Source: Promethearchaeota archaeon (GTDB lineage Archaea > Asgardarchaeota > Lokiarchaeia > Sigyniarchaeales > SOKP01). Taken from it: a stretch of 64,000 nt of DNA. A program made the position numbers and the translations under genes. Positions 1 through 64,000 of this stretch are shown here, piece after piece. Positions within the stretch are counted from its first letter, which is position 1, and each line of letters starts with the position of its first letter. The stretch is from assembly GCA_016839585.1 (NCBI GenBank), contig JAEOTZ010000058.1:65792-129791 (forward strand). The letters are read 5' to 3'. Under the pieces are notes generated by a model. It was given only the letters and a program-made list of their open reading frames with translations, made no database searches and was not told where the DNA came from.

Positions 1-308
1 AAATTTTTCTAGATAAGGATCAATTCAAAAATAGAACGGAGATATATTTAGGATATACCTATCTTATTGATAAAATTTTGAAGGCTGCAACGCAACGATT
101 TCTAGGGATTATAATTTATGAATCTACATCAAAAGATCATGATTTACATAGAGGTTTTAAATCCATGAATTTCTTAAAATTGGGAAACGACGTATTAATG
201 ATGAAAGTATTAAATGAAAATACTAAACAACCGAAATTTAAAAAACCAAGTTTTATTTCTCCAAGTGTCTCAATTGGTGTTCCTTAAATAGTTCTTGGAG
301 TTTAATGA

Positions 309-524
309 ATGATGAAATCATCTAAAAAACTTAAAGCTGAAATGGAAGAATTTATATATCAAATATGCGAGAAGGTGGGGGGGCCACGTCCACCTTGCAG
401 TAATTTACCTGAAAATGCAAATGAAGATGTGATTGAAGCAAATCTAGATAAAGGTTTACTGAAAATAAAAATTCCTAAGAAAGAGATAAAAAAGAAGGTA
501 AAGAAAGAAATAGAAATTAAATAA
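309..524 (+). pseudogene. Hsp20/alpha-crystallin-like C-terminal remnant (or truncated small ORF)
   Basis: The tail LPENANEDVIEANLDKGLLKIKIPKKE fits the sHSP beta8-beta9 consensus (LPe.vd.d.i.A...nGvL.i.lPK). The N-terminal half of the alpha-crystallin domain is absent, and the upstream ORF 78..287 is cut off by in-frame stops. Confidence 0.35.
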
Positions 525-662
525 TTTATAAAAGGTTCACATAAATCGTAACAAATATTAAAAATCTTAATAAATAATCTAAAAATGAAATTATTTACAT
601 TTTTTTAAAAATTAAATATTGAGAATATTTAAAAAAAAATTTAAGTATAGAGGTGTGAAATA

Positions 663-1307
663 ATGGAAGAAGTTAAAAATGTTGAAAGATTAGCAAATGA
701 AAATTCAAGTATAGCTATGAGTGAAAAAGAAACAGCAAATGAAATGAAAGCTTTGGTAAAACAAGAATTAAGAAGAGCTAAAGCACGAGAAATGTTAGTT
801 AAAAATGAAATTGAACTAGTAAAAATACGAGAACGATTGGCTGAGAAATCTAAGAAATTAGTAGACAAAAAAGAAAAAGTGAAGGATATTTTGAAATTTT
901 CTGAAGGAAATTTAAAAGCTGAAAAAAACCAAGCGATTTACAATGAGAAAATTGCTGAAATTCAGACAAAGATTGCTGAAATTCAGCGGAAGGTTGCGAA
1001 TGTCGAAACTGAAGTTGCTGAAGTAAAAGTAAAACTTGTTAATAAGAAGCTTGATGAAGCTAAAGAAAGAGGTAATCTAGCAAAAAAGCAATTTGCTTAT
1101 GTAAAATTAGCAAATACTAATGCTCCTAGTGAGAAAATTTTTAGAACAGAGGAAGCATATCTTAGAATTCAGAAAGGTTTAACTAAATTTGAAATTGATG
1201 CGATGGATATTAATAAAAATATCACAGAAAAACAGAATAAATTAGCTGATCTTAAGATGGAACTCTCAAATAAATTAGCAGAAAGAGAAAAAATCAGGCC
1301 TGTATAA
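663..1307 (+). CDS. K/E-rich coiled-coil protein, function unknown
   Basis: A 214-aa all-helical heptad-like sequence (KIAEIQTKIAEIQRKVANVETEVAEVKVKL). An SD-like GAGGTG at 650-655 lies 7 nt before the ATG. Confidence 0.6.
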   Translation: MEEVKNVERLANENSSIAMSEKETANEMKALVKQELRRAKAREMLVKNEIELVKIRERLAEKSKKLVDKKEKVKDILKFSEGNLKAEKNQAIYNEKIAEIQTKIAEIQRKVANVETEVAEVKVKLVNKKLDEAKERGNLAKKQFAYVKLANTNAPSEKIFRTEEAYLRIQKGLTKFEIDAMDINKNITEKQNKLADLKMELSNKLAEREKIRPV

Positions 1308-1394
1308 ACGAGTTCCGAAATAACTAATTAAATTATCTTTTTTTTTATTATATATTAAATTTAGAATATGAATAGGTAAAATTTGATAAAAATT

Positions 1395-1472
1395 ATGTAT
1401 GATATTGTAATAATTTGCGCCGGACCGGGGGGATATCATGCTGCAATTCTTAAAAATAATCCGGAAGGGTAG
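1395..1472 (+). pseudogene. 25-codon remnant of an FAD/NAD(P)-binding (pyridine nucleotide-disulfide oxidoreductase-type) N-terminus
   Basis: It translates to MYDIVIICAGPGGYHAAILKNNPEG followed by a stop. This is the GxGxxG dinucleotide-binding N-terminus typical of dihydrolipoamide-dehydrogenase-like flavoproteins, ending after 25 aa. Confidence 0.4.
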
Positions 1473-1530
1473 GATTATTAATTAAATATTAATATATCTT
1501 ATTTATTTTAAAGTACATTTAGTAAGGTGA

Positions 1531-1773
1531 TATGTAATCACTGAAAAAGATACAAAAGCATTCAATATAATATTTGGTTGCGCTATAATTTTAATATCTT
1601 TAATAGTTTTGATATTTTCATCAGCAGCTTTATTAGCTATTATTTTATTATTATCTATTACGTTTATTATATTTGGGATGGGGATATTAACTGATTATTT
1701 TTTAGATAAAGAACTTAATAATTTTCAAGTTATTGCAAGATTCATTAAAGGATTAATCCCGAAGAAAACATAA
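1531..1773 (+). pseudogene. Start-less fragment paralogous to the N-terminal part of the DUF308/HdeD-like gene at 6229..6783
   Basis: The open frame ...TEKDTKAFNIIFGCAIILISLIVLIFSSAALLAIILLLSITFIIFGMG... aligns with TKKEKILTYSNIIFGAIIIILAVILIVYTTAAVLTLLFLLSIVIIIIGLV of 6229..6783. There is no ATG/GTG/TTG near its 5' end, and it is about 80 codons against 184. Confidence 0.4.
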
Positions 1774-1790
1774 TACAAGTTTAGCGATCT

Positions 1791-2699
1791 TTACATAATT
1801 TTATATTTATAAATTATATTATAGACATCCTTGGCAAATTTAGGTTGAAAGCCAAAAATTTTTTGTGGACTAAACGTTAATAATCGAAATTTGACTATTA
1901 TGCTTATATTATAATTTACTATATCAAATTGAGGTTTTATTCGAAAGATGTTCTTTTGATTGTATAAATCACATAGTTCAGCCACTTTATTAATGATTAC
2001 TCGAAATCCTTTATAAGGAAAAGCCATTCTAAAGGTATAGTTATATAACTTTGGATAGTACTTAGTCGAAAAGGATTCGTATGCTTTTTTTAAATTATCT
2101 TCAAATTCTTTTTTAGAATTCGAAATATCTTCATAAATGTCTTTAAAACCAATATCTTGGGGGGCTAAAATTTTGCTTTTGAAATCTTCAAAAGACTTCT
2201 TTTTACCAAGTTTAATTGTATAATTAACGATTTGTGAAGAAAGAACTTTACTATTAGATTTTTCAATTATAATATTATCAAATGTTTCTAATTTCGTTTT
2301 TGTTAAATTAATTTCACGCACAATTCCTTTATCACCTTCAATTTTAACCAAATCTTCAGCTTCAAAAGGTCTTAATAACATCAAAACAATCCCTGAAATA
2401 AAATTTGCGAATATACCGCTAGATGCAAATGCAATCGCAGTGCTAATTGCTCCAGTAAGTGCTGCTAAGTATGGTAGGTTTTCTTCTTTTGTCATTGAAG
2501 GAAACCCTTCAATGACAAAAAATACTATTATAAGTACTGTAACAATTTTTACAACAAAATTTAAGATAGTTTTTTGCTTTAAAGGTATTTTTTTACTTTT
2601 CCCTAATGTTGAAGAATACAACTTATTTATTAGATAGAAACCAGCCATAATAATTAAAAGATATATTAGTGCTTCTAAATCTGAACTAAATATTGCCAT
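1791..2699 (-). CDS. MscS-family mechanosensitive channel
   Basis: N-terminal TM helices are followed by the MscS pore/beta-domain signature ANFISGIVLMLLRPFEAEDLVKIEGDKGIVREINLTKTKLETFDN. Confidence 0.85.
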   Translation of the reverse strand: MAIFSSDLEALIYLLIIMAGFYLINKLYSSTLGKSKKIPLKQKTILNFVVKIVTVLIIVFFVIEGFPSMTKEENLPYLAALTGAISTAIAFASSGIFANFISGIVLMLLRPFEAEDLVKIEGDKGIVREINLTKTKLETFDNIIIEKSNSKVLSSQIVNYTIKLGKKKSFEDFKSKILAPQDIGFKDIYEDISNSKKEFEDNLKKAYESFSTKYYPKLYNYTFRMAFPYKGFRVIINKVAELCDLYNQKNIFRIKPQFDIVNYNISIIVKFRLLTFSPQKIFGFQPKFAKDVYNIIYKYKIM

Positions 2700-2701
2700 T
2701 T

Positions 2702-3637
2702 TTAATCAACCTCTAAGATATTTTTTGACTTATTTGTATCAGAAGAGTTCCATCCATAATTTATATCTGGTTCATAAATTTTAAATAGAAGATCTTTCAA
2801 TAGGGGATCCGTATAGGTTAAGATTAATTTTGGATTCTCTGTGATAATTTGTATGGTAATACTTAATCGATTTGTGATCCCACTGACTGTATTATTTGCA
2901 TAGAAATATGGTCTTGTTCCAAAAATGGGCTCATACTTATCAAATATGGGCACTAATAATTCTTCAAGATTCTCTGGATCTATTGTACCTAAAAGTTCAA
3001 CTACTTTAATATAACGTGTAATTTTTTTTTCTCCAGTTATTAGTTTACCGAATTTTTTTACTACTTCCGAAATGTCTATTTTCTTTTCTTTTTTAATAGG
3101 TTTGTGAGTAAAGCGAACTACTGATGAGTTAAAAGCGTTTTTGTTGGGAATATAAGTAATAGAGCCGTCAAAATCTACTAGTTTCAAACTATTTAATGTT
3201 ACTTCTTTAACAATACCTTCAATTCCATTTGTTTCAATCAAATCACCTGCTTCAAAACCTTCTGATGATAAGAGCAATATCCCTGATGCAATGTTATTAA
3301 TAATATTTTGAAATGTTAAAGATATTGCAACCACTAAAAATGATATAATTGCTACAAATAAAATCGGTGAAATAATGAAAATCAACCAAAATGGAAATAT
3401 TAACCATATTATGTTTATTATTATCATGGTTATATAACGAATGAGTAAATTTTTAATCAAACTATGAAATACATCATTTAATATTGATCTGACTACAAAA
3501 GCAGCCAAATTTAAAAGTATTAAATTCAATAATAATTGCTCAAAGCCAAAATAAAAATAAATCAATACAAAAATTCCTATAACTGACATCCATATGATTA
3601 TTTTATAAATTCTTTTCATACGAAAACATATCTCCAC
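2702..3637 (-). CDS. MscS-family mechanosensitive channel (tandem paralog)
   Basis: Carries IASGILLLSSEGFEAGDLIETNGIEGIVKEVTLNSLKLVDFDGSITYIPN and has a multi-TM N-terminus. It lies 2 nt upstream of the previous gene. Confidence 0.8.
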   Translation of the reverse strand: MEICFRMKRIYKIIIWMSVIGIFVLIYFYFGFEQLLLNLILLNLAAFVVRSILNDVFHSLIKNLLIRYITMIIINIIWLIFPFWLIFIISPILFVAIISFLVVAISLTFQNIINNIASGILLLSSEGFEAGDLIETNGIEGIVKEVTLNSLKLVDFDGSITYIPNKNAFNSSVVRFTHKPIKKEKKIDISEVVKKFGKLITGEKKITRYIKVVELLGTIDPENLEELLVPIFDKYEPIFGTRPYFYANNTVSGITNRLSITIQIITENPKLILTYTDPLLKDLLFKIYEPDINYGWNSSDTNKSKNILEVD

Positions 3638-3756
3638 AGTTTTTTTATATTGAGAATAAAGATTTTATATAAAAAGAATATAAGAAAACTTTTATTTTAA
3701 AAGTTGGTTTATTAAATTATTAGTTAATATTTACTCTATAGTTTAAGTGAGACAAT

Positions 3757-4848
3757 TTGAGAAGATTTTCTAGACCTTCAAGAAAAGCAATTTCTTCAAG
3801 TAAAAAGAAGAAAAAGGTTGGTCTTCCACCAGGAACTCTAATTTATACAGGAGATAAAGTAAAAGAAGAAACTAAAATTAAAATAACAGATTATACTGAA
3901 GATCAATTTAATTTTCAAGAATTTAAGGAAATTCAGATTGATCTTACTAAAATTGAAAAGCCATTAATTAAATGGATTGATATATATGGTCTTGCACAAG
4001 TAAAAGTTATTGAAGAGATTGGGCGTCAATTTAGGTTACATCCTCTTGTTTTAGAAGATATTTTGAGCCCAAATCAACGACCTAAATTGGAAGATTATGG
4101 GAGCTATATTTTTACGGTATTAAAAAAGTTAAGTTGGAATCAAGAACATGAGGATTTTGAATATGAACAAATTAGTTTAATCCTAGGAGAGAATTATGTA
4201 ATATCATTCCAAGAGAGAGATACTAACCTTTTTAATCCCATTTACGAAAGGATTCAAGTTCCTAAAGGAAAAGTTCGATATATGGGCGCAGATTATTTAT
4301 TTTATGTTTTAATTGATATTATAATTGATAATTATTTTATTGTATTAGAAAAGGTAGGCGAAGATATAGAAAATATTGAGGACATTTTGATTAAGAATCC
4401 TGAACCAGAAACTCTGCAACTTATTTATCGATTGAAAAGATCTTCGATTGATTTAAGAAAATCAATTTGGCCAATAAGAGAAATAATCAATAAATTGCAG
4501 CGTGAGCAATCAAATCTAATCAAAGATGAATTGCAAATCTATTTAAGAGATCTATATGATCACATTTTTAGGATCAGTGATCTTTTAGAAAATTATCGGG
4601 ATATCATTTTTGGGATGTTGGATATGTATTTATCAAGTGTTAGCAATAGGATGAATGATATTATGAAAGTTTTAACGATAATATCAACAATTTTCATACC
4701 ATTATCATTTTTAGCAGGTTTTTACGGTATGAACTTCCTTTATATGCCCGAAATATCACAACCAAGTGCATACCCAATCCTAATAACAATAATGGTTGTA
4801 ATAGTTCTTGTCATGGTGTATTTCTTTAAAAGAAAAAAATGGATATAA
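3757..4848 (+). CDS. corA: CorA-type Mg2+/Co2+ transporter
   Basis: Two C-terminal TM helices with the GMN motif (FYGMNFLYMPE), and a typical CorA cytoplasmic domain length. TTG start. Confidence 0.9.
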   Translation: MRRFSRPSRKAISSSKKKKKVGLPPGTLIYTGDKVKEETKIKITDYTEDQFNFQEFKEIQIDLTKIEKPLIKWIDIYGLAQVKVIEEIGRQFRLHPLVLEDILSPNQRPKLEDYGSYIFTVLKKLSWNQEHEDFEYEQISLILGENYVISFQERDTNLFNPIYERIQVPKGKVRYMGADYLFYVLIDIIIDNYFIVLEKVGEDIENIEDILIKNPEPETLQLIYRLKRSSIDLRKSIWPIREIINKLQREQSNLIKDELQIYLRDLYDHIFRISDLLENYRDIIFGMLDMYLSSVSNRMNDIMKVLTIISTIFIPLSFLAGFYGMNFLYMPEISQPSAYPILITIMVVIVLVMVYFFKRKKWI

Positions 4849-4870
4849 AAATCTGTAAAAAATTTTTCTA

Positions 4871-5686
4871 TCAATTAATTTTTTTATGTAAAAGAGGCGT
4901 CCTAATATCTATATTATTTTCCTTACAAGCATCCAATACAGCTTTATGTAAATCAGATTCAATTAGAGGTAAGTCTTTAATATCTTTTATGAAAACATAT
5001 AATCTATATTCAACTGCATAATTCTGGAAGCTATTTATCCAAACATATGGTTTAGGGTCTTTTAATATTTGATGTAATTTATCTACAGCCTTTAATAAAA
5101 CCTCTTCAACTTTATTCCTATCTTCTTCAAATCCAGGTGTTATAGTCACATGTCTTCTGATAATCTCTTTTTTTCCAAAGTCATTAATCTCTTGTGATAA
5201 CATCATTTGATTTGGAACAGAAATCTTAATATTATCAAGGTCAAGCAATGTTGTATATATTAATTTTATTTCAGTAATATCTGCAATTTTTCCGTCATAT
5301 AAGATTCTATCTCCCACAGTAAAAGGTCTACTTACCATTATAATAATACCTGCTATCATATTGCCTAAAGTATTCATAGCAGCAAAACCAATTATGGTGC
5401 CCCCTACAAGAGTAAATAATGCAGTTATAAAGCCTAAACTTTCTGCGAATTGTATGAGAATAGCTGTTAAAATGATAAAAATAATGAGATATTTAATGAC
5501 TTTAGTTATATTGTTTGCGGTATTTAATTCTAACTTCTCATGATCAACAAGGCTCAAAATTTGTCGTCTAAGAAAAAAATAAATAATATATCCTATTAGA
5601 ATAGCTAAGATGGAAACCACAATAGGCAAAAAATAAATGTTTAACCACTCCATAAATAGATCGAGAACATTTAATAAAATCAACAA
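4871..5686 (-). CDS. MscS-family mechanosensitive channel (third copy)
   Basis: Carries GNMIAGIIIMVSRPFTVGDRILYDGKIADITEIKLIYTTLLDLDNIKISVPN. It is convergent with corA. Confidence 0.85.
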   Translation of the reverse strand: MLILLNVLDLFMEWLNIYFLPIVVSILAILIGYIIYFFLRRQILSLVDHEKLELNTANNITKVIKYLIIFIILTAILIQFAESLGFITALFTLVGGTIIGFAAMNTLGNMIAGIIIMVSRPFTVGDRILYDGKIADITEIKLIYTTLLDLDNIKISVPNQMMLSQEINDFGKKEIIRRHVTITPGFEEDRNKVEEVLLKAVDKLHQILKDPKPYVWINSFQNYAVEYRLYVFIKDIKDLPLIESDLHKAVLDACKENNIDIRTPLLHKKIN

Positions 5687-6028
5687 ATCACCTGATTTTA
5701 TTTTTTTTTAAATATTTAGTAATATTAAATTTAATTATTATAAATTATTCAAATTATTTCGAAAGATCAGCTAATCAAATCCTACTTCTTATCCAATATT
5801 AATTTTTTTAATGACACTTGTAGCGTTTACTATATTAATTTTCTTTAGAGAAAAAAATGACTAACAAATTTCAAATCGTAATTTTTCTTAACAATATATG
5901 AAGCTTAAAGGTAAGTGGATTACAACCTACCAACTAGTTTAGAATATTATGATAACAATAAATATAAGTAGGTTAATTCTGTTAATTTTTATAGTTGAGA
6001 TTTAATTAATTTATCCTAATCTTTGAAG

Positions 6029-6173
6029 ATACCTTAGAAATGCCTTAAACAAACTTGAATATACTTTAAACTTGTTGAAAAATTTTATATAAAAATTATC
6101 AGATAAAGAATTTGATAAATATGTAAAGGAAATTTATGAAATTATTAGGGAAATTGTTATAAATGTTGGATGA
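6029..6173 (+). repeat. Decayed copy of the 3' half of the 8032..8310 gene (direct repeat, copy A)
   Basis: A ~145-nt stretch is colinear with 8166..8310, with about 14 mismatches by hand count. The copy-A frame is broken by TAA (…aat ttt ata taa…). Confidence 0.75.
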
Positions 6174-6228
6174 GTTAGATTAGATTACGTCATAATCTTT
6201 CATCGGTGAAAAATAAAAAAAAAAAGAT

Positions 6229-6783
6229 TTATTTCTTAATTCCAAGCAAACCTAAAATAAATCTTGCGATACCACTAAGTAATATAGAAACTGAAAGTAT
6301 AACTATAGCTTTTTTATTATTAATTTCCGGAGTAAAAAAGACGATAAGTGATAACACAATCATTACAATTCCTATTAAAGCTAAAAAAATTCGGTATCCT
6401 CTAAAATACTCTTTAGTTGTTGCTCCTATGTATATCCTTGCAAATCCAATCAATAGTAATAAAATGTTAAATAATAACACTAAAATAGCAATGGCAAATG
6501 CCGGTTCTTCTATTACATTAACCATTACAATAATTCCAAATATCAAAGCAATAATAGCTGTAAGAAATTTTGCTAGTTTTCCACTAGTATCCAATTTATC
6601 ATTAGAATAGGCATTAATCAACCTTACTAAACCAATAATAATTATTACGATTGAAAGGAGAAAAAGTAATGTTAAAACAGCAGCAGTTGTGTATACGATA
6701 AGAATAACAGCTAAAATTATAATTATCGCTCCAAATATAATATTAGAATAAGTTAAAATTTTCTCTTTTTTAGTTTCATCCAT
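6229..6783 (-). CDS. DUF308/HdeD-like polytopic membrane protein
   Basis: 184 aa with six hydrophobic segments in a repeated GxxxIxxG-type pattern. The family assignment is from memory only. Confidence 0.5.
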   Translation of the reverse strand: MDETKKEKILTYSNIIFGAIIIILAVILIVYTTAAVLTLLFLLSIVIIIIGLVRLINAYSNDKLDTSGKLAKFLTAIIALIFGIIVMVNVIEEPAFAIAILVLLFNILLLLIGFARIYIGATTKEYFRGYRIFLALIGIVMIVLSLIVFFTPEINNKKAIVILSVSILLSGIARFILGLLGIKK

Positions 6784-6976
6784 TTTGATTCACTTTTTTT
6801 TGTTATGGATTTATTATTCAATTTATAATAAAAGATAAAATAATTTATAAAATTCTAGCTAAAAAGACCCATCCTCTCTTTATAGATAAATTTAATAAGC
6901 AATTGAAAGAATTTTTTTCTGAACAAATAAATTAATTTAAAGAAAAAATATTTATATAATTATCAAACTTCATTTT

Positions 6977-7228
6977 TTGGTGAATTCTTTGCTTTTTCAA
7001 ACTTCAGGTCAATTTTTATTATTAATAATCATGTTATTGGGACTCACTTTAATAACATTGATAATATTTATAATAAATTTAATTAATGAATTAAAAGAAT
7101 CCTCGCTCGATCAAATATCATTAATTATGTTAACAGGATCATTGTTAATAATCTTTATACCGTTAAATTATTACTTAATTCGGTCTTTTTTAGAAGATTT
7201 TAAATTGGGATTTTTTGTATTAGTTTAA
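6977..7228 (+). CDS. Small membrane protein, unknown function
   Basis: 83 aa with two or three hydrophobic helices. TTG start, so the start site is uncertain. Confidence 0.4.
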   Translation: MVNSLLFQTSGQFLLLIIMLLGLTLITLIIFIINLINELKESSLDQISLIMLTGSLLIIFIPLNYYLIRSFLEDFKLGFFVLV

Positions 7229-7410
7229 TTTTTCATAGCAATAAAATAAAAAATTAGAATTTTAAAAAAAATTAAAAAGGCAGTTACAAAAGAAAAAGAT
7301 CTACCGGTGCAAATAGATAATATAATGAAATAATAACTTTCTTAACTTACTATTTTCTTATTTAATTATTCATATTAAAATTCTATATAGGACTAATTAA
7401 AAAAAAATAA

Positions 7411-7902
7411 GTGATTTATATTCCTTTCATCTCAGATTTAATGAAAAACGCTAGAGAAAGAAATATTGAAGCAGGGATCGTTCTCTTTGCTTTATGTAGC
7501 CTTATTATTTATATACCAACCAGTTTTTTTATTGTTCGACTTATTCTTTTTGCTGATCTTCAACTTTTGATTGGAGCAATCATCGGATTAAGATTTACTT
7601 TGAAAAATCAGGAACCAGAGACGGATACTCTAAAAACTGGTGTTATAACAGGAATTAGTGGCGGTGTTTTATCTGCAGTATTTATAGCTTTTTATGAATG
7701 GATTATATTATCTATTTTAGAGGGACAAGCTAACATACTTGCTCTTATTTGGTTTATTTTGTACATTCTTATATCAGGATTAGTTATTGGCTTAATAATG
7801 GGAGCATTAATGAGTACCTTCTCTATGTATAAAGAAGTAAAAAAACCAGATGAAGATAAACATATTGATGAAGATTTCTTTAAAGATTTGATGGAAGATT
7901 GA
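7411..7902 (+). CDS. Membrane protein with acidic C-terminal tail, unknown function
   Basis: Four predicted TM segments. The ATG at 7441 (MKNARERN...) may be the real start rather than the GTG at 7411. Confidence 0.55.
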   Translation: MIYIPFISDLMKNARERNIEAGIVLFALCSLIIYIPTSFFIVRLILFADLQLLIGAIIGLRFTLKNQEPETDTLKTGVITGISGGVLSAVFIAFYEWIILSILEGQANILALIWFILYILISGLVIGLIMGALMSTFSMYKEVKKPDEDKHIDEDFFKDLMED

Positions 7903-8031
7903 TTTCTTAGCAGAATTTAAGAATATTCTTTTTCACACTTTCTTATTTTTTAAATCAATAATTGGACTCTTTAAGAGATTAATATCTCATTACTTTTTAT
8001 AACTTAAAAATAAACAAAGTGTTTATAAGAA

Positions 8032-8310
8032 ATGAGTAAAGTAATAAAATGGAAATATGCTGATTTTTTTCAATCAAGAAGAGAAAAATTAATTAATCTG
8101 CTTTTTAGCGAGATAATTTTTCTAAAATCTCATATAAACAAATCTAAAATTTTAAATGAGCAACAATACCTTAGAAATGCCTTAAACAAACTTGAATATA
8201 CTTTAAACTTTTTGAAAAATTTTGAAAAAGATTTATCAGATAAAGAATTTGATAAATTTGTTAAGATAATTTATGAAATTATTAAGGAAATTGTTATAAA
8301 TATCGAATGA
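8032..8310 (+). CDS. Small helical protein, unknown function (source of the 6029..6173 repeat)
   Basis: An intact 92-aa ORF. Its 3' 145 nt is duplicated 2.1 kb upstream. Confidence 0.5.
   Translation: MSKVIKWKYADFFQSRREKLINLLFSEIIFLKSHINKSKILNEQQYLRNALNKLEYTLNFLKNFEKDLSDKEFDKFVKIIYEIIKEIVINIE
8166..8310 (+). repeat. Direct repeat, copy B (intact, inside CDS 8032..8310)
   Basis: See 6029..6173. Confidence 0.75.
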
Positions 8311-8359
8311 AAAGGTAAAAATATTTTTAAATAAAAATAAAAAAAATAAATTAACACTA

Positions 8360-9304
8360 TTACATTTTAACCATATCGCCTAAAAGGGCATATAAATTTT
8401 CTCTTTTGGGTGCTCCTTTCATTAATTCTCTAATTCTATCAGCTAACAATTGTGGTGTGAATGGCTTATGATCATTTTTGATTTGATTAACAGTATGCCA
8501 TCCTTGGAATAGCATAACACGATCACCTACGACTCTAAATACTTCTCCATTGATTTTTCTAGCATTGTCTGATGCTAAGAATACAACCATTGGTGCCACA
8601 TTAGCAGGATTGAAAACATCAAGCCCTGTTTCATCAAGTTTACTCATTATATCAATCATTTGCGGAGTAGCATCTGTGGTTAAACGAGTTCTTGCCAAAG
8701 GAACGATACAATTAACAGTAGCATATTTTTTTAATTCAGCTGCAGCGTTCATAGTAAAAGAAGCAATACCTGCTTTGGCAGCACCATAATTGGTTTGCCC
8801 CAGATTTCCAGTTAAACCAGCATCAGATGCAGTATTAATAACTCTTCCAAAGTTTCCCAAACTTTCATTTGCCTTTACTTGCTCTCTAAAGTAAGCTGCA
8901 GCGTGTCGTGTCATGTTGAAAGTACCTTTTAAATGTACACCAATTACATCATCAAATTCAGCTTCTGTCATATTAAAAAGCATTCTATCCCGTAAAATAC
9001 CAGCGTTATTTACAAGAATATCTAACTTCCCAAATTCTGATATTGCTTGATCGATCATTGCCTTTGCTTTATTAAAATCAGTAACAGAATCATAATTAGC
9101 AACAGCTTTGACTCCTAATTTTTGCACTTCAACCACAACTTCATCTGCGATCTTAGTTTCTTGGCCACTTCCATCAAAAGCAGCTCCTAAGTCGTTGATA
9201 ACTAAATTACATCCTTCTTTTGCCATAGCTAAGGCTTCTTCATGCCCTAAACCACGTCCAGCGCCAGTAATTATGGTAACCTTATCTTTTAACATATTTC
9301 CCAT
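8360..9304 (-). CDS. SDR-family oxidoreductase, MFE-2-type (3R)-hydroxyacyl-CoA dehydrogenase-like
   Basis: Carries TGAGRGLGHEEALAMAKEGCNLVINDLG, NNAGILRD and YGAAKAG (the Y-x3-K catalytic pair). The pattern resembles the dehydrogenase domain of multifunctional enzyme type 2. Confidence 0.8.
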   Translation of the reverse strand: MGNMLKDKVTIITGAGRGLGHEEALAMAKEGCNLVINDLGAAFDGSGQETKIADEVVVEVQKLGVKAVANYDSVTDFNKAKAMIDQAISEFGKLDILVNNAGILRDRMLFNMTEAEFDDVIGVHLKGTFNMTRHAAAYFREQVKANESLGNFGRVINTASDAGLTGNLGQTNYGAAKAGIASFTMNAAAELKKYATVNCIVPLARTRLTTDATPQMIDIMSKLDETGLDVFNPANVAPMVVFLASDNARKINGEVFRVVGDRVMLFQGWHTVNQIKNDHKPFTPQLLADRIRELMKGAPKRENLYALLGDMVKM

Positions 9305-9447
9305 TTTTAATACTCACTTTTAACTTTTCTAATCATTTTTAAATTTAACTTATATTGAATAATTAAGAACGATTTTTAAACTTAAAAAATTTTTATAATT
9401 TGATTTGATAATAATTCTTCTTTTCTAATTTACATAGTGACGGGATT

Positions 9448-9942
9448 ATGAATTTAATTACTCATGTTTTAATTGGTATATTCATTCAAATTTTATGTTT
9501 TAAGTTTTTTACTTTTCCTTTAAACTTTTTACTTACTGTTTTCATTGCTTTTTTATCCCATTTTATAGTTGATGCACTTGCAAAAATTACCTATCATACT
9601 CCTGAACCACATTGGGATGATAAATTCTGGGTTTCTTGGAATATAACTGTGCGTGTTTCTGGTTATATTGCAATATTTCTTTTCTTTCCTTATTATTTAG
9701 GAATGTTATTTGCTAATTTACCAGACATTTGGGATTGGGTAATAGTAAGACGAATTCAAAAAAGGAGAAATATAAATGGAAAAACAGATTACCACCATAG
9801 CAACTTTTTCCATAGAATTGTAGATAAAATCAGAGAAAAAACACTCTTTTGGCTCCCAAATTGGAATTATAAAAAGTTTGGAGTCATACCAGAAATTCTT
9901 ATTGTAATAAATTTGATAATTGCAATTATTTTACTAAGATAG
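9448..9942 (+). CDS. Membrane protein, possibly YdjM/DUF457-type metal-dependent hydrolase
   Basis: An N-terminal ITHVLIG, then SHFIVD and LPDIWD motifs within TM helices. The match is weak. Confidence 0.35.
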   Translation: MNLITHVLIGIFIQILCFKFFTFPLNFLLTVFIAFLSHFIVDALAKITYHTPEPHWDDKFWVSWNITVRVSGYIAIFLFFPYYLGMLFANLPDIWDWVIVRRIQKRRNINGKTDYHHSNFFHRIVDKIREKTLFWLPNWNYKKFGVIPEILIVINLIIAIILLR

Positions 9943-10342
9943 TCATTTTATTCGCTAATTCATCAGAATTTTTAAAATAATACAAATGACTTTTGCAATT
10001 ACAATCAGAAGATCCGAAATCTTTTATAAAACCATCAGCACTTTCCATTAATTCGTTCGCTATTGTACATTCCCATCTTTTAGTAGATGGAATGAGATAT
10101 AAGTGACTTATCCTTGAATTTATATTAGCTAATAAGTAATCAATATGCCAATGGAATTTTTTATTATTTGTACGAGATAAGTGTCTTTTTACTCTATTCA
10201 ATAAAGTTGATGAATTTGCAGTTCCCATTGCGGAACCTACATAAAAATAAGATCCTTTATTAAATAGAATGTAACCTAAAGAACCAACTCGAATTCTTGA
10301 ATTTTTACGTAAAAGAATAACTAAAATATAGGTACCTTTCAT
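9926..10342 (-). CDS. DUF123 (GIY-YIG/Uri-like nuclease superfamily) protein
   Basis: Carries GTYILVILL...VGSLGYILFNKGSYFYVGSA...RVKRHL...HWHIDYL...FGSSDCNCKSHLYYF, the pattern of archaeal DUF123 proteins. Confidence 0.6.
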   Translation of the reverse strand: MKGTYILVILLRKNSRIRVGSLGYILFNKGSYFYVGSAMGTANSSTLLNRVKRHLSRTNNKKFHWHIDYLLANINSRISHLYLIPSTKRWECTIANELMESADGFIKDFGSSDCNCKSHLYYFKNSDELANKMTILVK

Positions 10343-10525
10343 TTATTTGCAATTTTTTTTATGATCATGATAGCATCCATCACATAAATATTCTCCACAA
10401 TTCTTACAAACATTAGCACACATTTCACATATAGAATTCCCACACTCATAACAAGAAAATACTTCATCCTCTACATTTTCACCACAGTTTTCACAGAACT
10501 TATAATCTTCACTCATTTTTACCAC
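10343..10525 (-). CDS. Cys-rich multi-zinc-ribbon mini-protein
   Basis: 60 aa with six CxxC pairs (CENC, CYEC, CEMC, CKNC, CDGC). Its stop TAA abuts the ATG of the DUF123 gene. Confidence 0.6.
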   Translation of the reverse strand: MVKMSEDYKFCENCGENVEDEVFSCYECGNSICEMCANVCKNCGEYLCDGCYHDHKKNCK

Positions 10526-10630
10526 ATTATTAATAACTTTAAATAAATATATCTAAGTGAGCTTAAAAACATCAATTATTCATTGGTAAATAATTTAATT
10601 ATCTTTAGGATAATCACTATTTATTAGGTT

Positions 10631-11137
10631 TCACCTTGTTTTCAATCTAAATTCATTAATTTTACTCCGAATTATTAATATAATCAAAATTGATTGGAGA
10701 AAAATCAATGAATAAAGAAATAGATCTATGAATAAACTCGCATGCATACTTATTCCTAGCCATGATTTTATCCAGCAATCAGGATTTCCATCATTATACA
10801 TTAAGCAATCTGTAACTGCTAAATATACAATATGAAATCCTAACGATAAAATAATCACTAAAAGACCTATAACAATCTGAATATAAAAACTTCGTTTTAT
10901 TCTATTAGGAGGAAATTGTACATTTTCCTTATCATTTAAAGAAGAATGAAAATCATGATCTTGTTTTTCAAGAATTAAATCTTTTAAAACTTTATTTTCC
11001 TCATTTAACTGTTGATTTTCATTATGTAATTGATTATATCTTTTGAATAATTCAGTATAATTAGTGTTTTGCTCTTTTAAATTATCGCTTTTTTGTTTAG
11101 GTTTCACGCCGTTATGTTTAATACCTGTATCAATCAT
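10631..11137 (-). CDS. Coiled-coil plus membrane protein, unknown function
   Basis: A Q/N/E-rich helical N-terminus followed by two or three TM helices. Confidence 0.5.
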   Translation of the reverse strand: MIDTGIKHNGVKPKQKSDNLKEQNTNYTELFKRYNQLHNENQQLNEENKVLKDLILEKQDHDFHSSLNDKENVQFPPNRIKRSFYIQIVIGLLVIILSLGFHIVYLAVTDCLMYNDGNPDCWIKSWLGISMHASLFIDLFLYSLIFLQSILIILIIRSKINEFRLKTR

Positions 11138-11408
11138 GATTCTAATCCTGATTTACTACTTGAGACATTTTTGAACAAAAATTAGGAATTTTTCTCAATA
11201 AAAAAATCTCTAAATATTCTATATCTACCTAGTAATGTACTACTAGTTTAATGAATTAACTGTATTAAAAAATAATTAAAATCTGATTAATTCTTTATAG
11301 CATTCCCTATATCCAATTAAAAAATTATAAAATATAAAAAAAATTTAACTTCAAACCAATTATTAATATTACTTAAAGTAACTCAAAACATAAATAAAGG
11401 ATGATAAA

Positions 11409-12551
11409 ATGGATGATATTTTCTTTTCAGTAAAACATCATACTTTACGAAGAGAGATAAGAGAATTCTTATTAAAAGAATTGGAACCATTAAAGGATGA
11501 TATTAATCTGAAAAAAGAAATCCCATTATCCATAATTAAAAAAATTGGAGAAAAGGGATTTTTTGGACCACTAATTCCAAAAAAGTATGAAGGATCCGAA
11601 TTAGGATTGATTGCTCATTGTTTAATTACAGAAGAAATTTCAAAAATAAATGTCGCTGTTTCTGTAACACGAACCCCTTGTATATTGAATGGTTATCTTC
11701 TCAATAAGTACGGTAGTGAACAACAAAAAGGATTGTTTCTTAAAAAGATTGCCACTGGAGAAAAGCTATGTGGTATATGTGTTACCGAGGAAGAAGCAGG
11801 ATCAAACGTGGCAGGAATTAAAACAGTGGCCCAAAAAAAGGGAAATATCTATCTTTTAAATGGTTCTAAAAAATTCATAACAAATGCGGGAATCGCAGAC
11901 TATTATTTTATTTGGTGTATAACAAATAAAAATGTCAATCCTCGAAATGGGACAAGTGTATTCTTAGTGGAAAAAGATACACCTGGACTAACAATAGAAA
12001 ATCCTTATGGACTAATGGGATTAAATGGAGTATATAACGGTATTATTACTCTTGAAAATGCAGAAATTTCAAAAGATAATCTTATTGGTGAAGAAGGGAG
12101 CGGTTTTCAAAGTTTAATGGATACCTTTAACATAGAAAGAATAACTCTAAGTTCTGAATGCAATGGTATATCTTTAGCAGCTCTAGAAGATTCAAAACGT
12201 TATGCAAAAAACAGAATTCAATTTAATAAACCAATATCGGAGTTTCAACTCATTAAATTAAAAATTGCAGAAATGGCTACAAAACTGCGCGCAGCACGAT
12301 TATTAACCTATAGTGCAGCACAATTAAAGGAAATGAATATAGATATAACCAAAGAAGCTTCAATGGCAAAAACTTTTTCTAGTAGAACGGCAGTAGAAAT
12401 TACTTCAGAAGCAGTTCAGATCCATGGTGGAGATGGATACACAGATTGTTATCCTGTTGAGAGATATATGAGGGATGCAAAATTTTTCCAAATTGGAGGA
12501 GGAACTTCTGAAATTCAGAATTTAATTATAGCACGTGAAGAATTAAAATAA
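11409..12551 (+). CDS. Acyl-CoA dehydrogenase (isovaleryl-CoA-DH-like catalytic-base arrangement)
   Basis: ACAD length and motifs (EEEAGSNVAG, RDAKFFQIGGGTSEIQNLIIAR). The usual YEG glutamate is GGG, and a Glu is present in FNIERITL, as in IVD-type enzymes. Confidence 0.9.
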   Translation: MDDIFFSVKHHTLRREIREFLLKELEPLKDDINLKKEIPLSIIKKIGEKGFFGPLIPKKYEGSELGLIAHCLITEEISKINVAVSVTRTPCILNGYLLNKYGSEQQKGLFLKKIATGEKLCGICVTEEEAGSNVAGIKTVAQKKGNIYLLNGSKKFITNAGIADYYFIWCITNKNVNPRNGTSVFLVEKDTPGLTIENPYGLMGLNGVYNGIITLENAEISKDNLIGEEGSGFQSLMDTFNIERITLSSECNGISLAALEDSKRYAKNRIQFNKPISEFQLIKLKIAEMATKLRAARLLTYSAAQLKEMNIDITKEASMAKTFSSRTAVEITSEAVQIHGGDGYTDCYPVERYMRDAKFFQIGGGTSEIQNLIIAREELK

Positions 12552-12632
12552 AATTAGTTAAATAAGTTTTAAAGAAAATATACTTTTTGCATCTTTAGGT
12601 GTTGCCTTACGGATTTTTTAGTTCCAAAAATT

Positions 12633-13424
12633 TCACTTTTTTCGAAACTGATTGAAATTTGCTTTTCTTTTCTCTATAAATGCATTCTTTCCTTCTACCG
12701 CTTCTTCAGTACCATAGTAAAGAGATAATCCACCAACTCCTAGTTGAGTAATGCCAGTTACTCCATCAGTTTCAGCCAAAAAAGCATATTTTAGCATCTT
12801 CAATGCTGTTGGGCTCTTTTCTAATAGTTCTTGACACCATTGTTCTACTTCTATATCCAACTTTTCGTAAGGCACAACAGAATTCACTAATCCCATTTCC
12901 ATACCCTGCTGTGCTGTGTAACGTCGACAAAGAAACCAAATCTCTTTCGCCCGTTTTATGCCCACTGCACGCATTAAGTCACCAGTTCCATATCCCGGAT
13001 CAAATGAACCTACACGTGGTCCTGCTTGTCCGAACTGTGCATGTTCTGCCGCAATACTGAGATCACAATTAACGTGCCATACATGTCCTCCTCCAATCGC
13101 ATAACCATTCACACGAGCTATGACTGGTTTGGGTAATGTACGGATTAGAAATGTTACTCGCTGCCATCCTACTTCCAAAGGCAACATATACTCTCCCGTA
13201 TAACCGCCCTTCTCGCGTGTTGTTTGATCACCACCTGTACAAAACGCTTTATCGCCTGCACCAGTAAATACCACAACACCAATTTCATTATCCATGCATC
13301 GGTTAAAAGCGTCAATCAATTCATGGATAGTTCGTAGTGCACATGCATTATAACGTTGAGGTCGATTTATCGTTATTCGAGCAATTCTATCTTTCTTTTC
13401 AAATATAATATCTTCATAATCCAT
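12633..13424 (-). CDS. Crotonase-superfamily enzyme of the MenB/BadI (1,4-dihydroxy-2-naphthoyl-CoA synthase-like) subfamily
   Basis: Carries ITINRPQRYNA, FCTGGDQ, GYAIGGGHVWH.CDL.IAAEHAQFGQAGPRVGSFDPGYG and EGKNAFIEKR. It is visibly more GC-rich than its neighbours. Confidence 0.8.
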   Translation of the reverse strand: MDYEDIIFEKKDRIARITINRPQRYNACALRTIHELIDAFNRCMDNEIGVVVFTGAGDKAFCTGGDQTTREKGGYTGEYMLPLEVGWQRVTFLIRTLPKPVIARVNGYAIGGGHVWHVNCDLSIAAEHAQFGQAGPRVGSFDPGYGTGDLMRAVGIKRAKEIWFLCRRYTAQQGMEMGLVNSVVPYEKLDIEVEQWCQELLEKSPTALKMLKYAFLAETDGVTGITQLGVGGLSLYYGTEEAVEGKNAFIEKRKANFNQFRKK

Positions 13425-13564
13425 TTTTCTGATTACCTTATGTTTTTAAAATTTCATTTTCAATGATTAATCACTAAAAATGTTCGTAATGTATTTAAAA
13501 CAAACTATCTGGTCTGAAAAATATATATATCATTTCAACATAAATATATACTAAACTTATAAAG

Positions 13565-13990
13565 GTGAGATTTTTGGCTAAATTTGAAAGAAAAGTAGAG
13601 ATCAATTCATCTCCAAACAAAATTTATGATATATTGAATGATGAAAATCTTGAGGAAAAGTGGAATATTACAGTAAAAAAATTAACTACAATTGAACCAG
13701 ATAAATATTCTGTAAAAACCACAGTGGGAGATATTATTTCAACAGTTACCGAAAGAGATGAAAATAAAAAAATTTCAATGGAAATAGAAGGGGGGCCCTT
13801 CAGCAAGATGGGATATGTTCTTACTCCAAAAGGAGATTCAACTGAAGTAATGGGGTGGGCAGAATTCGAAAACCCAGAACAAGAGAGCATACTTGGTATG
13901 GCTGGTGATATGCTCTTAGAAAGTCTGAAAAAATACGTTGATTTTCTTGAAGGCGGGGGGAATCCTGCTGAATACAACAAAAAGAAATAG
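13565..13990 (+). CDS. SRPBCC (START/Bet v1-like) family protein
   Basis: 141 aa. It is a clear paralog of 47139..47552 (shared ...GDI.ST..E......S......P....GYVL.PKGD..E......F..P.QE.ILG.AG..LL.SLKKY...LE.G.NP.E). GTG start. Confidence 0.55.
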   Translation: MRFLAKFERKVEINSSPNKIYDILNDENLEEKWNITVKKLTTIEPDKYSVKTTVGDIISTVTERDENKKISMEIEGGPFSKMGYVLTPKGDSTEVMGWAEFENPEQESILGMAGDMLLESLKKYVDFLEGGGNPAEYNKKK

Positions 13991-14062
13991 ATTATGAATG
14001 AATTTTCAAATAAAATTTTTTTTTAATTATTTTTTTGTTTTAAATAATAACTAAATTTTATT

Positions 14063-14947
14063 ATGATCTGGAAGACGAGAATTACTAAAATAACAGGTAT
14101 TAAGTATCCCGTTGTTATGGGGGCTTTTGGTGGATGGGGTAAATCAAAATTTGCATCATCTTTTTCAAATGCAGGTGGATTAGGAATCATAGCTGCTTTA
14201 AATTTTCCAAATTTGGAGGATTTTAAAATTGATCTGCAAAATATGAAAAATCTTACTGATAAACCTTTTGGAGTCAATCTTTCATTACCTCATCATACTT
14301 TAATGGATACTAACGAAGATAAAAAGACAAAAAAGAGGTATTTAGAATATTTAGAAGTAGCTCTTAATGAAAATATTAAGATTTTTACTACTTCTGGCTT
14401 TAAAGCAAAATTTTTAGGGGATAGAATACATCAAGCAGGAGGATATTGGTTTCATAAATGTGTTTTAATTAAACATGCTGTTGCAGCAGAAAAAGATGGT
14501 GCAGATGCAGTTACATTAGTCGGTTTAGAAGGTACTGGATTTAAAAATCCTTTTTCAAATACAACTTTGATAAATATAACAATGGCTAAAAAACTGCTTA
14601 AAATACCTATCATTGCTGCCGGGGGGATTGGTGATGCGAGAGGGTATCTTAGTGCTTTAGCATTGGGTGCTGATGCAGTTTGTTTTGGAACCGCATTAAT
14701 GATCACAAAAGAATGTCCCGTAGCTTTAAATATTAAAAAAAAATGGCTCAATATGGATATTTTTGATGAAGATTTTTATAATAGGATTTTTCATTATAAT
14801 GTTAAAAATTTTATGTCTCCTTCTATGGCATTAGGACACCGGAAAGAAATTGTGCCGGTTAAAGCGTTTATTGAAGAAATAATCGATGGAGCAGAAAAGA
14901 TCTTAAAATTATGGGGTTTTAAAACAGAAGAATTTAGCACATTATAG
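14063..14947 (+). CDS. Nitronate monooxygenase / FabK-like FMN-dependent enoyl reductase family protein
   Basis: Carries ITGIKYPVVMGAFGGW...NAGGLGIIAA and IPIIAAGGIGDARGYLSALALGADAVCFGTALM. Confidence 0.75.
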   Translation: MIWKTRITKITGIKYPVVMGAFGGWGKSKFASSFSNAGGLGIIAALNFPNLEDFKIDLQNMKNLTDKPFGVNLSLPHHTLMDTNEDKKTKKRYLEYLEVALNENIKIFTTSGFKAKFLGDRIHQAGGYWFHKCVLIKHAVAAEKDGADAVTLVGLEGTGFKNPFSNTTLINITMAKKLLKIPIIAAGGIGDARGYLSALALGADAVCFGTALMITKECPVALNIKKKWLNMDIFDEDFYNRIFHYNVKNFMSPSMALGHRKEIVPVKAFIEEIIDGAEKILKLWGFKTEEFSTL

Positions 14948-14949
14948 CT

Positions 14950-15861
14950 TTACATGAGGAAGAAGAATATTAAAGAGATGGTACCCAAAATAATCATTGT
15001 TGCACCCATTCCTCTTCCCATTGCTTTAGCAGATAATCTTTGCACATAATTGGAAACAATAAATCCCGTTAAAAATGAACCAATTCCAAGATAGAGAGTA
15101 AATTCCCAATTATAATAGAATTGATTTTTAATAGTAAAACCTAAAATTTGGTATATTGAAAATGTAAAGAAACACATGAAGATACTTAGTAGTAATGCTG
15201 TACCTACAGACTTCTTTATTGGATACCCATAAAGGATTATTAAAACTAAAGTTATAATCAACCCTGAGCTCGCACCAAACATACCTGAATTGATACCGAC
15301 AAAGAATCCAAGTATGATTGCTAAAAGATAAAATAATCTTGAATAGGGTTTAATAAATCCTTGGATTTGTTCATTTTCAACAGGATCTAATTCTTTAAAA
15401 TTATTTTGACTTTCATTATTTGTTTTGTTTTTTGTAAATCTCTTAATAATATTATTTACTGTTCTCTGAACTGAATCGGATGTAGGAAAACCTTTTCTAA
15501 GAATGGCTAATCCTAAACAAATAATAAATATGGGAATCCCCCAACCAAAAACTGACCCTAAAGGAGTTGTCAGTAATATAAAAACTCCAAAAAAGGCGGC
15601 AATACTGGCAATTAGCATTAAAATTAATATGTCCCGACGGAAATAGAATTGCTTTTTTCGGGTATAATTAAAGCCTACTGCGATTGCTGCTATTAAATCA
15701 TTTAAAACACTGATTGCTATTGCTAGAAAAAGATCTCCAGAAATTATTAAAATAAGAGGGACAACGACACCTTGCCCCGTCTGACCAATAAAGCTCATCG
15801 AAATTCCTACAAGTGCTCCAATAAAAATAAGAAAAATTATCTGATAAATTTCTAAGACCAA
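14950..15861 (-). CDS. TauE/SafE-type (DUF81) anion exporter-like membrane protein
   Basis: A 4+4 TM layout with a hydrophilic central loop. TTG start. Confidence 0.5.
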   Translation of the reverse strand: MVLEIYQIIFLIFIGALVGISMSFIGQTGQGVVVPLILIISGDLFLAIAISVLNDLIAAIAVGFNYTRKKQFYFRRDILILMLIASIAAFFGVFILLTTPLGSVFGWGIPIFIICLGLAILRKGFPTSDSVQRTVNNIIKRFTKNKTNNESQNNFKELDPVENEQIQGFIKPYSRLFYLLAIILGFFVGINSGMFGASSGLIITLVLIILYGYPIKKSVGTALLLSIFMCFFTFSIYQILGFTIKNQFYYNWEFTLYLGIGSFLTGFIVSNYVQRLSAKAMGRGMGATMIILGTISLIFFFLM

Positions 15862-16041
15862 AAATAATCAAACCTATATTCTATTATATATATTTCTTAA
15901 ATAATTAATTAAAAATCATTTCACTTTATAATCTTTTGAAACCATCCGTTAATAATCAAAGTAACTATTATGATTTTTATACTAATTAAAAAAAATTAAG
16001 AAAAAAAGGAATAAAAATCTTAGATATCCCTGATATATTTA

Positions 16042-19000
16042 TTATCTTGTGCTTTGAATAAATAGCTGGTCCTTTTTGTGCTCTTTCTCCCATTTTTTAC
16101 GTTCTGAACGTAGCTTGAATAATTCTATATCTTTAAAGATCAAACCTTCTTCTTTTGCAGGTACAATTCGCTCAGTTCGATCCTTTTCCGGTGTATAGAT
16201 TTGGGATTCTCCAAATTCACCAATATTTGCAAAAAAACAATATGCATATATAGATCTACGTGCATCAAAATGAGCTGCTTTAAAATCGGCTGTGACTGGT
16301 GTAAAAGCGGGATTCAGAATTATATCAATCGGGGGTTCGAAATTTTTTAACTCCACTCTTAAATCCATGTCAAGAAAGTCTCGACAAATAGCAATAGCGA
16401 TTCTCCCATATTCTGTATTACAAATGATTGTTTTTCTTGGTAAGCTACTAACATCTATTCCTTCCTTAAAACGATTTCCTTCTCCAAAACTAATAATTGC
16501 AGGAATATGCTTTTCTTGTTCCCAAAGAATCCCTTCGGGCCCGAAAACCATGCAAATGTTCCTTTTTGTTTCTTGGTCATGAAAGGAACCTGGTATTATG
16601 TACATCTCGTATAATTTGGCTAAATCTGCTATCTCTCCGAGACATTGCCCATAATTGAGGTCAATTGTCATTTCTGGGAATAGGAGGATATTGATTCCCT
16701 CTTTATGTGCTCTTTCAATCATTTTTTTAACATTAAATCTGACAGTATTAATCTTATCTTCTCTAAGATTTAAAATACCTGAAGCTCTCATTTCATAAAG
16801 TTCATTCATAATGTCTCCACTCTTAGAAACTCCTATTTGAGCAATACCAACTCTACATTCTCTTTTTTGAACTTTCGGATATTCTTTAACCAAATCTTTA
16901 TAGATAAGTTCATACTTTTTTCGTTCTATTCTCTCCATAGTAACTCGAAGTTCTTCTTCAGTGAACTGACGAGCTTCCCCTAGTCTAGGAGATTGGCTGC
17001 TTTCAATAGGGCAAGAAGGAGCAACTATACCTACAGTACTTCGAGAGATTGATGGTTCTTTTATAGTACTTAAAGCAGAAAAAAGAATGGATTCTTCCTT
17101 CTCTACTCGGTTTAATCTGTCTTGAACCTCAACAACTTTATTTCTATAACCCGCTTTGCTAAATAATTCTAAAGATGACTTTAAATAATTAGATCCAATA
17201 CCTAATAACCTTCCTTTTTCAGTAAAATCTAGTTCTTTATCAGCTTGGATTAAGTGCCAAGCAGCATCAAAATAAATCGAAGAAGCTAAAGCCCAATTTG
17301 CTACATTTTCAAAACCACTTTTACCATAAGAGGAAGCTGCTTTACTTAGCATCAATTTCACTTTAGGATATAAATTCATCTTTATACCAATATCCATGGA
17401 TTCATCAAATTTACAGCTTAACTCAAGAGCTTGGCAAAATGCTGAATTACCTGAAGCTAATAACTTTAACTTCATGTCAACAAAGAGTTCACTAGCTTTT
17501 GTAAATAAATTTGCAGCATAATCAAACCTTTCTGGTTCTTCAAATTTTTCTGCAAGTTCCATACTTTCCCACGCTCGACATAGATAATATATAGCTTCAA
17601 GCTCCTTTCTTTCTCTCTCCAACTTATATCGTGTGCAAACACCTCTAAATACAGAAGCGGCGATCCCGAATTTTTCTGCTGCTGTGGAATGTTCTCCTTT
17701 CTTCCCTAACATTATCGCTTCTTCTAGATTTATTCTAGCAGAACAATAATCAATTCTTACTTCTGCGACCTTTTCAAGCTTTTCTATTCGTTCTTTTTCT
17801 GGTTGCTCTGTAGTTTTCACTAAAGCCTCCTTTAGGATGTGTATAGTTTCTTCGAAAGCTTGTATTGTATGTTTATACTGTTTTATAGCTTCCTCTCTTT
17901 TTTCCTGCTTACTTAATAATTCTGCTTCCTCTAACATTGCCCAAGCTGCATTATAAAATCCCTCAAAATTATATTTAGGAATTTTTTTCAAAATTTCACT
18001 TGCATTTTCGTAACACTCCTTTGCTTTCAAGTGGTCTTCATTTTTATGATATGCTTTAGATTTTTCAATTAGATTCCAAGCATTAGCATATTTTATCTTC
18101 TCCCTAACTCTTTCTCTAAGTGGCCTATATTCAATACTTTTTAATGATTCTGAGTGATTTTTTTCGGCTTTCATATAATTCTCAGCAGAAGAAGTGTGGT
18201 TACCGAGTCGATCCTCTAGGCGTGCGATGTATTCATATGTTGTACCTGCATAAGAATAATAACCTTTCTCAAGACTTCCTTTAATAGCATCAAGCAATAA
18301 CTCTTTTGCCTCTAATAATCTTTCATTATTTTTAGTTAAAATACCTATCTCTTCATAGAGAAAGGCTAACCTCATTTGAGCAGCTATAATGCCTGAGCGA
18401 GACTCTGAAGCATGCTTTAAATAATTTCTAGATGCATCAGCTGCAGATAACAACATTTCAACTCTTTTTTCTTTTTTTTCTGAAACTTCGGCTAAGGTTT
18501 TATAAGCTCTATTGAGACAATTGTAAGTAAATGCTTGAACTTGCCCTCCTCCATATTTATCCCCAATCCTTTTAATTTCATTTGCATAATGGAACATGTG
18601 TTCAATGTTTGTATCTCGCTCTTCTTTTGTTTCAGAAAAACGAACCAACACAGCATAGCTAATGGTGAGGGATAAAAATGAGAATGAATTTGATATATCA
18701 TTTACACTACAATCTAAAGTTCTCAATGCATATTCAACCCCTTTTTCTGCATAAGATTTTCTTTGATTTGGTGTAAAAAAGCTTAATTGGGCAACATTGG
18801 AATAATAAAATGCTGGTAAATGATTCGAATAAAAATAGGACGCTTGCATCATCCCTAATGGGAATTGTATTATATTCCCTGCGTCCCTAATCTCCTTAAT
18901 GTCGTTAATAATTCTTTTTTGTAGATACATAAATTTACCGCTAATAAAGGCATATTCATTTATCAAATAGAGACTCCAAACAATCATAATTTTGTTTTTA

Positions 19001-19899
19001 ACTTTTCTTGCTAAATCTAAACCCATCTCAAGATATTTTATTCCTTTTTCAAAATAATTTCTCTGCTCTATTTCATCATCAATATGTTTATATCCATACT
19101 CAGAGTTTATAAAGCCATATGTATGGTATAAAATGGTAAGAACTAAGGGATTATTATATGGTGTAAGAAACTTAATACTTTCTTCACACTTATAAATAAT
19201 GTCTTTAAAAGTTTCTATCGATTGTCTCTCCCGTTTGAAATCTTCAATAATAGTTAGTATTTGTACAATCGTACACTCAATATAAAGGGAAAAAACAATA
19301 TCGTACATATTTCTACTTTCCATTGAAAGTTTCCAAATTTTTCCACTTAATTCAATGGTTCTTTTTACAATTTTCTTTAATTCTACTGGCTCCTTACAGA
19401 AATTTGCATAATTAAACAATGCAAACACGTTAATTATTCTTAACTCGTTTACAATCCTAGGAGGAACTTGCTCATCATTTTTTTTTGAATATCTCTCAAG
19501 CAAGTTAGAACTTAGCTCTAGAGCTTTATTAGCCATTCTCTCTGCTTCTTCAACAGTATCTGCTGTGAAACATTTATAACAGGTCGAAATTGCTTCTAAT
19601 TCCAATCTTTCAAGTTCAAATCCATTCTTTTTACAGAGTCTTGCTCCTTCTTCAAAGAGTTTAACATAATCCTTTAATAATTCCATATATTCTTCTGCTG
19701 TTTTGACTGAACTCTCCAAATAACCATAATATAATTTAATCAAATCATGAAAAATTTCCCTTGCTTTTACTCCTTCTTTTTTATCACTATAAGATTTTGC
19801 AGCTTGATAATAGAGCTTTGCTGCATTCAAAAAATTGTAATTTCTCTCTTCCTCTCGTGCCTTTTCTACTAGGGATACTTCACTTTCCTCTGAAGTCAT
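16042..19899 (-). CDS. 1285-aa fusion of TPR-like helical repeats (~residues 1-950) with a C-terminal carbon-nitrogen hydrolase (nitrilase superfamily) domain
   Basis: The C-terminal ~270 aa (nt ~16100-16866) carry an E-K-C triad context: ILLFPEMT, EQEKHIP and RIAIAICRDF (Cys codon 16384-16386). The N-terminus is a long array of paired helices rich in A/Y/L/E/K. Confidence 0.7.
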   Translation of the reverse strand: MTSEESEVSLVEKAREEERNYNFLNAAKLYYQAAKSYSDKKEGVKAREIFHDLIKLYYGYLESSVKTAEEYMELLKDYVKLFEEGARLCKKNGFELERLELEAISTCYKCFTADTVEEAERMANKALELSSNLLERYSKKNDEQVPPRIVNELRIINVFALFNYANFCKEPVELKKIVKRTIELSGKIWKLSMESRNMYDIVFSLYIECTIVQILTIIEDFKRERQSIETFKDIIYKCEESIKFLTPYNNPLVLTILYHTYGFINSEYGYKHIDDEIEQRNYFEKGIKYLEMGLDLARKVKNKIMIVWSLYLINEYAFISGKFMYLQKRIINDIKEIRDAGNIIQFPLGMMQASYFYSNHLPAFYYSNVAQLSFFTPNQRKSYAEKGVEYALRTLDCSVNDISNSFSFLSLTISYAVLVRFSETKEERDTNIEHMFHYANEIKRIGDKYGGGQVQAFTYNCLNRAYKTLAEVSEKKEKRVEMLLSAADASRNYLKHASESRSGIIAAQMRLAFLYEEIGILTKNNERLLEAKELLLDAIKGSLEKGYYSYAGTTYEYIARLEDRLGNHTSSAENYMKAEKNHSESLKSIEYRPLRERVREKIKYANAWNLIEKSKAYHKNEDHLKAKECYENASEILKKIPKYNFEGFYNAAWAMLEEAELLSKQEKREEAIKQYKHTIQAFEETIHILKEALVKTTEQPEKERIEKLEKVAEVRIDYCSARINLEEAIMLGKKGEHSTAAEKFGIAASVFRGVCTRYKLERERKELEAIYYLCRAWESMELAEKFEEPERFDYAANLFTKASELFVDMKLKLLASGNSAFCQALELSCKFDESMDIGIKMNLYPKVKLMLSKAASSYGKSGFENVANWALASSIYFDAAWHLIQADKELDFTEKGRLLGIGSNYLKSSLELFSKAGYRNKVVEVQDRLNRVEKEESILFSALSTIKEPSISRSTVGIVAPSCPIESSQSPRLGEARQFTEEELRVTMERIERKKYELIYKDLVKEYPKVQKRECRVGIAQIGVSKSGDIMNELYEMRASGILNLREDKINTVRFNVKKMIERAHKEGINILLFPEMTIDLNYGQCLGEIADLAKLYEMYIIPGSFHDQETKRNICMVFGPEGILWEQEKHIPAIISFGEGNRFKEGIDVSSLPRKTIICNTEYGRIAIAICRDFLDMDLRVELKNFEPPIDIILNPAFTPVTADFKAAHFDARRSIYAYCFFANIGEFGESQIYTPEKDRTERIVPAKEEGLIFKDIELFKLRSERKKWEKEHKKDQLFIQSTR

Positions 19900-20132
19900 T
19901 TAGGATCAATTATAGATTTGATTGTGTTCTATTTCGACCTTAACTGTCTAATATTAATTACTTTGAATGATTAATAAACATTCAGTTCAATTTATAATGT
20001 TTTACTTTTTCTAAGAAAAATGATTTCTCTCAAATTCAAAATGTTTTAATGATTTAAGAAATTTTGAGTGATATTATTGCATATTTGAATTAAAAAAAAT
20101 TTAATAAAAAATTCGAAATTAAGTGAAAAATT

Positions 20133-22256
20133 ATGGATGTACCATTCATATTAATTGTTGCCTTAATCGCAGGAATAATCTCCATAGCAATGGCTTTATA
20201 CTTTAGATTCTTAGTTTTAAAAGAGGATCCTGGAAATGAGAGAATGCAAGAAGTAGCAGGATACATTGAAGAGGGAGCAAAAACATACCTTAAAGTTCAG
20301 TATAAGATTTTAGGACTATTTGTGGGAGTTCTTGCAATTGCTTTGTTATTTTTACCTTCTCCCTTGAAAGATAGCACTACGTATACAAGAATTTTTGAGG
20401 ATGCATTAAATTGGGAGCAAATGGTTGCTTATCTAATTGGTGCTGTAGGTTCAATGATGGCTGGTTGGCTAGGAATGTATGTTGGTGTGAAGGCAAACAC
20501 CAGAGCAGCTCAAGGATGTACTATAAGCACAAAAAAAGGTTTTGACATCGCATTTTTCGGAGGTGCCGTTATGGGACTTGCCGTAGTTGGTGTTGCTTTG
20601 ATTGGGGTCTCAACCTTATATTGGATTGTGCCAGATCCAATGATAGTACTAGGATTTAGTTTTGGTGCGAGTAGTGTAGCACTATTTATGAAATGTGGTG
20701 GAGGAATTTATACCAAAACGGCTGATGTTGGAGCAGATTTAGTTGGGAAAGCAGAATATAACCTTCCTGAAGATGATCCACGCAATCCCGCTACTATAGC
20801 AGATAATGTAGGAGATAATGTGGGTGATATTGCAGGGATGGGAAGTGATCTGTTCGATTCTTATGTTGCGTCAATTATAGCAGCAATGATGTTAGCTGCA
20901 ACATTACCCTTTCTAGATATTAATTTGTCAGAATATGGAAGATTCATTTATACAATTTACCCAGTTATGTTATGTGCTGCTGGTTTATTATCATCTCTTA
21001 TTGGTATTTATATAATAAAGCGGACTGGATCTGATGAACCAGGTAAAGCTTTGAACACTGGAACATACTTATCAACATTAATATTTGCAGCATTGGCTAT
21101 TCTGTTTACTCTAATAATGGTTATAGGGTTAAATGGAGAAGAAACAACAATGTTGTGGAAATTATCTGCATGTTCTATTATTGGTCTACTTGCTGGTATC
21201 GTGCTTGGCTTTACAAGTGATTACTTCACAAGAGCCGATAGAAAGCCAACAAGAAAGATGGCGGAAGCTGCGCAAGAAGGACACGCTGTAGTTATACTCA
21301 GTGGCTTTTCCTATGGATTACTAAGTGTAATTCCTGCTGCTCTAGGGATCGTGCTTGCAATGGTATTCACTTATCTGTTAGCTGAGGTTTTTGGAGTTGC
21401 AATGGCAGCTGTAGGAATGTTAGCTATTGTAGGAACTATTGTTTCTAATGATGCATATGGTCCTATTGTAGACAATGCTAGAGCTATTGCAGAACAAGGA
21501 GACCTTGGAGAAGATGTAATACGTATAGCGGATCGATTGGATTCAGCAGGAAACACTGCTAAAGCTATTACCAAAGGATTTGCTATAGGAGCAGCAAATT
21601 TAACTGTTCTTGCTTTACTCTTTTCCTATGCTACAGAAGCTAATGATATAAATCCAGGTACAATTGCAGTTATGGATCTATTAAACCTAAATATATTAAT
21701 AGGCGCTTTTATAGGAGTTGTTGTACCTGCACTATTCTCTGCTTTATTAATTCTTGCCGTGCAAAGAAATGCAGCAATAATGGTTGATGAAATAAGAAGA
21801 CAATTTGAATCAAATCCTAAAATATTAACTGGTGAGGAAGCAGCTGATTTTAGTAAGACAATCGATATTGCAACTAAAGGTTCGCTAAAAGAATTAATAT
21901 TACCAAGCATTATTTCAATCACCGTTCCTGTTTCAGTAGGAATAATATTCGGGGTATCAGCATTAGGTGCATTCTTAGCAGGTGCAATCTTATCTGGTTT
22001 TGTTTTTGCTATTATGATGTCTAATGCTGGTGGAGCATGGGATAATGCTAAAAAATGGATAGAGGATGGAAATCTTGGAGGAAAAGGTACTGAAGTGCAT
22101 AAAGCATCAATTACGGGAGATACGGTTGGAGACCCATTTAAAGACACTGCAGGTCCAAGTATTAACACCTTATTGGTTGTAATGTCATTAACTGCATCAA
22201 TTTTCCTTGGATTCTTAATGCTTTTTGGTAATGGAGCAGGATTAATATCTTTCTAA
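20133..22256 (+). CDS. hppA: Membrane-integral H+-translocating pyrophosphatase, K+-independent type
   Basis: Carries GGGIYTKTADVGADLVGK, DNVGDNVGD and GDTVGDPFKDTAGPSINTL. SAGNTAKAITKGFAIG has Lys and Thr at the positions diagnostic for K+ independence. Confidence 0.95.
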   Translation: MDVPFILIVALIAGIISIAMALYFRFLVLKEDPGNERMQEVAGYIEEGAKTYLKVQYKILGLFVGVLAIALLFLPSPLKDSTTYTRIFEDALNWEQMVAYLIGAVGSMMAGWLGMYVGVKANTRAAQGCTISTKKGFDIAFFGGAVMGLAVVGVALIGVSTLYWIVPDPMIVLGFSFGASSVALFMKCGGGIYTKTADVGADLVGKAEYNLPEDDPRNPATIADNVGDNVGDIAGMGSDLFDSYVASIIAAMMLAATLPFLDINLSEYGRFIYTIYPVMLCAAGLLSSLIGIYIIKRTGSDEPGKALNTGTYLSTLIFAALAILFTLIMVIGLNGEETTMLWKLSACSIIGLLAGIVLGFTSDYFTRADRKPTRKMAEAAQEGHAVVILSGFSYGLLSVIPAALGIVLAMVFTYLLAEVFGVAMAAVGMLAIVGTIVSNDAYGPIVDNARAIAEQGDLGEDVIRIADRLDSAGNTAKAITKGFAIGAANLTVLALLFSYATEANDINPGTIAVMDLLNLNILIGAFIGVVVPALFSALLILAVQRNAAIMVDEIRRQFESNPKILTGEEAADFSKTIDIATKGSLKELILPSIISITVPVSVGIIFGVSALGAFLAGAILSGFVFAIMMSNAGGAWDNAKKWIEDGNLGGKGTEVHKASITGDTVGDPFKDTAGPSINTLLVVMSLTASIFLGFLMLFGNGAGLISF

Positions 22257-22339
22257 AAAAATTTAACTTTATACTTTTTTATTATTTTTTATTTTTTGCA
22301 CTTGCTATTTCCTATGAATATCAGTTTTAAAGACAAAAA

Positions 22340-22347
22340 TTTAAATA
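22340..22347 (+). promoter_or_regulatory. TATA-box-like element (tttaaata) with a purine-rich BRE-like stretch upstream, serving the RNase P RNA
   Basis: It is centred about 27 nt upstream of the first nucleotide of the predicted P1 stem (22371), the canonical archaeal spacing. Confidence 0.4.
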
Positions 22348-22370
22348 GTTATTTTTCCTTTTAGAAGAAA

Positions 22371-22697
22371 GACGAGTGAGATATGGAGCTGACGGTGGGT
22401 ATATCCTGCTGAGGAACCTCGCCCCACTCTCCAAGCAAGGAGTAGAGAACTACTACGGTGAGAACCGTATTTTAGCTACTGAAACGGTACTGCCTTCTTA
22501 CAGATATTAATGATTTGGATATAAGCTAATGAAATTGTAGGAAGGAATGGTTGAAACGAGCTAAAACCTTGGTGCAAGGCCAAATGAAAGCTATGAGTAT
22601 TTTGGAGCGAGCTTTAGGTAGGCCGCTTAGTTTGATGCTCCAACTGCTCTCCGGTGACGGAAACAGTACAGAAGGGCGAGTATATATCTCAAGCGTC
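22371..22697 (+). ncRNA. rnpB: RNase P RNA
   Basis: A GC-enriched ~327-nt island with no ORF. The terminal P1 stem is GACGAGUGAGAUAU / AUAUCUCAAGCGUC. There is a CR-I-like GAGGAACCUCGCCCC whose CUCGCCC pairs with the GGGCGAG of a CR-V-like ACAGAAGGGCGAG (P4). GUGCAAGGCCAAAUGAAAG matches the universally conserved AGCAAGGCCAAAUAGG region. Confidence 0.82.
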
Positions 22698-22772
22698 TAT
22701 TTACTTAAAAGTTTTTAAAATTAGTAATCAATCTCTACTTTTTTATTAAATGAAAATTGATGATTATTAACC

Positions 22773-23597
22773 ATGGAGAAAGTTAATCTAATTGAGGGAT
22801 CTGTTCAAGAAACAATGTTAGGACCATTGTGGGCTCGAGCAAAATTTAGTAAGTTATATCCTGAAATATTAGACGATCAAAAAGCTTATGAAATAATTGA
22901 AAAACTGGAGTATGATTTTTCAAAAGTACAAGAGTACCTTGGAGAATGGCGAGGGATAGGTCTTTTAGTTAGAGCTAAAAATTTTGATGATGCACTGAAA
23001 AAGTATATAGAAAGATTTCCCAATGCAACAATAGTAAATATTGGAGCAGGTTTAGATACTACATTTTTTCGTGTAGACAATGGTAAAATTAGATGGTATG
23101 ATTTAGACCTATCTGATGCTATTGAATTTCGTAGGCAATATATACCAGAAACAAATAGATGTAAGTATATTTCAAAGTCTGCCCTTGATTATTCTTGGTT
23201 TGATGAGATAGATTTTAGCCATGATGAGGGTATTTTTTTAATTGCCGGAGGATTTATCTATTACTTCCAAGAAAAGGAGATATCTGCATTTTTTAATGCT
23301 TTAGCTGGAAACTACCCTGATGGTGAATTAATTTTTGATTGCATTTCCAATTTAGCTATTAAAGTGGCTCATAAGAGGGCAAAAAAAGCAGGAGTGGAAA
23401 CACCTTTTTGGCATATAGGTATTGGTAACCCAATAAAAAAAATAGCAGAGTGGTCTGAAAAAATTATAGTAATTGATTGGTATACTATGTTTTCACGAAC
23501 AGAACTTAATCCAAAATGGAACAAAAAAACTGTAAAAATGGTAAAAATAGCAGAACGATTTAAAACAGCAAAAATAGTCCATGTAAAATTTTTTTAA
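22773..23597 (+). CDS. Class I SAM-dependent methyltransferase, LCM/TcmP-like O-methyltransferase family
   Basis: Motif I is IVNIGAGLDT. The N-terminus LGPLWARAKFS is typical of TcmP-like proteins. Confidence 0.6.
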   Translation: MEKVNLIEGSVQETMLGPLWARAKFSKLYPEILDDQKAYEIIEKLEYDFSKVQEYLGEWRGIGLLVRAKNFDDALKKYIERFPNATIVNIGAGLDTTFFRVDNGKIRWYDLDLSDAIEFRRQYIPETNRCKYISKSALDYSWFDEIDFSHDEGIFLIAGGFIYYFQEKEISAFFNALAGNYPDGELIFDCISNLAIKVAHKRAKKAGVETPFWHIGIGNPIKKIAEWSEKIIVIDWYTMFSRTELNPKWNKKTVKMVKIAERFKTAKIVHVKFF

Positions 23598-23599
23598 GT

Positions 23600-24475
23600 T
23601 TAGTAATTATCTTTTTTAGGATAACCACAGACAGAACATTTCCAGTCTTGAGGTAAATCTACTTTTTCTTCATTTCCACATTCTAAGCATACCCAAGTAG
23701 CTTTTTCTCTTTTGGAAACTGAAATTCGTTCTTCTTTTGCTTTAGAGGGTTTTCGCTTAAAATATTCTTTAGAACGTTTACAAGATGGGCACTTCCAATT
23801 TTCTGGTAATTTATCCAATAATACTTCAAATCCACACTCCATGCAAATCCAAATCGTTTTTTCCTTCTTTTTTAGTAAAAGATCTTGATTAGTTAAATCA
23901 AAAATTTCTTTTTTAAAGTATAATTTAAGATGACCACAAACAGGACAACTGAAATCTTCCTCTAATTCGTCAGTCGTTGTTTCATATCCACATTCCATAC
24001 ATTTCCAAACAATAATTTTATTCTTCTGAAATATTATATTATCTTGTAGCAATTTTGAAAGAGTTCTAAAACGATATAGATAATTTCTTTTAATTTGGGA
24101 AATCTCTTTTAATCTAATTGCTATATCAGTATATCCTTCCTTATCCGTAATATTAATAATGTCGCGGTATATTGGAATTCCATTATATTCGACTTCTTTA
24201 ATAGCTGATTCCAAATTTTCACCAGTTGTACCATAAGTAATAGGACTATCAATTTCTACCTTTACATTTTCAATAAGCTCTTCCTTTTTGAATTGTTCTA
24301 ACATAAAAAAAATCGAATATGCATTTTCCTTTACTTGCTCAGCAATTTCTATAAAAGTTGTAGAAATTAAAGGAAGTTCCTCTTTTTGTGCGATTATAGC
24401 AAAAATCTCATACTTAGTCCTCTCTTGGGCTTCATGTATAAAAGCTTTCATTAAATTTATAGCAGTATTTTTCAT
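23600..24475 (-). CDS. Rubrerythrin-fold protein with a degenerate di-iron site and three C-terminal rubredoxin-like zinc/iron ribbons
   Basis: The N-terminal four-helix region aligns to rubrerythrin (NLMKAFIHEAQERTKY...). It is followed by three modules W.C.ECG...(W/F).CP.C (WKCMECG..FSCPVCG, WICMECG..WKCPSCK, WVCLECG..WKCSVCG). Confidence 0.7.
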   Translation of the reverse strand: MKNTAINLMKAFIHEAQERTKYEIFAIIAQKEELPLISTTFIEIAEQVKENAYSIFFMLEQFKKEELIENVKVEIDSPITYGTTGENLESAIKEVEYNGIPIYRDIINITDKEGYTDIAIRLKEISQIKRNYLYRFRTLSKLLQDNIIFQKNKIIVWKCMECGYETTTDELEEDFSCPVCGHLKLYFKKEIFDLTNQDLLLKKKEKTIWICMECGFEVLLDKLPENWKCPSCKRSKEYFKRKPSKAKEERISVSKREKATWVCLECGNEEKVDLPQDWKCSVCGYPKKDNY

Positions 24476-24639
24476 AATTTTAAACCATTTTGAAAATTGA
24501 GATTCCTATCTAAAAACCTTAAAATAAAACGTAGAAGTTCAATTAGAGTTTCTAATATGTGTTTTCATAATTAAAAAATAAAAAATTATATATTATTATT
24601 TTCTTTTTTTGTTGTTATTAATGGATCTTTTTTCTTTCT

Positions 24640-25371
24640 TTATAGTTTTTTTAGTAAGTTTCCAATGTCAGAAGGCATAAAAATTATTATTTTTTGTGAT
24701 GGTTCATGAGATATATCTTGAATTGTTTGCAATGTTCTTAATTGAATCGCAGCCGAATTTTGAGCTAACAATTCAGCGGCTGCCGCTATATTTTTCGCAG
24801 ATTCAAGTTCGCCTTCTGAGGCGATTATTGAAGCACGCTTTTCTCTTTCTTTTTCAGCCTCAACAGCCATAGCACGTTTCATAGTCTGAGGTAATTCAAT
24901 TTGTTGTATTTTAATTTGACTGATTTCAATACCCCATTCTCTTGTTTCTTCATCTACTACTTTTCGAATTTCTTGTGAAACTCTTTCTCGTTGTGTTAGA
25001 ATTTCATCTAATGCCATGCCTCCAATAACATCCCTTAGTGCACCTTGAGTATAGTTGAACACTGCCCTCATAAAATTTTCAATTTTAGTTGTAGCATATT
25101 GAGGATTTATAACTTTATAAAATACACTTGTATCGGCGGTAATTGGTATATTATCTTTTGTGATAATATCTTGTTTAGAAATATCTAAGGTTTTAATTCT
25201 TAAATCAACACTCATTGATTTTTCAATAAGTGGAAATTTATATATGATCCCGGGCCCTACAGTTCTTTTATATCTTCCAAATCGAAATATTATTAAGCGT
25301 TTATATTCAGTCACGGTTCTAAGTCCTGAAAGGACTATGATGGCAACGATAATTAAGAAGAAACCTAACAA
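24640..25371 (-). CDS. SPFH/band-7 (stomatin/prohibitin-like) membrane protein
   Basis: An N-terminal TM helix followed by a typical SPFH core (RTVTEYKRLIIFRFGRY...VDLRI...ALRDVIG...L.EIL..R) and an A/E-rich coiled coil. Confidence 0.9.
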   Translation of the reverse strand: MLGFFLIIVAIIVLSGLRTVTEYKRLIIFRFGRYKRTVGPGIIYKFPLIEKSMSVDLRIKTLDISKQDIITKDNIPITADTSVFYKVINPQYATTKIENFMRAVFNYTQGALRDVIGGMALDEILTQRERVSQEIRKVVDEETREWGIEISQIKIQQIELPQTMKRAMAVEAEKEREKRASIIASEGELESAKNIAAAAELLAQNSAAIQLRTLQTIQDISHEPSQKIIIFMPSDIGNLLKKL

Positions 25372-25515
25372 TACACCTACTATAATAAATATTTCAGAAA
25401 TTTCAATCCCTCCATAAAGATTATTTTAATTAAAGTAACTTTAAGCTAATTATATCTTTTTTCCTTTATAATATTGCTTTTACAAAAATAGAAATTTTGT
25501 TATAAGTATTCAGAA

Positions 25516-26811
25516 TTAACAATGAAGATATTTTTTTAATTCCCACTGTTTTTCATTGTCGTTTGATTTCGCGATTTCATACCCCTGAAGTTCAGTATAT
25601 TTTATATCCAAATAAATTTCTCGGAATTCTTTTCCTAAAACCTTTTTTATAAATTCACTGCCTTCAAATGCGTTTAAAGAATCTTCTAAACTTCCCGGGA
25701 GTTTTTTAATTCCTAATTTTTCCCTTTCTTCATTAGTTAAATTATCAACATTTTTAATAGTTGGCGTATTCGGTTCGATTTTATTTTTTATTCCCTCTAA
25801 TCCAGCTGCAAGTAATATTGCACTACCAAGATATATATTCATAGCTCCATCTCCAGCTCTATATTCAATTCGAGCAGATTTTTCATAACCTGGAACACGT
25901 ATTAGTGCAGTTCTATTACCAATTCCCCAAGAAATATATACTGGAGCTTCATGATTAGGAATTAAACGTTTATAAGAGTTAGTAGAAGGATTTAATAGTG
26001 CAGAAATTGAGAATATATGTTTTTGAATTCCTCCAATATAATATCTAAGAATATCACTTATCCCTTTTTCTTTATCAGTAAAAAGATTTTCACCATTTTT
26101 AGAAAGGAATTGATGAATGTGAAGACCATTACCAGCCATTTCAGGAAATGGTTTTGGCATATAGGTACAAATAAGATCATTATGAAATGCTTTTACTTTT
26201 GTAATCAACTTTGCTGTTTGAACATTATCCGCTTGGTGTAAAGCATTGTCAGTAGTTAATTCTACTTCTTGTTGACCAGAACCAAATTCATGGTGGAAAG
26301 TTTTAACACCAATACCCATTTGAATCATTTCATCAATAATTTGACGACGTATATCTTGGAGGGGATCTTTAGGAAGCATATCCATATAGGTACCCATGTC
26401 GCCTGGATTTTTATCTTTTGTAATAAAGTACCATTCTAATTCTGGTCTAGTTTTAAAAGTATATCCCAAAGATTTGGTCTTATCGATAATTTTCCTTAAA
26501 ATTCCGCGAGGACATGTTGGATATGGCTTTCCTTTATTATCGGTTAAATCGCAAATAAAGCGCCCCACTCTGGGATTAAATGAGAGTATTGCAAAAGTAC
26601 TGAAATCAGGAACAGCACACATATCACTTTGCTCGGTTTTAAGGAATCCAAGAGATGAACCATCTACTCCTGTACCTTCCTGCATCTCATTCCAGATTTT
26701 AGTAGGAAACTCAACAGCTTTAAATTCACCTAAAATAGTCGAAAACTGGAACTGAATGTAATCTAATCCTTTTTCTTCAAAGATTTTATTAAAATCTGTC
26801 ATTGTTTTCAT
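25516..26811 (-). CDS. glnA: Glutamine synthetase (type I family)
   Basis: 431 aa with GS beta-grasp and catalytic-domain motifs (GVDGSS, HHEFGSGQQE, NGLHIHQ, SYKRL, RIEYR.GD). Confidence 0.9.
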   Translation of the reverse strand: MKTMTDFNKIFEEKGLDYIQFQFSTILGEFKAVEFPTKIWNEMQEGTGVDGSSLGFLKTEQSDMCAVPDFSTFAILSFNPRVGRFICDLTDNKGKPYPTCPRGILRKIIDKTKSLGYTFKTRPELEWYFITKDKNPGDMGTYMDMLPKDPLQDIRRQIIDEMIQMGIGVKTFHHEFGSGQQEVELTTDNALHQADNVQTAKLITKVKAFHNDLICTYMPKPFPEMAGNGLHIHQFLSKNGENLFTDKEKGISDILRYYIGGIQKHIFSISALLNPSTNSYKRLIPNHEAPVYISWGIGNRTALIRVPGYEKSARIEYRAGDGAMNIYLGSAILLAAGLEGIKNKIEPNTPTIKNVDNLTNEEREKLGIKKLPGSLEDSLNAFEGSEFIKKVLGKEFREIYLDIKYTELQGYEIAKSNDNEKQWELKKYLHC

Positions 26812-26841
26812 TAGTTTCTTTTGATTTATTTTTTTTATATT

Positions 26842-27048
26842 TCATTTATTTAGGACTAGTTTCGCAAAATATTCAAAATCTCTATTATATGACTTTTCAG
26901 CTTCTTTAGAGATTTTGGAAAAAATGCATCCCGGCAACTCATTCATCGAAAGATGATATTCTATACATTCGCAACATTTTCCTCTTCTACTGCAATCATA
27001 AGTACACGAACATCTATTTTTTATTTCTTCTTGTTTACATTCTGTCAT
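26842..27048 (-). CDS. Small Cys-rich protein, immediately upstream of and co-directional with glnA
   Basis: 68 aa with the pattern C-x-C-x3-C-x6-CC-x-C...H...C (RCSCTYDCSRRGKCCECIEYH...LPGC). A 30-nt gap separates it from glnA. Confidence 0.55.
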   Translation of the reverse strand: MTECKQEEIKNRCSCTYDCSRRGKCCECIEYHLSMNELPGCIFSKISKEAEKSYNRDFEYFAKLVLNK

Positions 27049-27200
27049 AACTTAATCGATTAATTTGTATATGAGTATAGAAATTATAGAATTTAAATTA
27101 ATCATACTTTAAAAAAATTAATTGTATTGGAAAATAGTTGGAATTAATCATTTTAATTTAAAAATTTCGATAAAAAAAAAGAAATTTATTTTAATTGATC

Positions 27201-29315
27201 TTACTTCTTATTTACCTTTTTTATTAGTATTATAGAAATTGCGAATATTGCGCCAAATAAAATTAGTACGTTGTATCCAGGAATTAGAGGAGAACCATCG
27301 CTAGGAGATTGGCTAGACCATCTTAAATCATATTCATTTCCTGCATCGCCCCAACAAATTAAAAGATAGTAGGTTCCACTCGAAGGAACAATAGTGTTAA
27401 CGGTTTCATTATCAGTAGTAGACCAACCTGCCGTTATTAAAGTAAGAGAGGCGTCATAAACATCAATGTCAATATCTCCCGCTGCGTGAGAAAAAGTGAG
27501 CTCTATTCTCAAATGCTCATTTCCTTCTGTAATATAAATTTCATACCAGTCATCATCCGCCTGAACACCAAGTCCATCAATCGTACTCAGCCATATTCCT
27601 TCATAGGATGAAAGATCATACGCTTGAGTATAATCGTTATTTGGTTCATAATTATCATCAGTGGGACCTGTAGATAGTATATCATCCCACCATAAATCAT
27701 ATTCATTACCTAGATTCCCATAATAAACTAAAAGATAGTAGGTACCACTCGAAGGGACAATATAGTTGATATATTCATTATCAGTAACAGACCAACTTCC
27801 CGTTATTAAAGTAAGAGAGGTGTCATAAACATCAAGGTCAATATCACCCTCACTATGAGTAAAAGTCAAATCTACTACCAAGCGTTCATATCCAGGAGTA
27901 ATATAAATTTCATACCAATCTTCATCTGACTGAAATCCAGGTCCATCAATCGTACTCAGCCATGTTTGTTCGTCTGATGAAAGGTCATACGCCTGTGTAT
28001 AATCGTCATTTTCTTCATAATTATCATCTGGGAGATTAGCATAATAAGTTAATAGAAATTCATCCCATGACAAATCAGCAGTGAAATTTAATATTGTTTC
28101 ATAATTACTATCGTAATCCCCGATATTTCCTGGATAATAAATGGTAGTTCCATGAAAACCTGGATGGTAAGATCCATGTGCTTCAGCTATCGTCATTGAA
28201 TTAATAGCATTCATAATATCTTGTGCAGCATTCTGAATAACAGTATCTGAAATTCGATTATAAATTTGATATGAAAAATTGTATAAATCAACATAAGTTA
28301 AATCATAATATGATGCATCACTCGACCCTCTAGCAGCTCGTATATCAGTTATATACGTGCCAATTTTAGAGGTTAATTCTAGTGCTAGTGATTCGATTGC
28401 GGTCGATAAAGTACTTTCTTGTAATAGATCTACAGCCGATAAAGTTTCAATACCATCAGTGCCATAATATTCGATGTACCTATTTACTATTGTGCTTCCA
28501 GTAGAATTTGGACTCATAGTTGGAGTGCTTGTTAAATCACTTAGAATTGTGTCATAAGGCCATCCGTCTAATGGTATAACTTCCTCAGAAGCGACGCGTA
28601 CTTGTGCTAAATTTCTTAGTTGGTAGTCGATTTCTACATTTGCCATTAAACAGGCATCAAAACCAAGTACGTCAATATATACTCCTGCTGTAGAAAGAGC
28701 GATTTCTACTTCTTGGATTGTAAGATGATCAAAATTAGTGTCATCATAACATACGCCTTTAAAGAGGGGATCATTTTTTTCTTCATGCCCTTTCCAACCA
28801 GCTCCATGATCCCATAACACTAATGCATAATGGTCTGATGGATAATTTGCAACACCCCAAGTAATAAAATTAGAAAGGGTAGATGACAGTCCCATATTTT
28901 GTTCCCCCAGATCAGATAAGGCATTAGCTGCAGCTGGAGTCATTCCTGGAATGATATAAAATCTTTTTGTTGTTACCCAGTTATCGTAAGATGTGTCATA
29001 TCCTGAAATTCTATCAAATTGTACAACAATATGAATATTAGCATCTGAACCAACAGACGACATTTCTAAAAAGTCACTAATACCATCAGCTTCTAGGTTA
29101 TTATCTGCATCTAAATAGACCAAAAAAGTCCAGTCATTTGGAGATTTACCATTAGTATTCACTATTTTATCTTCTTGAATCAATTGTTCATTTAAATTTC
29201 CAACGGTTCCGTATACTATCGTTGCTACAATATTAAAAATAAGAAGTAATACTAAATATTTTACAATTTTTTTATAGATTTTTGCTGATTTTATAAGATA
29301 ATTATTGTACTTCAA
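27201..29315 (-). CDS. Secreted, membrane-anchored clostripain-like (peptidase family C11) cysteine protease with two PPC-type C-terminal domains
   Basis: It has an N-terminal signal/TM helix. The motifs are WTFLVYLDADNNLE and LWDHGAGW (His) and LGFDACLM (Cys). Two ~123-aa repeats (DDNYE.N.DYTQAYDLSS...DWYEIYIT...GDID.DVYD...SGTYYLL) follow. The C-terminus PGYNVLILFGAIFAISIILIKKVNKK resembles a PGF-CTERM-type anchor. Confidence 0.8.
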   Translation of the reverse strand: MKYNNYLIKSAKIYKKIVKYLVLLLIFNIVATIVYGTVGNLNEQLIQEDKIVNTNGKSPNDWTFLVYLDADNNLEADGISDFLEMSSVGSDANIHIVVQFDRISGYDTSYDNWVTTKRFYIIPGMTPAAANALSDLGEQNMGLSSTLSNFITWGVANYPSDHYALVLWDHGAGWKGHEEKNDPLFKGVCYDDTNFDHLTIQEVEIALSTAGVYIDVLGFDACLMANVEIDYQLRNLAQVRVASEEVIPLDGWPYDTILSDLTSTPTMSPNSTGSTIVNRYIEYYGTDGIETLSAVDLLQESTLSTAIESLALELTSKIGTYITDIRAARGSSDASYYDLTYVDLYNFSYQIYNRISDTVIQNAAQDIMNAINSMTIAEAHGSYHPGFHGTTIYYPGNIGDYDSNYETILNFTADLSWDEFLLTYYANLPDDNYEENDDYTQAYDLSSDEQTWLSTIDGPGFQSDEDWYEIYITPGYERLVVDLTFTHSEGDIDLDVYDTSLTLITGSWSVTDNEYINYIVPSSGTYYLLVYYGNLGNEYDLWWDDILSTGPTDDNYEPNNDYTQAYDLSSYEGIWLSTIDGLGVQADDDWYEIYITEGNEHLRIELTFSHAAGDIDIDVYDASLTLITAGWSTTDNETVNTIVPSSGTYYLLICWGDAGNEYDLRWSSQSPSDGSPLIPGYNVLILFGAIFAISIILIKKVNKK
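27317..28028 (-). repeat. Tandem intragenic duplication (2 x ~369 nt) encoding the two PPC-like domains
   Basis: Unit 1 is ~27683-28028 and unit 2 is ~27317-27659. Long identical peptide runs (DYTQAYDLSS, VPSSGTYYLL, GNEYDL) are visible in the DNA as well. Confidence 0.8.
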
Positions 29316-29455
29316 AAATATAAATCTAGTATTTTTATTAAAAGTGCAATATTAATTCTTTATAATTGTAGTATTAATTTTCTTATGAGTGATTAATAAA
29401 AAGAACTAGGTGCTTAATTAAACATATTTAGTACGTTTTTTGAGGTAATAGTTTA

Positions 29456-30481
29456 ATGCAAAATGAGATCTTAGAACCTTCTGATTTATTAGATAATAAT
29501 GGTGAATTAATTCAAAAAGGGTGGGCACGTAAACTATTACTTAAGTATGATCGCACAAAAATTAAAGCTGGATGGCTTAGAATCAAAGAATGGGATTATT
29601 ATGCAATTTTAAATCCCGAATATGGGGTAACGTTTACCTTTTCAGATTTAGGATATGCTGGGCTAATTGCAGCTGTGTGGTTAGATTTTAAAGAGAGAGT
29701 TTTCATACCTGATGAAATAATAGTCTGGTTCACTAAGGGGCATTTGAATTTACCTAGCTCCTCTGAAACTGGAGATATCAATTTTTCTGAAAAAGGAAAT
29801 ACACTTTTAATTAAAAAAGAAGAAGATAGACGTATTATTAACTTTAATTTTCCCAATTTCGACAATGGTCGAGGAATTGAAGCAAGTTTAGTATTATATC
29901 AAGATCCTAATATGGACACAATGGTAATTGCTACTCCATGGAAAGAAAAACCAACAAGGTTTTACTACAATCAAAAAATCAATTGTATGCCCACTCAGGG
30001 ATTTGTGCAATTAGGTAACCAGAAATACGATTTCACTGATTATAACAGTTTTGGAGTCTTGGATTGGGGGAGAGGAGTATGGACTTATAAAAATACATGG
30101 TATTGGGGTTCTGCTTCAGGAAAATTAGAAGATGGTATTCCAATTGGGTGGAATATAGGATATGGATTTAGTGATAGATCCTATGCTACTGAAAACGTGA
30201 TTTTTTATGATGGTGTAGCACATAAATTAGATCAAATAACTTTCCATTTCGATCCAGAAAATTATATGAAGCCTTGGAAATTTACGAGTAATGATGGACG
30301 GTTCGAGATGGATTTTGAACCTATCATAGACAGAAATTCGAAAATCAACTTTTTAATACTGAAAAGCCTTCAACACCAAGTTTTTGGCTATTATACTGGA
30401 TCACTTATACTTGATGATGGAACTAAAATTCAAATTAAACGCCTTTTGGGCTTTGCAGAAGAAGTTTTTAACAAATGGTAA
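29456..30481 (+). CDS. Beta-rich protein, possibly DUF2804 family
   Basis: 341 aa with KEWDYYAI and WYWGSASG motifs. The family assignment is from memory only. Confidence 0.4.
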   Translation: MQNEILEPSDLLDNNGELIQKGWARKLLLKYDRTKIKAGWLRIKEWDYYAILNPEYGVTFTFSDLGYAGLIAAVWLDFKERVFIPDEIIVWFTKGHLNLPSSSETGDINFSEKGNTLLIKKEEDRRIINFNFPNFDNGRGIEASLVLYQDPNMDTMVIATPWKEKPTRFYYNQKINCMPTQGFVQLGNQKYDFTDYNSFGVLDWGRGVWTYKNTWYWGSASGKLEDGIPIGWNIGYGFSDRSYATENVIFYDGVAHKLDQITFHFDPENYMKPWKFTSNDGRFEMDFEPIIDRNSKINFLILKSLQHQVFGYYTGSLILDDGTKIQIKRLLGFAEEVFNKW

Positions 30482-30536
30482 ATTAGAATTTACATATTGG
30501 TTTAGAATTTTAGAATTTTTTAAAAAAAATAAATCC

Positions 30537-30644
30537 TTATTCAACTAAGCTAAATGTTCCTTCACTTTCACCACAATTGGGGCATTCTTCTGGAATATCA
30601 TCCAGATCAAATTTAAATCCACATTTATCACACTGCCAGGCCAA
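30537..30644 (-). CDS. Candidate 35-aa rubredoxin-like zinc-ribbon mini-protein (not in the ORF track)
   Basis: A TTG start gives (M)AWQCDKCGFKFDLDDIPEECPNCGESEGTFSLVE. This is the same W.C..CG...CP.CG module as in the 23600..24475 protein. A tttaaat box lies about 22 nt upstream of the TTG. Confidence 0.35.
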   Translation of the reverse strand: MAWQCDKCGFKFDLDDIPEECPNCGESEGTFSLVE

Positions 30645-30802
30645 GAAAATCTACCCCATTTGGATGATTTAAATGTATTTTTATTAGTATAAAAAAAAAT
30701 TTATCTAAATTTAAAATTTTTTTGGGAATAATATTGATTTTAATATTTTAGGCGGTAATCCCCTCTTTTCAATTATAAAAGGATAAGTATGATAAAGTCT
30801 GA

Positions 30803-31336
30803 TTATTCAGAAATAATAACAATTATTTTTTGGAATATTTCTTGTTGATTTTGGCGACTTAAAGTAAATACTACTACTTCTGGTATCTTAAGAAGAGAAT
30901 CCTTTAATGGATGCTCTATTTTTTGACCAATTGTTGCTATAATTTTAGTATCTGAATGAAAAAAATCATTAATTAGATTTTGAAATTTTCTAGAGAAAAG
31001 CTCCATTTTTCCAATTTCATCAATAACTAATAATTCTCCTTTATGAAAAACCATATCTTCTAATTTTGAGATTAAATTCTCAAATTCTTCAATAAAGATG
31101 CAATATCGCCCTAATTTGTACTTTGTGTTATAGTTTCCAATCCTTGCTAATTTTCCTCTTTTTCTTGTATTAATATCTTCGATATCAAATCCGATACGAT
31201 TGCCGTCTCTTCGAACTTCTGGGGTTAAAAAGCCATGAATTGTGTACTTACGATCAGAGAAATATTCTATTAATTTTACTACTAAAGTTGACTTACCACT
31301 TCGAGGTGGACCTGTTACAAGAATTTTTTTATTCAT
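30803..31336 (-). CDS. THEP1-type nucleoside-triphosphatase (NTPase_1 family)
   Basis: Walker A is TGPPRSGKST and Walker B is LLVIDEIGKMELFS. The GF.T.EVR..G.R.GFDI pattern is present. Confidence 0.75.
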   Translation of the reverse strand: MNKKILVTGPPRSGKSTLVVKLIEYFSDRKYTIHGFLTPEVRRDGNRIGFDIEDINTRKRGKLARIGNYNTKYKLGRYCIFIEEFENLISKLEDMVFHKGELLVIDEIGKMELFSRKFQNLINDFFHSDTKIIATIGQKIEHPLKDSLLKIPEVVVFTLSRQNQQEIFQKIIVIISE

Positions 31337-31436
31337 TTAATTAATAAATCAAAATTTTAAATATAGTAAGAATTTAAATGAAATTATAAAATAATTAATT
31401 ATTTATTTTTTAAATATTACAAAGAGAGATAAAAAT

Positions 31437-32384
31437 ATGAAAAGTTCTACATTTAATTTTAAGGATCAAGATGGAATTGAGATTTTTGTGTATAAGTGGG
31501 AACCAGATACAACCCCTAAAGCTGTTGTCCAATTTATTCACGGAATGGCAGAACATGCTAAAAGATATGCCGAAATAGCAGAAGCCTTATGCAATGCGGG
31601 ATTTATTTGTTATGCCAATGATGTTCGAGGTCATGGAATGACTGGTGGTGATTTAACTGAAGCTACTTTAGAGGGGAATGCTGGAGTTTTAGGGCCTAAT
31701 GGATGGAGAGGCGTGGTAAATGATGTTTATGAGCTATCAAAAATAGTTAAGAAAGAAAATCTTAACCTTCCTTTATTTCTAATAGGACATTCTTGGGGTG
31801 CTATGATTGTGCAAGATTATATTCAAGAATGGGGAAATGAAATCAAAGGGTGCATTTTAAGTGGTACTACTGGAAAAGTAAGAACATTAGTACTTAAAGC
31901 TGGTAAAATGATTGTTAAAAATGAGATAAAAAAATTAGGACCAACTGCCCCAAGCCAAAAAATGCATGATATGAATTTTAAGAGCTATAATCATGATTGG
32001 CAACAAGAAGAAGGAGCAACAGGATTTGAATGGCTCAGTAGAGACAAAGTGGAAGTCCAAAAGTATATTGATGATCCATGGTGCGGATTTATTACTCCTG
32101 CAACATTTTGGTTAGAATCTATCAATGGGAGTATAAAAATATATGATGAAAAAAACGAGCAAAAGATACCAAAAGATTTACCAATTCATTTTATTTCGGG
32201 AGCTTTATGTCCCGTAGGAAATAAAACTAAAGGAGTCACGGCGATGATTAATCGTCTAAAGAAACATAACATTAAAGAAGTTACTTATAAATTTTACCCA
32301 GATACTCGACATGAACTTTTTCATGAAATTAATCGTGAAGAAGTTTTTAAAGATGTTATTAACTGGCTAGATTCTCACTTATAA
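31437..32384 (+). CDS. Alpha/beta hydrolase, lysophospholipase/monoacylglycerol-lipase-like
   Basis: Carries HGMAEHAKRY...NDVRGHG, a GHSWGA nucleophile elbow, and a C-terminal DTRHE (His). Confidence 0.8.
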   Translation: MKSSTFNFKDQDGIEIFVYKWEPDTTPKAVVQFIHGMAEHAKRYAEIAEALCNAGFICYANDVRGHGMTGGDLTEATLEGNAGVLGPNGWRGVVNDVYELSKIVKKENLNLPLFLIGHSWGAMIVQDYIQEWGNEIKGCILSGTTGKVRTLVLKAGKMIVKNEIKKLGPTAPSQKMHDMNFKSYNHDWQQEEGATGFEWLSRDKVEVQKYIDDPWCGFITPATFWLESINGSIKIYDEKNEQKIPKDLPIHFISGALCPVGNKTKGVTAMINRLKKHNIKEVTYKFYPDTRHELFHEINREEVFKDVINWLDSHL

Positions 32385-32412
32385 CTTAATTTTTTTCTAA
32401 ATTTTTCCAATT

Positions 32413-33546
32413 CTATTTGTTTAATTCTCTAAATTTCAATAAGAGTTCTTTTTGTCTATCAGATATTTTTTCAGGTACTTTAATATTCACTATGACATAA
32501 TGATCTCCCCTTTCTTTTCCCCGTAGATAAGTAGCTCCGCTTTTTTTAATTCGAAATTCTGTTCCAGGCTGAGTTCCCGGTGGGATTGTCAACTCTTTTT
32601 CTGTCATTTTCTTTTCTTTATAATCTAAAGTAGGAACCTTGATTTTCCCACCTAAAATTGCAGTTATAATATCCAAATCTATTGGAGTATAAAGATCATA
32701 ACCACGACGAATAAACTTTTCATTCTCTTTAATTTTAATCCCTAAATAAAGATCACCAGGAATAGCATTTACAGAAGGTACATGACCAGCACCTTGAACT
32801 TTCAAATGAACTCCATTTTCTATACCAGGTGGTATATTAACATGTATAGTTTTATGATCAGGAACTACCTTTTTCCCATTACACATCTTACACTTCTTTT
32901 TAATTACTTTACCTGTACCATTACAAGCATAGCATTCTGACTCACGAATAATAGTACCAAATCCAGACTGCGTCATTTTCCTAATTCGACCCGTTCCTTG
33001 ACACTCTGGGCAATTAGTGATACTTGATGGATCTTCAGCCCCTGTTCCTTCACAGGCGTCACAAGGAGTATATCGTTCTATTGGGACATCTTTTTTTACT
33101 CCAAACATAGCCTCTTCAAAACTAATTTCTAAGAAATCTTCTATATCTTGTCCGACTTCTCGACGTGGTGCAGTTCTTCTTCTAGCTCTTGAACCAAAAC
33201 CACTAAAACCAAAATCATCAAACCCTCCAAATGGACTAAATTCACCAAAGATGCTTCGAAATAACTCATCGATACCTGGTATTCCACCACGGAAAAAATC
33301 ACTCATATCTATTTCTACTCCACTAAAACCGAAGCGATCATAATTTTTCCTCTTATCAGGATCATTTAATACTTCATAAGCTTCTTGGAGTTCGATAAAT
33401 TTTTCTTTTGCTTTAGGATCCGTTTTGTTCATATCTGGATGAAGTTCCTTAGCTAATCTACGATATGCTAGTTTGATATCATTCTGGGAAGCATCTTTAC
33501 TTACACCCAATACCTCATAGTAATCTCTTTTTTTGCTGGAACTCAT
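32413..33546 (-). CDS. dnaJ: Chaperone DnaJ (type I Hsp40)
   Basis: A J-domain with HPD, a G/F-rich linker, and four CxxCxG motifs ([32 protein letters not shown]). Confidence 0.95.
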
Positions 33547-33756
33547 AATCTCTTAGATTCTTGTTGTTATCGAATAAGGTTAAAAATCAAGTAATTAAAA
33601 TTGTTTCTGGAATTTAATTTTTTAGGTTATTAAGTAAATTAATATATGAAATTTTTATAAATCAAATCTCTTCTCAATTTAATTGATATAGTTTTATTAA
33701 TTTAATAAAAAAAAAATAATAAAACCTTATATATAACATTAACTTATCTAAATTCT

Positions 33757-34296
33757 ATGGAATCTAATGAAATTGAAATAACTGAAAACCTTAAAATTAG
33801 ATATTATGTAGTCTCCGGTTGCATAGTAGTTCTCTTTATTATACTTACTGTATTGTTTAGTCAATTCTCAGGCAAAGCATTGTTATATTCTCTAATGATT
33901 GAGGGAATTTTGGCGGCAATTATAGCTCCTCTTATGATTTACGCCTATTCTAGAAACAAATGGGTAACATATGCTTTATCAGAACAAAAATTTATGATTG
34001 TAAAGCCAAAAAAGATTCGCTTTGAAATTAGCTGGTCGGAATTTGATGTAATAAAATTTAAACTATTAGGGAGTGAGTTTGGCACACTTAAAGGTAGAAA
34101 GCTGGAAAGGAAAACCAATGTATTTAAACTTAAATTTTTACGCGGAAATGATCAAATTAAAGATATAAAATTCGCTGTCCTCAGTAGAGCTAAAGCGAGA
34201 GAACTAGGTGCGGCAATAATTAATTATGCAAAAAATATGGGCAAAGATATCATCTTAAAACAGCGTGATATACAACTAAGAAATCTAGATGTTTGA
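33757..34296 (+). CDS. Membrane protein of unknown function, inserted antisense between dnaK and dnaJ
   Basis: 179 aa with two N-terminal TM helices and a beta-rich C-terminal domain. Confidence 0.5.
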   Translation: MESNEIEITENLKIRYYVVSGCIVVLFIILTVLFSQFSGKALLYSLMIEGILAAIIAPLMIYAYSRNKWVTYALSEQKFMIVKPKKIRFEISWSEFDVIKFKLLGSEFGTLKGRKLERKTNVFKLKFLRGNDQIKDIKFAVLSRAKARELGAAIINYAKNMGKDIILKQRDIQLRNLDV

Positions 34297-34471
34297 GATT
34301 TTTTGATTATTAAGTTTAATATTATTAAATAGAAGCTAGAATTAGATAATGTAATTTTATTTAATGATCAAATAAGTCCTTTTTTTTTTAAAAAAATAAT
34401 TGTAAAAAAAAGAGGTTTATTCTCTTTCTTAAATAATTAATAAGATTTTTGTTTATATTAATTAACACTAC

Positions 34472-36496
34472 TTATTCGTCCGAATCCTCGTCCCAGTCAA
34501 CGTCCACAACCTTCTTCTTCTCTTTTTCATCTTTTTCCTTTTTATATGTAGCACCACCAGCACCTGTCTCATCTGCTCCACCTGGGGGCGCATCACCCAT
34601 ACCTCCTGGAGGGGCACCTCCCATACCACTTGCGGCACGTTGAGCTTGTTCGGCTGCCTGTTGATAAACCTGATCTTGAGTTTGTGAAGCGTAAATTCTT
34701 TGGGAAAAGCTATACATAGACTTTTGCAGATTTTCTACTCCGAGTTTTATTCTTTGAACGTCATCAGTCTTAATATCTTCTTCTAGGGAACTCATTGCCG
34801 CTTCGATTTCTTTCTTTTCATTTTCTTGGATCTTTTCTTTATTATCTTCCATTAATTTCCTTGTTTGGTAGATCATAGAATCTGCATTATTTTTAACTTC
34901 GACTAATTCTCTTACTTTTTTATCTTCTTCTTCAAAATCTTCTGCAATTCTAACTTTTTCCTGAATTTCTTCAGGAGTTAAACCTCTAGCTCCAGTAACA
35001 GTTATTCCTGTTTCTTTGCCTGTTCCTAAATCTTTTGCAGTTACATGGACTATTCCATCAGCATCGATTGAAAATTTAACTTCAATTTGCGGAATACCTC
35101 GGGGAGCAGGTGGGATTCCTGTTAAATGGAACATTCCTAAAGATATATTATCTTTTGCCATAGCTCTTTCTCCTTGAAGAACATTTATGGTAACTGCTGG
35201 TTGATTATCAGCGGCTGTACTAAATACCTGACTTTTTTCTGTTGGAATGGTACTATTTCGCTCAATTAATTTTGTAAATACTCCTCCGAGGGTTTCAACT
35301 CCCAACGAGAGTGGAGTAACATCTAGTAAAAGTAAGTCTTCAACGTCTCCCGCAATAATCCCTCCTTGGATTGCAGCACCAATTGCTACACATTCCATTG
35401 GATCTACTGAATGTTCTGTTTCTTTACCTCCAAAAAATTTCTTGAATCTTTGTTGTACGGATGGCATTCTCGTTGGCCCCCCAACTAAGATAACCTTATC
35501 GATGTTATTAACTGATAATTTAGCATCAGAAACTGCTCTTTGCATAATAGGATCTAATCTCCTAAGAGTAGGCTCAATTAACGCTTCCAATTTTGCTCGT
35601 GTAAGTTCCATTGTTAAATGAACAGGATTTCCCTCCTTTTGGGAGATATAGGGGAGGTTAATTGATGATGAAAGTGTAGTTGATAATTCAATTTTCGCCT
35701 TTTCAGCAGCATCTTTAATTCTTATCCATGCTTTGCTATCGCCTTTTAAATCAATCCCCTCCTTCTTTTTAAACTCCTCAGTGATCCAGTCGATAATAGC
35801 ATTATCCATATCGGTTCCCCCTAATTGGGTATCCCCTGCCGTTGACATAACTTCTACAACTCCAGATCCATATTCCATGAGTGTAATATCGAATGTACCA
35901 CCCCCAAGGTCCAGTACACAGATCTTGATGAGTCTATCTTTAGTATCCTTATCGAGACCGTAAGCCAAGCATGCAGCGGTTGGTTCATTAATCATTCGCA
36001 CGACCTCCAGTCCCGCAATCTCTCCTGCGTCTTTAGTAGCTGTACGTTGAGCATCATTGAAATATGCAGGAACGGTAACAACAGCTTTTTTTACCTCTTC
36101 ACCAAGATATGCCGAAGCGTCATTCTTAATCTTTTTTAGGATCATAGCACTAACTTCTTCAGGGCTGAACTCCTGCCATTTTTCTCCAACTCTCAATTTT
36201 GCCTTATAAGAGGTTCCCATTTTCCGCTTAATCGCTGTGACTGTTCCATCAGGATTTGATACAGCCTGACGGCGTGCTGGCTCACCTACAATCTTTCTTC
36301 CCTCTTGATCAAAAGCAACATAAGATGGAAAAGCTTTTCCTCCAAGAGTTCTTCCCTCTGCAGCTGGTATGATTTCTGGTTTACCAGTTCCACTCAGCAC
36401 TGCACAAGCGCTATTACTAGTGCCTAAATCTATACCTAAAATCTTTTCTTTTCTAGTTGATTTTTTCTTCTCTTCTCCTTTCTTCTCATCACTCAT
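34472..36496 (-). CDS. dnaK: Chaperone DnaK (Hsp70)
   Basis: Carries [17 protein letters not shown] and VGGPTRMP. The tail is G/P/M-rich and ends in an acidic run. Confidence 0.97.
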
Positions 36497-36530
36497 AGTT
36501 AAAATATCACTTTTTCTTAGAATTTTGGAT

Positions 36531-36581
36531 ACTTAATAATTTAATCTTCAAAGATTTTTTAGACTTTAATAATTTAATCTT
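36531..36581. promoter_or_regulatory. Direct repeat ACTT(T)AATAATTTAATCTT x2 in the dnaK-grpE divergent promoter region (candidate operator)
   Basis: The copies are at 36531-36548 and 36563-36581. They are identical apart from one extra T, and the start-to-start spacing is 32 nt. Confidence 0.3.
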
Positions 36582-36745
36582 TATAAAATTGTAAATTGTT
36601 CCTATTAAGTATATATTAATTAAAATAGAATTAAAAATTTTATTTATATAGATCGCTATATCATAAAAAATAAAATTGATTATCAATTTTAAATCATAAA
36701 ATTATAATTCATATAACATTCTAAAGAATTATAAAGGGAGCTGTT

Positions 36746-37588
36746 ATGGCAGAAGAAAACAACGATGAAATAAAAGAAGAAGTTAGGCAAGATGCTTCAG
36801 CAGATGAAATTATAACACCCAAAGAAAAATTAGTAGCTCAAACCAGTTCTGAAGGAGGATCAAAAAGCGAAGAGGTCAAAAGACTAGAAGAAAAAGAACA
36901 TTATGAATTAGAATACTTCTCGAAAGAAGATCTCGTTAAAAAAAATGAAGATCTTGAGAAAGAATTAGGCAAACTTAAAGAAAGTGTCGAGAAATTACAA
37001 AAAGAAAATGCAGATTCGAAGAATAAGTATATGAAATTACAAGCAGATTTCGAGAATGCTCAAAAACGATGGGACAAAAACCGCCAAAATTTAAGAATTG
37101 AATACACGGCTTCTGTTTTAAGAAATTTTTTACCTTTATATGATTCTTTCAAAAAGGCTATTGATAGTAATAAAGCAAATGAAACGGAGAAAAACATACT
37201 AACTGGATTTTACAATCAATTTATAAACATCTTTAAGTCTTATGGAGCAGAGCCAATACAGGTTAAAGTAAATGAATCTTTTGATTATAATATACATGAA
37301 GCTTTAAGTACAATTGAAAAAGATGATATTCCTGAGAATAGTATAGTAGAAGTAGTCCAAGACGGGTTCAAATATGGCAAAGAAGTTATAAGGTACGCAA
37401 AAGTTATAATTTCTCGAAAACCAAAACCTCCTGAACCAGAGCCAAAACCTGAAGAAGAAAAAGTTGAAGAAAGAAAAGAAGAGATTCTTGAAACGCAAGA
37501 AATCTCAACTGATAAAGAGGACTTCAAAGAAGAAAAACTTAAAGAAAAGAAGTCTAAAAAAGAAAAAAAGTTAAAAAAAGAAAGATGA
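36746..37588 (+). CDS. grpE: Nucleotide exchange factor GrpE with K/E-rich N- and C-terminal extensions
   Basis: Carries LQADFENAQKRWDKNRQNL...LPLYDSFKKAI...HEAL. It is divergent from dnaK. Confidence 0.85.
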   Translation: MAEENNDEIKEEVRQDASADEIITPKEKLVAQTSSEGGSKSEEVKRLEEKEHYELEYFSKEDLVKKNEDLEKELGKLKESVEKLQKENADSKNKYMKLQADFENAQKRWDKNRQNLRIEYTASVLRNFLPLYDSFKKAIDSNKANETEKNILTGFYNQFINIFKSYGAEPIQVKVNESFDYNIHEALSTIEKDDIPENSIVEVVQDGFKYGKEVIRYAKVIISRKPKPPEPEPKPEEEKVEERKEEILETQEISTDKEDFKEEKLKEKKSKKEKKLKKER

Positions 37589-37735
37589 TGTTTTTCTTTA
37601 AAAAACTCATTTTCCTGACTTTTAAAATTTCTATTCTTATTGATTTAATATTGGAAAATTTTATTAAATAAAATCTAAAAGATTATTAGTCTTGATACTC
37701 TATATCACTTAACTAATCTTAAATGTGTTAATTTT

Positions 37736-37993
37736 ATGGGAGAAGAACCACAATTACCACCCATTCCGGCAATTGGAGATGTTCTGGATCGGAAAAAATC
37801 ATTTGTTGAGAGAAAACATAGTATCCTTAAATGTGGAGCATGTCAAGCCGATTATACGCGTGCATTTAAACCAGGAGATTTTGTATTTAAAGATTTGTCA
37901 GACGAAGAGTGCGAGAAATGTCATAGCAGAAAATTAGCTGTTATTGAAATTTATTCTGAATGGATTAATCCAAAAAAAGAAAAAAAAAAATAA
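37736..37993 (+). CDS. Small zinc-ribbon protein
   Basis: 85 aa with CGAC...CEKC. The alternative-frame ORF 37725..37937 is rejected. Confidence 0.45.
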   Translation: MGEEPQLPPIPAIGDVLDRKKSFVERKHSILKCGACQADYTRAFKPGDFVFKDLSDEECEKCHSRKLAVIEIYSEWINPKKEKKK

Positions 37994-38056
37994 ATTACCT
38001 TAACACACTCTCTTTTTTATAAAATTTTATTAAAATTACTCAAATCATGATGCTGA

Positions 38057-38587
38057 ATGTTAATTGGGAATAAAATAAACTTAAAGATTATGGAAAAAAA
38101 GGATATGCCCCTTGTAAAGGATTGGGTAAATAACATTGATTTTATAGGTGATTTTGAACCAATAACTCAAGAAACCTTAACTGAAATAGAAAAACAATAT
38201 GAGAGTCTTACTGAAGGTCAATGGTTTTTTATTGAAAAAAAGGATGGTACAAAGATTGGTTATGTTGCACACTATCTTACAGGATCAAAACAAACAGAAA
38301 TAGGTTATGCTTTACATCCTAATGAAAGAAGTAAAGGCCATGGTACTGAAGCAATCCAAATTTTATTAGATTATTTATTCTTATCGAAAAGTATAAAACG
38401 CATTCAAGCTAAGATTAATCCAAATAATATTGGATCTCAGAGAGTCTTAGAAAAAGCTGGGTTTGTTAAGGAAGGAATTCTCCGTAAAAGTTTTTATAGT
38501 AGAGGAGAGTGGAGAGACACTGCAATATTTAGTGTTTTACGAGAAGAATGGAAAGAACCAAAAATCTTAACAAAAGCTAATATCTAG
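38057..38587 (+). CDS. GNAT-family N-acetyltransferase (RimJ/RimL-like)
   Basis: Carries RSKGHGTEA (the Q/RxxGxG/A acetyl-CoA loop) and NIGSQRVLEKAGF. Confidence 0.8.
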   Translation: MLIGNKINLKIMEKKDMPLVKDWVNNIDFIGDFEPITQETLTEIEKQYESLTEGQWFFIEKKDGTKIGYVAHYLTGSKQTEIGYALHPNERSKGHGTEAIQILLDYLFLSKSIKRIQAKINPNNIGSQRVLEKAGFVKEGILRKSFYSRGEWRDTAIFSVLREEWKEPKILTKANI

Positions 38588-38589
38588 AA

Positions 38590-39486
38590 TTATCGAATTA
38601 AGTCGCGAAGTTCTCTATAACCAATTACTTTTAAGTCGAGTTCTTCAACACATTCCTTTATTCTCTTATCTGTAAAGGCTTCATAATCTTGATTACGCCA
38701 ATTTGCTGAATCTGGAGTTATAGCTCTCAATTCAGAACTCATTTTTGCTGGATGAAATAAAAAGTGCGTTAACCCAGGTTCTATTTCCCTAATAAGCTTA
38801 CAATAATAGTCTATTTTATCAGGTTGTTCCCTGCCTGTATCAATAATGATGTGATCTATAAGAGGAAAACCCCAAGATTCAATAATTGAAAGGATTTTTT
38901 CAAAAATTTTTAAGTAATCTTTTAATCCTCTAGCAATCATTATTTCTCTATTTACTTTTGGAAATAATCCAGGGATCTGAAACTCTTTAGCTAAATTTAA
39001 ATAGGATCTAATAAATTTAGGATGTACTATAGTTCCCATATGTGGATCCACGTGAGTTACATCAATTCCATTATCTAAAGCCAATTGAATTTGAGAACGC
39101 AATTCAATTTCGGCTGCTTCAGGTTTTACATTAATAATTGCTTCTTCCGATGTACGCCAAAGAGAATTTTCTGAATCTAATAATCCTGTTTTAGGATCAA
39201 TACTGCTTAATGCTCGCCATCGATAGAGATCATACTCACAGGTGAGAGTTAAATGAACACCCAAATCATATTTTGGGTTATTCTTATAAATTGATGCCAC
39301 TTCTAAAAACCAAGGAGCCGGCGTAATTATGGCTCCACAGCTGGCAATCCCGAAATCTAAACATTCGAATGATGCGACATTTGAAGCATGCGAGAAGCCT
39401 ATATCATCAATATGAAAAATGACAACTTTATCAGAAGCTTCAAAACCCAATTTTTCAATAACTGATCGATTTTTCATTAAATACAA
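38590..39486 (-). CDS. YdjC/ChbG-family carbohydrate deacetylase
   Basis: Carries FHIDDIGFSHASN and DLGVHLTLTCE, and HVDPHMG. Confidence 0.7.
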   Translation of the reverse strand: MYLMKNRSVIEKLGFEASDKVVIFHIDDIGFSHASNVASFECLDFGIASCGAIITPAPWFLEVASIYKNNPKYDLGVHLTLTCEYDLYRWRALSSIDPKTGLLDSENSLWRTSEEAIINVKPEAAEIELRSQIQLALDNGIDVTHVDPHMGTIVHPKFIRSYLNLAKEFQIPGLFPKVNREIMIARGLKDYLKIFEKILSIIESWGFPLIDHIIIDTGREQPDKIDYYCKLIREIEPGLTHFLFHPAKMSSELRAITPDSANWRNQDYEAFTDKRIKECVEELDLKVIGYRELRDLIR

Positions 39487-39526
39487 CTTGTTCTATTCAT
39501 AAAAATGAATATTGATAATTGAAGTA

Positions 39527-40519
39527 TTACTCTAAACCTAACATTTCAATAATTTTATTTGCCATAGAATATGGATCTAAGGACTTTTTCATTGCTTTTT
39601 CTAAATAAGGTTCAATTTTTTCACTATTATTAACAAGGTCTTCAATCTTTTTTGTTAATTTGCGTTTTAAAATTTGAAGAGTTTCAGATTTTATCCTATT
39701 TAATTGATAATTATCAATATATCCTGTACTTTCTAAAAAACTTCTATGAACATCAACAATTTTAAGCAATTCTTCAAAATTTTCCCCTGTTTTTGAGTTT
39801 ACTTTAATGACCTGAGGTGTCCATCGCTTCATTTTCGCAAGATTTTTACTAATTTCTTGTGATTCATATATAAAATTTTTATTTAACTCTAACATCTGCA
39901 TTATTTCTGCTACTTTCCTGTCTGATCCTGATAAATCCATTTTATTAACCACAAAAATATCAACAATTTCCATTATGCCTGCTTTAATAGCTTGAATATC
40001 ATCCCCTAATCCTGGTACTAGCAAAACTACAACTGTTTGAGCAGACTTGAAGATATCGACTTCAGATTGTCCCACACCAACAGTTTCAACTATAATAACA
40101 TCACATCCATATGCATCTAAAATTTTGATAGCATCTTCAGTTGCTCTAGCTAGTCCCCCTAATCTTCCCCTGTTTGCCATGCTCCTAATAAAAACGTTTT
40201 CAAGGGTAAAATTTTGTTTCATTCTTATTCTATCTCCAAGTAGAGCTCCACCAGTAAGAGGTGAAGAAGGATCAACACAGATTATTCCAACCTTTTTACC
40301 CTTATCAACAAAAATTTTAGTAATTGTAGAAATAAAAGTAGATTTACCACTGCCCGGTGCTCCAGTCACCCCTAAAATGTAAGCATTTCCTGTTTTATTG
40401 TAGATATTATTTACAATTTTTTCTGCTGCATCAATGTCATTTTCCACAATAGTAATTAAACGAGCAGCAGCACGAGTATTTCCTTTAAGTACCTGATCAA
40501 TTAAATTAGAGTAATCCAT
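39527..40519 (-). CDS. meaB: Methylmalonyl-CoA mutase-associated G-protein chaperone MeaB/ArgK
   Basis: Carries GAPGSGKST, DPSSPLTGGALLGDRIRM, VETVGVGQSE and NKMD. Its start overlaps the upstream stop (TAATG). Confidence 0.9.
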   Translation of the reverse strand: MDYSNLIDQVLKGNTRAAARLITIVENDIDAAEKIVNNIYNKTGNAYILGVTGAPGSGKSTFISTITKIFVDKGKKVGIICVDPSSPLTGGALLGDRIRMKQNFTLENVFIRSMANRGRLGGLARATEDAIKILDAYGCDVIIVETVGVGQSEVDIFKSAQTVVVLLVPGLGDDIQAIKAGIMEIVDIFVVNKMDLSGSDRKVAEIMQMLELNKNFIYESQEISKNLAKMKRWTPQVIKVNSKTGENFEELLKIVDVHRSFLESTGYIDNYQLNRIKSETLQILKRKLTKKIEDLVNNSEKIEPYLEKAMKKSLDPYSMANKIIEMLGLE

Positions 40520-40920
40520 TATCTTTTCAAATTATTTTTGACAAATTCAACGATTGTTTTTAATTCAGTACCAGGACCGTGAAATCCTTTCAATCCATGT
40601 TTCTCTAAAAATGGTTTATCTTCATCAGGTATAATTCCACCAACAGCAACCAGAACATCATCTATTCCTTGTTCTTTTAACTTTTCCATAATTAATGGAC
40701 ATAGTGCATTATGAGCACCACTTAACATTGATAACATCACGGCGTCAGGATCTTCTTGAATGACGGTGTTTACAATATCTTCAGGGGTTTGGTGAATACC
40801 TGTATAAATAACTTCCATACCCGCATCCCTTAAGGCTCTAGCGAGGACTTTTGCCCCTCGATCATGTCCATTTAAGCCTGGTTTGCAAACTAAAACTTTA
40901 ATTTTTCTTTTTTCTACCAT
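40519..40920 (-). CDS. Methylmalonyl-CoA mutase B12-binding (small) subunit
   Basis: 133 aa. KPGLNGHDRGAKVLARALRDAGMEVIYTG is present, and SMLSGAH and GGIIP follow. The Asp of DxHxxG is Asn (AAT, 40870-40872). Confidence 0.9.
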   Translation of the reverse strand: MVEKRKIKVLVCKPGLNGHDRGAKVLARALRDAGMEVIYTGIHQTPEDIVNTVIQEDPDAVMLSMLSGAHNALCPLIMEKLKEQGIDDVLVAVGGIIPDEDKPFLEKHGLKGFHGPGTELKTIVEFVKNNLKR

Positions 40921-40933
40921 AGTTTATACCCTA

Positions 40934-42568
40934 TTAAAAAACAGAATCTTCATGATAAGTACCAAATACATCCTTTAATGCTGAAATAATTTCTCCAATT
41001 GAAGCATATTCTCTAACAGCATCAATTATATAAGGCATTAAATTTTCAGAACCTTTGGCCGTCTCTTTTAATCTATTTAGATTTTCTTCAATTTTCTCGT
41101 TGTTTCTTTCTGCTTTAATTTTAAGAAGCTTTTCGATTTGTTCTTCAGCTACCTTCTCATCAATCTTTAATAATGGTGTAGTACAAGGTTCTCTCACTTG
41201 GAGATCATTCACACCGACAATAATTCTCTCTCGATTTTCAATTTCTTGTTGATATTTATAGGAAGCATTCGCAATTTCTTTCTGGAAAAAATTAGCTTTA
41301 ATAGCAGGTATTACTCCTCCCAGTTCATCAATCCTTTCGAAATATGCTTCAGCTTCTGCTTCCATTTTATTAGTAAGCCATTCTACATAATAAGAACCCG
41401 CTAAAGGATCTACAGTATCAGCAACTCCAGACTCATTAGCAATTATCTGTTGTGTTCTTAAACCAATTTTTGCTGCTTTTTCTGTTGGAAGACAAAGTGC
41501 TTCATCAAAGGAATTTGTATGTAAAGATTGAGTTCCACCTAAAACTGCTGCTAATGCTTGTAAGGTTACTCTCACAATATTATTTTCAGGTTCTTGAGCG
41601 GTTAATGAAACTCCTGCAGTTTGAGTATGAAAACGTAATCGCATTGATTCAAGTTCTTTTGCACCATATTTATTTTTCATTCTTTTCGCCCAAATTCTTC
41701 TTGCAGCCCTATATTTACAGACTTCTTCAAAAAAGTTATTATGAGAATTAAAAAAGAATGATAACCTTGGAGCAAAATCATCAATATCTAAACCTCTTTC
41801 CAATGCAGCTTCAACATAACCAAATCCATCTGCTAACGTAAAGGCTAATTCTTGAACTGTTGTTGACCCTGCTTCTCTAATATGATACCCTGATATAGAT
41901 ATAGTGTACCATTGAGGTACAAATTTCGTACAATACTCAATAGTATCAATAATTAATCGCATTGAAGGTTCAGGAGGAAAAATCCAAGATTTTTGTGCGA
42001 TGTATTCTTTTAATATATCATTTTGTATGGTACCTCGTAGTTGATCCGGAGTATGTCCTTGTTTTTCAGCAGTTACTATATACATTGCAAGTAATATAGA
42101 AGCTGGCGCGTTAATAGTCATCGATGTCGATATCTTAGATAGATCTATTCCATCAAATAAAGTCTCCATATCTTTTAATGTATCTATACTAACTCCTTCT
42201 TTTCCGACTTCACCCAAAGCCTTTTCATCAATAGCTTCAATACCATATATGGTATGTAAACTGAATGCAACACTCAAACCAGTTTGACCATGCTCTAACA
42301 AGAATTTATATCTTTGATTAGTCTGATCTGCTGTTCCAAATCCTGCAAATTGTCTCATCGTCCAAAATCGTCCTCGATACATATTTGGATAAGCACCACG
42401 AGTAAAAGGAAATTTTCCAGATTCTCCTAAATCCATAACATAATTGAAGTCCTTTATATCATCTGGTGTATATAAGCGCTTAATTTCAATGCCAGATAGA
42501 TTTTTGAATTTTTCTTTTCTTTCTTTTTTAGTTGGTCTTAAAGTTTTTTGTTCATCAATTTCTGTCAT
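40934..42568 (-). CDS. Methylmalonyl-CoA mutase catalytic (large) subunit
   Basis: Carries FTRGAYPNMYRGRFWTMRQFAGFG, GLSVAFSL, SMTINAPA and HTQTAG. Confidence 0.95.
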   Translation of the reverse strand: MTEIDEQKTLRPTKKERKEKFKNLSGIEIKRLYTPDDIKDFNYVMDLGESGKFPFTRGAYPNMYRGRFWTMRQFAGFGTADQTNQRYKFLLEHGQTGLSVAFSLHTIYGIEAIDEKALGEVGKEGVSIDTLKDMETLFDGIDLSKISTSMTINAPASILLAMYIVTAEKQGHTPDQLRGTIQNDILKEYIAQKSWIFPPEPSMRLIIDTIEYCTKFVPQWYTISISGYHIREAGSTTVQELAFTLADGFGYVEAALERGLDIDDFAPRLSFFFNSHNNFFEEVCKYRAARRIWAKRMKNKYGAKELESMRLRFHTQTAGVSLTAQEPENNIVRVTLQALAAVLGGTQSLHTNSFDEALCLPTEKAAKIGLRTQQIIANESGVADTVDPLAGSYYVEWLTNKMEAEAEAYFERIDELGGVIPAIKANFFQKEIANASYKYQQEIENRERIIVGVNDLQVREPCTTPLLKIDEKVAEEQIEKLLKIKAERNNEKIEENLNRLKETAKGSENLMPYIIDAVREYASIGEIISALKDVFGTYHEDSVF

Positions 42569-42828
42569 GAGTTATTCCTTCTTATTTTAAATTTCTCTTG
42601 GAAATATTTGATTTATACTAGTTTTTTATAGGGATTTAAGTTTATTAACTTTTTTTGTTGAAGTTTTATATGAATAACGAATCTTTATTTCTCATAACAT
42701 TAAATATAAAGTATAAGTAGGAGTTCATTAAGGATTTATTAAAAAAAATATTATTAGAATATATATTTAATTCATGAACTATGGATTTATTTTTATCTAA
42801 GGTTCATTCATAAAGGGTATAAACATTC

Positions 42829-43566
42829 ATGACAAAACTCATTTATTTAGGTTGCTTAAGTCTAAAGAATTATGAACCTACTTGTAAAAATGCCATAAAA
42901 ATTATTAAATTCCTAGATAATGAATATAAAGTGCTTGATGATGCACCATGTTGTGGTTCCTTAGCTTTTAATATTTCCTCAGATGAGGAATTAAAAACTC
43001 ATATTCAATATGTAAATAATTGGTTTAGAGCAAATGATATAACTGAACTTGTCACAATCTGCGCAGGATGTTATAGTTATCTTACGAAATATTATAAAGA
43101 ATTATTAGGTACTGATTTTAATGTTGAAATAAAACATTTACTCCAATTTATCACTGAACCTAGGAATTTAGAAAAATTAGATCTACAATATTCAGGAAAG
43201 AAATTAAGTATAAATTACCATGATGCCTGTCATTTAAGGAATGCTTCAAAACCAATCATAGAAGAACCAAGAATTATCTTAAAAAGTATTAAAAATGTAA
43301 ATTTTAATGAAATGGGTTATAATAAAACAAATAGTATATGTTGTGGAGCTGGCGGAGGAGTTTATTCTATTTTTAAAGGAAATAGTGATTTCAATGCTAA
43401 AGCTATTTTTGATAATATGAAAAAAGGAAAAATTTTGTTAACTGCTTGTCCATTTTGTTATACTGCCTTGAAACGCATAAAGGAAGAAAATAATATAAAA
43501 AAATCGATTATCAAATTTGAAGATTTTATTGCTAATCTAATGGAAGGAGTTGATCCCATCAATTGA
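42829..43566 (+). CDS. Cys-rich (two CCG domains) Fe-S protein, LutA/GlcF/HdrB-like
   Basis: Carries CCGS...CAGCY and CCGAGGG...CPFCY. Confidence 0.7.
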   Translation: MTKLIYLGCLSLKNYEPTCKNAIKIIKFLDNEYKVLDDAPCCGSLAFNISSDEELKTHIQYVNNWFRANDITELVTICAGCYSYLTKYYKELLGTDFNVEIKHLLQFITEPRNLEKLDLQYSGKKLSINYHDACHLRNASKPIIEEPRIILKSIKNVNFNEMGYNKTNSICCGAGGGVYSIFKGNSDFNAKAIFDNMKKGKILLTACPFCYTALKRIKEENNIKKSIIKFEDFIANLMEGVDPIN

Positions 43567-44867
43567 ATGATAAAGGAAAAGAGTTATATGATGTGATTAA
43601 GGGTAAAATAAATAGTATGAAAGAAGAAGATAGCCTAGAAAGACAATATTGGAATTTCTGGAAACTAGGTTGTTTTTTAAAGACTAAAGCTCATGATTTA
43701 AAAAATGTATATGAAGATACAAGCCGAGAATTTGTAGATAAATATAAAGAACAACTTATAAAAATGAGAGAACAAGTCCTTGAAAATTTGGATTATTATG
43801 TAGAAAAATGTATAAATGTAATGCGTAAAGCAAATAACTTCAAAGTGCATTATGCTAAAACTAATAAAGAGGCTCACCACATCTTTATGGAAGAACTTGG
43901 AGATAATAAAGTTGTCTATAAATCAAAATCGAATGAGGCAAAGGATATTGGGATAATCGATTTTTTAAAGAAAAATGATATTATTATTAAAGAAACAGAT
44001 TTAGGAGATGTTTTAGTTCAATTATTCGATTATAAATTACCAAGTTTTCAAGTAGGACCTGGAGCTCACTTTTCAATTGATGATATCGTAGCTAAAATAA
44101 AAGAAATGCATGGTGTAGAACTAGAACCAAAACCAAGCGCAATTGTTGATTATTATAGAAAAACATATCGGAAAGAACTACTTAATAACGTAAAAGTTTC
44201 TTTAACATCTGCTAATGCAATATCTGCTGAGGATGGGACTATTGTACTGGGTGAAAATGAAGGAAATATAAGTTTATTAACAAGAGCAACTGAAAAGCAC
44301 ATCGTAGTATGTGGAATCCAAAAAATTGTACCAACAGTTTTAGACGCTGTGCTTGTAGCAAAAATACAATCTAGAATAAATAATGTACCTTTTAATTATA
44401 TTAACCTTATTTCAGGTCCTTCTAGCACTTCAGATATACGAGGTATAAATGTTTTAGGAATGTATGGTGCAAAAGAGGTTGTTATTATACTCGTTGATGA
44501 GTGGCGCACGAAAGCAATAAAAGAAAACCTATTTTATAAAGATTATTTAAAATGTATTTCATGTAGAACTTGTAATTTTGTCTGCACAGCAGCACGTGCT
44601 TTTGGTAATATTTTTGCTTCGAAATATGGATGGGGAGCTACTGCTATTCTAACAGATTATATTCACAATGGAATCGAAGCAGCTGTGCAAGATGGATTAT
44701 TTTTTTGTACTAATTGTGAAAACTGTTATCATTGGTGCCCCGTTTCAATAAATATAGGTGAAATTATGAAATCTATAAAAAAAGAAGCAAAAAAAGCTGG
44801 ATTATGTCCTCCCCCTCTAAAGGAATATCAGCAAAAAATACTTAAAGACAAGAATCCATTTAAATAA
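43563..44867 (+). CDS. LUD-domain plus 2x[4Fe-4S] protein, LutB-like
   Basis: A ~320-aa N-terminal LUD-like region, then CISCRTCNFVC and CTNCENCYHWCP. The TTG start overlaps the upstream stop by 4 nt. Confidence 0.6.
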   Translation: MNDKGKELYDVIKGKINSMKEEDSLERQYWNFWKLGCFLKTKAHDLKNVYEDTSREFVDKYKEQLIKMREQVLENLDYYVEKCINVMRKANNFKVHYAKTNKEAHHIFMEELGDNKVVYKSKSNEAKDIGIIDFLKKNDIIIKETDLGDVLVQLFDYKLPSFQVGPGAHFSIDDIVAKIKEMHGVELEPKPSAIVDYYRKTYRKELLNNVKVSLTSANAISAEDGTIVLGENEGNISLLTRATEKHIVVCGIQKIVPTVLDAVLVAKIQSRINNVPFNYINLISGPSSTSDIRGINVLGMYGAKEVVIILVDEWRTKAIKENLFYKDYLKCISCRTCNFVCTAARAFGNIFASKYGWGATAILTDYIHNGIEAAVQDGLFFCTNCENCYHWCPVSINIGEIMKSIKKEAKKAGLCPPPLKEYQQKILKDKNPFK

Positions 44868-44873
44868 AAAAAA

Positions 44874-45755
44874 TTATTTAGAACGGGTTATAATAAAATC
44901 GACCAATTTCCCAAGGCTTTTAACATTCTCGTAATCTTTTGGAGCCTTTTCTTCTAAATAATCCTTAAAAACCTCCCAATTCTCTTTCTTACCTGAAGGT
45001 GCTCCATCTAATAATTTTTTGGCTTCATTAAAGTCATAGACAAAAATTAGAGCATTATCAAGTTTATTAGCATCATCACTTAATAGAAAAAGATAATACT
45101 CGTTTAAATCCCAAGGATTTAAAACATGAGCAGGTTTGTTTCCATCCCCTGCATTCTTACCTCTCAATAAACGTGTATCTACCTGTGTTGGTAATACCAT
45201 ATTAAAATTTATATTCTCTCGTTTATATTCCATTGACATTGATTTTTGCAAACCTACGACAGCATATTTACTTGCAACGTATGCAGCGAGTTTAATTGGA
45301 GCAATTGGATATGCTTCACTTCCAGTGATTATAAATCTTGCTTTATCCTTCTTATCATCTTTTTTCATATAAGGATAAGCCGCTTTAAACGTATAGAACA
45401 CTCCTAGTATATTAACATTTAAGATTTCAGAAAATTTCTCGTTGATAAACTCATGAGTTGACCACATTCGAGAATATCCAGCGTTGGCAACAATTCCATT
45501 AAGTAAACCTAATTTATTATGAAATGCTTGAAATGCAACTTCAACCTCTTCAAATTTAGTAATATCTGCTGGTTTTGCAATAACTTTTACTCCAACTCCT
45601 AAATCTTCAATTTCCTTTTTCGTAATATTTAATTCTTCCAATGTTCTTGAAATTAATCCAATATTAGCACCTTCTTTAGCGCATGCTATTGCTATCGCCT
45701 TCCCTATCCCTCTACCTGAGCCAGTAATTACAATATTTTTTCCTTTTAACAACAT
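44874..45755 (-). CDS. SDR-family oxidoreductase
   Basis: Carries TGSGRGIGKAIA, NAGY and YVASKYA. Confidence 0.8.
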   Translation of the reverse strand: MLLKGKNIVITGSGRGIGKAIAIACAKEGANIGLISRTLEELNITKKEIEDLGVGVKVIAKPADITKFEEVEVAFQAFHNKLGLLNGIVANAGYSRMWSTHEFINEKFSEILNVNILGVFYTFKAAYPYMKKDDKKDKARFIITGSEAYPIAPIKLAAYVASKYAVVGLQKSMSMEYKRENINFNMVLPTQVDTRLLRGKNAGDGNKPAHVLNPWDLNEYYLFLLSDDANKLDNALIFVYDFNEAKKLLDGAPSGKKENWEVFKDYLEEKAPKDYENVKSLGKLVDFIITRSK

Positions 45756-45848
45756 GATTTTTTATAAAAATTTGATTACAATTATTAATTTTATAAAAAA
45801 GCAATAAGAATTATAAATTTTAAGGGAACTTTTAAGATCTCTCATTAC

Positions 45849-46982
45849 TTAAGCAACTTTATATGCTTCATTAATAGCAGAACACCCCCCACACCTCACA
45901 CACCCAGCTATATTTTCTAAAGGATTAATGCCATATTGTTTCATTAATTTTCCAGCATTTAGATAAACATCTAGTAAATTTTTATAATTTGTTATTGGAA
46001 GATCTTTTTTCCCTGGGATTGAGCGAACTGGAGTAATAAAAGGAATAACTCCAAGTGAAATAACCTTTTCTATATCCTTATTAAAAACTTCCTTAGATTC
46101 CCCAAAGCCAGTTAATACATAAGTTTCTACTTGATTTTTTCCAAAAACCTCTAAAGCCTGAATCCAATTTTTCTCAAACACCTCATATGGAATATGAGCC
46201 TTTCCAGGAGTAATTTTTTTTCTTAAATTCTCATCTAGAATCTCTATATGTATACCTATTGTATCAGCACCAGCTTTTTTCAATTTGTTTATGTATTCTA
46301 ATTCCTCTAAAGCTTCAATTTGCACATGCAATGGGATATCTGGATGATTTCTTTTTATACCCCCTAATAATTCAATATATCGATTAGCACCTTTATCAAC
46401 TGTCTCTTCTGTGCCACTGGTTAATGTCATATGAGAACATCGACCTTCTTTTTTAGCGGCTGTGATAACTTCTGACATCTGTTTATAGTTCTTCTCTAAA
46501 ATAGTAGTATCATATGATAAACTTAATTCAATGCCACAAAACTTGCACGCTTCCCCACATGCCCAATATGCACATTTTTGATATATTGTACTTGCTAAGC
46601 AAGCAATTCCATGTACTAAAGCGATTTTCCTCATCTCAATGCCATCAGATGTTTTTAAATCATAAAATTGTGGATTATTAACCAGTTTTACTTTCCCAAA
46701 GCTTCTCTTTTTCTTCTCATCGTAAATTTCAAAGAGTTCTTCCCTCTTTTGTTTTAAAATAAGACTGGTCTTTTTTTTGTCGTTCCATAAAGCTGCATTT
46801 ACTAAAGTTTTATTATCTTCTAGTAAAAAATACCTACCTCCAAGAGGACCAGCTCCACCTTTGCGTCCAAAATTAATTTCAATTCCTTGTTCTTTATAAT
46901 ACTCAATTAATTGTTTATCTAAGAAAATTCCTTTACATAATAATTCAGTCTTTTGTTCTAATGCTGTAAGAGGATCTATCAT
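45849..46982 (-). CDS. Radical SAM protein with a ~130-aa N-terminal extension, unknown function
   Basis: CGEACKFCG gives the CX3CX2C motif and a TIM-barrel-length core follows. There is a C-terminal GCVRCGGC. Confidence 0.7.
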   Translation of the reverse strand: MIDPLTALEQKTELLCKGIFLDKQLIEYYKEQGIEINFGRKGGAGPLGGRYFLLEDNKTLVNAALWNDKKKTSLILKQKREELFEIYDEKKKRSFGKVKLVNNPQFYDLKTSDGIEMRKIALVHGIACLASTIYQKCAYWACGEACKFCGIELSLSYDTTILEKNYKQMSEVITAAKKEGRCSHMTLTSGTEETVDKGANRYIELLGGIKRNHPDIPLHVQIEALEELEYINKLKKAGADTIGIHIEILDENLRKKITPGKAHIPYEVFEKNWIQALEVFGKNQVETYVLTGFGESKEVFNKDIEKVISLGVIPFITPVRSIPGKKDLPITNYKNLLDVYLNAGKLMKQYGINPLENIAGCVRCGGCSAINEAYKVA

Positions 46983-47138
46983 ATCAATAAAATTAGATTA
47001 TTATTAATCTTCATGGATTTAAATTATCTGGTTTATTTAATTTTAAGTGTTATTAAAAGAAAGAAAATTTTATTAACTAATCTATAGTATTCATATTTAA
47101 TCATTTTTTATAACTCAATATATAAAAGGTGTAAATTT

Positions 47139-47552
47139 TTGCCACGTGTTGAAAAGACAATAGATATTGCAGCATCTCAAGATAAAATCTTCGAGATTAT
47201 AGACGATGATGATAATTATGCTAAGTGGAATATTGTTGTAAATGAAGTAACTAAACTTGGTGAAGGTAATTACTTTTTTAAAACAAATGTTGGAGATATA
47301 ACGTCTACTCGTATAGAAACAAATGCCCCTGAAAATCTTTCTGCTACTCAAGAAGGAAGCCCTATGAAAAGCTTAGGATATGTTTTAAAACCAAAAGGTG
47401 ATGTTGTTGAAGCTACAATTTGGTCAGAATTTGATGATCCCGGTCAAGAGCCTATACTTGGAATCGCTGGAGAAATACTCTTAAAAAGCTTGAAAAAATA
47501 TGCTGAATATCTTGAAGCGGGTGAAAACCCAGATGAGTTCAGTAAAAAATAA
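47139..47552 (+). CDS. SRPBCC family protein (paralog of 13565..13990)
   Basis: See 13565..13990. TTG start. Confidence 0.55.
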   Translation: MPRVEKTIDIAASQDKIFEIIDDDDNYAKWNIVVNEVTKLGEGNYFFKTNVGDITSTRIETNAPENLSATQEGSPMKSLGYVLKPKGDVVEATIWSEFDDPGQEPILGIAGEILLKSLKKYAEYLEAGENPDEFSKK

Positions 47553-47700
47553 ATGAAATTTTAAAGTTTAAATCATCTTTTTTTTTTAGTCTTTATAAGA
47601 ATTACAAATATGCATAACCGAATCCTCTTTTTCTACGAAAAATTTTTTAATTATTCATTATTACTTCATCTGTATTTTAATATAAAAAAGTGAAAAAGAA

Positions 47701-48333
47701 ATGGCTCATCGAAGACCTTGGAAATGTTATTCGAAATGGACTCGTAGACCCTATCAATACAAAAGAAGCTCAAATCGTAGGCGGGAATTTGCTCGGGGTG
47801 GAGCTCAGTCCAAAATAGTTCGTTTTTGGGGTGGAAACAAGGAAGCTCCATGGGAGTCTTTCGATTTAACGGTAGGACTTAAAGTCAACTCCCAAGTCCA
47901 GATTTCTTCAAACACGCTCGAAGCTATAAGAATTACTATAAATGGTGTTCTTCAAAGAAAACTAGGAAGACAGAATTATCGGCTTCGAATTCGTCCTAAA
48001 CCATTTCAAAAGATTCGAGAGAATCGTATGTTGGCTTTTGCTGGCGCAGATCGGGTACAATCAGGTATGAGGAATTCTTTTGGGAGATCTACGGGAGTAT
48101 GTGCCCGAGTTAGAGCAGGTCAAATTATTGTTGATGTAGGTGTTGATATCAAGAACCTTCCATTAGTAAGAGATAGACTTAGAGTAGCAAACATGAAAGT
48201 ACCAAGTTCATGTCAAATTGTTATTCTTAAGTATAAGACTCCAGAACTCTTAAAACAGTCAGGATTGCCATTATATGACGATAAAAAAAGAAAAGAAGTA
48301 CCTCTTTATGAATTAGAATTTGCGACTGCTTAA
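47701..48333 (+). CDS. rpl10e: Ribosomal protein uL16 (L10e), unusually long at 210 aa
   Basis: Carries RRPWKCY, LEAIRIT, R.RP.PFQKIRENRMLAFAGADRVQSGMR and CARV.AGQII. Confidence 0.9.
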   Translation: MAHRRPWKCYSKWTRRPYQYKRSSNRRREFARGGAQSKIVRFWGGNKEAPWESFDLTVGLKVNSQVQISSNTLEAIRITINGVLQRKLGRQNYRLRIRPKPFQKIRENRMLAFAGADRVQSGMRNSFGRSTGVCARVRAGQIIVDVGVDIKNLPLVRDRLRVANMKVPSSCQIVILKYKTPELLKQSGLPLYDDKKRKEVPLYELEFATA

Positions 48334-48347
48334 TATTTAATTACGAT

Positions 48348-49811
48348 TTATCCCCAAAATGGTTTCCAGCGATTCCATATGTCCCATCGCGGTATATTTT
48401 TTATATTATACCAGAAAGCTTTTTGTCTATATCTACTTTTTAAGATTTTATAAATTTGGCGGGATATGTAGCGGGGTCGCTGCATGAACTTTCTATGAGT
48501 TTCTTTTATACGTGCCATTAGTTCACTCAAAGGTATATTAAGAATAGCAGTACCAACTTCCCAACATTCATCAGGGTTGATTCGTTTTTCATCAACCATC
48601 TGATTCCAAATCCAATTTCCTGGAATTATGCCTAAAATATGAAATTGTGGAAAATCAATATCCAATTTAAGTGCTAAATTAAATGTATCAATTATTTCCT
48701 CGCGTGTCTCAATTGGCGCACCCACTATAAAATTTGCTAGAATAATATCAATCCCAACCTTTTTCGAATTTTTTATTGCATCATAGACTTGATTTAGTGT
48801 AATTCGTTTATTATACCAGTCTAAAACTCTTTGCGAGCCACTTTCGACGCCATAACTTATAATTTTGCAGCCCATATGTTTCATTGCAGTCAGAAGTTCC
48901 CTTGAACCCTGAGTCACCCTCCCCTCCGCCATCCAATTTAAATCTATCTTTTCCTTTCTAATTAATTGTGATAGTTCCATTAATCTTTTTTTACTTATAG
49001 TAAAATTATCATCAACCCAATACAAATTTTGATAACCTTGATTCTCGAGAAGGGAAAGTTCTTCTACTATATTTTTCGGAGATCTTGGACGCCATCTGCC
49101 CCAAAACATAGCGCTTGAGCAAAATGTACATTGAAATGCACAACCTCTTGAAGAAGAAGCAGTGGTAAAATTTCCTAGCGAAATATCAAGACCTTCTACT
49201 TCACTTTTATATTCTACCTTTCCTAATAATTTCCTATTTGGAAATGGAAGGGTGTCAATATTTTCTATGAGGGGTCTATCTTTATTTCTAATAATTCTAC
49301 CATTATTTCGATACGACACACCTCTTATATCTTCAAAGCCATGACCTTTTTCAGTTTTTTCAGCAATTTCTAAAAGAGTATTTTCCCCTTCTCCTCTAAT
49401 GCAAGCATCAATGAATGGGTACTTATTTAATATTCTGGTATCATTGAAAGTTGCGTGATAATTCCCAAATAAAATCTTAACATTCGGATTTATTTCTTCC
49501 TTTACTCTTTTAGCAATTTCTGCTGATGTAATTCCAGTTCCTGAGGTGGTTATCGTTGAAAAACCTAAAATATCTGGATCTTCTTGCTTTATCCATTTCA
49601 AAGTTTCATCAATTGAAGCTGATTGAGCGAACTGATCAAATATAGATGCCTTAAAATTATTTTCGGTTAGATAAGTCGCGAGATACAATATTCCCATTGG
49701 TGGAAATCCATAGAAATCAATTTTTTCTTTGACATATTGTTCAGCTTCTTTAACGGTACCGCAAAATATTCCTCTATCTGGGGGTTTTGGAAAAATTAAA
49801 GATACTTTCAA
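48348..49811 (-). CDS. B12-binding-domain radical SAM protein (class B-like)
   Basis: An N-terminal Rossmann-like cobalamin-type domain (DILGFSTITTSG), then GEGE, and SSSRGCAFQCTFCSS (CX3CX2C). Confidence 0.85.
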   Translation of the reverse strand: MKVSLIFPKPPDRGIFCGTVKEAEQYVKEKIDFYGFPPMGILYLATYLTENNFKASIFDQFAQSASIDETLKWIKQEDPDILGFSTITTSGTGITSAEIAKRVKEEINPNVKILFGNYHATFNDTRILNKYPFIDACIRGEGENTLLEIAEKTEKGHGFEDIRGVSYRNNGRIIRNKDRPLIENIDTLPFPNRKLLGKVEYKSEVEGLDISLGNFTTASSSRGCAFQCTFCSSAMFWGRWRPRSPKNIVEELSLLENQGYQNLYWVDDNFTISKKRLMELSQLIRKEKIDLNWMAEGRVTQGSRELLTAMKHMGCKIISYGVESGSQRVLDWYNKRITLNQVYDAIKNSKKVGIDIILANFIVGAPIETREEIIDTFNLALKLDIDFPQFHILGIIPGNWIWNQMVDEKRINPDECWEVGTAILNIPLSELMARIKETHRKFMQRPRYISRQIYKILKSRYRQKAFWYNIKNIPRWDIWNRWKPFWG

Positions 49812-50003
49812 AAAATCACTTTAAATTTGAATTAAATTTAATGGTTCTTTTAATTAAACATCATTATTTCAATTCTAGTTTAATTATATAGGTTAAATAA
49901 ATCTTAAAAATAAAATCATTTTTGATGTATATATTAGAAAAGAGATAAATGTATAATTAAAACTAATAATATCATACACAAACCTGTGAAAATGGTCTAT
50001 TAA

Positions 50004-51464
50004 ATGAAATTAATTGATAAAGAAATCCAAAAAGTAGCATTAGTAAATCCAAATTTTATTACTAAAAGCATTACAGATAAATTTACAATCCCTGCTTTAG
50101 GATTAGAATATCTTGCTGCTAATATTTTAGATTTAGCTGAAGTGAAGATAATTAATGGTAAAGTAAGGAATTTAAACCTCAAGGAAATTATGGAGGAAAT
50201 TAATGAATTTAAACCAGATATTGTTGGAATTTCATGTTGTTTAACAACAGGAGTTAATTTTGCCTTAGAAATAGCAAAAGAGTCAAAAAAACTTGGATAT
50301 TCAATCGTATTAGGGGGTTGGCATCCTAATTTTGCCCCTTCTGAAGTTTTAAAATATCCATTTGTAGATATTATTGTCCGAGGAGAGGGAGAAGTCACCT
50401 TTCGGGAATTAATCGAAAACAAAAATCTAGAAAAGATAAAAGGAATATCATATAAAAACAATGGGAGTATTATAAACAATCCAGATCGCCCATTAATCAA
50501 AGATTTAAATAAACTACCATTTCCAGCAAGGGAATTAAGAAATAAAAAGTCTTATTTTCAAATCTTTCAGATGCCTATAGATGCGATTGAGACATCAAGG
50601 GGTTGCCCATTTAAATGCACTTTCTGTAATATTCATCTTTTTTATCGAGGAACCTATAGAATAAAAAGTCCAGAACGGGTTATTCAGGAGTTAAAAATTA
50701 TTACAAATGGAAAAAAACATATAAATGTAATGATTGTGGATGATAATTTCACAACAAATATTAAAAGAGTAGAGAAAATTTGTGATTTAATAATCAAAGA
50801 AGGAATTAAAGTGGATTTAACTTGTCAAAGTCGCATTGATGTTATAAAAAAGAATCCAAATGTAATCAAAAAAATGTCTAAAGCAGGGTTTTGGTGTTTT
50901 TTCCTTGGTATTGAATCATTTAATCAAAAATCTTTAAATAGTATTCAGAAAAGAGTTCAATTCCGAGATATTTTTGAAGCAATTAAAATACTTCATGATA
51001 ATGATATAGTAATAATTGGCAGTATGTTGGTAGGTTCAAATCTTGATGAGGAAGAGAAAGATACTGATCTAATGATAAAAGTTGTCAAAAAATTAGGAAT
51101 AGATTTTCCATTATATTCCGTAATGACACCTTTACTAGGTACGAAATTCAGAGATATCCTAATTGAAAAAAATTATCTTGTATCTCATAATTGGAGTGAA
51201 TACAATTTTACCACAGCAGTAAATCGATTAAATAAACTATCAAAGGAAAAGCTAGACCAACTTTTATCTAAGGCATATTATTATGGATATTTTCATAGGG
51301 GTTGGAAAGATACTTTAATGAGATTATATAGGAAAAAAGGAATTAAAATATTTTTAAATACAAGAAAATTTAAAGCTCTTAAGGATATTTTAGGTTTATT
51401 TAGAAATATTAGAAGAATGAAAAATGAAATAGATTCAATATCCCCTACCATAAAATTTAATTGA
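50004..51464 (+). CDS. B12-binding-domain radical SAM protein (paralog, divergent)
   Basis: Carries DIVGISCCLTTG, GEGE and ETSRGCPFKCTFCNI. It is colinear with 48348..49811. Confidence 0.85.
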   Translation: MKLIDKEIQKVALVNPNFITKSITDKFTIPALGLEYLAANILDLAEVKIINGKVRNLNLKEIMEEINEFKPDIVGISCCLTTGVNFALEIAKESKKLGYSIVLGGWHPNFAPSEVLKYPFVDIIVRGEGEVTFRELIENKNLEKIKGISYKNNGSIINNPDRPLIKDLNKLPFPARELRNKKSYFQIFQMPIDAIETSRGCPFKCTFCNIHLFYRGTYRIKSPERVIQELKIITNGKKHINVMIVDDNFTTNIKRVEKICDLIIKEGIKVDLTCQSRIDVIKKNPNVIKKMSKAGFWCFFLGIESFNQKSLNSIQKRVQFRDIFEAIKILHDNDIVIIGSMLVGSNLDEEEKDTDLMIKVVKKLGIDFPLYSVMTPLLGTKFRDILIEKNYLVSHNWSEYNFTTAVNRLNKLSKEKLDQLLSKAYYYGYFHRGWKDTLMRLYRKKGIKIFLNTRKFKALKDILGLFRNIRRMKNEIDSISPTIKFN

Positions 51465-52672
51465 AATTCCAAATTTTCAACAACAATTCCAATCCTTTCT
51501 ATAAACTACTTAATATTGCAATGTTAAGTATTAAACATAAATCGAAAAAACAATCTTTTCAATTACCAATATCGGGATATTTGGGATATTTTATAACTAA
51601 ATTTTTTCATTTTTATAAACCGATTACTTTAATTCATGAGAGATTTGAAACTATAACCTTATTTAATGAAATTAGTAAAATAAAAATAGATAAGCCTGTT
51701 TATATTACGGGTCTCGCTCGCGCAGGAACAACAATTGTATTGGAAATGTTAAGTAAGCACCCCGATTTAGCAACCCATCAATATAAGCATCTTCTTATAC
51801 CATATTTCCCCTATTGGATGTATAAAATTACTAATAAGGTTAGAATTTATTCAAAACCTACTAAAAGGATCCACAACGATGGTATTATGATTACGCGTGA
51901 TAGTCCTGAAGCAGTAGAGGAGATTTTCTGGAGAAAATATTTTAAGCATATAAGTATTGAAAATTCTTCACATATACTAAATGGGAACACTATAAACCCC
52001 AAATTTGAGAACTTTTATCCAAATCATATGCGGAAGCTTCTAATTGCCCAAATGCGTTCTCGGTATCTAGCAAAAAACAATTACAATGTCACCAGATTGG
52101 AGTATTTGCTAAGAATTTTCCCATCAGCTAAATTCTTGTTAATTATTCGCAACCCAGTAAATCATATTGCTTCATTAATTAAGCAAACAAAACTTTTCAT
52201 GAAGATGGAAAAACAAATACCTTTTTTGCTAGATTGGTTGAAAATCCTAGGGCACCGAGAATTTGGTCATAATAGCATTTGTATTAATGTAAATAATACC
52301 GAATTAATTCATAAAATTCGTAAATTGTGGAGCAATAAAAAAACATATGTAAAAGGATGGGCTTATTATTGGGCGTCGATTTACGATTTTATTGCCAATA
52401 GTCTTGAAGAAAATAAAAAACTCAGAAGTGCAACCTTTACAGTTGATTACAATAAATTATGTGAGAAACCAGCAGATACTATTGATAGAATACTTGAACA
52501 TACTGAACTACCCTTAAGTAAATTTCTGAAAGTTAGAGAATATTATATTAATCATTTACATAAACCCACCTATTATTCTCCCGATTTTTCTGAACAAGAA
52601 CTCTCAGATATTTATGAGGTTACAAAGGACACAGCTTCTCGATTTGGATTAAAAATTCCTTTAGGCAATTAA
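51461..52672 (+). CDS. Sulfotransferase-family protein
   Basis: 5'-PSB-like ITGLARAGTTIV and 3'-PB-like LLIIRNPVNHIASL. The TTG start overlaps the rSAM stop by 4 nt. Confidence 0.7.
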   Translation: MKFQIFNNNSNPFYKLLNIAMLSIKHKSKKQSFQLPISGYLGYFITKFFHFYKPITLIHERFETITLFNEISKIKIDKPVYITGLARAGTTIVLEMLSKHPDLATHQYKHLLIPYFPYWMYKITNKVRIYSKPTKRIHNDGIMITRDSPEAVEEIFWRKYFKHISIENSSHILNGNTINPKFENFYPNHMRKLLIAQMRSRYLAKNNYNVTRLEYLLRIFPSAKFLLIIRNPVNHIASLIKQTKLFMKMEKQIPFLLDWLKILGHREFGHNSICINVNNTELIHKIRKLWSNKKTYVKGWAYYWASIYDFIANSLEENKKLRSATFTVDYNKLCEKPADTIDRILEHTELPLSKFLKVREYYINHLHKPTYYSPDFSEQELSDIYEVTKDTASRFGLKIPLGN

Positions 52673-53407
52673 CTGTCTTAAAGTTATAAATTCCCATTTT
52701 TTAACTAGAGATTCCACAATAAAACCACGTAATGTTTCTAAAAATGTATCTCCTGTATGAAGCCAACGATCTAGTCTAAATAAAATATTTTTTACTGTTT
52801 CAAATTTACTGGCATGCTTACGAATTAAATTTTTCATATTTATTGCCTCATAAGGATGAAAATATAAAATAAGTAAATCCGTCTTAAAGATCTTCCGTTT
52901 GAGAAAAGGATAAGGCAATCTCAAATAGATACTATATTTTGAAGGGTGAAATTCTTGAATTTTATTGCTATCCCTTTGATAATGTGATAATTTTTTGGGT
53001 GATCCAATCGAAGAATCGTACCTAAAACCTAAATTACTTAGTATTTCAAATAAAAATTTTGGTGGTTTTAAATAAGGAGCTCGAAAACCAATAATCTCTG
53101 AATTTTGACAAGTTTCTTCTAGAACCTTTTTATTCTGATAAATTATATCTTGGCATTTAATAAAATCTAATTGATTTAAGCGTTCATGATATAAACCGTG
53201 GCAAGCAATTTCATGACCTTTTTGCTCAATTAGTCTTATATACTCTGGTAGATGCTCAACAACATTTCCAGTACAAAAAAAAGTCCCCTTGACATTGAAA
53301 TTATCTAAGATATCCAATATTTTCAATAATCCAATTTCCACGCCGAAATAGGTATCCAAAACATTAGGAAGATCCCTCTCAATATCAAAAGTCAGTGCAA
53401 TCTTCAT
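52661..53407 (-). CDS. Polysaccharide deacetylase (CE4/NodB-homology, TFDxE subtype)
   Basis: Carries ALTFDIERD, GTFFCTG and GHEIACHGLYH. There is a 12-nt convergent overlap with the sulfotransferase gene. Confidence 0.7.
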   Translation of the reverse strand: MKIALTFDIERDLPNVLDTYFGVEIGLLKILDILDNFNVKGTFFCTGNVVEHLPEYIRLIEQKGHEIACHGLYHERLNQLDFIKCQDIIYQNKKVLEETCQNSEIIGFRAPYLKPPKFLFEILSNLGFRYDSSIGSPKKLSHYQRDSNKIQEFHPSKYSIYLRLPYPFLKRKIFKTDLLILYFHPYEAINMKNLIRKHASKFETVKNILFRLDRWLHTGDTFLETLRGFIVESLVKKWEFITLRQLIA

Positions 53408-53538
53408 TATTTACGCAGTAATCTTTAAGATATAAAATAAACTAATTTTATTTTTATTAAATTTTATTTAAAGGCACAAAACTGAAAAATTTAATATTAA
53501 TTTCAATATTTAATTTCAGAAAAGTAGATTAAAAAACA

Positions 53539-54654
53539 ATGCGAGTGTTAATATTAGGTGCTGGGATTACTGGTTGTACATTGGGAAGACTGATGAAAGA
53601 TAAGGATTATCATATTTCAATTAAGGAAAAACAAGATCACATTGGTGGATTATGTTATACAAAGACAAGTCCTAATGGAATTCTATATGAACCCTATGGT
53701 GGACATGCATTTCACACTAAAGATAGTCGTATTAAAAAGTTTGTTCTTAATTTCTCAGAGTTTAATAATTATATTCACAAAAAGGGAATTTTTATCAATG
53801 GTGTATTACGTCATTTTCCTCTCAGTAGGAAAACTATTTTTGAGATGGAAAGAAGTGATAAAATTCTCAAGGAATTAGAAAAACGACCAATCACTCCTGA
53901 TTTTACTAATTTTGAAACTTTCGCAATTTCTCAATTTGGTAATACTTTATATAAATTATTTATATATAATTATTCTAAGAAAATGTGGGGTGTAGAACCC
54001 AAAGAATTAACAACCGAATATATCCAAAATCGTATTACACTGAAAGACTCTAATACTCAGTTATTTGAAGATAATTTTCAAGGACTACCGGTTAAAGGAT
54101 ATACAAAATTCCTTAGAAATATGATACATGACATCCCCATTGAATTAAATACTAGTGAATTTGACGAGTCTTTGTATGATCTCATTATATACTCAGGTCG
54201 AATAGATGAACTATTTAAATTTAAATTTGGAATTTTACATTTTAGGTCTTTACGATTTGATTATAAGGAAAATGATGTTTGGGAAAATGATAATTATGGT
54301 ACAATTAACCTTCCTCAACATGCGAAATATATACGAAAAGTAAATTTTAAAATTATGTATCAACAGAAAATAAATAAATCATGGACCCAATATCAAGAAC
54401 CGATATCATTCTATAATAATATGCCAATGTATCCAATATATACTAAACAAAATATCGAATTATTTGATAGATATCTTATTGAAGCTTGCAAGTCTAATAA
54501 AATTATTCCCGTTGGTCGTTTGGGATTATACAAATATTTAGAAATGGGTCAAGCTATTTCTTTAGCAATGAATATGATTCTTTTAATAGAAAAATGGAAA
54601 AAATTAAGCCCTAAAAATAGATATCTTGAAATTAAGAAGCTATTAAATAATTAA
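53539..54654 (+). CDS. glf: UDP-galactopyranose mutase
   Basis: Carries VLILGAGITGC, DHIGGLCYT, GGHAFHT and VGRLGLYKYLEMGQAI. Confidence 0.8.
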   Translation: MRVLILGAGITGCTLGRLMKDKDYHISIKEKQDHIGGLCYTKTSPNGILYEPYGGHAFHTKDSRIKKFVLNFSEFNNYIHKKGIFINGVLRHFPLSRKTIFEMERSDKILKELEKRPITPDFTNFETFAISQFGNTLYKLFIYNYSKKMWGVEPKELTTEYIQNRITLKDSNTQLFEDNFQGLPVKGYTKFLRNMIHDIPIELNTSEFDESLYDLIIYSGRIDELFKFKFGILHFRSLRFDYKENDVWENDNYGTINLPQHAKYIRKVNFKIMYQQKINKSWTQYQEPISFYNNMPMYPIYTKQNIELFDRYLIEACKSNKIIPVGRLGLYKYLEMGQAISLAMNMILLIEKWKKLSPKNRYLEIKKLLNN

Positions 54655-54669
54655 TAAGTCTAATTCTAG

Positions 54670-55479
54670 CTATGATTGTTTCTTCCAATTAATATCTTTT
54701 GCTAAATTATAAAAAATGTCTTTTTTTGAATGGTATTGGACAACACGTCCTAAACTACGACGAGTGCTTAAATATCTTCCACTTGTTAACACTGAACTAA
54801 AATTTAGATTTTTAATTTTACCCTTTTTCATTAATCTACTTAGATATATTAATGAATCTGAGAATACCTTGTCAATTCCCATTAAATTTGGCGGTAGTTG
54901 CTTAAATCCACCAACTTTAAAAAATATATCTCTTCTAACAATTATATTGCATCCTATAAGTTCAGGATATCCAAGTAAAGTTTTAAAAAAATACCATAAG
55001 TGCATACTAAAGTTAAGAAAAAAATAGATTGTTATAGTAAATATCTGGGAACCCAAATTAAATGTAATGGCTCTTCCATCATAATATTTAACTCTGGCAC
55101 TACAAGCAAAAAGATTTTTATGTTTCTCAAAGATTCTATAGACTTTTTGTAAGAAATATGGATCTATTAACGTATCTGCATCTAAAAATACAAGTAAATC
55201 ACCAGAAGTTTTAGGTACAACAAAATTTAATTGAAATGACTTACCTCTTTTTGGTGAAATATACACTTTCGCATAATCTTTTGCTATAGAAACGGTTTTA
55301 TCAGAGCTTTGTCCATCAACTACAATAATTTCATAAGGAACTATGCATTTTTGCTTTTTAACTGCTATTAAAGTTCTTTTTATATTAATCTCTTCATTAT
55401 ATGTGGGTATGACAACTGATATTTTAGCGGTTTTCATTTTGCTATTTCTAAGTAGATTGAAATTTAATTTTTGATTCAT
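54670..55479 (-). CDS. Family 2 glycosyltransferase
   Basis: Carries ISVVIPTYNEE, IIVVDGQSSD and FLDADT. The real start may be the internal MKTAKISVV. Confidence 0.8.
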   Translation of the reverse strand: MNQKLNFNLLRNSKMKTAKISVVIPTYNEEINIKRTLIAVKKQKCIVPYEIIVVDGQSSDKTVSIAKDYAKVYISPKRGKSFQLNFVVPKTSGDLLVFLDADTLIDPYFLQKVYRIFEKHKNLFACSARVKYYDGRAITFNLGSQIFTITIYFFLNFSMHLWYFFKTLLGYPELIGCNIIVRRDIFFKVGGFKQLPPNLMGIDKVFSDSLIYLSRLMKKGKIKNLNFSSVLTSGRYLSTRRSLGRVVQYHSKKDIFYNLAKDINWKKQS

Positions 55480-55572
55480 TCACTTAGGGATAGTTATTAT
55501 AATATGATTTTTTAATATTCTATAAAAGAATTAAATATATTAAAAAAAATTAATTGATTTTAGAATAAGAAA

Positions 55573-56688
55573 ATGTCAAAAGTCTCAAATAAAATGAAAT
55601 TTTTCACGATAGGATTCATATTTTCATTTATTTTCTTATTGCTAAGTTCTACAGTTATCATTTTATTTATAATTTCTCGATTATGGTTTTCAATTCCATG
55701 GATTGATAAAATTTATAACTATATAGCACCATTGTTATCATTATTTTTCTATGAATATAATTTATACGTCTATAGTGGATTTTTAATTGCCTTTGTGGTT
55801 TTACTTCCATTATTTGTCTTAGGTTATAACATAGCAAAAACGAAGCAATTGTTTGGTTCAATAATGTTTATTTTTAGCTTATTAGGATTTGTAGTAATTA
55901 TTTTTATAGGATCTTATTATGTCTATTTTAGTATCTTATTTAATCAAGATCTAACTCTTAATACCCGATTAATGTTATTTTTACTCTTTTTACCTATTAA
56001 TTTTACTCTCAGTTTAGTCCTCTTCCAAGTAAATATAGACTTTTTCATTTTTTTAAAGGATTTGATTAAAGCAAGGAAAATTTGGAAGAGCAAAAGGCCT
56101 AAATTTGAAATTGAAGTCAAAGGTAAAATAACTAATATTAATATAGATACAGATGAACACATTTTCACTCCTGTACCAATGTTAATTATCGCAAAATATC
56201 TTCGGAGCGAAGGTTATTCTGTTTCATGGTTTGTAAAAGGTGCCTTTAATCATTTATTTTCCTTACTAATTTCATATTTAAGTGGGTGGCCACGAGCTAG
56301 AAATATGTTATTTCGATTAATCGGAATGAAAATAGGAAAAAATTGCCATATTTCTCAAAAAACAATACCTGACCCACTTTTACCTGAATTAATAGAATTT
56401 GAAGATGGGAGTGGGTGTGGGATTGGTGTGAAATTATTAACTCATAATGCAATGAATATAAAGCATGGAACTTTTAGTTTTGCTCCTATTAAAATATGTA
56501 AAAATGCTAGAATAGGGGCATATTCAGTAATACTACCTGGAGTTACAGTTGGTAGGGGATCAATTATTGGTGCTAGCTCAGTAGTAGCAGAGGATATACC
56601 ACCATATTCTATCGCATATGGTTCTCCTGCTAAAGTTATGAGAAAATTAACAGAATTTGAAAAGGAACAGGTAAATAAAAGTTACTAG
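55573..56688 (+). CDS. Polytopic membrane domain fused to a left-handed beta-helix (hexapeptide) acyl/acetyltransferase
   Basis: About 170 aa of TM helices, then hexapeptide repeats IGAYSVILPGVTVGRGSIIGASSVVAEDIPPYSIAYGSPAKV. Confidence 0.75.
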   Translation: MSKVSNKMKFFTIGFIFSFIFLLLSSTVIILFIISRLWFSIPWIDKIYNYIAPLLSLFFYEYNLYVYSGFLIAFVVLLPLFVLGYNIAKTKQLFGSIMFIFSLLGFVVIIFIGSYYVYFSILFNQDLTLNTRLMLFLLFLPINFTLSLVLFQVNIDFFIFLKDLIKARKIWKSKRPKFEIEVKGKITNINIDTDEHIFTPVPMLIIAKYLRSEGYSVSWFVKGAFNHLFSLLISYLSGWPRARNMLFRLIGMKIGKNCHISQKTIPDPLLPELIEFEDGSGCGIGVKLLTHNAMNIKHGTFSFAPIKICKNARIGAYSVILPGVTVGRGSIIGASSVVAEDIPPYSIAYGSPAKVMRKLTEFEKEQVNKSY

Positions 56689-56790
56689 ATTACTTCTTAA
56701 AAAAAATTTTAGGTGAGAACGTAGTAAACTACTAATTTTTATAATAATCATAAGTATAAAATTTATTAATTAAATAAAATAAATCATATA

Positions 56791-57990
56791 ATGGGAATTA
56801 GTATGGTCTCCGAAATAATGCTTATTGATTTAAGAAGTGAAGTAGAAGCAACTTCTAATGAATGTAAACTATATAAACAAATCTGTGAAGAAAAAGAATA
56901 CGATTTTGATCAGACCATCAAAGGATCAAATCTTGATGAAGTACCTTATGTAAATTGGAATTACTTTAAAGAATCAAATAAAAAATTTCAGGAATTATTA
57001 CGAATTCCTTATAATAAATTATCATATTGGACAATTAGTTCATCCACGTCCGGAGATCCAAGTTTAGTAGGGAGAGGTGCCGAAGACATTGAAGTATTTA
57101 AGAATAATTATAGAAAAGTATTTGAAGAATATTCAAGAATGCGTTCAATTAAACGTTTAATCTTATTTGCTCCATCAATTGAATTTATGAATAAAATGCC
57201 AGGGAGCTGGTTAGGAAAACGAGGTTTTCTTTTTTATCGAGATATTACAGATATTTGGAAAAATTATGAGATAGATTTTTTATTGAAATTTAAAGTTTGG
57301 AAGGTTCTTCTCTACTTAATTACTCATTTTAAGGCAAAAGCATTTATCGAAATAAATGGAAAACTGATGGTAAAAATTCTTAAAGAGGTAGAACACCAGA
57401 AAATTCCTACATTGATTGCTAATTCAGTTCCTCTAATGTACCAAAATTTTGTAGATTATTATAAGAAGCATAAAAAAGGTTTTAATATGCCTGAAACTTT
57501 CAGGATTCAACTTGGAGGGGGAGGATGGAACGGTATAAAAGGTAGAATAAGACTTGAGCATAAAATAAATAAAGTGGACTTTATGGAAAAGATGTCTAGT
57601 TTATTCAACATCCCTTATGATAATATTACAGATAATTATGGTGCAACTGAAGTTCCAATTGCCTGTGGTGGTCATTGGAGTAAAAATTATGAGGATTTTC
57701 TATTTCATATTGATAAAGATGATGCTCATATAATCATCCGTGATATAGATACTCTCGAAAGTATAAAAAAAACAAATGAACCTGGTATAATTGAGGTATT
57801 AACCCCTTACGGTGTTAAATCCTATGCAGGTGTTGCTGTCATGCTTGATGATATAGTTGAAATAGTAAATTTTAACAAATGTGTTGAATGTGGTAGAGAA
57901 GGAATAGTATTTAGAATAACGGGAAGAATGACACCAGAAATTGGAAAAGGATGTAGTTCTTTTACGAATTTGTTCCCTTTTAAATCATAA
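56791..57990 (+). CDS. LuxE-type acyl-protein synthetase-like adenylate-forming enzyme
   Basis: Carries ISSSTSGDPS (a degenerate P-loop), QLGGGGWNGIKGR, YGATE, CVECGREGIVFRITGR, and a conserved Cys 12 residues from the C-terminus (GKGCSS). Confidence 0.6.
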   Translation: MGISMVSEIMLIDLRSEVEATSNECKLYKQICEEKEYDFDQTIKGSNLDEVPYVNWNYFKESNKKFQELLRIPYNKLSYWTISSSTSGDPSLVGRGAEDIEVFKNNYRKVFEEYSRMRSIKRLILFAPSIEFMNKMPGSWLGKRGFLFYRDITDIWKNYEIDFLLKFKVWKVLLYLITHFKAKAFIEINGKLMVKILKEVEHQKIPTLIANSVPLMYQNFVDYYKKHKKGFNMPETFRIQLGGGGWNGIKGRIRLEHKINKVDFMEKMSSLFNIPYDNITDNYGATEVPIACGGHWSKNYEDFLFHIDKDDAHIIIRDIDTLESIKKTNEPGIIEVLTPYGVKSYAGVAVMLDDIVEIVNFNKCVECGREGIVFRITGRMTPEIGKGCSSFTNLFPFKS

Positions 57991-58090
57991 ATTCCTAAAA
58001 GCTTTTTTTTAATATAACTTCAATTAAAAATATAAATAGATCAATATCTAAATTTATAATCTAATAATTAATTCATTAAAAGGAATCAAG

Positions 58091-58945
58091 ATGTTTAAAA
58101 ATAATACTAATTCTTGGATAAAGAAACTAATTATTCTTTTCATATTTATAGGCGTAATTATGTTAACTGCTGAAGTAGACTGGGTTGCTGAGCATCCTAA
58201 CGTAGGAATCTCTGTGCGATTAATATGGTTAATTAGTTTATTAAGTTTAGGTTTAATTTTATCCCTTCTATTTATGTATTTTGCAGGCAATGACGAAAGC
58301 GAAAGAGGAGAATCTGATAAAAAGTGGTTTATAATAGCTATTATTCTATTCATAATCGCTAATGGAATTCCAATCGTGTTTTATGCAATACTTGGAATCT
58401 CACCAGGTTTCTTTATATATCTTCAATTAATTTTGTTTGGGCTAATTCCGGCTTTTTTTCATCAACCAAAAGAAATAAAACATCGAATTCTAATATTAGT
58501 TATTCTTTTTGCAGTTATTCTTATCCCCGTAGGGATTTTTGTCAATTTAACAATTGATGCTATTTGGTATAAGGGAGTAGATGATAAAACTATGTATTAT
58601 TTATCCTTCTGGGGATTATTAATGACCTTTTTCTATCTTATTGTTGCGATTGGCTGGAAATTGGGTGGTGGCACTAAAAGGCAAAGCTGGAATATATTCG
58701 TGGCTGGAACTCTTTTACAATATAGCACTCTCGAAGATTTTTTCTACTTCTTGTTAAATGGGCAATCACTTCCTGGTACTTGGCCTTGGATGAGTAATTT
58801 CGTTATTGATTTAAAAACTTTATTTGGGCATGTTCCAACTGACTTGGATCTTCTCATTTTTTGTCTAATAATAAGTATCATTGCACTGTTTATTCTTTTT
58901 GATGGTCATGGCTATCTATGGACAAAGATTAGAAAAAGTGGCTAA
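58091..58945 (+). CDS. Polytopic (about 8 TM) membrane protein, unknown function
   Basis: Hydrophobic throughout. It is bracketed by the two LuxE-like genes. Confidence 0.6.
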   Translation: MFKNNTNSWIKKLIILFIFIGVIMLTAEVDWVAEHPNVGISVRLIWLISLLSLGLILSLLFMYFAGNDESERGESDKKWFIIAIILFIIANGIPIVFYAILGISPGFFIYLQLILFGLIPAFFHQPKEIKHRILILVILFAVILIPVGIFVNLTIDAIWYKGVDDKTMYYLSFWGLLMTFFYLIVAIGWKLGGGTKRQSWNIFVAGTLLQYSTLEDFFYFLLNGQSLPGTWPWMSNFVIDLKTLFGHVPTDLDLLIFCLIISIIALFILFDGHGYLWTKIRKSG

Positions 58946-58963
58946 TAAGAATAAAAGGATAAA

Positions 58964-60265
58964 TTAATGAAGCCAATCAATTATTGAAGAGCAACTTCTA
59001 CCTTGAGCATCCGTTAATCTTCCGATAACTCTAAATGTAGCACCTTCATAACCACATTCTGGACATTTCTTTTTTGAAATAAGCTTTACAATATCGTCAA
59101 CTAGAACTGCCTGATTTATGCTACCATTTACACCGTATGGAGTAATTACTTCGAGCAAACCTTCCATACCATCATTTACAGGTTCTAACTTATCTAGATC
59201 TCTTACTATAATCCTAGAGGTATCAGGGCAATGTAATAAGAAGTCTTGGTATTTTTCAGACCAGTGTCCTCCAAAGAGAGTCGGACCCTCTGTAAATGCG
59301 TAAATATCGGCAATATCTTTCGATTTAATGTTAAAAATTTTTTCATAATTTTCAATAAATCTAACTTTTTCTACTGCGTCTAATTTTGCTTCACCCTTAA
59401 CGCCATCCCATCCTCCACCACCACAACCAACGAAAGCTAGACCATCAAGATCAAAAAAAACGTTTTCTTTTGATAATCTTTTCTCAAACATGTTATTCAT
59501 TAAAAGTGGGCTCCCACCAAATATAATTTTACTCACTTCTATTCCTTTCCAATGCCCTGTTTTTAGAATTGTTGTAACCATTTTCAGCATTTTACTTACA
59601 TCTAATATAAAACCCCCTCTTATTGAAAGAGATGAAATTATTGCCCAAATTGTTTTTAAAATTTTTCCTTTTATCATATATTCCTCATGCCCATAGTATT
59701 CCCATGGTTTATTCATGCATGCTGTGAAATAGCGTGTTTTTTTAACATATTCAAATCCTTTAGCATTTTTTTTTGCCATAAATGACATCATTAAACGATT
59801 TGGTGCAAAATTAAAAACAAGACATCTTTTGGGACCAACTTTTAAGTCCTTCCATCTAAAAAACTCTGTAAAAACTTTAATTGAATTATATTGTATCTGG
59901 TCAAAATCCTCTAATGTTCGAGGCACAATTGAGGGATCCCCTGTTGTAGAAGATGAACATGAAAATAATACAATTTTATCAATAGGTACTTTTAGTAGTT
60001 GTGAGGTTCGACCTTCTGATTTTTTATAAATGTCAGTAGGAGTATAGGGGATTGTTTCTAAATTATCGATTGTTAATTTCTCTGGAATTTTAAAATCAAA
60101 CTTCTTACAAAAATTATCTTTGTAATAATTACAATTATTATAGGCAACCTTTATTTGTTCTAATAAATCTTCGCAAAATTTTTCATCTGGATAAGGAGTA
60201 GGTTTAAAATCAAAATATTTCGTTTGTAATTCTTCAGGTAAATAATCATGTGCTTTAAATACCAA
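58964..60265 (-). CDS. LuxE-type acyl-protein synthetase-like enzyme (paralog)
   Basis: Carries CSSSTTGDPS, GCGGGGWDGVKGE, CPECGYEGATFRVIGR and GRSCSS (Cys 9 residues from the C-terminus). Confidence 0.6.
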   Translation of the reverse strand: MVFKAHDYLPEELQTKYFDFKPTPYPDEKFCEDLLEQIKVAYNNCNYYKDNFCKKFDFKIPEKLTIDNLETIPYTPTDIYKKSEGRTSQLLKVPIDKIVLFSCSSSTTGDPSIVPRTLEDFDQIQYNSIKVFTEFFRWKDLKVGPKRCLVFNFAPNRLMMSFMAKKNAKGFEYVKKTRYFTACMNKPWEYYGHEEYMIKGKILKTIWAIISSLSIRGGFILDVSKMLKMVTTILKTGHWKGIEVSKIIFGGSPLLMNNMFEKRLSKENVFFDLDGLAFVGCGGGGWDGVKGEAKLDAVEKVRFIENYEKIFNIKSKDIADIYAFTEGPTLFGGHWSEKYQDFLLHCPDTSRIIVRDLDKLEPVNDGMEGLLEVITPYGVNGSINQAVLVDDIVKLISKKKCPECGYEGATFRVIGRLTDAQGRSCSSIIDWLH

Positions 60266-60362
60266 AAAAATAACCTAATTTCAAAATTTTTTGTATTAAT
60301 TTAAAGAATTACGGGTAAATAATTAAATCTTATCTGATATTAATAAAAAAAAAGAAAATAAA

Positions 60363-61715
60363 TTATATAGTAGATAAGGCTACTATTTCTGCTTCTTCTT
60401 TTTCGAAAAGCATTGGCGTTTTTTCCCAACTTAAATCTTTAGGAAGTTTAAATTGACGTAAAAACATATAAAGATGAATAAAGCCACTTATTGGAAAAAA
60501 TAATAAAAGACTGTAATGTTTATCACAATATTTACGTATGGCATTGAATATAAATCCAAATTGAAAGATCAAGCAGAAAAGGCTCCAACTTAGTAAATAA
60601 AATTCTCCAATCATAAAATAAAATATTGCAAAACCAATTATAATAGGGATCCACGTATCTAAATTCGCTATAACCATCATTGTCATATTTCTGGAGATAA
60701 CTAGTGATTTCCCATTCTTTTTTTCGCTTTTCATTTGCATTAATTGTGGCATATCAAAAATAAATCCTGCTAGCCAGCGTGTTCGTTGTTTTACTAGAAT
60801 CTCCCATGTATTTGGCACATATTCGTAAATTTTTGCCTTGGGCGAAAAGTAAATTTGTACTCCATCTAAATTTAAAAGCACAGAAAGATATAAATCCTCT
60901 GTCATTGAATCTTCATTAAAACCTCCATATTTCAGTAGATATTTCGTCCTAACAGCAAAATTTCGCCCAAATGAATAAGCTGATGACCCTAATCTATTTT
61001 TAATTTCAAATAATAATCCCCCTCCAGAAACAATAGAATAATCAAGAAAGATACCTTTAGTTAATTTATTATCTTTCCAATTTTTAACTAAAACAGGACC
61101 TATAACTGCATTATATCTATCATCTTGAAATGGTGAGATTAAATGTTTTAATGTATCTGGTTGTAAAATACAACCTGCATCATAAAGGACAACAATATCA
61201 TTTTTTACATATTTTAAACCATAATTCAGGGCTGGGGGTTTTCCCTTTTTAGGAAGATCCTCTGATAACACTTCTATCTCTATTGCGTTATGTTCTCTAG
61301 CAAAATTTCTACAAAAATCGGTTGTATCATCTGTCGATCCACTTGTTATTACAATTATTTGGATGTTTTCTTTGGGATAATTTGACTCAATAATCGAGTT
61401 TAAAGTCCTCTCTATTAGTATTCTTTCATTTTTACAAGCAATTAATATGCTTATATTAGTATAATAAGGTGTTTTGGTTCGATAGCCTCTCCCAAATGAT
61501 GCTAAGAAATGTATTCCATAAAAAATAACGAATCCTAACAACATAACTAGACCAATTAATGGAAATATGAACCACCAGTAAGTTAAAGGCTTAAGGATGA
61601 ATCTATCAATTGCTCTTTTTACTCCCGATGACCAGAAAGGTGCTAAATACATATGAAATAGCGTAAAGACTATCACCAATACACATCCATGTAGTAAATA
61701 TCTTGTAATTTTCAT
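60363..61715 (-). CDS. Processive membrane-embedded family 2 glycosyltransferase (synthase type; cellulose/chitin/PNAG-synthase-like)
   Basis: TM helices flank a GT-A core with ISILIACKNE, YDAG, TED and QRTRWLAG (the Q-x-x-R-W motif). Confidence 0.85.
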   Translation of the reverse strand: MKITRYLLHGCVLVIVFTLFHMYLAPFWSSGVKRAIDRFILKPLTYWWFIFPLIGLVMLLGFVIFYGIHFLASFGRGYRTKTPYYTNISILIACKNERILIERTLNSIIESNYPKENIQIIVITSGSTDDTTDFCRNFAREHNAIEIEVLSEDLPKKGKPPALNYGLKYVKNDIVVLYDAGCILQPDTLKHLISPFQDDRYNAVIGPVLVKNWKDNKLTKGIFLDYSIVSGGGLLFEIKNRLGSSAYSFGRNFAVRTKYLLKYGGFNEDSMTEDLYLSVLLNLDGVQIYFSPKAKIYEYVPNTWEILVKQRTRWLAGFIFDMPQLMQMKSEKKNGKSLVISRNMTMMVIANLDTWIPIIIGFAIFYFMIGEFYLLSWSLFCLIFQFGFIFNAIRKYCDKHYSLLLFFPISGFIHLYMFLRQFKLPKDLSWEKTPMLFEKEEAEIVALSTI

Positions 61716-61719
61716 CTTT

Positions 61720-62655
61720 TCATTCTCTCTTAATTTTATCCAATTTTTTTAAATTTTTCCAAATATATCTAGCAAAAAGAATAACTGAAAGGGTCATAAT
61801 ACCTAAAAGACTGATTTGATAAATCAACATTGTCCAATTCACTACCCATTCGTGTGACGCAGACCATATTTCAGTTGCATCGGGATTAATCAAATGTGTT
61901 AATAATACCACAAGACTAGAAGTGCCATAGAGTGCAAAAAACGTAGTTATTAATAATATTCGCGTTATTCTCTCACCAATAAATGGTTTTGTCTCATGTA
62001 GACCTAAACCTTCATGTCTTGCTCTCATGTACTCATAAATAAAAATTAGTAAGATATTGGTCCAAACCATCCATGCAAAATCGAATCCATTCGATAAAAC
62101 CACTAAATTAGTAGGAACTAAACATACCAACATTAATGTATCGCTTACTCTATCAATCACATTATCTAACCAACCCCCACTTTTTGATTTTATATCCAAT
62201 AACCTTGCTATTGATCCATCAATTCCATCGATAATTCCTGTCACTAGTACTAAAGCAGCAAGACCAAAAAACAAAGAGCCATAACCAAGTTGGTCAGAAA
62301 ACAAATCTAATGTGTGCCCCTTACTAGCCATTATAACACCATAAAATATGAGAAATGATAATATTAGATTTATGAAAGATACTAAATTTGGAGTTAAGCC
62401 CCATTTGATAAAGATTTTTGCTCCGTGATATGTTATTGGCATATAGATTTTTCCTGCTGGATCCTTTTTCATTTTTGCAAATTGTTCTTCTTGCTTGTGA
62501 GCCTGTCCATGATCATTCAGCCAATCTTTTATAAATTCATCCAAGCTCATAAATTCCTGTTTTGGATATTTTTTAGAGATTCCAATAATGAAAATAATAA
62601 TTAGAATCCCAAGCAAAACTAGCGGAAATACTATTTCAAATATTATTTTTGTCAT
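61720..62655 (-). CDS. CDP-alcohol phosphatidyltransferase-family protein with an N-terminal extension
   Basis: DGIDGSIARLLDIKSKSGGWLDNVIDRVSD fits D-x2-D-G-x2-A-R-x8-G-x3-D-x3-D. It lies 4 nt upstream of the GT2 synthase gene. Confidence 0.85.
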   Translation of the reverse strand: MTKIIFEIVFPLVLLGILIIIFIIGISKKYPKQEFMSLDEFIKDWLNDHGQAHKQEEQFAKMKKDPAGKIYMPITYHGAKIFIKWGLTPNLVSFINLILSFLIFYGVIMASKGHTLDLFSDQLGYGSLFFGLAALVLVTGIIDGIDGSIARLLDIKSKSGGWLDNVIDRVSDTLMLVCLVPTNLVVLSNGFDFAWMVWTNILLIFIYEYMRARHEGLGLHETKPFIGERITRILLITTFFALYGTSSLVVLLTHLINPDATEIWSASHEWVVNWTMLIYQISLLGIMTLSVILFARYIWKNLKKLDKIKRE

Positions 62656-62832
62656 ATCACTCGCCGGGTATTATTTTATTCTTTATTGTTCTTATAAATT
62701 TGAAATTGGTAATTTAATATAGAGTATAATATATTATTTAAATTTAGTGTAAATTAGATGATTAAATGAAAGGTTATTATATTCAACTTGTATTTATAAT
62801 ATTAATACTATCATCTAGGTAGAATAAATATC

Positions 62833-64000
62833 TTGAAGAACCTTGAACCTTTTTTTAACCCAAAAAGTATCTTAATTGTAGGCGTTTCAAGGAAAGCTTA
62901 TACTTTTAGTTATACTGTCTTAAAAAACCTTTTAGAGATTTTTTATCAAGGCAAACTCTACATATTAAACCCTAATGCTAATGAGGTATTAGGTGTTAAA
63001 TCCTATCATTCTTTAGAAGAATTACCTGAAATTCCAGAACTAGCAGTAATAGTTTTAGGTACGAAAATATTAGACATTGTGGAAGAATTAGGGAAGTATG
63101 GTGTGAAATATGTAACAATTCAATCTGAATTAAAAACAGGAATTAATGATACTGATTTAACATTAAAATTGCATAAAGTCTGTGAAAAATATGGGATAAC
63201 CTATTTAGGACCTTCAATGATAGGAATTATTAACTTTATTGATAACTTTACGACATCAATTATTCCTGTTAGACAACATATAATGCGAGAAAATAAGAAC
63301 ATAACAGAGGGTATAGGTTTCATAGCACAATCTGGAGGGTTAGCAGGTGCTCTAGGGTGGTGGACCCCCTCACAAAAATTACCCATATCAAAAGTTATAC
63401 ACTTAGGAAAAGGCTTTCACGTTAATGAACAAGATATTATTGAATTCTTTCTTAATGATAAAACAGTTAAAGTTATTTCTTTGTTTTTAAGGGAAATTTC
63501 GGATGACCTAATTGACGCAGTAAAGAATATCTCTCAATATAAACCCGTTCTTTTCTTTTATGTAGGAAAAGATGAATTAAAAGAAAGAGAATTAGAAAAA
63601 GCAGGAGGAATATCAGTATTAAATTACATTGAGCTTTTTGAGATAGCTAAGATATTCTTATGGTGTCCAGAGCCTAAGGGTCCCAATTTAGGGATTATTG
63701 GACCTAGTTCTGGTGCAATTCATCTAATTGTAAAAGAAATGAGAAAACAACATTTATCTTTGGCAAAACCAGATAAAGAATCTCAAGACATAATTATAAA
63801 TAAAATAGGTGGCTCTACTTGCGCATATGGTAACCCTGTTGATTATTGGCCCCCAGAGAAATTTATAGGTATTAAAATTTGTGGTATCTATAATACATCT
63901 GCTTCTACTTTATTAAAGGACGAACATGTTGATGGATTAATCCTTGCCTTGGAATTTTTTATTGAAATTGAATTTGATTTTAATATATTTGATAGTATAA
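62833..64000 (+). CDS. ADP-forming acyl-CoA synthetase (ACD)/CoA-binding-domain protein, 3'-truncated by the window end (not in the ORF track)
   Basis: Open from the TTG at 62833 to the window end with no stop. It carries FNPKSILIVGVS, YILNPNANEVLG, LAVIVLG, YLGPSMIGIIN and FIAQSGG. Confidence 0.6.
   Translation, partial: MKNLEPFFNPKSILIVGVSRKAYTFSYTVLKNLLEIFYQGKLYILNPNANEVLGVKSYHSLEELPEIPELAVIVLGTKILDIVEELGKYGVKYVTIQSELKTGINDTDLTLKLHKVCEKYGITYLGPSMIGIINFIDNFTTSIIPVRQHIMRENKNITEGIGFIAQSGGLAGALGWWTPSQKLPISKVIHLGKGFHVNEQDIIEFFLNDKTVKVISLFLREISDDLIDAVKNISQYKPVLFFYVGKDELKERELEKAGGISVLNYIELFEIAKIFLWCPEPKGPNLGIIGPSSGAIHLIVKEMRKQHLSLAKPDKESQDIIINKIGGSTCAYGNPVDYWPPEKFIGIKICGIYNTSASTLLKDEHVDGLILALEFFIEIEFDFNIFDSI

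Follow-up and report, generated by a model that had tools for sequence, protein, structure and literature searches.

Introduction

Class 3 UG/Abi defence reverse transcriptases (RTs) carry a nitrilase or a phosphohydrolase beside an alpha-repeat domain (PMC13275509). DRT1 uses its nitrilase as effector; the domain is activated on tetramerisation, all intra-tetramer contacts run through the nitrilase domains, and a conserved C-terminal tail acts as a gate (PMC13275509). Nitrilase effectors in prokaryotic immunity (DRT1, UG5, CARF-nitrilase) have been recognised only recently, and their substrate is still open (PMC13275509). A further architecture that invites comparison is that of the STAND/Avs/NLR-like proteins, in which an effector, an NTPase and a TPR sensor are joined.

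We here analysed a gene in a window of 64,000 nucleotides (the whole stretch of DNA under study) from an Asgard archaeon. An initial annotation, made from the letters alone, had described its product as a giant TPR-like repeat protein ending in a carbon-nitrogen (CN) hydrolase domain with a Glu-Lys-Cys context. That description is borne out by AlphaFold2 and Foldseek and by a catalytic tetrad invariant in 66 homologues, and the gene is one member of a large, multi-copy, modular and uncharacterised archaeal family, not an orphan. Like DRT1 (PDB 9yfd), in which an RT, an alpha-helical repeat and a nitrilase are joined, the window protein has helical repeats in front of a C-terminal nitrilase whose tetrad is complete, and its extreme C-terminal tail is conserved; both the DRT1 class and the window family include sister proteins with a phosphohydrolase in place of the nitrilase. 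However, DRT1 is bacterial whereas the window family is archaeal, the ~950-aa repeat region is unrelated in sequence, and, unlike in DRT1 and UG5, no reverse transcriptase domain was found with Pfam, NCBIfam or PADLOC, the N-terminal 950 aa being all-helical; nothing in the sequences and models of the window family points to DNA adducts or filaments. CARF-nitrilase CRISPR-ancillary proteins (CARF_m7--CARF_nitrilase) have a nitrilase of related type, the cassette of family member P0094 matching the CARF-nitrilase model at E=7e-14 and the RT_UG5-nitrilase model at 9e-12, but no CARF sensor profile matched the window protein and no CRISPR-cas genes lie near its gene, whose neighbours are housekeeping genes. 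With STAND/Avs/NLR-like proteins the family shares a TPR sensor-like array and an exchangeable effector (TIR, phosphoesterase, others) in one polypeptide, multi-paralogue clusters and one faster-evolving end; their P-loop switch (NACHT, NB-ARC or similar), in contrast, is absent from the window protein (Pfam, PADLOC), in which the effector is C-terminal and the gene context housekeeping. Neither an NTPase nor any other switch domain of a known kind was found in the 1285-aa protein with Pfam, PADLOC profiles or the AlphaFold2 model, a point against the sensor-effector explanation introduced below, and the sole Walker-A-like string, AASSYGKS at residue 854, lies within a solenoid helix. In this family a defence-type nitrilase effector would be carried by an entirely different chassis, one that lacks RT, CARF and NTPase domains. 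The explanation that we favour, with a probability of roughly 0.45, is that of a single-protein sensor-scaffold and effector, in which the variable N-terminal solenoid would bind a partner and control an oligomerisation-dependent amidohydrolase.

Gene and locus

The gene is a complete CDS of 1285 aa plus stop codon (positions 16042..19899, minus strand), with an ATG start that is consistent with the N-termini of homologues. Because dN/dS over the whole gene is ~0.2 against three orthologues, the ORF can be taken as a real gene under purifying selection. The spacing given in the initial annotation was confirmed: 233 bp separate the gene from the divergent hppA (20133..22256), which encodes an H+-pyrophosphatase (Pfam H_PPase E=2e-228), and 180 bp from a TauE-family gene downstream of it (14950..15861). 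That the gene stands alone holds for this genome only: close relatives have two or three tandem copies at the same locus, and across relatives the locus syntenic with the window carries 1-3 scaffold-family copies.

The helical-repeat scaffold

The AlphaFold2 model of residues 1-1010 (pLDDT 85.6, pTM 0.77) consists of alpha-helices only, 37 of which lie within the first 947 residues and build a solenoid of ~950 residues, the same extent of paired-helix repeats as had been read from the letters. Residues 7-947 contain no strand and form stacked antiparallel helix hairpins, in which a helix has on average 22 residues (~25 including loops) and a hairpin ~51. The repeats depart from the canonical 34-residue TPR, and the single TPR_12 match (residues 613-684) reaches 25.3 bits against a threshold of 30.1, so that 'TPR-like' is the accurate term. 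The best Foldseek matches of residues 1-1010 are the TPR scaffolds Ctr9, Ski3, IFT-A TPR subunits, separase and APC/C, and the TPRs of OGT are matched as well. The likeness to these giant eukaryotic scaffolds consists in size and in the all-helical hairpin solenoid, but since TM is only 0.2-0.3 and identity 10-13%, it is generic to the fold class, and none of them (Ctr9, Ski3 etc.) has a comparable enzyme domain. Among known organisms Asgard archaea are the nearest relatives of eukaryotes, whose complexes typically contain large TPR scaffolds of the kind that the chassis resembles. In the PDB, TPR solenoids as large as this one serve as scaffolds that bind proteins (Ctr9, Ski3, IFT-A, APC/C, OGT), which would suit an alternative in which the solenoid recruits protein or peptide substrates for the nitrilase in proteostasis or regulation; such a hub would deamidate Asn/Gln side chains or N-termini, or remove an acyl or peptide-like modification, and paralogues would serve distinct client sets. 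We consider this alternative, to which we return below, less likely than the sensor-effector explanation.

The rate of evolution changes along the protein. Residues 1-400 (18700..19899, minus strand), the N-terminal third of the solenoid, have a dN/dS of ~0.4 (0.34-0.57), as against ~0.10-0.15 for residues 601-1285; by this measure their rate of evolution is 3-4 times that of the remainder, and their mean column identity is 0.29-0.44, compared with 0.8 for the nitrilase domain. We propose that this third is the specificity or recognition region. Residues 401-947 (17059..18699, minus strand), which include the sole Pfam TPR_12 match, are the conserved part of the solenoid, and the stretch common to the scaffolds of a Bathyarchaeota branch spans about residues 460-967. 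At the other end, residues 5-77 are weakly MIT-like, with MIT (Vps4) matches at E about 0.01, and Pfam MIT is matched by 2 of 29 family members.

The nitrilase cassette

Residues 985-1285 (16045..16947, minus strand) make up the nitrilase cassette, including its KKYELIYKDL lead-in. The AlphaFold2 model (pLDDT 74, pTM 0.80) and Foldseek reveal the alpha-beta-beta-alpha sandwich of the nitrilase superfamily (PF00795): 149 PDB chains reach E<=1e-3 against the model, the best 50 of them are all nitrilase-superfamily enzymes, and the first is mouse Nit2 (2w1v; E=3e-13, TM 0.65-0.70). The motifs quoted in the initial annotation are present, with LLFPEMT at residue 1072, EQEKHIP at 1127 and IAICRDF at 1169. 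They contain the putative catalytic Glu1076 in a canonical strand-PE motif (16672..16674; codon checked), Lys1130, which aligns with the Nit2 Lys (16510..16512), and the nucleophile Cys1172, which aligns with the Cys of Nit2 and DRT1 (16384..16386); the second Glu of the tetrad is Glu1146, aligned with the Glu of the Nit2 'FQES' motif (16462..16464; all on the minus strand). Each of the four is invariant in the 66 homologues, and the tetrad is invariant across phyla as well, so the module, with its complete predicted Glu-Lys-Glu-Cys tetrad, is catalytically intact as far as sequence can tell.

The extreme C-terminus FIQSTR (residues 1280-1285; 16045..16062, minus strand) is likewise invariant in the 66 sequences and in the Bathyarchaeota cassette, and by analogy with the conserved C-terminal lid of DRT1 (PMC13275509) we propose it as a candidate inter-subunit lid. 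Nowhere in the protein is conservation higher than in its interface-prone C-terminal elements. Nitrilase-fold proteins assemble as dimers, tetramers and helical filaments. It could be argued from this conservation, and from the DRT1 tetramer with its exclusively nitrilase-borne contacts (PMC13275509), that the protein is a non-enzymatic assembly factor, in which the nitrilase fold would be an oligomerisation or filament module linking TPR arms into a structural lattice. However, with four catalytic residues invariant in 66 sequences and across phyla a purely structural role is not expected, and we regard this possibility as most improbable.

The window protein scores below the gathering threshold of Pfam CN_hydrolase (18.1 bits, E=1.8e-3; threshold 23.2), so that it is assigned to the CN hydrolases by its fold match, its invariant tetrad and its homologues, most of which have a precomputed PF00795 match and one of which, the Bathyarchaeota member P0291, passes the threshold with 27.2 bits. 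Judged by profile scores, the cassette lies far closer to defence-associated nitrilase models (RT-associated, CARF-fused) than to the generic Pfam model. Its best HMM match is the PADLOC RT-associated nitrilase model RTasNitrilase (E=2.7e-11, residues 1010-1264; paralogues down to 2e-14), which places it with the RT-associated nitrilase type. DRT1 itself is only weakly similar (E=0.017-0.19), and this counts against the sensor-effector explanation; among PDB sequences 9yfd nevertheless matches the C-terminal half best, at E=0.19.

The nearest solved relatives of the cassette are Nit2 omega-amidase, beta-ureidopropionase and N-carbamoylputrescine amidohydrolase, and also the DRT1 nitrilase. The Nit2/Nit1 branch (omega-amidase; 2w1v) is the best in structure and sequence, with the tetrad aligned but identity only about 18%; Nit proteins are compact (~280 aa) and lack a scaffold, whereas the window cassette comes with a lead-in of 45 aa and an invariant tail at its C-terminus. 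That the best matches are these three enzymes, and the neighbours metabolic genes, would agree with a small-molecule amidase for Nit-like metabolite repair or nitrogen salvage, the scaffold merely providing localisation or complex assembly. Yet metabolic nitrilases are compact as a rule, such an enzyme would need neither up to five tandem 1280-aa paralogues nor an exchange for TIR, phosphoesterase or Zn-finger modules, and the cassette forms a clade of its own, very conserved and picked up only weakly by generic CN_hydrolase models, all of which makes this explanation unlikely. The nitrilase superfamily also has protein- or lipoprotein-directed members, Nta1 and Lnt, which provide a precedent for the deamidating hub and on which the initial annotation had modelled possible substrates. 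Neither occurs among the PDB profile matches at E<=1 or the 50 Foldseek matches listed. The Nta1/Lnt analogy was thus left without specific support, the nearest solved relatives being Nit2, beta-ureidopropionase and the DRT1 nitrilase, and the lack of Nta1- or Lnt-specific similarity next to small-molecule enzymes as nearest relatives weighs against the hub.

Module exchange and proposed mechanism

Scaffold and cassette are connected by a conserved, predicted-disordered linker, EPSISRSTVGIVAPSCPIESSQSPRLGEARQFTEEEL, at residues 948-984 (16948..17058, minus strand; translation checked), of which residues 948-979 have pLDDT <50 in the AlphaFold2 model. The linker motif is kept in 167 distinct sequences and in every tail class, with a recognisable version in Bathyarchaeota, and it is at this junction that C-terminal modules are swapped. 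The output module of the scaffold family is swappable: 175 distinct tails include 145 nitrilases, 10 Zn-fingers, 8 TIR domains, 5 metallophosphoesterases and 3 copies of an unknown 150-aa domain, paralogues with the same scaffold and linker carrying TIR (E=1.4e-15), calcineurin-like phosphoesterase (2.4e-12), Zn-finger and other modules, and KaiC is borne in addition by the Bathyarchaeota branch scaffold. Conversely, the cassette is 66-67% identical between Asgard and Bathyarchaeota proteins, while identity between their scaffolds is about 25-30%; it shares 59-64% identity with the cassette on MalT-type TPR proteins of 890 aa, which are unrelated to the scaffold, and behaves as a conserved mobile unit. 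Among the functions first suggested, that of a regulated effector fits best, given the other modules on the same scaffold (TIR, metallophosphoesterase) and the best scores with defence-associated nitrilase models. TIR and phosphoesterase tails fit poorly with a deamidating hub.

In the sensor-effector mechanism, a ~950-aa TPR-like solenoid would be joined by the conserved flexible linker to an exchangeable output module, here a predicted competent carbon-nitrogen hydrolase of the type that serves as effector in bacterial defence proteins. The fast-evolving N-terminal third would bind a partner, either a protein or another macromolecule, and binding may alter how the protein is assembled; the nitrilase domains would be activated on oligomer formation, as in other nitrilases, with the FIQSTR tail completing or gating a neighbouring active site. 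The active enzyme would then hydrolyse an amide or nitrile-type bond in a probably abundant cellular molecule. Paralogues, often side by side, would differ in their partners and share the chemistry, and a conflict, immune or stress response would be the most likely role. Module swapping, the defence-type nitrilase scores, the fast N-terminus and tandem paralogues with copy-number turnover support this mechanism, while the linker without confident docking on the solenoid in the AlphaFold2 model, and tails that are not obvious toxins (Zn-finger, unknown 150-aa domain, KaiC), count against it. If true, it would amount to an NTPase-less pattern-recognition architecture with ancient paralogue clusters and TIR-bearing siblings, and would as such bear on the origin of eukaryotic innate immunity.

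Family range and genomic context

A phyletic and neighbourhood survey, a step proposed along with the initial annotation, found at least 212 scaffold-family copies in species-representative genomes; all 78 loci inspected are of Asgard origin, and a distant scaffold branch occurs in Bathyarchaeota. The annotation had known of no characterised protein of this architecture, and a literature search indeed found no published description of a scaffold plus nitrilase family, but with 459 scaffold clusters at 50% identity the family is common rather than rare. It is populous and only generically named in databases ('carbon-nitrogen hydrolase family protein', 'predicted amidohydrolase/TPR repeat protein'), hence common without being characterised. 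On either a sensor-effector or a housekeeping reading, hundreds of 1,100-1,400-aa entries now called 'carbon-nitrogen hydrolase family protein' or 'hypothetical' would acquire a clear modular anatomy, and the small, very conserved cassette (residues 985-1285) would become amenable to biochemical tests.

Genomes hold many scaffold paralogues, often in tandem arrays of 2-5 genes and with copy-number turnover at a fixed locus. They fall into at least 11 ancient paralogue groups, and the identity of 70-87% within groups is unlike rapid arms-race turnover, which argues against the sensor-effector explanation. All inspected neighbourhoods consist of housekeeping genes at conserved chromosomal positions, a context that counts against classic defence islands; neither defence islands nor mobile elements were found in them, and a search of viral contigs found no scaffold-family copies, again points against a sensor and effector. 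The syntenic housekeeping context and the ancient conserved groups would fit the deamidating hub, and a housekeeping role, if true, would mean a major unrecognised lineage-specific enzyme system. The hub could also draw on a sister paralogue with a Cys/His-rich finger as its tail, whose best PDB match, the p62 ZZ domain, is not significant (E=0.6), and on an E1/E2/JAB ubiquitin-like cluster directly upstream of the array at three related loci (L002/L028, L032, L085), an adjacency limited to 3 of 53 long loci. Carried further, it would become an Asgard/Bathyarchaeota protein-targeting system with a logic akin to eukaryotic N-degron/ubiquitin pathways, in which TPR adaptors present clients to a protein amidase, in the shape of the nitrilase paralogues, and to a ZZ/RING-like Zn-finger paralogue, whose gene closes these arrays and in some cases adjoins the E1/E2/JAB cluster. 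We consider this quite improbable, but if it is true, amidation-dependent protein marking would have existed in a pre-eukaryotic form.

Architecture of the scaffold–nitrilase protein

The gene under study is an uninterrupted minus-strand ORF with an ATG start (16042-19899; 1285 codons plus stop), and its dN/dS against three orthologues is about 0.2 (simple Nei–Gojobori dS, AT-rich genome), from which we conclude that it is a functional coding sequence. The ORF proposed in the initial annotation is thus real, and the three motifs quoted there were located at residues 1072, 1127 and 1169.

The model of the scaffold (AlphaFold2, residues 1-1010, from a 43-sequence alignment; pLDDT 85.6, pTM 0.77) is purely helical, with 37 helices of 22 residues on average, about 51 residues per hairpin, and a last helix ending at residue 947. 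The closest PDB folds, with good E-values, are Ctr9, the TPR subunits of IFT-A, Ski3, separase, TTC7 and the TPR subunits of the APC/C, and TM-scores against these giant TPR scaffolds are just 0.2-0.3, with 10-13% identity. Because of these values and the length of the hairpins, the scaffold is taken to be a TPR-like solenoid rather than a stack of canonical 34-residue TPRs; the single Pfam match, to TPR_12, is sub-threshold. Searches for an NTPase or other domain embedded in the scaffold gave nothing significant in Pfam, NCBIfam or PADLOC, and the single Walker-A-like string falls within a helix. Pfam matches to RasGEF, RNase III-like and TPPII_C models (E=0.02-0.9) were taken as helical-repeat noise, and weak PADLOC matches to KwaA and Cas11f, located in helical regions, were set aside. 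An N-terminal MIT (Vps4-like) domain, suggested by marginal PDB profile matches (E about 0.01) and by Pfam MIT matches in 2 of 29 members, is not claimed because MIT is itself TPR-like. The solenoid is followed by a linker (residues 948-984) that is predicted to be disordered (pLDDT <50) and that nevertheless carries a strongly conserved motif, EKEE.IL.SALNTIK.PSIS.ST.GI.AP.CP.E.SQSPRL, shared by 167 distinct sequences of the family that span all the C-terminal classes.

Residues 985-1285, hereafter the cassette, are modeled by AlphaFold2 with moderate confidence (pLDDT 74, pTM 0.80) as an alpha-beta-beta-alpha CN hydrolase fold, for which mouse Nit2 is the best PDB match (E=3e-13, TM 0.65-0.70) and all 50 of the 50 matches listed are nitrilase-superfamily enzymes. 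All 66 homologues compared keep Glu1076, Lys1130, Glu1146 and Cys1172, and the FIQSTR at the very C-terminus is just as invariant. Judging from this tetrad the domain is probably catalytically competent, and its invariance argues against the nitrilase being a purely structural assembly module, a reading that we consider very improbable.

Relationship to defense-associated nitrilases

Generic profiles detect the nitrilase weakly (Pfam CN_hydrolase, E=1.8e-3), and in a profile search of the PDB the E-values were 1.5e-4 for Nit2, 3e-3 for beta-ureidopropionase and 0.017 for DRT1, a class 3 UG/Abi defense reverse transcriptase carrying a nitrilase. The PADLOC RTasNitrilase model, by comparison, scores 2.7e-11 for the window protein and down to 2e-14 for its paralogues, and the cassette of one homologue, P0094, matches the CARF-nitrilase model at 7e-14 and RT_UG5-nitrilase at 9e-12. 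On profile scores, models of defense-associated nitrilases fit this domain much better than generic ones. When the C-terminal half was searched alone, DRT1 was the top PDB match, weakly so.

In DRT1 the nitrilase is the effector; its activity requires tetramerization, a conserved C-terminal tail that covers a neighboring active site acts as its gate, and its substrate is still to be found (PMC13275509, 2026). In class 3 UG/Abi RTs more generally, an alpha-helical repeat domain is accompanied by either a nitrilase or a phosphohydrolase (PMC13275509). The scaffold family shares with them the invariant tail, the alternation of nitrilase and phosphoesterase and the adjacent helical repeat, but lacks the RT domain that defines the class 3 UG/Abi family. 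The parallels are suggestive but amount to analogies.

Exchangeable C-terminal modules

Members of the scaffold family differ in their C-terminal module, which can be exchanged. Of the 175 distinct tails that come after the conserved linker, 145 are nitrilases, 10 are Cys/His-rich zinc fingers with no significant Pfam match, 8 are TIR domains (TIR_2, E=1.4e-15), 5 are calcineurin-like phosphoesterases (E=2.4e-12), 3 are a domain of about 150 residues to which Pfam has no match, and one is a beta-sandwich with a possible wHTH; the last 3 are too short or truncated. The zinc-finger proteins, about 1070-1090 aa long, make up one group of paralogues, with C-x2-H ... C-x2-C-x2-C-x-C-x2-C-x10-C-x2-C in the place of the nitrilase, and are often encoded by the last gene of an array (loci L006, 8001-11213, and L003, 13002-16181; also L071, L074, L079, L082 and L083). 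The best matches of this tail, to the p62 ZZ domain (E=0.6) and the Rtf2 RING (E=0.065), are not significant and are kept only as a lead. The 150-residue tail (L054, 683-4066; L069, 9995-13375; L077, 9839-13312) resembles longin/roadblock domains by eye alone, neither Pfam nor the PDB giving a match.

Used by itself as the query of a HMMER search over the full database, the scaffold yielded 459 clusters at 50% identity, 260 of them at E<=1e-30, and among the matches was a distant branch, 25-33% identical over residues ~460-967, to which Bathyarchaeota names are attached and in which the linker motif is still recognizable. In this branch a beta-sandwich comes after the scaffold, and the proteins either end there (~1100 aa) or continue into a KaiC-like ATPase (~1310 aa) or into a nitrilase (~1380-1426 aa). 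The KaiC-like (DUF7504) tails belong to proteins P0096-P0098 and P0385-P0486, and at L089 a stand-alone KaiC-like gene (8808-9896) immediately precedes a scaffold–nitrilase gene. Between Bathyarchaeota and the window the scaffolds are only ~25-30% identical but the cassettes 66-67%, and what the cassettes share extends from the KKYE.IYKDL lead-in to FIQSTR at the end. At 59-64% identity, the cassette is also attached to an unrelated TPR array of MalT type, in proteins of 890 aa. We conclude that it is a conserved unit which has come to be joined to three or more scaffolds.

Ancient paralogues and a gradient of constraint

Scanning archaea and bacteria, with each species represented by a single genome, gave 212 confirmed scaffold copies. 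Loci were inspected from the best 80 of these 212 matches, so that copy numbers per genome are lower bounds; all 78 loci returned are in Asgard MAGs, several of which hold at least 4-6 copies. The named homologues are likewise all Asgard archaea, labeled in MAG records as Promethearchaeota/Lokiarchaeota, Hermod-, Hod-, Thor- and Heimdallarchaeota. Copies are often in tandem, some loci having two or three, and one Hermodarchaeota contig carries four scaffold–nitrilase genes followed by one scaffold–zinc-finger gene. The full-length sequences of nitrilase type, 124 of them distinct, sort into 11 or more paralogue groups with several members each, with 70-87% identity within and 48-59% across groups, which implies that the paralogues are ancient and each conserved across genomes.

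The order at the window locus, GlnA, Band7, rubrerythrin, LCM methyltransferase and hppA on one side of the scaffold array and TauE on the other, is found in relatives. In the window, hppA (20133-22256; membrane pyrophosphatase, H_PPase E=2e-228) is divergent from the scaffold–nitrilase gene at 233 bp, and the TauE-family gene (14950-15861) lies downstream after a 180 bp gap. The content of the array differs: a single copy of paralogue group F makes up the array in the window, against G-F in the closest species representative and F-F′-G in another relative. That the gene stands alone, as first described, thus holds for the window genome and is a trait of that genome only, relatives having two or three copies at the syntenic locus.

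A conserved partner gene was not found. Of the 53 long loci, 14 have a ~363-aa SAM-dependent methyltransferase (NodS/Methyltransf_23-like) beside or inside the array (for example L001, 2674-3765; L003, 11990-12979; L004, 12011-13114; L008, 23068-23843; L011, 16004-17068; L012, 8256-9344), and UbiA, radical-SAM, p130 and MT252 genes are each near 11-13 of the 53. These neighbors look like the synteny of one chromosomal region and not like an operon partner, and the window itself is without the methyltransferase. At L002 (5384-7394), a cluster resembling E2 (UQ_con), E1 (ThiF) and JAB deubiquitinase genes lies directly upstream of a three-gene scaffold–nitrilase array, on the opposite strand; such clusters also occur at L028 (counted as one with L002), L032 and L085 and, at a total of 3 of 53 long loci, may be coincidental synteny.

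Along the protein, column identity in the family increases from 0.29-0.39 at residues 50-350 to 0.5-0.7 at 450-950 and at least 0.8 at 1150-1285. Against orthologues, dN/dS (simple Nei–Gojobori dS, AT-rich genome) takes values of 0.34-0.57 for residues 1-400, compared with 0.10-0.15 for residues 601-1285. Diversification and paralogue specificity therefore reside in the N-terminal third, and the cassette is the constant part.

Possible function

We tentatively favor, at a probability of about 45%, a sensor or adaptor and effector within one polypeptide, the nitrilase being controlled by a partner. The variable N-terminal solenoid would bind the partner, binding would set the assembly state of the protein, and the nitrilase, active only as an oligomer, would then cleave some C-N bond, the likely setting being conflict or stress. 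What the analysis establishes is the architecture, the intact catalytic tetrad, the exchange of modules, the pattern of paralogy, the gradient of selection and the taxonomic range; everything beyond these is inference. It could also be that the protein is a hub for amidase action on other proteins, which we consider unlikely, or, less likely still, a small-molecule amidase tethered to a scaffold.

As regards the partner-controlled effector, several points argue against a classical defense role. All neighborhoods seen, in Asgard archaea and Bathyarchaeota alike, are housekeeping and syntenic; the paralogues form old, stable groups; no switch NTPase was found by Pfam, NCBIfam, PADLOC or in the model; and some of the tails do not look toxic. 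Nor were viral copies or signs of a viral origin found: IMG/VR gave no match to scaffold or cassette, and BFVD gave only a generic cyanophage CN hydrolase.

No NCBIfam model matches the window protein, the database names of family members are generic, and our literature search found no prior description of the architecture; one paper takes Heimdallarchaeia 'nitrilases' as metabolic enzymes, this architecture going unmentioned. The components are known in kind, namely a TPR scaffold and a defense-type nitrilase effector with swappable modules. Their combination without RT, CARF or NTPase, in Asgard archaea and Bathyarchaeota and in arrays of ancient paralogues, has not been described before.

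Other features of the window

No tRNA genes were found in or beside the scaffold–nitrilase gene, the sole Rfam match being archaeal RNase P RNA (22373-22695, + strand; RF00373, 135.8 bits, E=6e-38), between hppA and the LCM-family methyltransferase gene, which marks the window as archaeal. The rubrerythrin encoded at the locus (23600-24475, minus strand) is lengthened by two or three additional modules of rubredoxin/zinc-ribbon type (RUBY_RBDX twice, DUF7130, Rubredoxin), and its gene is conserved at L008 and L009, both syntenic with the window locus. Elsewhere, a CorA Mg2+ transporter gene (3757-4848) has genes for MscS-like mechanosensitive channels on both sides, three in all (1791-2699, 2702-3637 and 4871-5686), and a minus-strand gene (27201-29315) encodes a 704-aa clostripain-family protease (Peptidase_C11, E=2e-58) with a PPC pre-peptidase domain. 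This Asgard genome also has a bacterial-type DnaJ–DnaK–GrpE chaperone cluster (32413-37588), with a 179-aa ORF (33757-34296) between the DnaJ and DnaK genes, as well as a MeaB/methylmalonyl-CoA mutase pair (39527-42568) and two B12-binding radical-SAM genes in divergent orientation (48348-51464; 487 and 486 aa).

Follow-up and report, generated by a model that had tools for sequence, protein, structure and literature searches.

A modular gene island of Lokiarchaeia linking a CDP-alcohol phosphotransferase and a membrane glycosyltransferase to putative glycan-tailoring enzymes

Introduction

In hopanoid head-group synthesis, bacteriohopanetetrol (BHT) is converted to BHT-GlcNAc by HpnI, to BHT-GlcN by HpnK and to BHT cyclitol ether by HpnJ (PMC13459092). 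In archaea, calditol is synthesized by a glycosyltransferase (GT) and the radical SAM enzyme Cds (PMC9385802). The gene island described here, found in a metagenome-assembled genome of Lokiarchaeia (Promethearchaeota), resembles these routes in its membrane GT2, which would place an (N-acetyl)hexosamine on a lipid, its deacetylase and its radical SAM enzymes, which would remodel the sugar afterwards. One of the latter (rSAM1) scored 173 bits with the HpnJ model, and the GT2 matched HpnI and HpnB weakly. However, these scores are far below the cut-offs and BchE scored equally well, the deacetylase is of the CE4 family whereas HpnK is of the YdjC type, and in place of the hopanoid an archaeal phospholipid would be carried through additional LuxE, left-handed beta-helix (LbH), UDP-galactopyranose mutase (UGM) and sulfotransferase steps.

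With the PNAG systems pgaABCD/icaADBC the island shares a PgaC/IcaA-like GT2 with five transmembrane helices (TM), a deacetylase of the CE4 family and a membrane enzyme for O-acylation, comparable to IcaC. In contrast to them, it has no PgaD/IcaD, PgaA or C-terminal domain of PgaB, its acyltransferase is of another family, and its CDP-alcohol phosphotransferase (CDPOH) and LuxE proteins have no counterpart there. The rhizobial Nod-factor genes (NodC, NodB, NodA, NodH, NodL) likewise bring together a hexosamine synthase of the GT2 type, de-N-acetylation by a CE4 enzyme, re-acylation, sulfate transfer and O-acetylation by an LbH enzyme, and weak matches to NodC, NodB and NoeE, far below the cut-offs, were detected in the island. 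However, a NodA homolog is missing, acyl activation in the island would be of the LuxE type, and nod clusters show no connection with an enzyme of the phospholipid type.

The early steps of GPI-anchor synthesis follow the order PIG-A, PIG-L, PIG-W, and glucosaminyl-archaetidylinositol exists in Methanosarcina. The corresponding series in the island would be its CDPOH, then a putative GlcNAc transferase, then a de-N-acetylase and finally a membrane acyltransferase. The CDPOH falls into the inositol-phosphate clade and shares motifs with the PIP/AIP synthases, but it reached only 71 bits with the AIPS equivalog (cut-off 180). Since the enzymes belong to other families (GT2, CE4 and LbH versus GT4, LmbE/PIG-L and PIG-W), the island would be analogous, not homologous, to the GPI steps. 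Of the LuxC-LuxE fatty-acid reductase of the bacterial luciferase system, the island has counterparts in two PF04443 members, LuxE1 and LuxE2, in which the GGGW loop, the equivalent of Arg355 and the C-terminal acyl-Cys are kept; in contrast, the island contains no LuxC reductase, LuxD or luciferase, and its context is that of glycan and lipid rather than aldehyde synthesis.

Results

Gene content of the island

The island lies in the region 48348-64000 of the window, the whole stretch of 64,000 nucleotides that was analysed. Domains were called at Pfam gathering thresholds, and pathway identity was judged by NCBIfam equivalog cut-offs. All domain calls of the first-pass annotation were above the Pfam thresholds, and the alternating strands were borne out by the open reading frames, which form at least seven transcription units. 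The count of fourteen genes had to be corrected to 13 non-overlapping ones, of which 12 constitute the island (48348-62655). The 13th, an ADP-forming acyl-CoA synthetase alpha-like gene (62833..64000, plus strand, cut by the window end; CoA_binding_2, Succ_CoA_lig), had been counted as a member, but the neighbourhoods of relatives place it in the conserved flank. It was found 4-5 genes off the island, inside the L10e/rS568 block, in L014, L016, L024, L029, L031, L036 and L051, and its AcCoA-syn-alpha score of 195 bits fell short of the cut-off (567).

Judged by profile matches, each enzyme is a member of a known superfamily and none matches a characterised pathway. The earlier view that no described archaeal pathway is represented agrees with the equivalog cut-offs, which were reached by none of the genes, the agl N-glycosylation models included (AglJ-type matches only 29-34 bits). 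STT3/AglB, Wzx/Wzy and WecA/MraY-type polyprenyl-phosphate sugar transferases, of which the first reading had likewise seen none, were not found among the 12 island genes and about 42 other window ORFs scanned. Likewise, no dolichol-phosphate priming enzyme, PAPS synthesis genes or evident precursor peptide gene were found in the window.

The core triad and the LuxE-type ligases

The first gene of the core triad (61720..62655, minus strand, 311 aa; CDP-OH_P_transf 8e-11) encodes a class-I CDPOH with the complete signature D143xxD146G147xxA150R151...G160xxxD164xxxD168 and an extra N-terminal TM. The best match of 18/18 orthologs was BT1523-PIPS, AIPS, PIPS or DIPPS, all below the cut-offs, and the PDB profile matches were AF2299, RsPIPS, MtPIPS and DIPPS only. 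The PIPS motif YxRARxEGLGL...ERxxR is present, and R232 aligns at R155 of MtPIPS, an inositol-phosphate arginine (PMC4634129); for the second such arginine of MtPIPS, R195, no clear equivalent was seen. According to the TM prediction, the protein lacks the additional helices at the C-terminus that accompany lipidic acceptors (PMC4634129). By its motifs and profiles the enzyme groups only with inositol-phosphate-handling proteins (PIPS/AIPS/DIPPS) and looks built for a soluble acceptor.

The membrane GT2 (60363..61715, minus strand, 450 aa), assigned by Pfam, motifs and AF2/Foldseek, has a cellulose-synthase-like fold and a 2 + 3 TM layout with D129, D179, TED 272-274 and QRTRW 310-314. Its best NCBIfam match was PgaC/IcaA, over nearly the full length (110 bits, cut-off 422), followed by NodC and Pfam Chitin_synth_2. 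The AF2 model (pLDDT 80) resembled PcManGT, HAS, BcsA and Chs1 in Foldseek, with E values of 1e-14 to 1e-9. As PgaC/IcaA, NodC and Chitin_synth_2 use UDP-GlcNAc, these matches fit the CE4 partner, and the substrate is probably UDP-GlcNAc or a related UDP-hexose. The enzyme may be processive, as its motif and modelled fold suggest; single-transfer lipid glycosyltransferases and polymer synthases are, however, not told apart by QxxRW or by this fold.

LuxE2 (58964..60265, minus strand, 433 aa; LuxE 3e-23) is the third gene of the triad. In the profile alignment to LuxE (7xc6_E) the GGGW loop is present, with R416 at Arg355 and C425 at Cys364, the catalytic Arg and the acyl-Cys, respectively (PMC9157457). 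It carries an extra invariant Cys/His set and has 186 homologs; representatives at E<=1e-30 numbered only 17 among 1.84 billion. LuxE1 (56791..57990, plus strand, 399 aa; LuxE 4e-16), an accessory paralog of the LuxE/PaaK adenylating, self-thioesterifying type, is 34% identical to LuxE2 and has the C-terminal motif GKGCSS. Both have a Cys near the C-terminus at the acyl-Cys position. In most relatives the orthologs of LuxE1 are solitary and lie elsewhere. Between the two ligases an accessory orphan polytopic membrane protein is encoded (58091..58945, plus strand, 284 aa), for which no Pfam or NCBIfam match was obtained. Its homologs numbered 186, and the 120 matches listed were 66-100% identical, all with Asgard source names. 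No fold in PDB matched the AF2 model (pLDDT 82), the lowest E value being 0.49.

Module B and the tailoring enzymes

Core module B consists of an LbH enzyme (55573..56688, plus strand, 371 aa; Hexapep 2e-10) and a small GT2 (54670..55479, minus strand, 269 aa; Glycos_transf_2 7e-28). The former had been described as a membrane-tethered hexapeptide acyltransferase. Its Hexapep C-terminal domain indeed lies behind 4 predicted TM helices, but the best matches, heptaprenylglyceryl-phosphate O-acetyltransferase in NCBIfam (71 bits) and galactoside/maltose O-acetyltransferases in PDB (E 8e-16), suggest an O-acetyltransferase more than an enzyme that transfers long acyl chains. The small GT2 is a candidate Galf- or hexosyl-transferase. 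The accessory UGM-like flavoenzyme (53539..54654, plus strand, 371 aa; GLF 8e-39, NAD_binding_8) scored 233 bits with TIGR00031 (cut-off 304).

The CE4 protein (52661..53407, minus strand, 248 aa; Polysacc_deac_1 1e-17) had its best NCBIfam scores with the XrtA-system polysaccharide deacetylase (86 bits) and with NodB (59 bits), neither of them reaching the cut-off. The motifs TFDIE, H70xxxH74, R109APY and FHP are kept in 27 orthologs, and TFDIE, the first of them, implies that the second Asp is replaced. The enzyme belongs to an uncharacterised subfamily and is a putative de-N-acetylase.

The class-B radical SAM proteins rSAM1 (48348..49811, minus strand, 487 aa; Pfam B12-binding 1e-18, Radical_SAM 4e-26; accessory module) and rSAM2 (50004..51464, plus strand, 486 aa; B12-binding and Radical_SAM) are divergent paralogs with 32% identity and CxxxCxxC in both. 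The best NCBIfam match of rSAM1 was BchE with 186 bits, next to HpnJ; rSAM2 gave 192, 158 and 143 bits with BchE, HpnR and HpnJ, respectively, all below the cut-offs, and RiPP methylase models were matched as well. Orthologs of rSAM1 (77-94% identity) occur in some loci only. The 3' end of rSAM2 overlaps by 4 nt the start of an accessory PAPS-type sulfotransferase gene (51461..52672, plus strand, 403 aa; Sulfotransfer_3 6e-20), the product of which contains a 5'-PSB-like G84LARAGTT91 and a 3'-PB-like R230-x7-S238. Its PDB sequence matches were limited to short stretches of protein-tyrosine sulfotransferases; the TPST match covered 38 residues, the PAPS site only.

Linkage among relatives

Gene neighbourhoods were compared across 72 related loci. 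The CDPOH and membrane GT2 genes, 4 bp apart in the window, are adjacent in 38/42 loci, which gives good support to the connection between the two proposed earlier. Together with LuxE2 they form the triad on one strand in 33/41 informative loci. The LbH and small GT2 genes are neighbours, arranged as a divergent pair, in 31/35 loci, and UGM adjoins the small GT2 in 16/17. CE4 is linked to the LbH/small GT2 and radical SAM modules, not to the membrane GT2, and has a B12-dependent radical SAM gene at most two genes away in 16/26 loci. UGM and the sulfotransferase were present in 12/48 and 13/48 loci, respectively; whether the sulfotransferase, the B12-rSAM genes, LuxE1 and the orphan membrane protein are present varies with the lineage. 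Some loci have LuxE2 but not the CDPOH-GT2 pair: in L002, L042 and L045 it is accompanied by three B12-rSAMs, and in L003, L008 and L047 it stands alone. The loci of relatives also contain rSAM-SPASM/U32 modules and small membrane proteins of the zinc-ribbon type (F3, F14).

The region is a real gene island, the order of which is shuffled among relatives while linkage is kept. The description as a mosaic was correct: the full order is found only in L004-L006, the closest relatives, and in other lineages modules are exchanged and re-associate in different orders (window, L021 and L056 types). Scattering of the homologs is contradicted by their linkage, which is strongly conserved within Lokiarchaeia and recurs as a divergent version in one Helarchaeota locus (L049) and as a partial one in a Bathyarchaeia locus (L053). 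Nor do the genes fall into separate well-characterised pathways such as an agl cluster.

Discussion

From the gene content, motifs, folds and linkage of the two core modules we infer a lipid-anchored hexosamine glycoconjugate that would lose N-acetyl groups and be re-acylated or O-acetylated, with galactofuranose, sulfate and radical-SAM modifications as optional additions. We give this product about an even chance; it would be the head group of a glycophospholipid or a glycan, short or long, carried by such a head group. At the cytoplasmic membrane face, the PIPS/AIPS-like CDPOH would join a CDP-activated archaeal lipid with a soluble, inositol-phosphate-like polyol-phosphate. The presumably co-transcribed membrane GT2 would glycosylate this lipid, in a single transfer or processively, with possible translocation of the product. 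N-acetyl groups would be removed by CE4, and the LuxE-type ligases would adenylate a carboxylic acid and pass it via the C-terminal Cys to a glycan amine or hydroxyl. The LbH enzyme would O-acetylate the glycan or relay an acyl group, and the small GT2 would add a further sugar, in the window lineage Galf supplied through the adjacent UGM. Lineage-specific tailoring would follow, in which sulfate is transferred and the class-B radical SAM enzymes C-methylate the sugar or rearrange its ring, analogous to the succession of GlcNAc transfer (HpnI), deacetylation (HpnK) and ring contraction (HpnJ). As no enzyme reached an equivalog cut-off, every substrate named is a prediction. The unclear counterpart of R195 in CDPOH, the replaced Asp of CE4 and the loci in which LuxE2 stands apart from the CDPOH-GT2 pair speak against this reading.

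A secreted or capsular, synthase-dependent homopolymer of the PNAG or chitosan type, in which GlcNAc is polymerised and exported by the GT2, partly deacetylated by CE4 and O-acetylated by the LbH enzyme, while CDPOH adds a phospho-alcohol or is functionally unrelated, is unlikely. The nearly full-length PgaC/IcaA match, the TM layout, the fold shared with HAS, BcsA and Chs, the CE4 partner known from pga/ica systems and the missing Wzx/Wzy and oligosaccharyltransferase all suit it. However, the PgaC/IcaA score is about a quarter of the cut-off, no PgaD/IcaD-like partner was recognised, CE4 is linked to other modules than the membrane GT2, and the near-invariant operon with a PIPS/AIPS-like enzyme of soluble-acceptor appearance would be left without a reason. 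Somewhat more doubtful is that the region represents no single pathway but a variable gathering of unrelated envelope and lipid genes, with two or three small independent modules. The number of transcription units, the strongly lineage-dependent module content, the solitary LuxE1 orthologs and the occurrence of LuxE2 without other island genes are consistent with this, whereas the re-joining of the same modules in varied orders, also in Helarchaeota and Bathyarchaeia, and the adjacencies of 31/35, 38/42 and 16/17 speak against it.

The tailoring of glycans on proteins of the S-layer or elsewhere on the surface, or of another non-lipid acceptor such as a peptide, appears quite improbable. It would accommodate the zinc-ribbon membrane proteins and rSAM-SPASM/U32 modules of relatives, the protein-tyrosine sulfotransferase stretches and the RiPP methylase matches, but the window has no oligosaccharyltransferase, dolichol-phosphate priming enzyme or evident precursor peptide gene, the AglJ-type matches are low and the TPST match is confined to the PAPS site.

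For the lipid-anchored glycoconjugate, the decoration first proposed, a galactofuranosylated, sulfated and radical-SAM-modified product, would describe the variant of the window lineage only, because UGM, both B12-rSAMs, the sulfotransferase, LuxE1 and the orphan membrane protein all belong to the accessory genes. The island itself is chromosomally fixed but modular in Lokiarchaeia.

Gene content of the island and the window

The ORF listing of the interval 48348-64000 gave 13 non-overlapping ORFs on alternating strands, instead of the 14 genes counted in the first-pass annotation. Three more listed ORFs were nested within longer genes and were judged spurious. Every domain named in that annotation was recovered by Pfam above its gathering threshold. 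Two proteins carry B12-binding and radical SAM domains (rSAM1, 48348-49811, minus strand; rSAM2, 50004-51464, plus strand). They are followed by a Sulfotransfer_3 protein (51461-52672, plus), a CE4 deacetylase (52661-53407, minus), a GLF/UDP-galactopyranose mutase protein (UGM, 53539-54654, plus), a GT2 of 269 aa (small GT2, 54670-55479, minus) and a protein in which four predicted TM helices at the N-terminus precede a C-terminal hexapeptide domain (LbH, 55573-56688, plus; the domain was assigned by Pfam). Two LuxE proteins (LuxE1, 56791-57990, plus; LuxE2, 58964-60265, minus) are located on either side of a polytopic protein of 284 aa without a Pfam or NCBIfam match (58091-58945, plus), referred to here as the orphan membrane protein. 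The remaining genes encode a GT2 of 450 aa with TED and QRTRW motifs (large GT2, 60363-61715, minus), a CDP-alcohol phosphotransferase with all eight signature residues (CDPOH, 61720-62655, minus) and a CoA-binding/succinyl-CoA-ligase-like protein, which resembles ADP-forming acyl-CoA synthetases and is interrupted by the window end (ACD, 62833-64000, plus). The identity between the paralogs was 32% for rSAM1/rSAM2 and 34% for LuxE1/LuxE2. Since no island protein reached an NCBIfam equivalog cut-off, none can be assigned to a characterised pathway. All the island enzymes belong to known superfamilies.

The GC content was about 30% across the whole window, and the values of the island (25-33%) matched those of the remainder, which consists of housekeeping genes. 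These include GrpE, DnaK and DnaJ, glutamine synthetase, an H+-pyrophosphatase, ribosomal protein L10e and the archaeal RNase P RNA (22373-22695, plus, 135.8 bits). At 38057-42568, the genes of methylmalonyl-CoA mutase (large subunit and separate B12-binding subunit) and of MeaB precede those of a YdjC-like carbohydrate deacetylase and a GNAT protein. The mutase genes indicate that the organism uses cobalamin, which bears on the B12-dependent radical SAM proteins of the island. Elsewhere in the window, three MscS-type mechanosensitive channel paralogs surround a CorA Mg2+ transporter gene (1791-5686), an ORF of 1285 aa (16042-19899, minus) gave a sub-threshold TPR match as its sole Pfam signal, and a clostripain (C11) protease with a PPC domain adjoins a DUF2804 protein matching its Pfam model over the full length with 475 bits (27201-30481). 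The tRNA search over all 64 kb gave no genes, and the repeats in the window were only short, AT-rich, chance ones.

CDP-alcohol phosphotransferase and the large membrane glycosyltransferase

The class-I signature D1xxD2G1xxAR...G2xxxD3xxxD4 was present in CDPOH as D143, D146, G147, A150, R151, G160, D164 and D168, and these residues were invariant or nearly so in 18 orthologs. The best models for all 18 were BT1523-type PIPS, AIPS, PIPS or DIPPS, with scores well below the cut-offs. For the window protein, the scores were 71.5 bits with AIPS (cut-off 180), 52 bits with PIPS (170) and 62 bits with the BT1523-type model (350); thus, the AIPS/PIPS equivalog level was not reached. The family profile matched only AF2299, the PIPS of R. 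salmoninarum and M. tuberculosis, and DIPPS in the PDB. Beyond the CDP signature, CDPOH and PIPS share the motif Y-x-[KR]-A-R-x-E-G-L-G-L ... E-R-x-x-R. R232 of CDPOH, within ERxxR, aligns with R155 of MtPIPS, and the alignment leaves R195 uncovered; R155 and R195 are the two arginines which bind the phosphate of inositol phosphate in MtPIPS (PMC4634129). According to hydropathy, CDPOH has a six-TM core with one extra N-terminal helix and no additional C-terminal helices. As additional C-terminal helices of CDP-alcohol phosphotransferases are associated with lipidic acceptors (PMC4634129), the hydropathy profile points to a soluble polyol-phosphate as the putative acceptor of CDPOH.

The D,D,D,QxxRW and TED motifs of the large GT2 (D129, D179, T272-E-D274 and Q310RTRW314) were invariant in 25 sequences. 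In the AlphaFold model (pLDDT 80, pTM 0.81), two N-terminal and three C-terminal TM helices surround the GT-A domain and QRTRW is placed on an interface helix. The model has the cellulose-synthase-like fold, in which the GT-A domain is packed on the TM bundle through interface helices. Foldseek matched it with PcManGT, hyaluronan synthases, BcsA and chitin synthase at E-values of 1e-14 to 1e-9 and TMq of 0.45-0.53 (PDB entries 6yv7, 8smm, 4p00 and 8k3r). The top structural match, PcManGT, is described as a mannosyltransferase and not as a polymer synthase. The nearest NCBIfam model was PgaC/IcaA, matched over nearly the full length with 110 bits against a cut-off of 422, while the NodC model gave 40 bits against 550. 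The QxxRW motif is present in glucosylceramide synthases too. The modelled fold and the motif fall short of proving the processivity that the first-pass annotation had ascribed to the large GT2, which may transfer one sugar or synthesise a polymer.

LuxE paralogs

LuxE1 and LuxE2 scored 59.5 and 82.9 bits with PF04443 (cut-off 24.9). In the comparison of the LuxE2 profile with P. phosphoreum LuxE (7xc6_E), G283GGW286, R416 and C425 of LuxE2 were placed at residues 234-237, 355 and 364, respectively. In LuxE, the Lys238/Arg355 pair is used in adenylation and Cys364, in the C-terminal TRxxKGCxLS motif, in thioester formation (PMC9157457). C425 is invariant and lies in GxSCSS, the corresponding sequence of LuxE1 being GKGCSS, and K290 or K294 are the candidate equivalents of Lys238 in LuxE2. 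The alignment of the GGGW loop, R416 and C425 with LuxE supports, at the level of motifs, the proposed identity of the two proteins as self-acylating ligases. No LuxC acyl-protein reductase or aldehyde-dehydrogenase domain was found in the island genes or the scanned window ORFs.

The LuxE2 clade is small: the search among 1.84 billion gave 254 representatives at E≤1e-3, of which 17 passed E≤1e-30. LuxE2 also contains invariant His and Cys residues, H345-C346 and C401-x2-C404, which are absent from the aligned 7xc6_E and may be the ligands of a metal site that only the Asgard clade has. The neighbours of solitary LuxE1 orthologs, PEMT-like and methyltransferase genes, gave no clear functional clue.

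Tailoring enzymes and the orphan membrane protein

The LbH domain was closest to galactoside/maltose O-acetyltransferases and heptaprenylglyceryl-phosphate O-acetyltransferase, and the simplest reading is that the enzyme would transfer an acetyl group to a hydroxyl near the membrane. The match of this protein to TIGR02353 was weaker (50 bits). As this match is the one point in favour of LuxE and the membrane-bound LbH protein acting as a Pls-like pair, amide synthesis by analogy with epsilon-poly-lysine synthetase is retained only as a possibility.

The CE4 protein scored 64.6 bits with PF01522 (cut-off 23.1) and resembles the uncharacterised XrtA-associated deacetylase subfamily. The HxxxH, RxPY and FHP motifs are present, and motif 1 reads TFDIE with the second Asp replaced, a feature invariant in 27 orthologs. 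UGM matched GLF with 133.8 bits and TIGR00031 with 233 bits against a cut-off of 303.75. rSAM1 and rSAM2 have the N-terminal B12-binding domain and the CxxxCxxC core of class-B radical SAM proteins, and neither reached the cut-off of a radical SAM subfamily (BchE, HpnJ, HpnR and others). The sulfotransferase scored 72.9 bits with Sulfotransfer_3 (cut-off 27) and has the motifs of a PAPS-type enzyme: inspection of the sequence showed the 5'-PSB- and 3'-PB-like motifs GLARAGTT and R230-x7-S238. Neither ATP sulfurylase nor APS kinase was found among the scanned window ORFs.

The AF2 model of the orphan membrane protein was confident (pLDDT 82), and the fold search against the PDB gave no structural relative. 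The 120 homologs listed for it had identities of 66-100%, and all source names among these were Asgard. In six related loci, its gene forms a divergent pair with that of the sulfotransferase. The look-up of UGM and the orphan membrane protein returned only Logan contigs of 3-4.5 kb from SRR14699982, and that of the large GT2 gave no exact match. Proteins identical to those of the window are encoded on an NCBI contig of 193,947 bp.

Conservation of linkage and the chromosomal site

The profile scan with the LuxE2 alignment, conducted with one genome per GTDB species, resulted in 72 loci (numbered with L), which were compared by tblastn, ORF clustering and family HMMs. LuxE2 orthologs, defined by at least 60% identity, were present in 48 species-representative loci, 41 of which had enough upstream sequence to be judged. 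CDPOH and the large GT2 were located immediately upstream of LuxE2 on the same strand in 33 of these 41. The adjacency of the CDPOH and large GT2 genes, which have a gap of 4 bp in the window, was detected in 38 of 42 loci. The LbH and small GT2 genes were neighbours in divergent orientation in 31 of 35 loci, UGM adjoined the small GT2 in 16 of 17, and a B12-rSAM gene was no more than two genes from CE4 in 16 of 26. In 28 of the 48 loci with a LuxE2 ortholog, small zinc-ribbon membrane proteins (F3) are encoded in tandem arrays. Thus, the neighbourhood comparison revealed conserved linkage and not the scattered homologs that would speak against an island.

The description of the island as a mosaic holds as well. 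The full gene order of the window was kept only in the three closest relatives (L004-L006, LuxE2 identity 92-95%), and other lineages carry different modules. In the L021 type, a second, MftF-like GT2, a non-B12 radical SAM protein and an alpha/beta hydrolase are inserted between LuxE2 and the LbH gene. Three BchE/HpnJ-like B12-rSAM genes in tandem directly follow LuxE2 in L002 (11678-16168), and the same triple was found after LuxE2 in L012, L019, L028, L037, L039, L041, L042, L044 and L045; in L002, L042 and L045, it occurs without the CDPOH-GT2 pair. Some lineages have a U32-like/rSAM-SPASM module, recurring downstream of LuxE2 in L015, L018, L030, L034, L035 and L048 and consisting of two peptidase-U32-like proteins, three rSAM-SPASM proteins, a 237-aa protein without known identity and a B12-rSAM. 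Outside these lineages, a divergent version with LuxE, B12-rSAM, CE4, CDPOH, GT2 and small GT2 was found in Helarchaeota (L049), and a partial one with a CDPOH fragment, LuxE, B12-rSAM and LbH in Bathyarchaeia (L053). For LuxE2, the large GT2 and the orphan membrane protein, the homologs had identities of 55-100%. Most of the listed matches were unnamed, and almost all source names were Asgard labels, mostly Promethearchaeota/Lokiarchaeia. No LuxE2 match was seen in genomes of cultured strains in the scan of one genome per GTDB species.

The island is situated at a conserved site beside the block rS568 - SRPBCC - L10e - ACD. The domains of the ACD-like gene, which had been counted as part of the island, were found by Pfam; its membership was not upheld, because in seven loci 4-5 genes separate ACD from the island and the gene therefore belongs to the flank. 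In many relatives, the rSAM/SRPBCC/L10e block and not ACD abuts the CDPOH end, which indicates a local rearrangement. In the window, the radical SAM protein of this block (45849-46982, minus) is of the MSMEG_0568 family, with 269.5 bits against a cut-off of 303.7, and its gene lies with those of the SRPBCC/polyketide-cyclase-like protein and L10e. The genes beyond ACD in L004 and L006, used to infer the sequence past 64000, were not grouped with island gene families by ORF clustering, and one of them, scanned against Pfam, gave no match. A mobile element or a recent transfer was rejected, since tRNA genes are absent, the repeats are short chance ones, the GC content resembles the rest of the window and many MAGs have the island at the same chromosomal site marked by the L10e/ACD block.

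Discussion

The observation of the island was confirmed with minor corrections, whereas its earlier interpretation was partly supported: the linkage, the mosaic nature and the mismatch with known pathways hold, and the product and the processivity are unproven. The core of the locus comprises CDPOH as the PIPS/AIPS-like phosphotransferase, the large GT2 with its synthase fold and the LuxE-type ligase, together with the LbH acetyltransferase, small GT2 and CE4, and an exchangeable tailoring set surrounds this core.

Gene content, motifs, folds and recurrent linkage are what is observed, and from these we infer the steps of a mechanism. The near-invariant operon of a PIPS/AIPS-like phosphotransferase and a membrane GT2 means, most simply, that the large GT2 would glycosylate a polar lipid made by CDPOH. 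As the best family model of the GT2, PgaC/IcaA, is a UDP-GlcNAc-using synthase and CE4 is regularly present, the sugar would be GlcNAc, subsequently de-N-acetylated by CE4. The LuxE-type ligases could re-acylate the freed amine or a hydroxyl, and O-acetylation would fall to the membrane-tethered LbH enzyme. Another sugar would be attached by the small GT2, namely Galf where the lineage has an adjacent UGM. Sulfation and class-B radical SAM chemistry would be tailoring specific to the lineage. The enzyme domains for the decorations predicted previously were found, and several of the named decorations are accessory. We give a lipid-anchored glycoconjugate an even chance of being the product.

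A free PNAG/chitosan-like exopolymer would leave the operon with the phosphotransferase unexplained and is considered unlikely. The modification of a protein or peptide is very unlikely, as neither an oligosaccharyltransferase nor a precursor peptide gene was found in the window. The same modules re-associate in different gene orders and in different phyla, which makes it improbable that the island is no single pathway but a set of co-located modules. AglB (STT3), a Dol-P priming transferase, a flippase, Wzx/Wzy and a WecA-type transferase were not found among the scanned window ORFs, in agreement with the first-pass annotation, which had reported no Wzx/Wzy, AglB or polyprenyl-phosphate sugar transferase. 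A standard agl N-glycosylation cluster was rejected, as the AglJ matches had 29-34 bits against a cut-off of 325 and AglB, the Dol-P priming transferase and the flippase were absent from those ORFs. With this rejection and no equivalog cut-off reached, the statement that the island matches no described pathway stands, and the literature searches gave no account of the cluster.

The island appears to work as a blend of the pga/ica, nod, hpnIJK and early GPI or GlcN-archaetidylinositol schemes, and it belongs to none of these, since it lacks the equivalog scores or the partner genes by which they are defined. HpnI, HpnK and HpnJ act in sequence in the synthesis of the hopanoid head-group (PMC13459092), which is paralleled by the island series of GT, deacetylase and B12-rSAM. 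The GT-plus-rSAM logic of calditol synthesis (PMC9385802) is comparable with that of the island, too.

Two components are noteworthy on their own: the very small LuxE clade working outside bioluminescence and the confidently modelled orphan membrane protein without a structural relative in the PDB. The GlcN-inositol-lipid core of GPI anchors may have an analogue here. We consider it a long shot that Asgard archaea make a GPI-core-like GlcN-inositol archaeal lipid by enzymes non-homologous to the eukaryotic ones. The steps, as improbable as the pathway itself, would be the formation of an archaetidyl-inositol(-like) lipid by CDPOH, the addition of GlcNAc by the GT2, its conversion to GlcN by CE4 and acylation by the LuxE-type and LbH enzymes. 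The tailoring, likewise doubtful, would comprise Galf, sulfate and radical-SAM modification, possibly the conversion of an amino sugar to an aminocyclitol by analogy with HpnJ. If this reading is true, the pathway would yield an Asgard membrane anchor or surface glycolipid of a class not seen before. The locus provides concrete enzymes as targets for work on a glycolipid or glycan specific to Asgard archaea, and sediment lipidomics may gain biomarkers from it.
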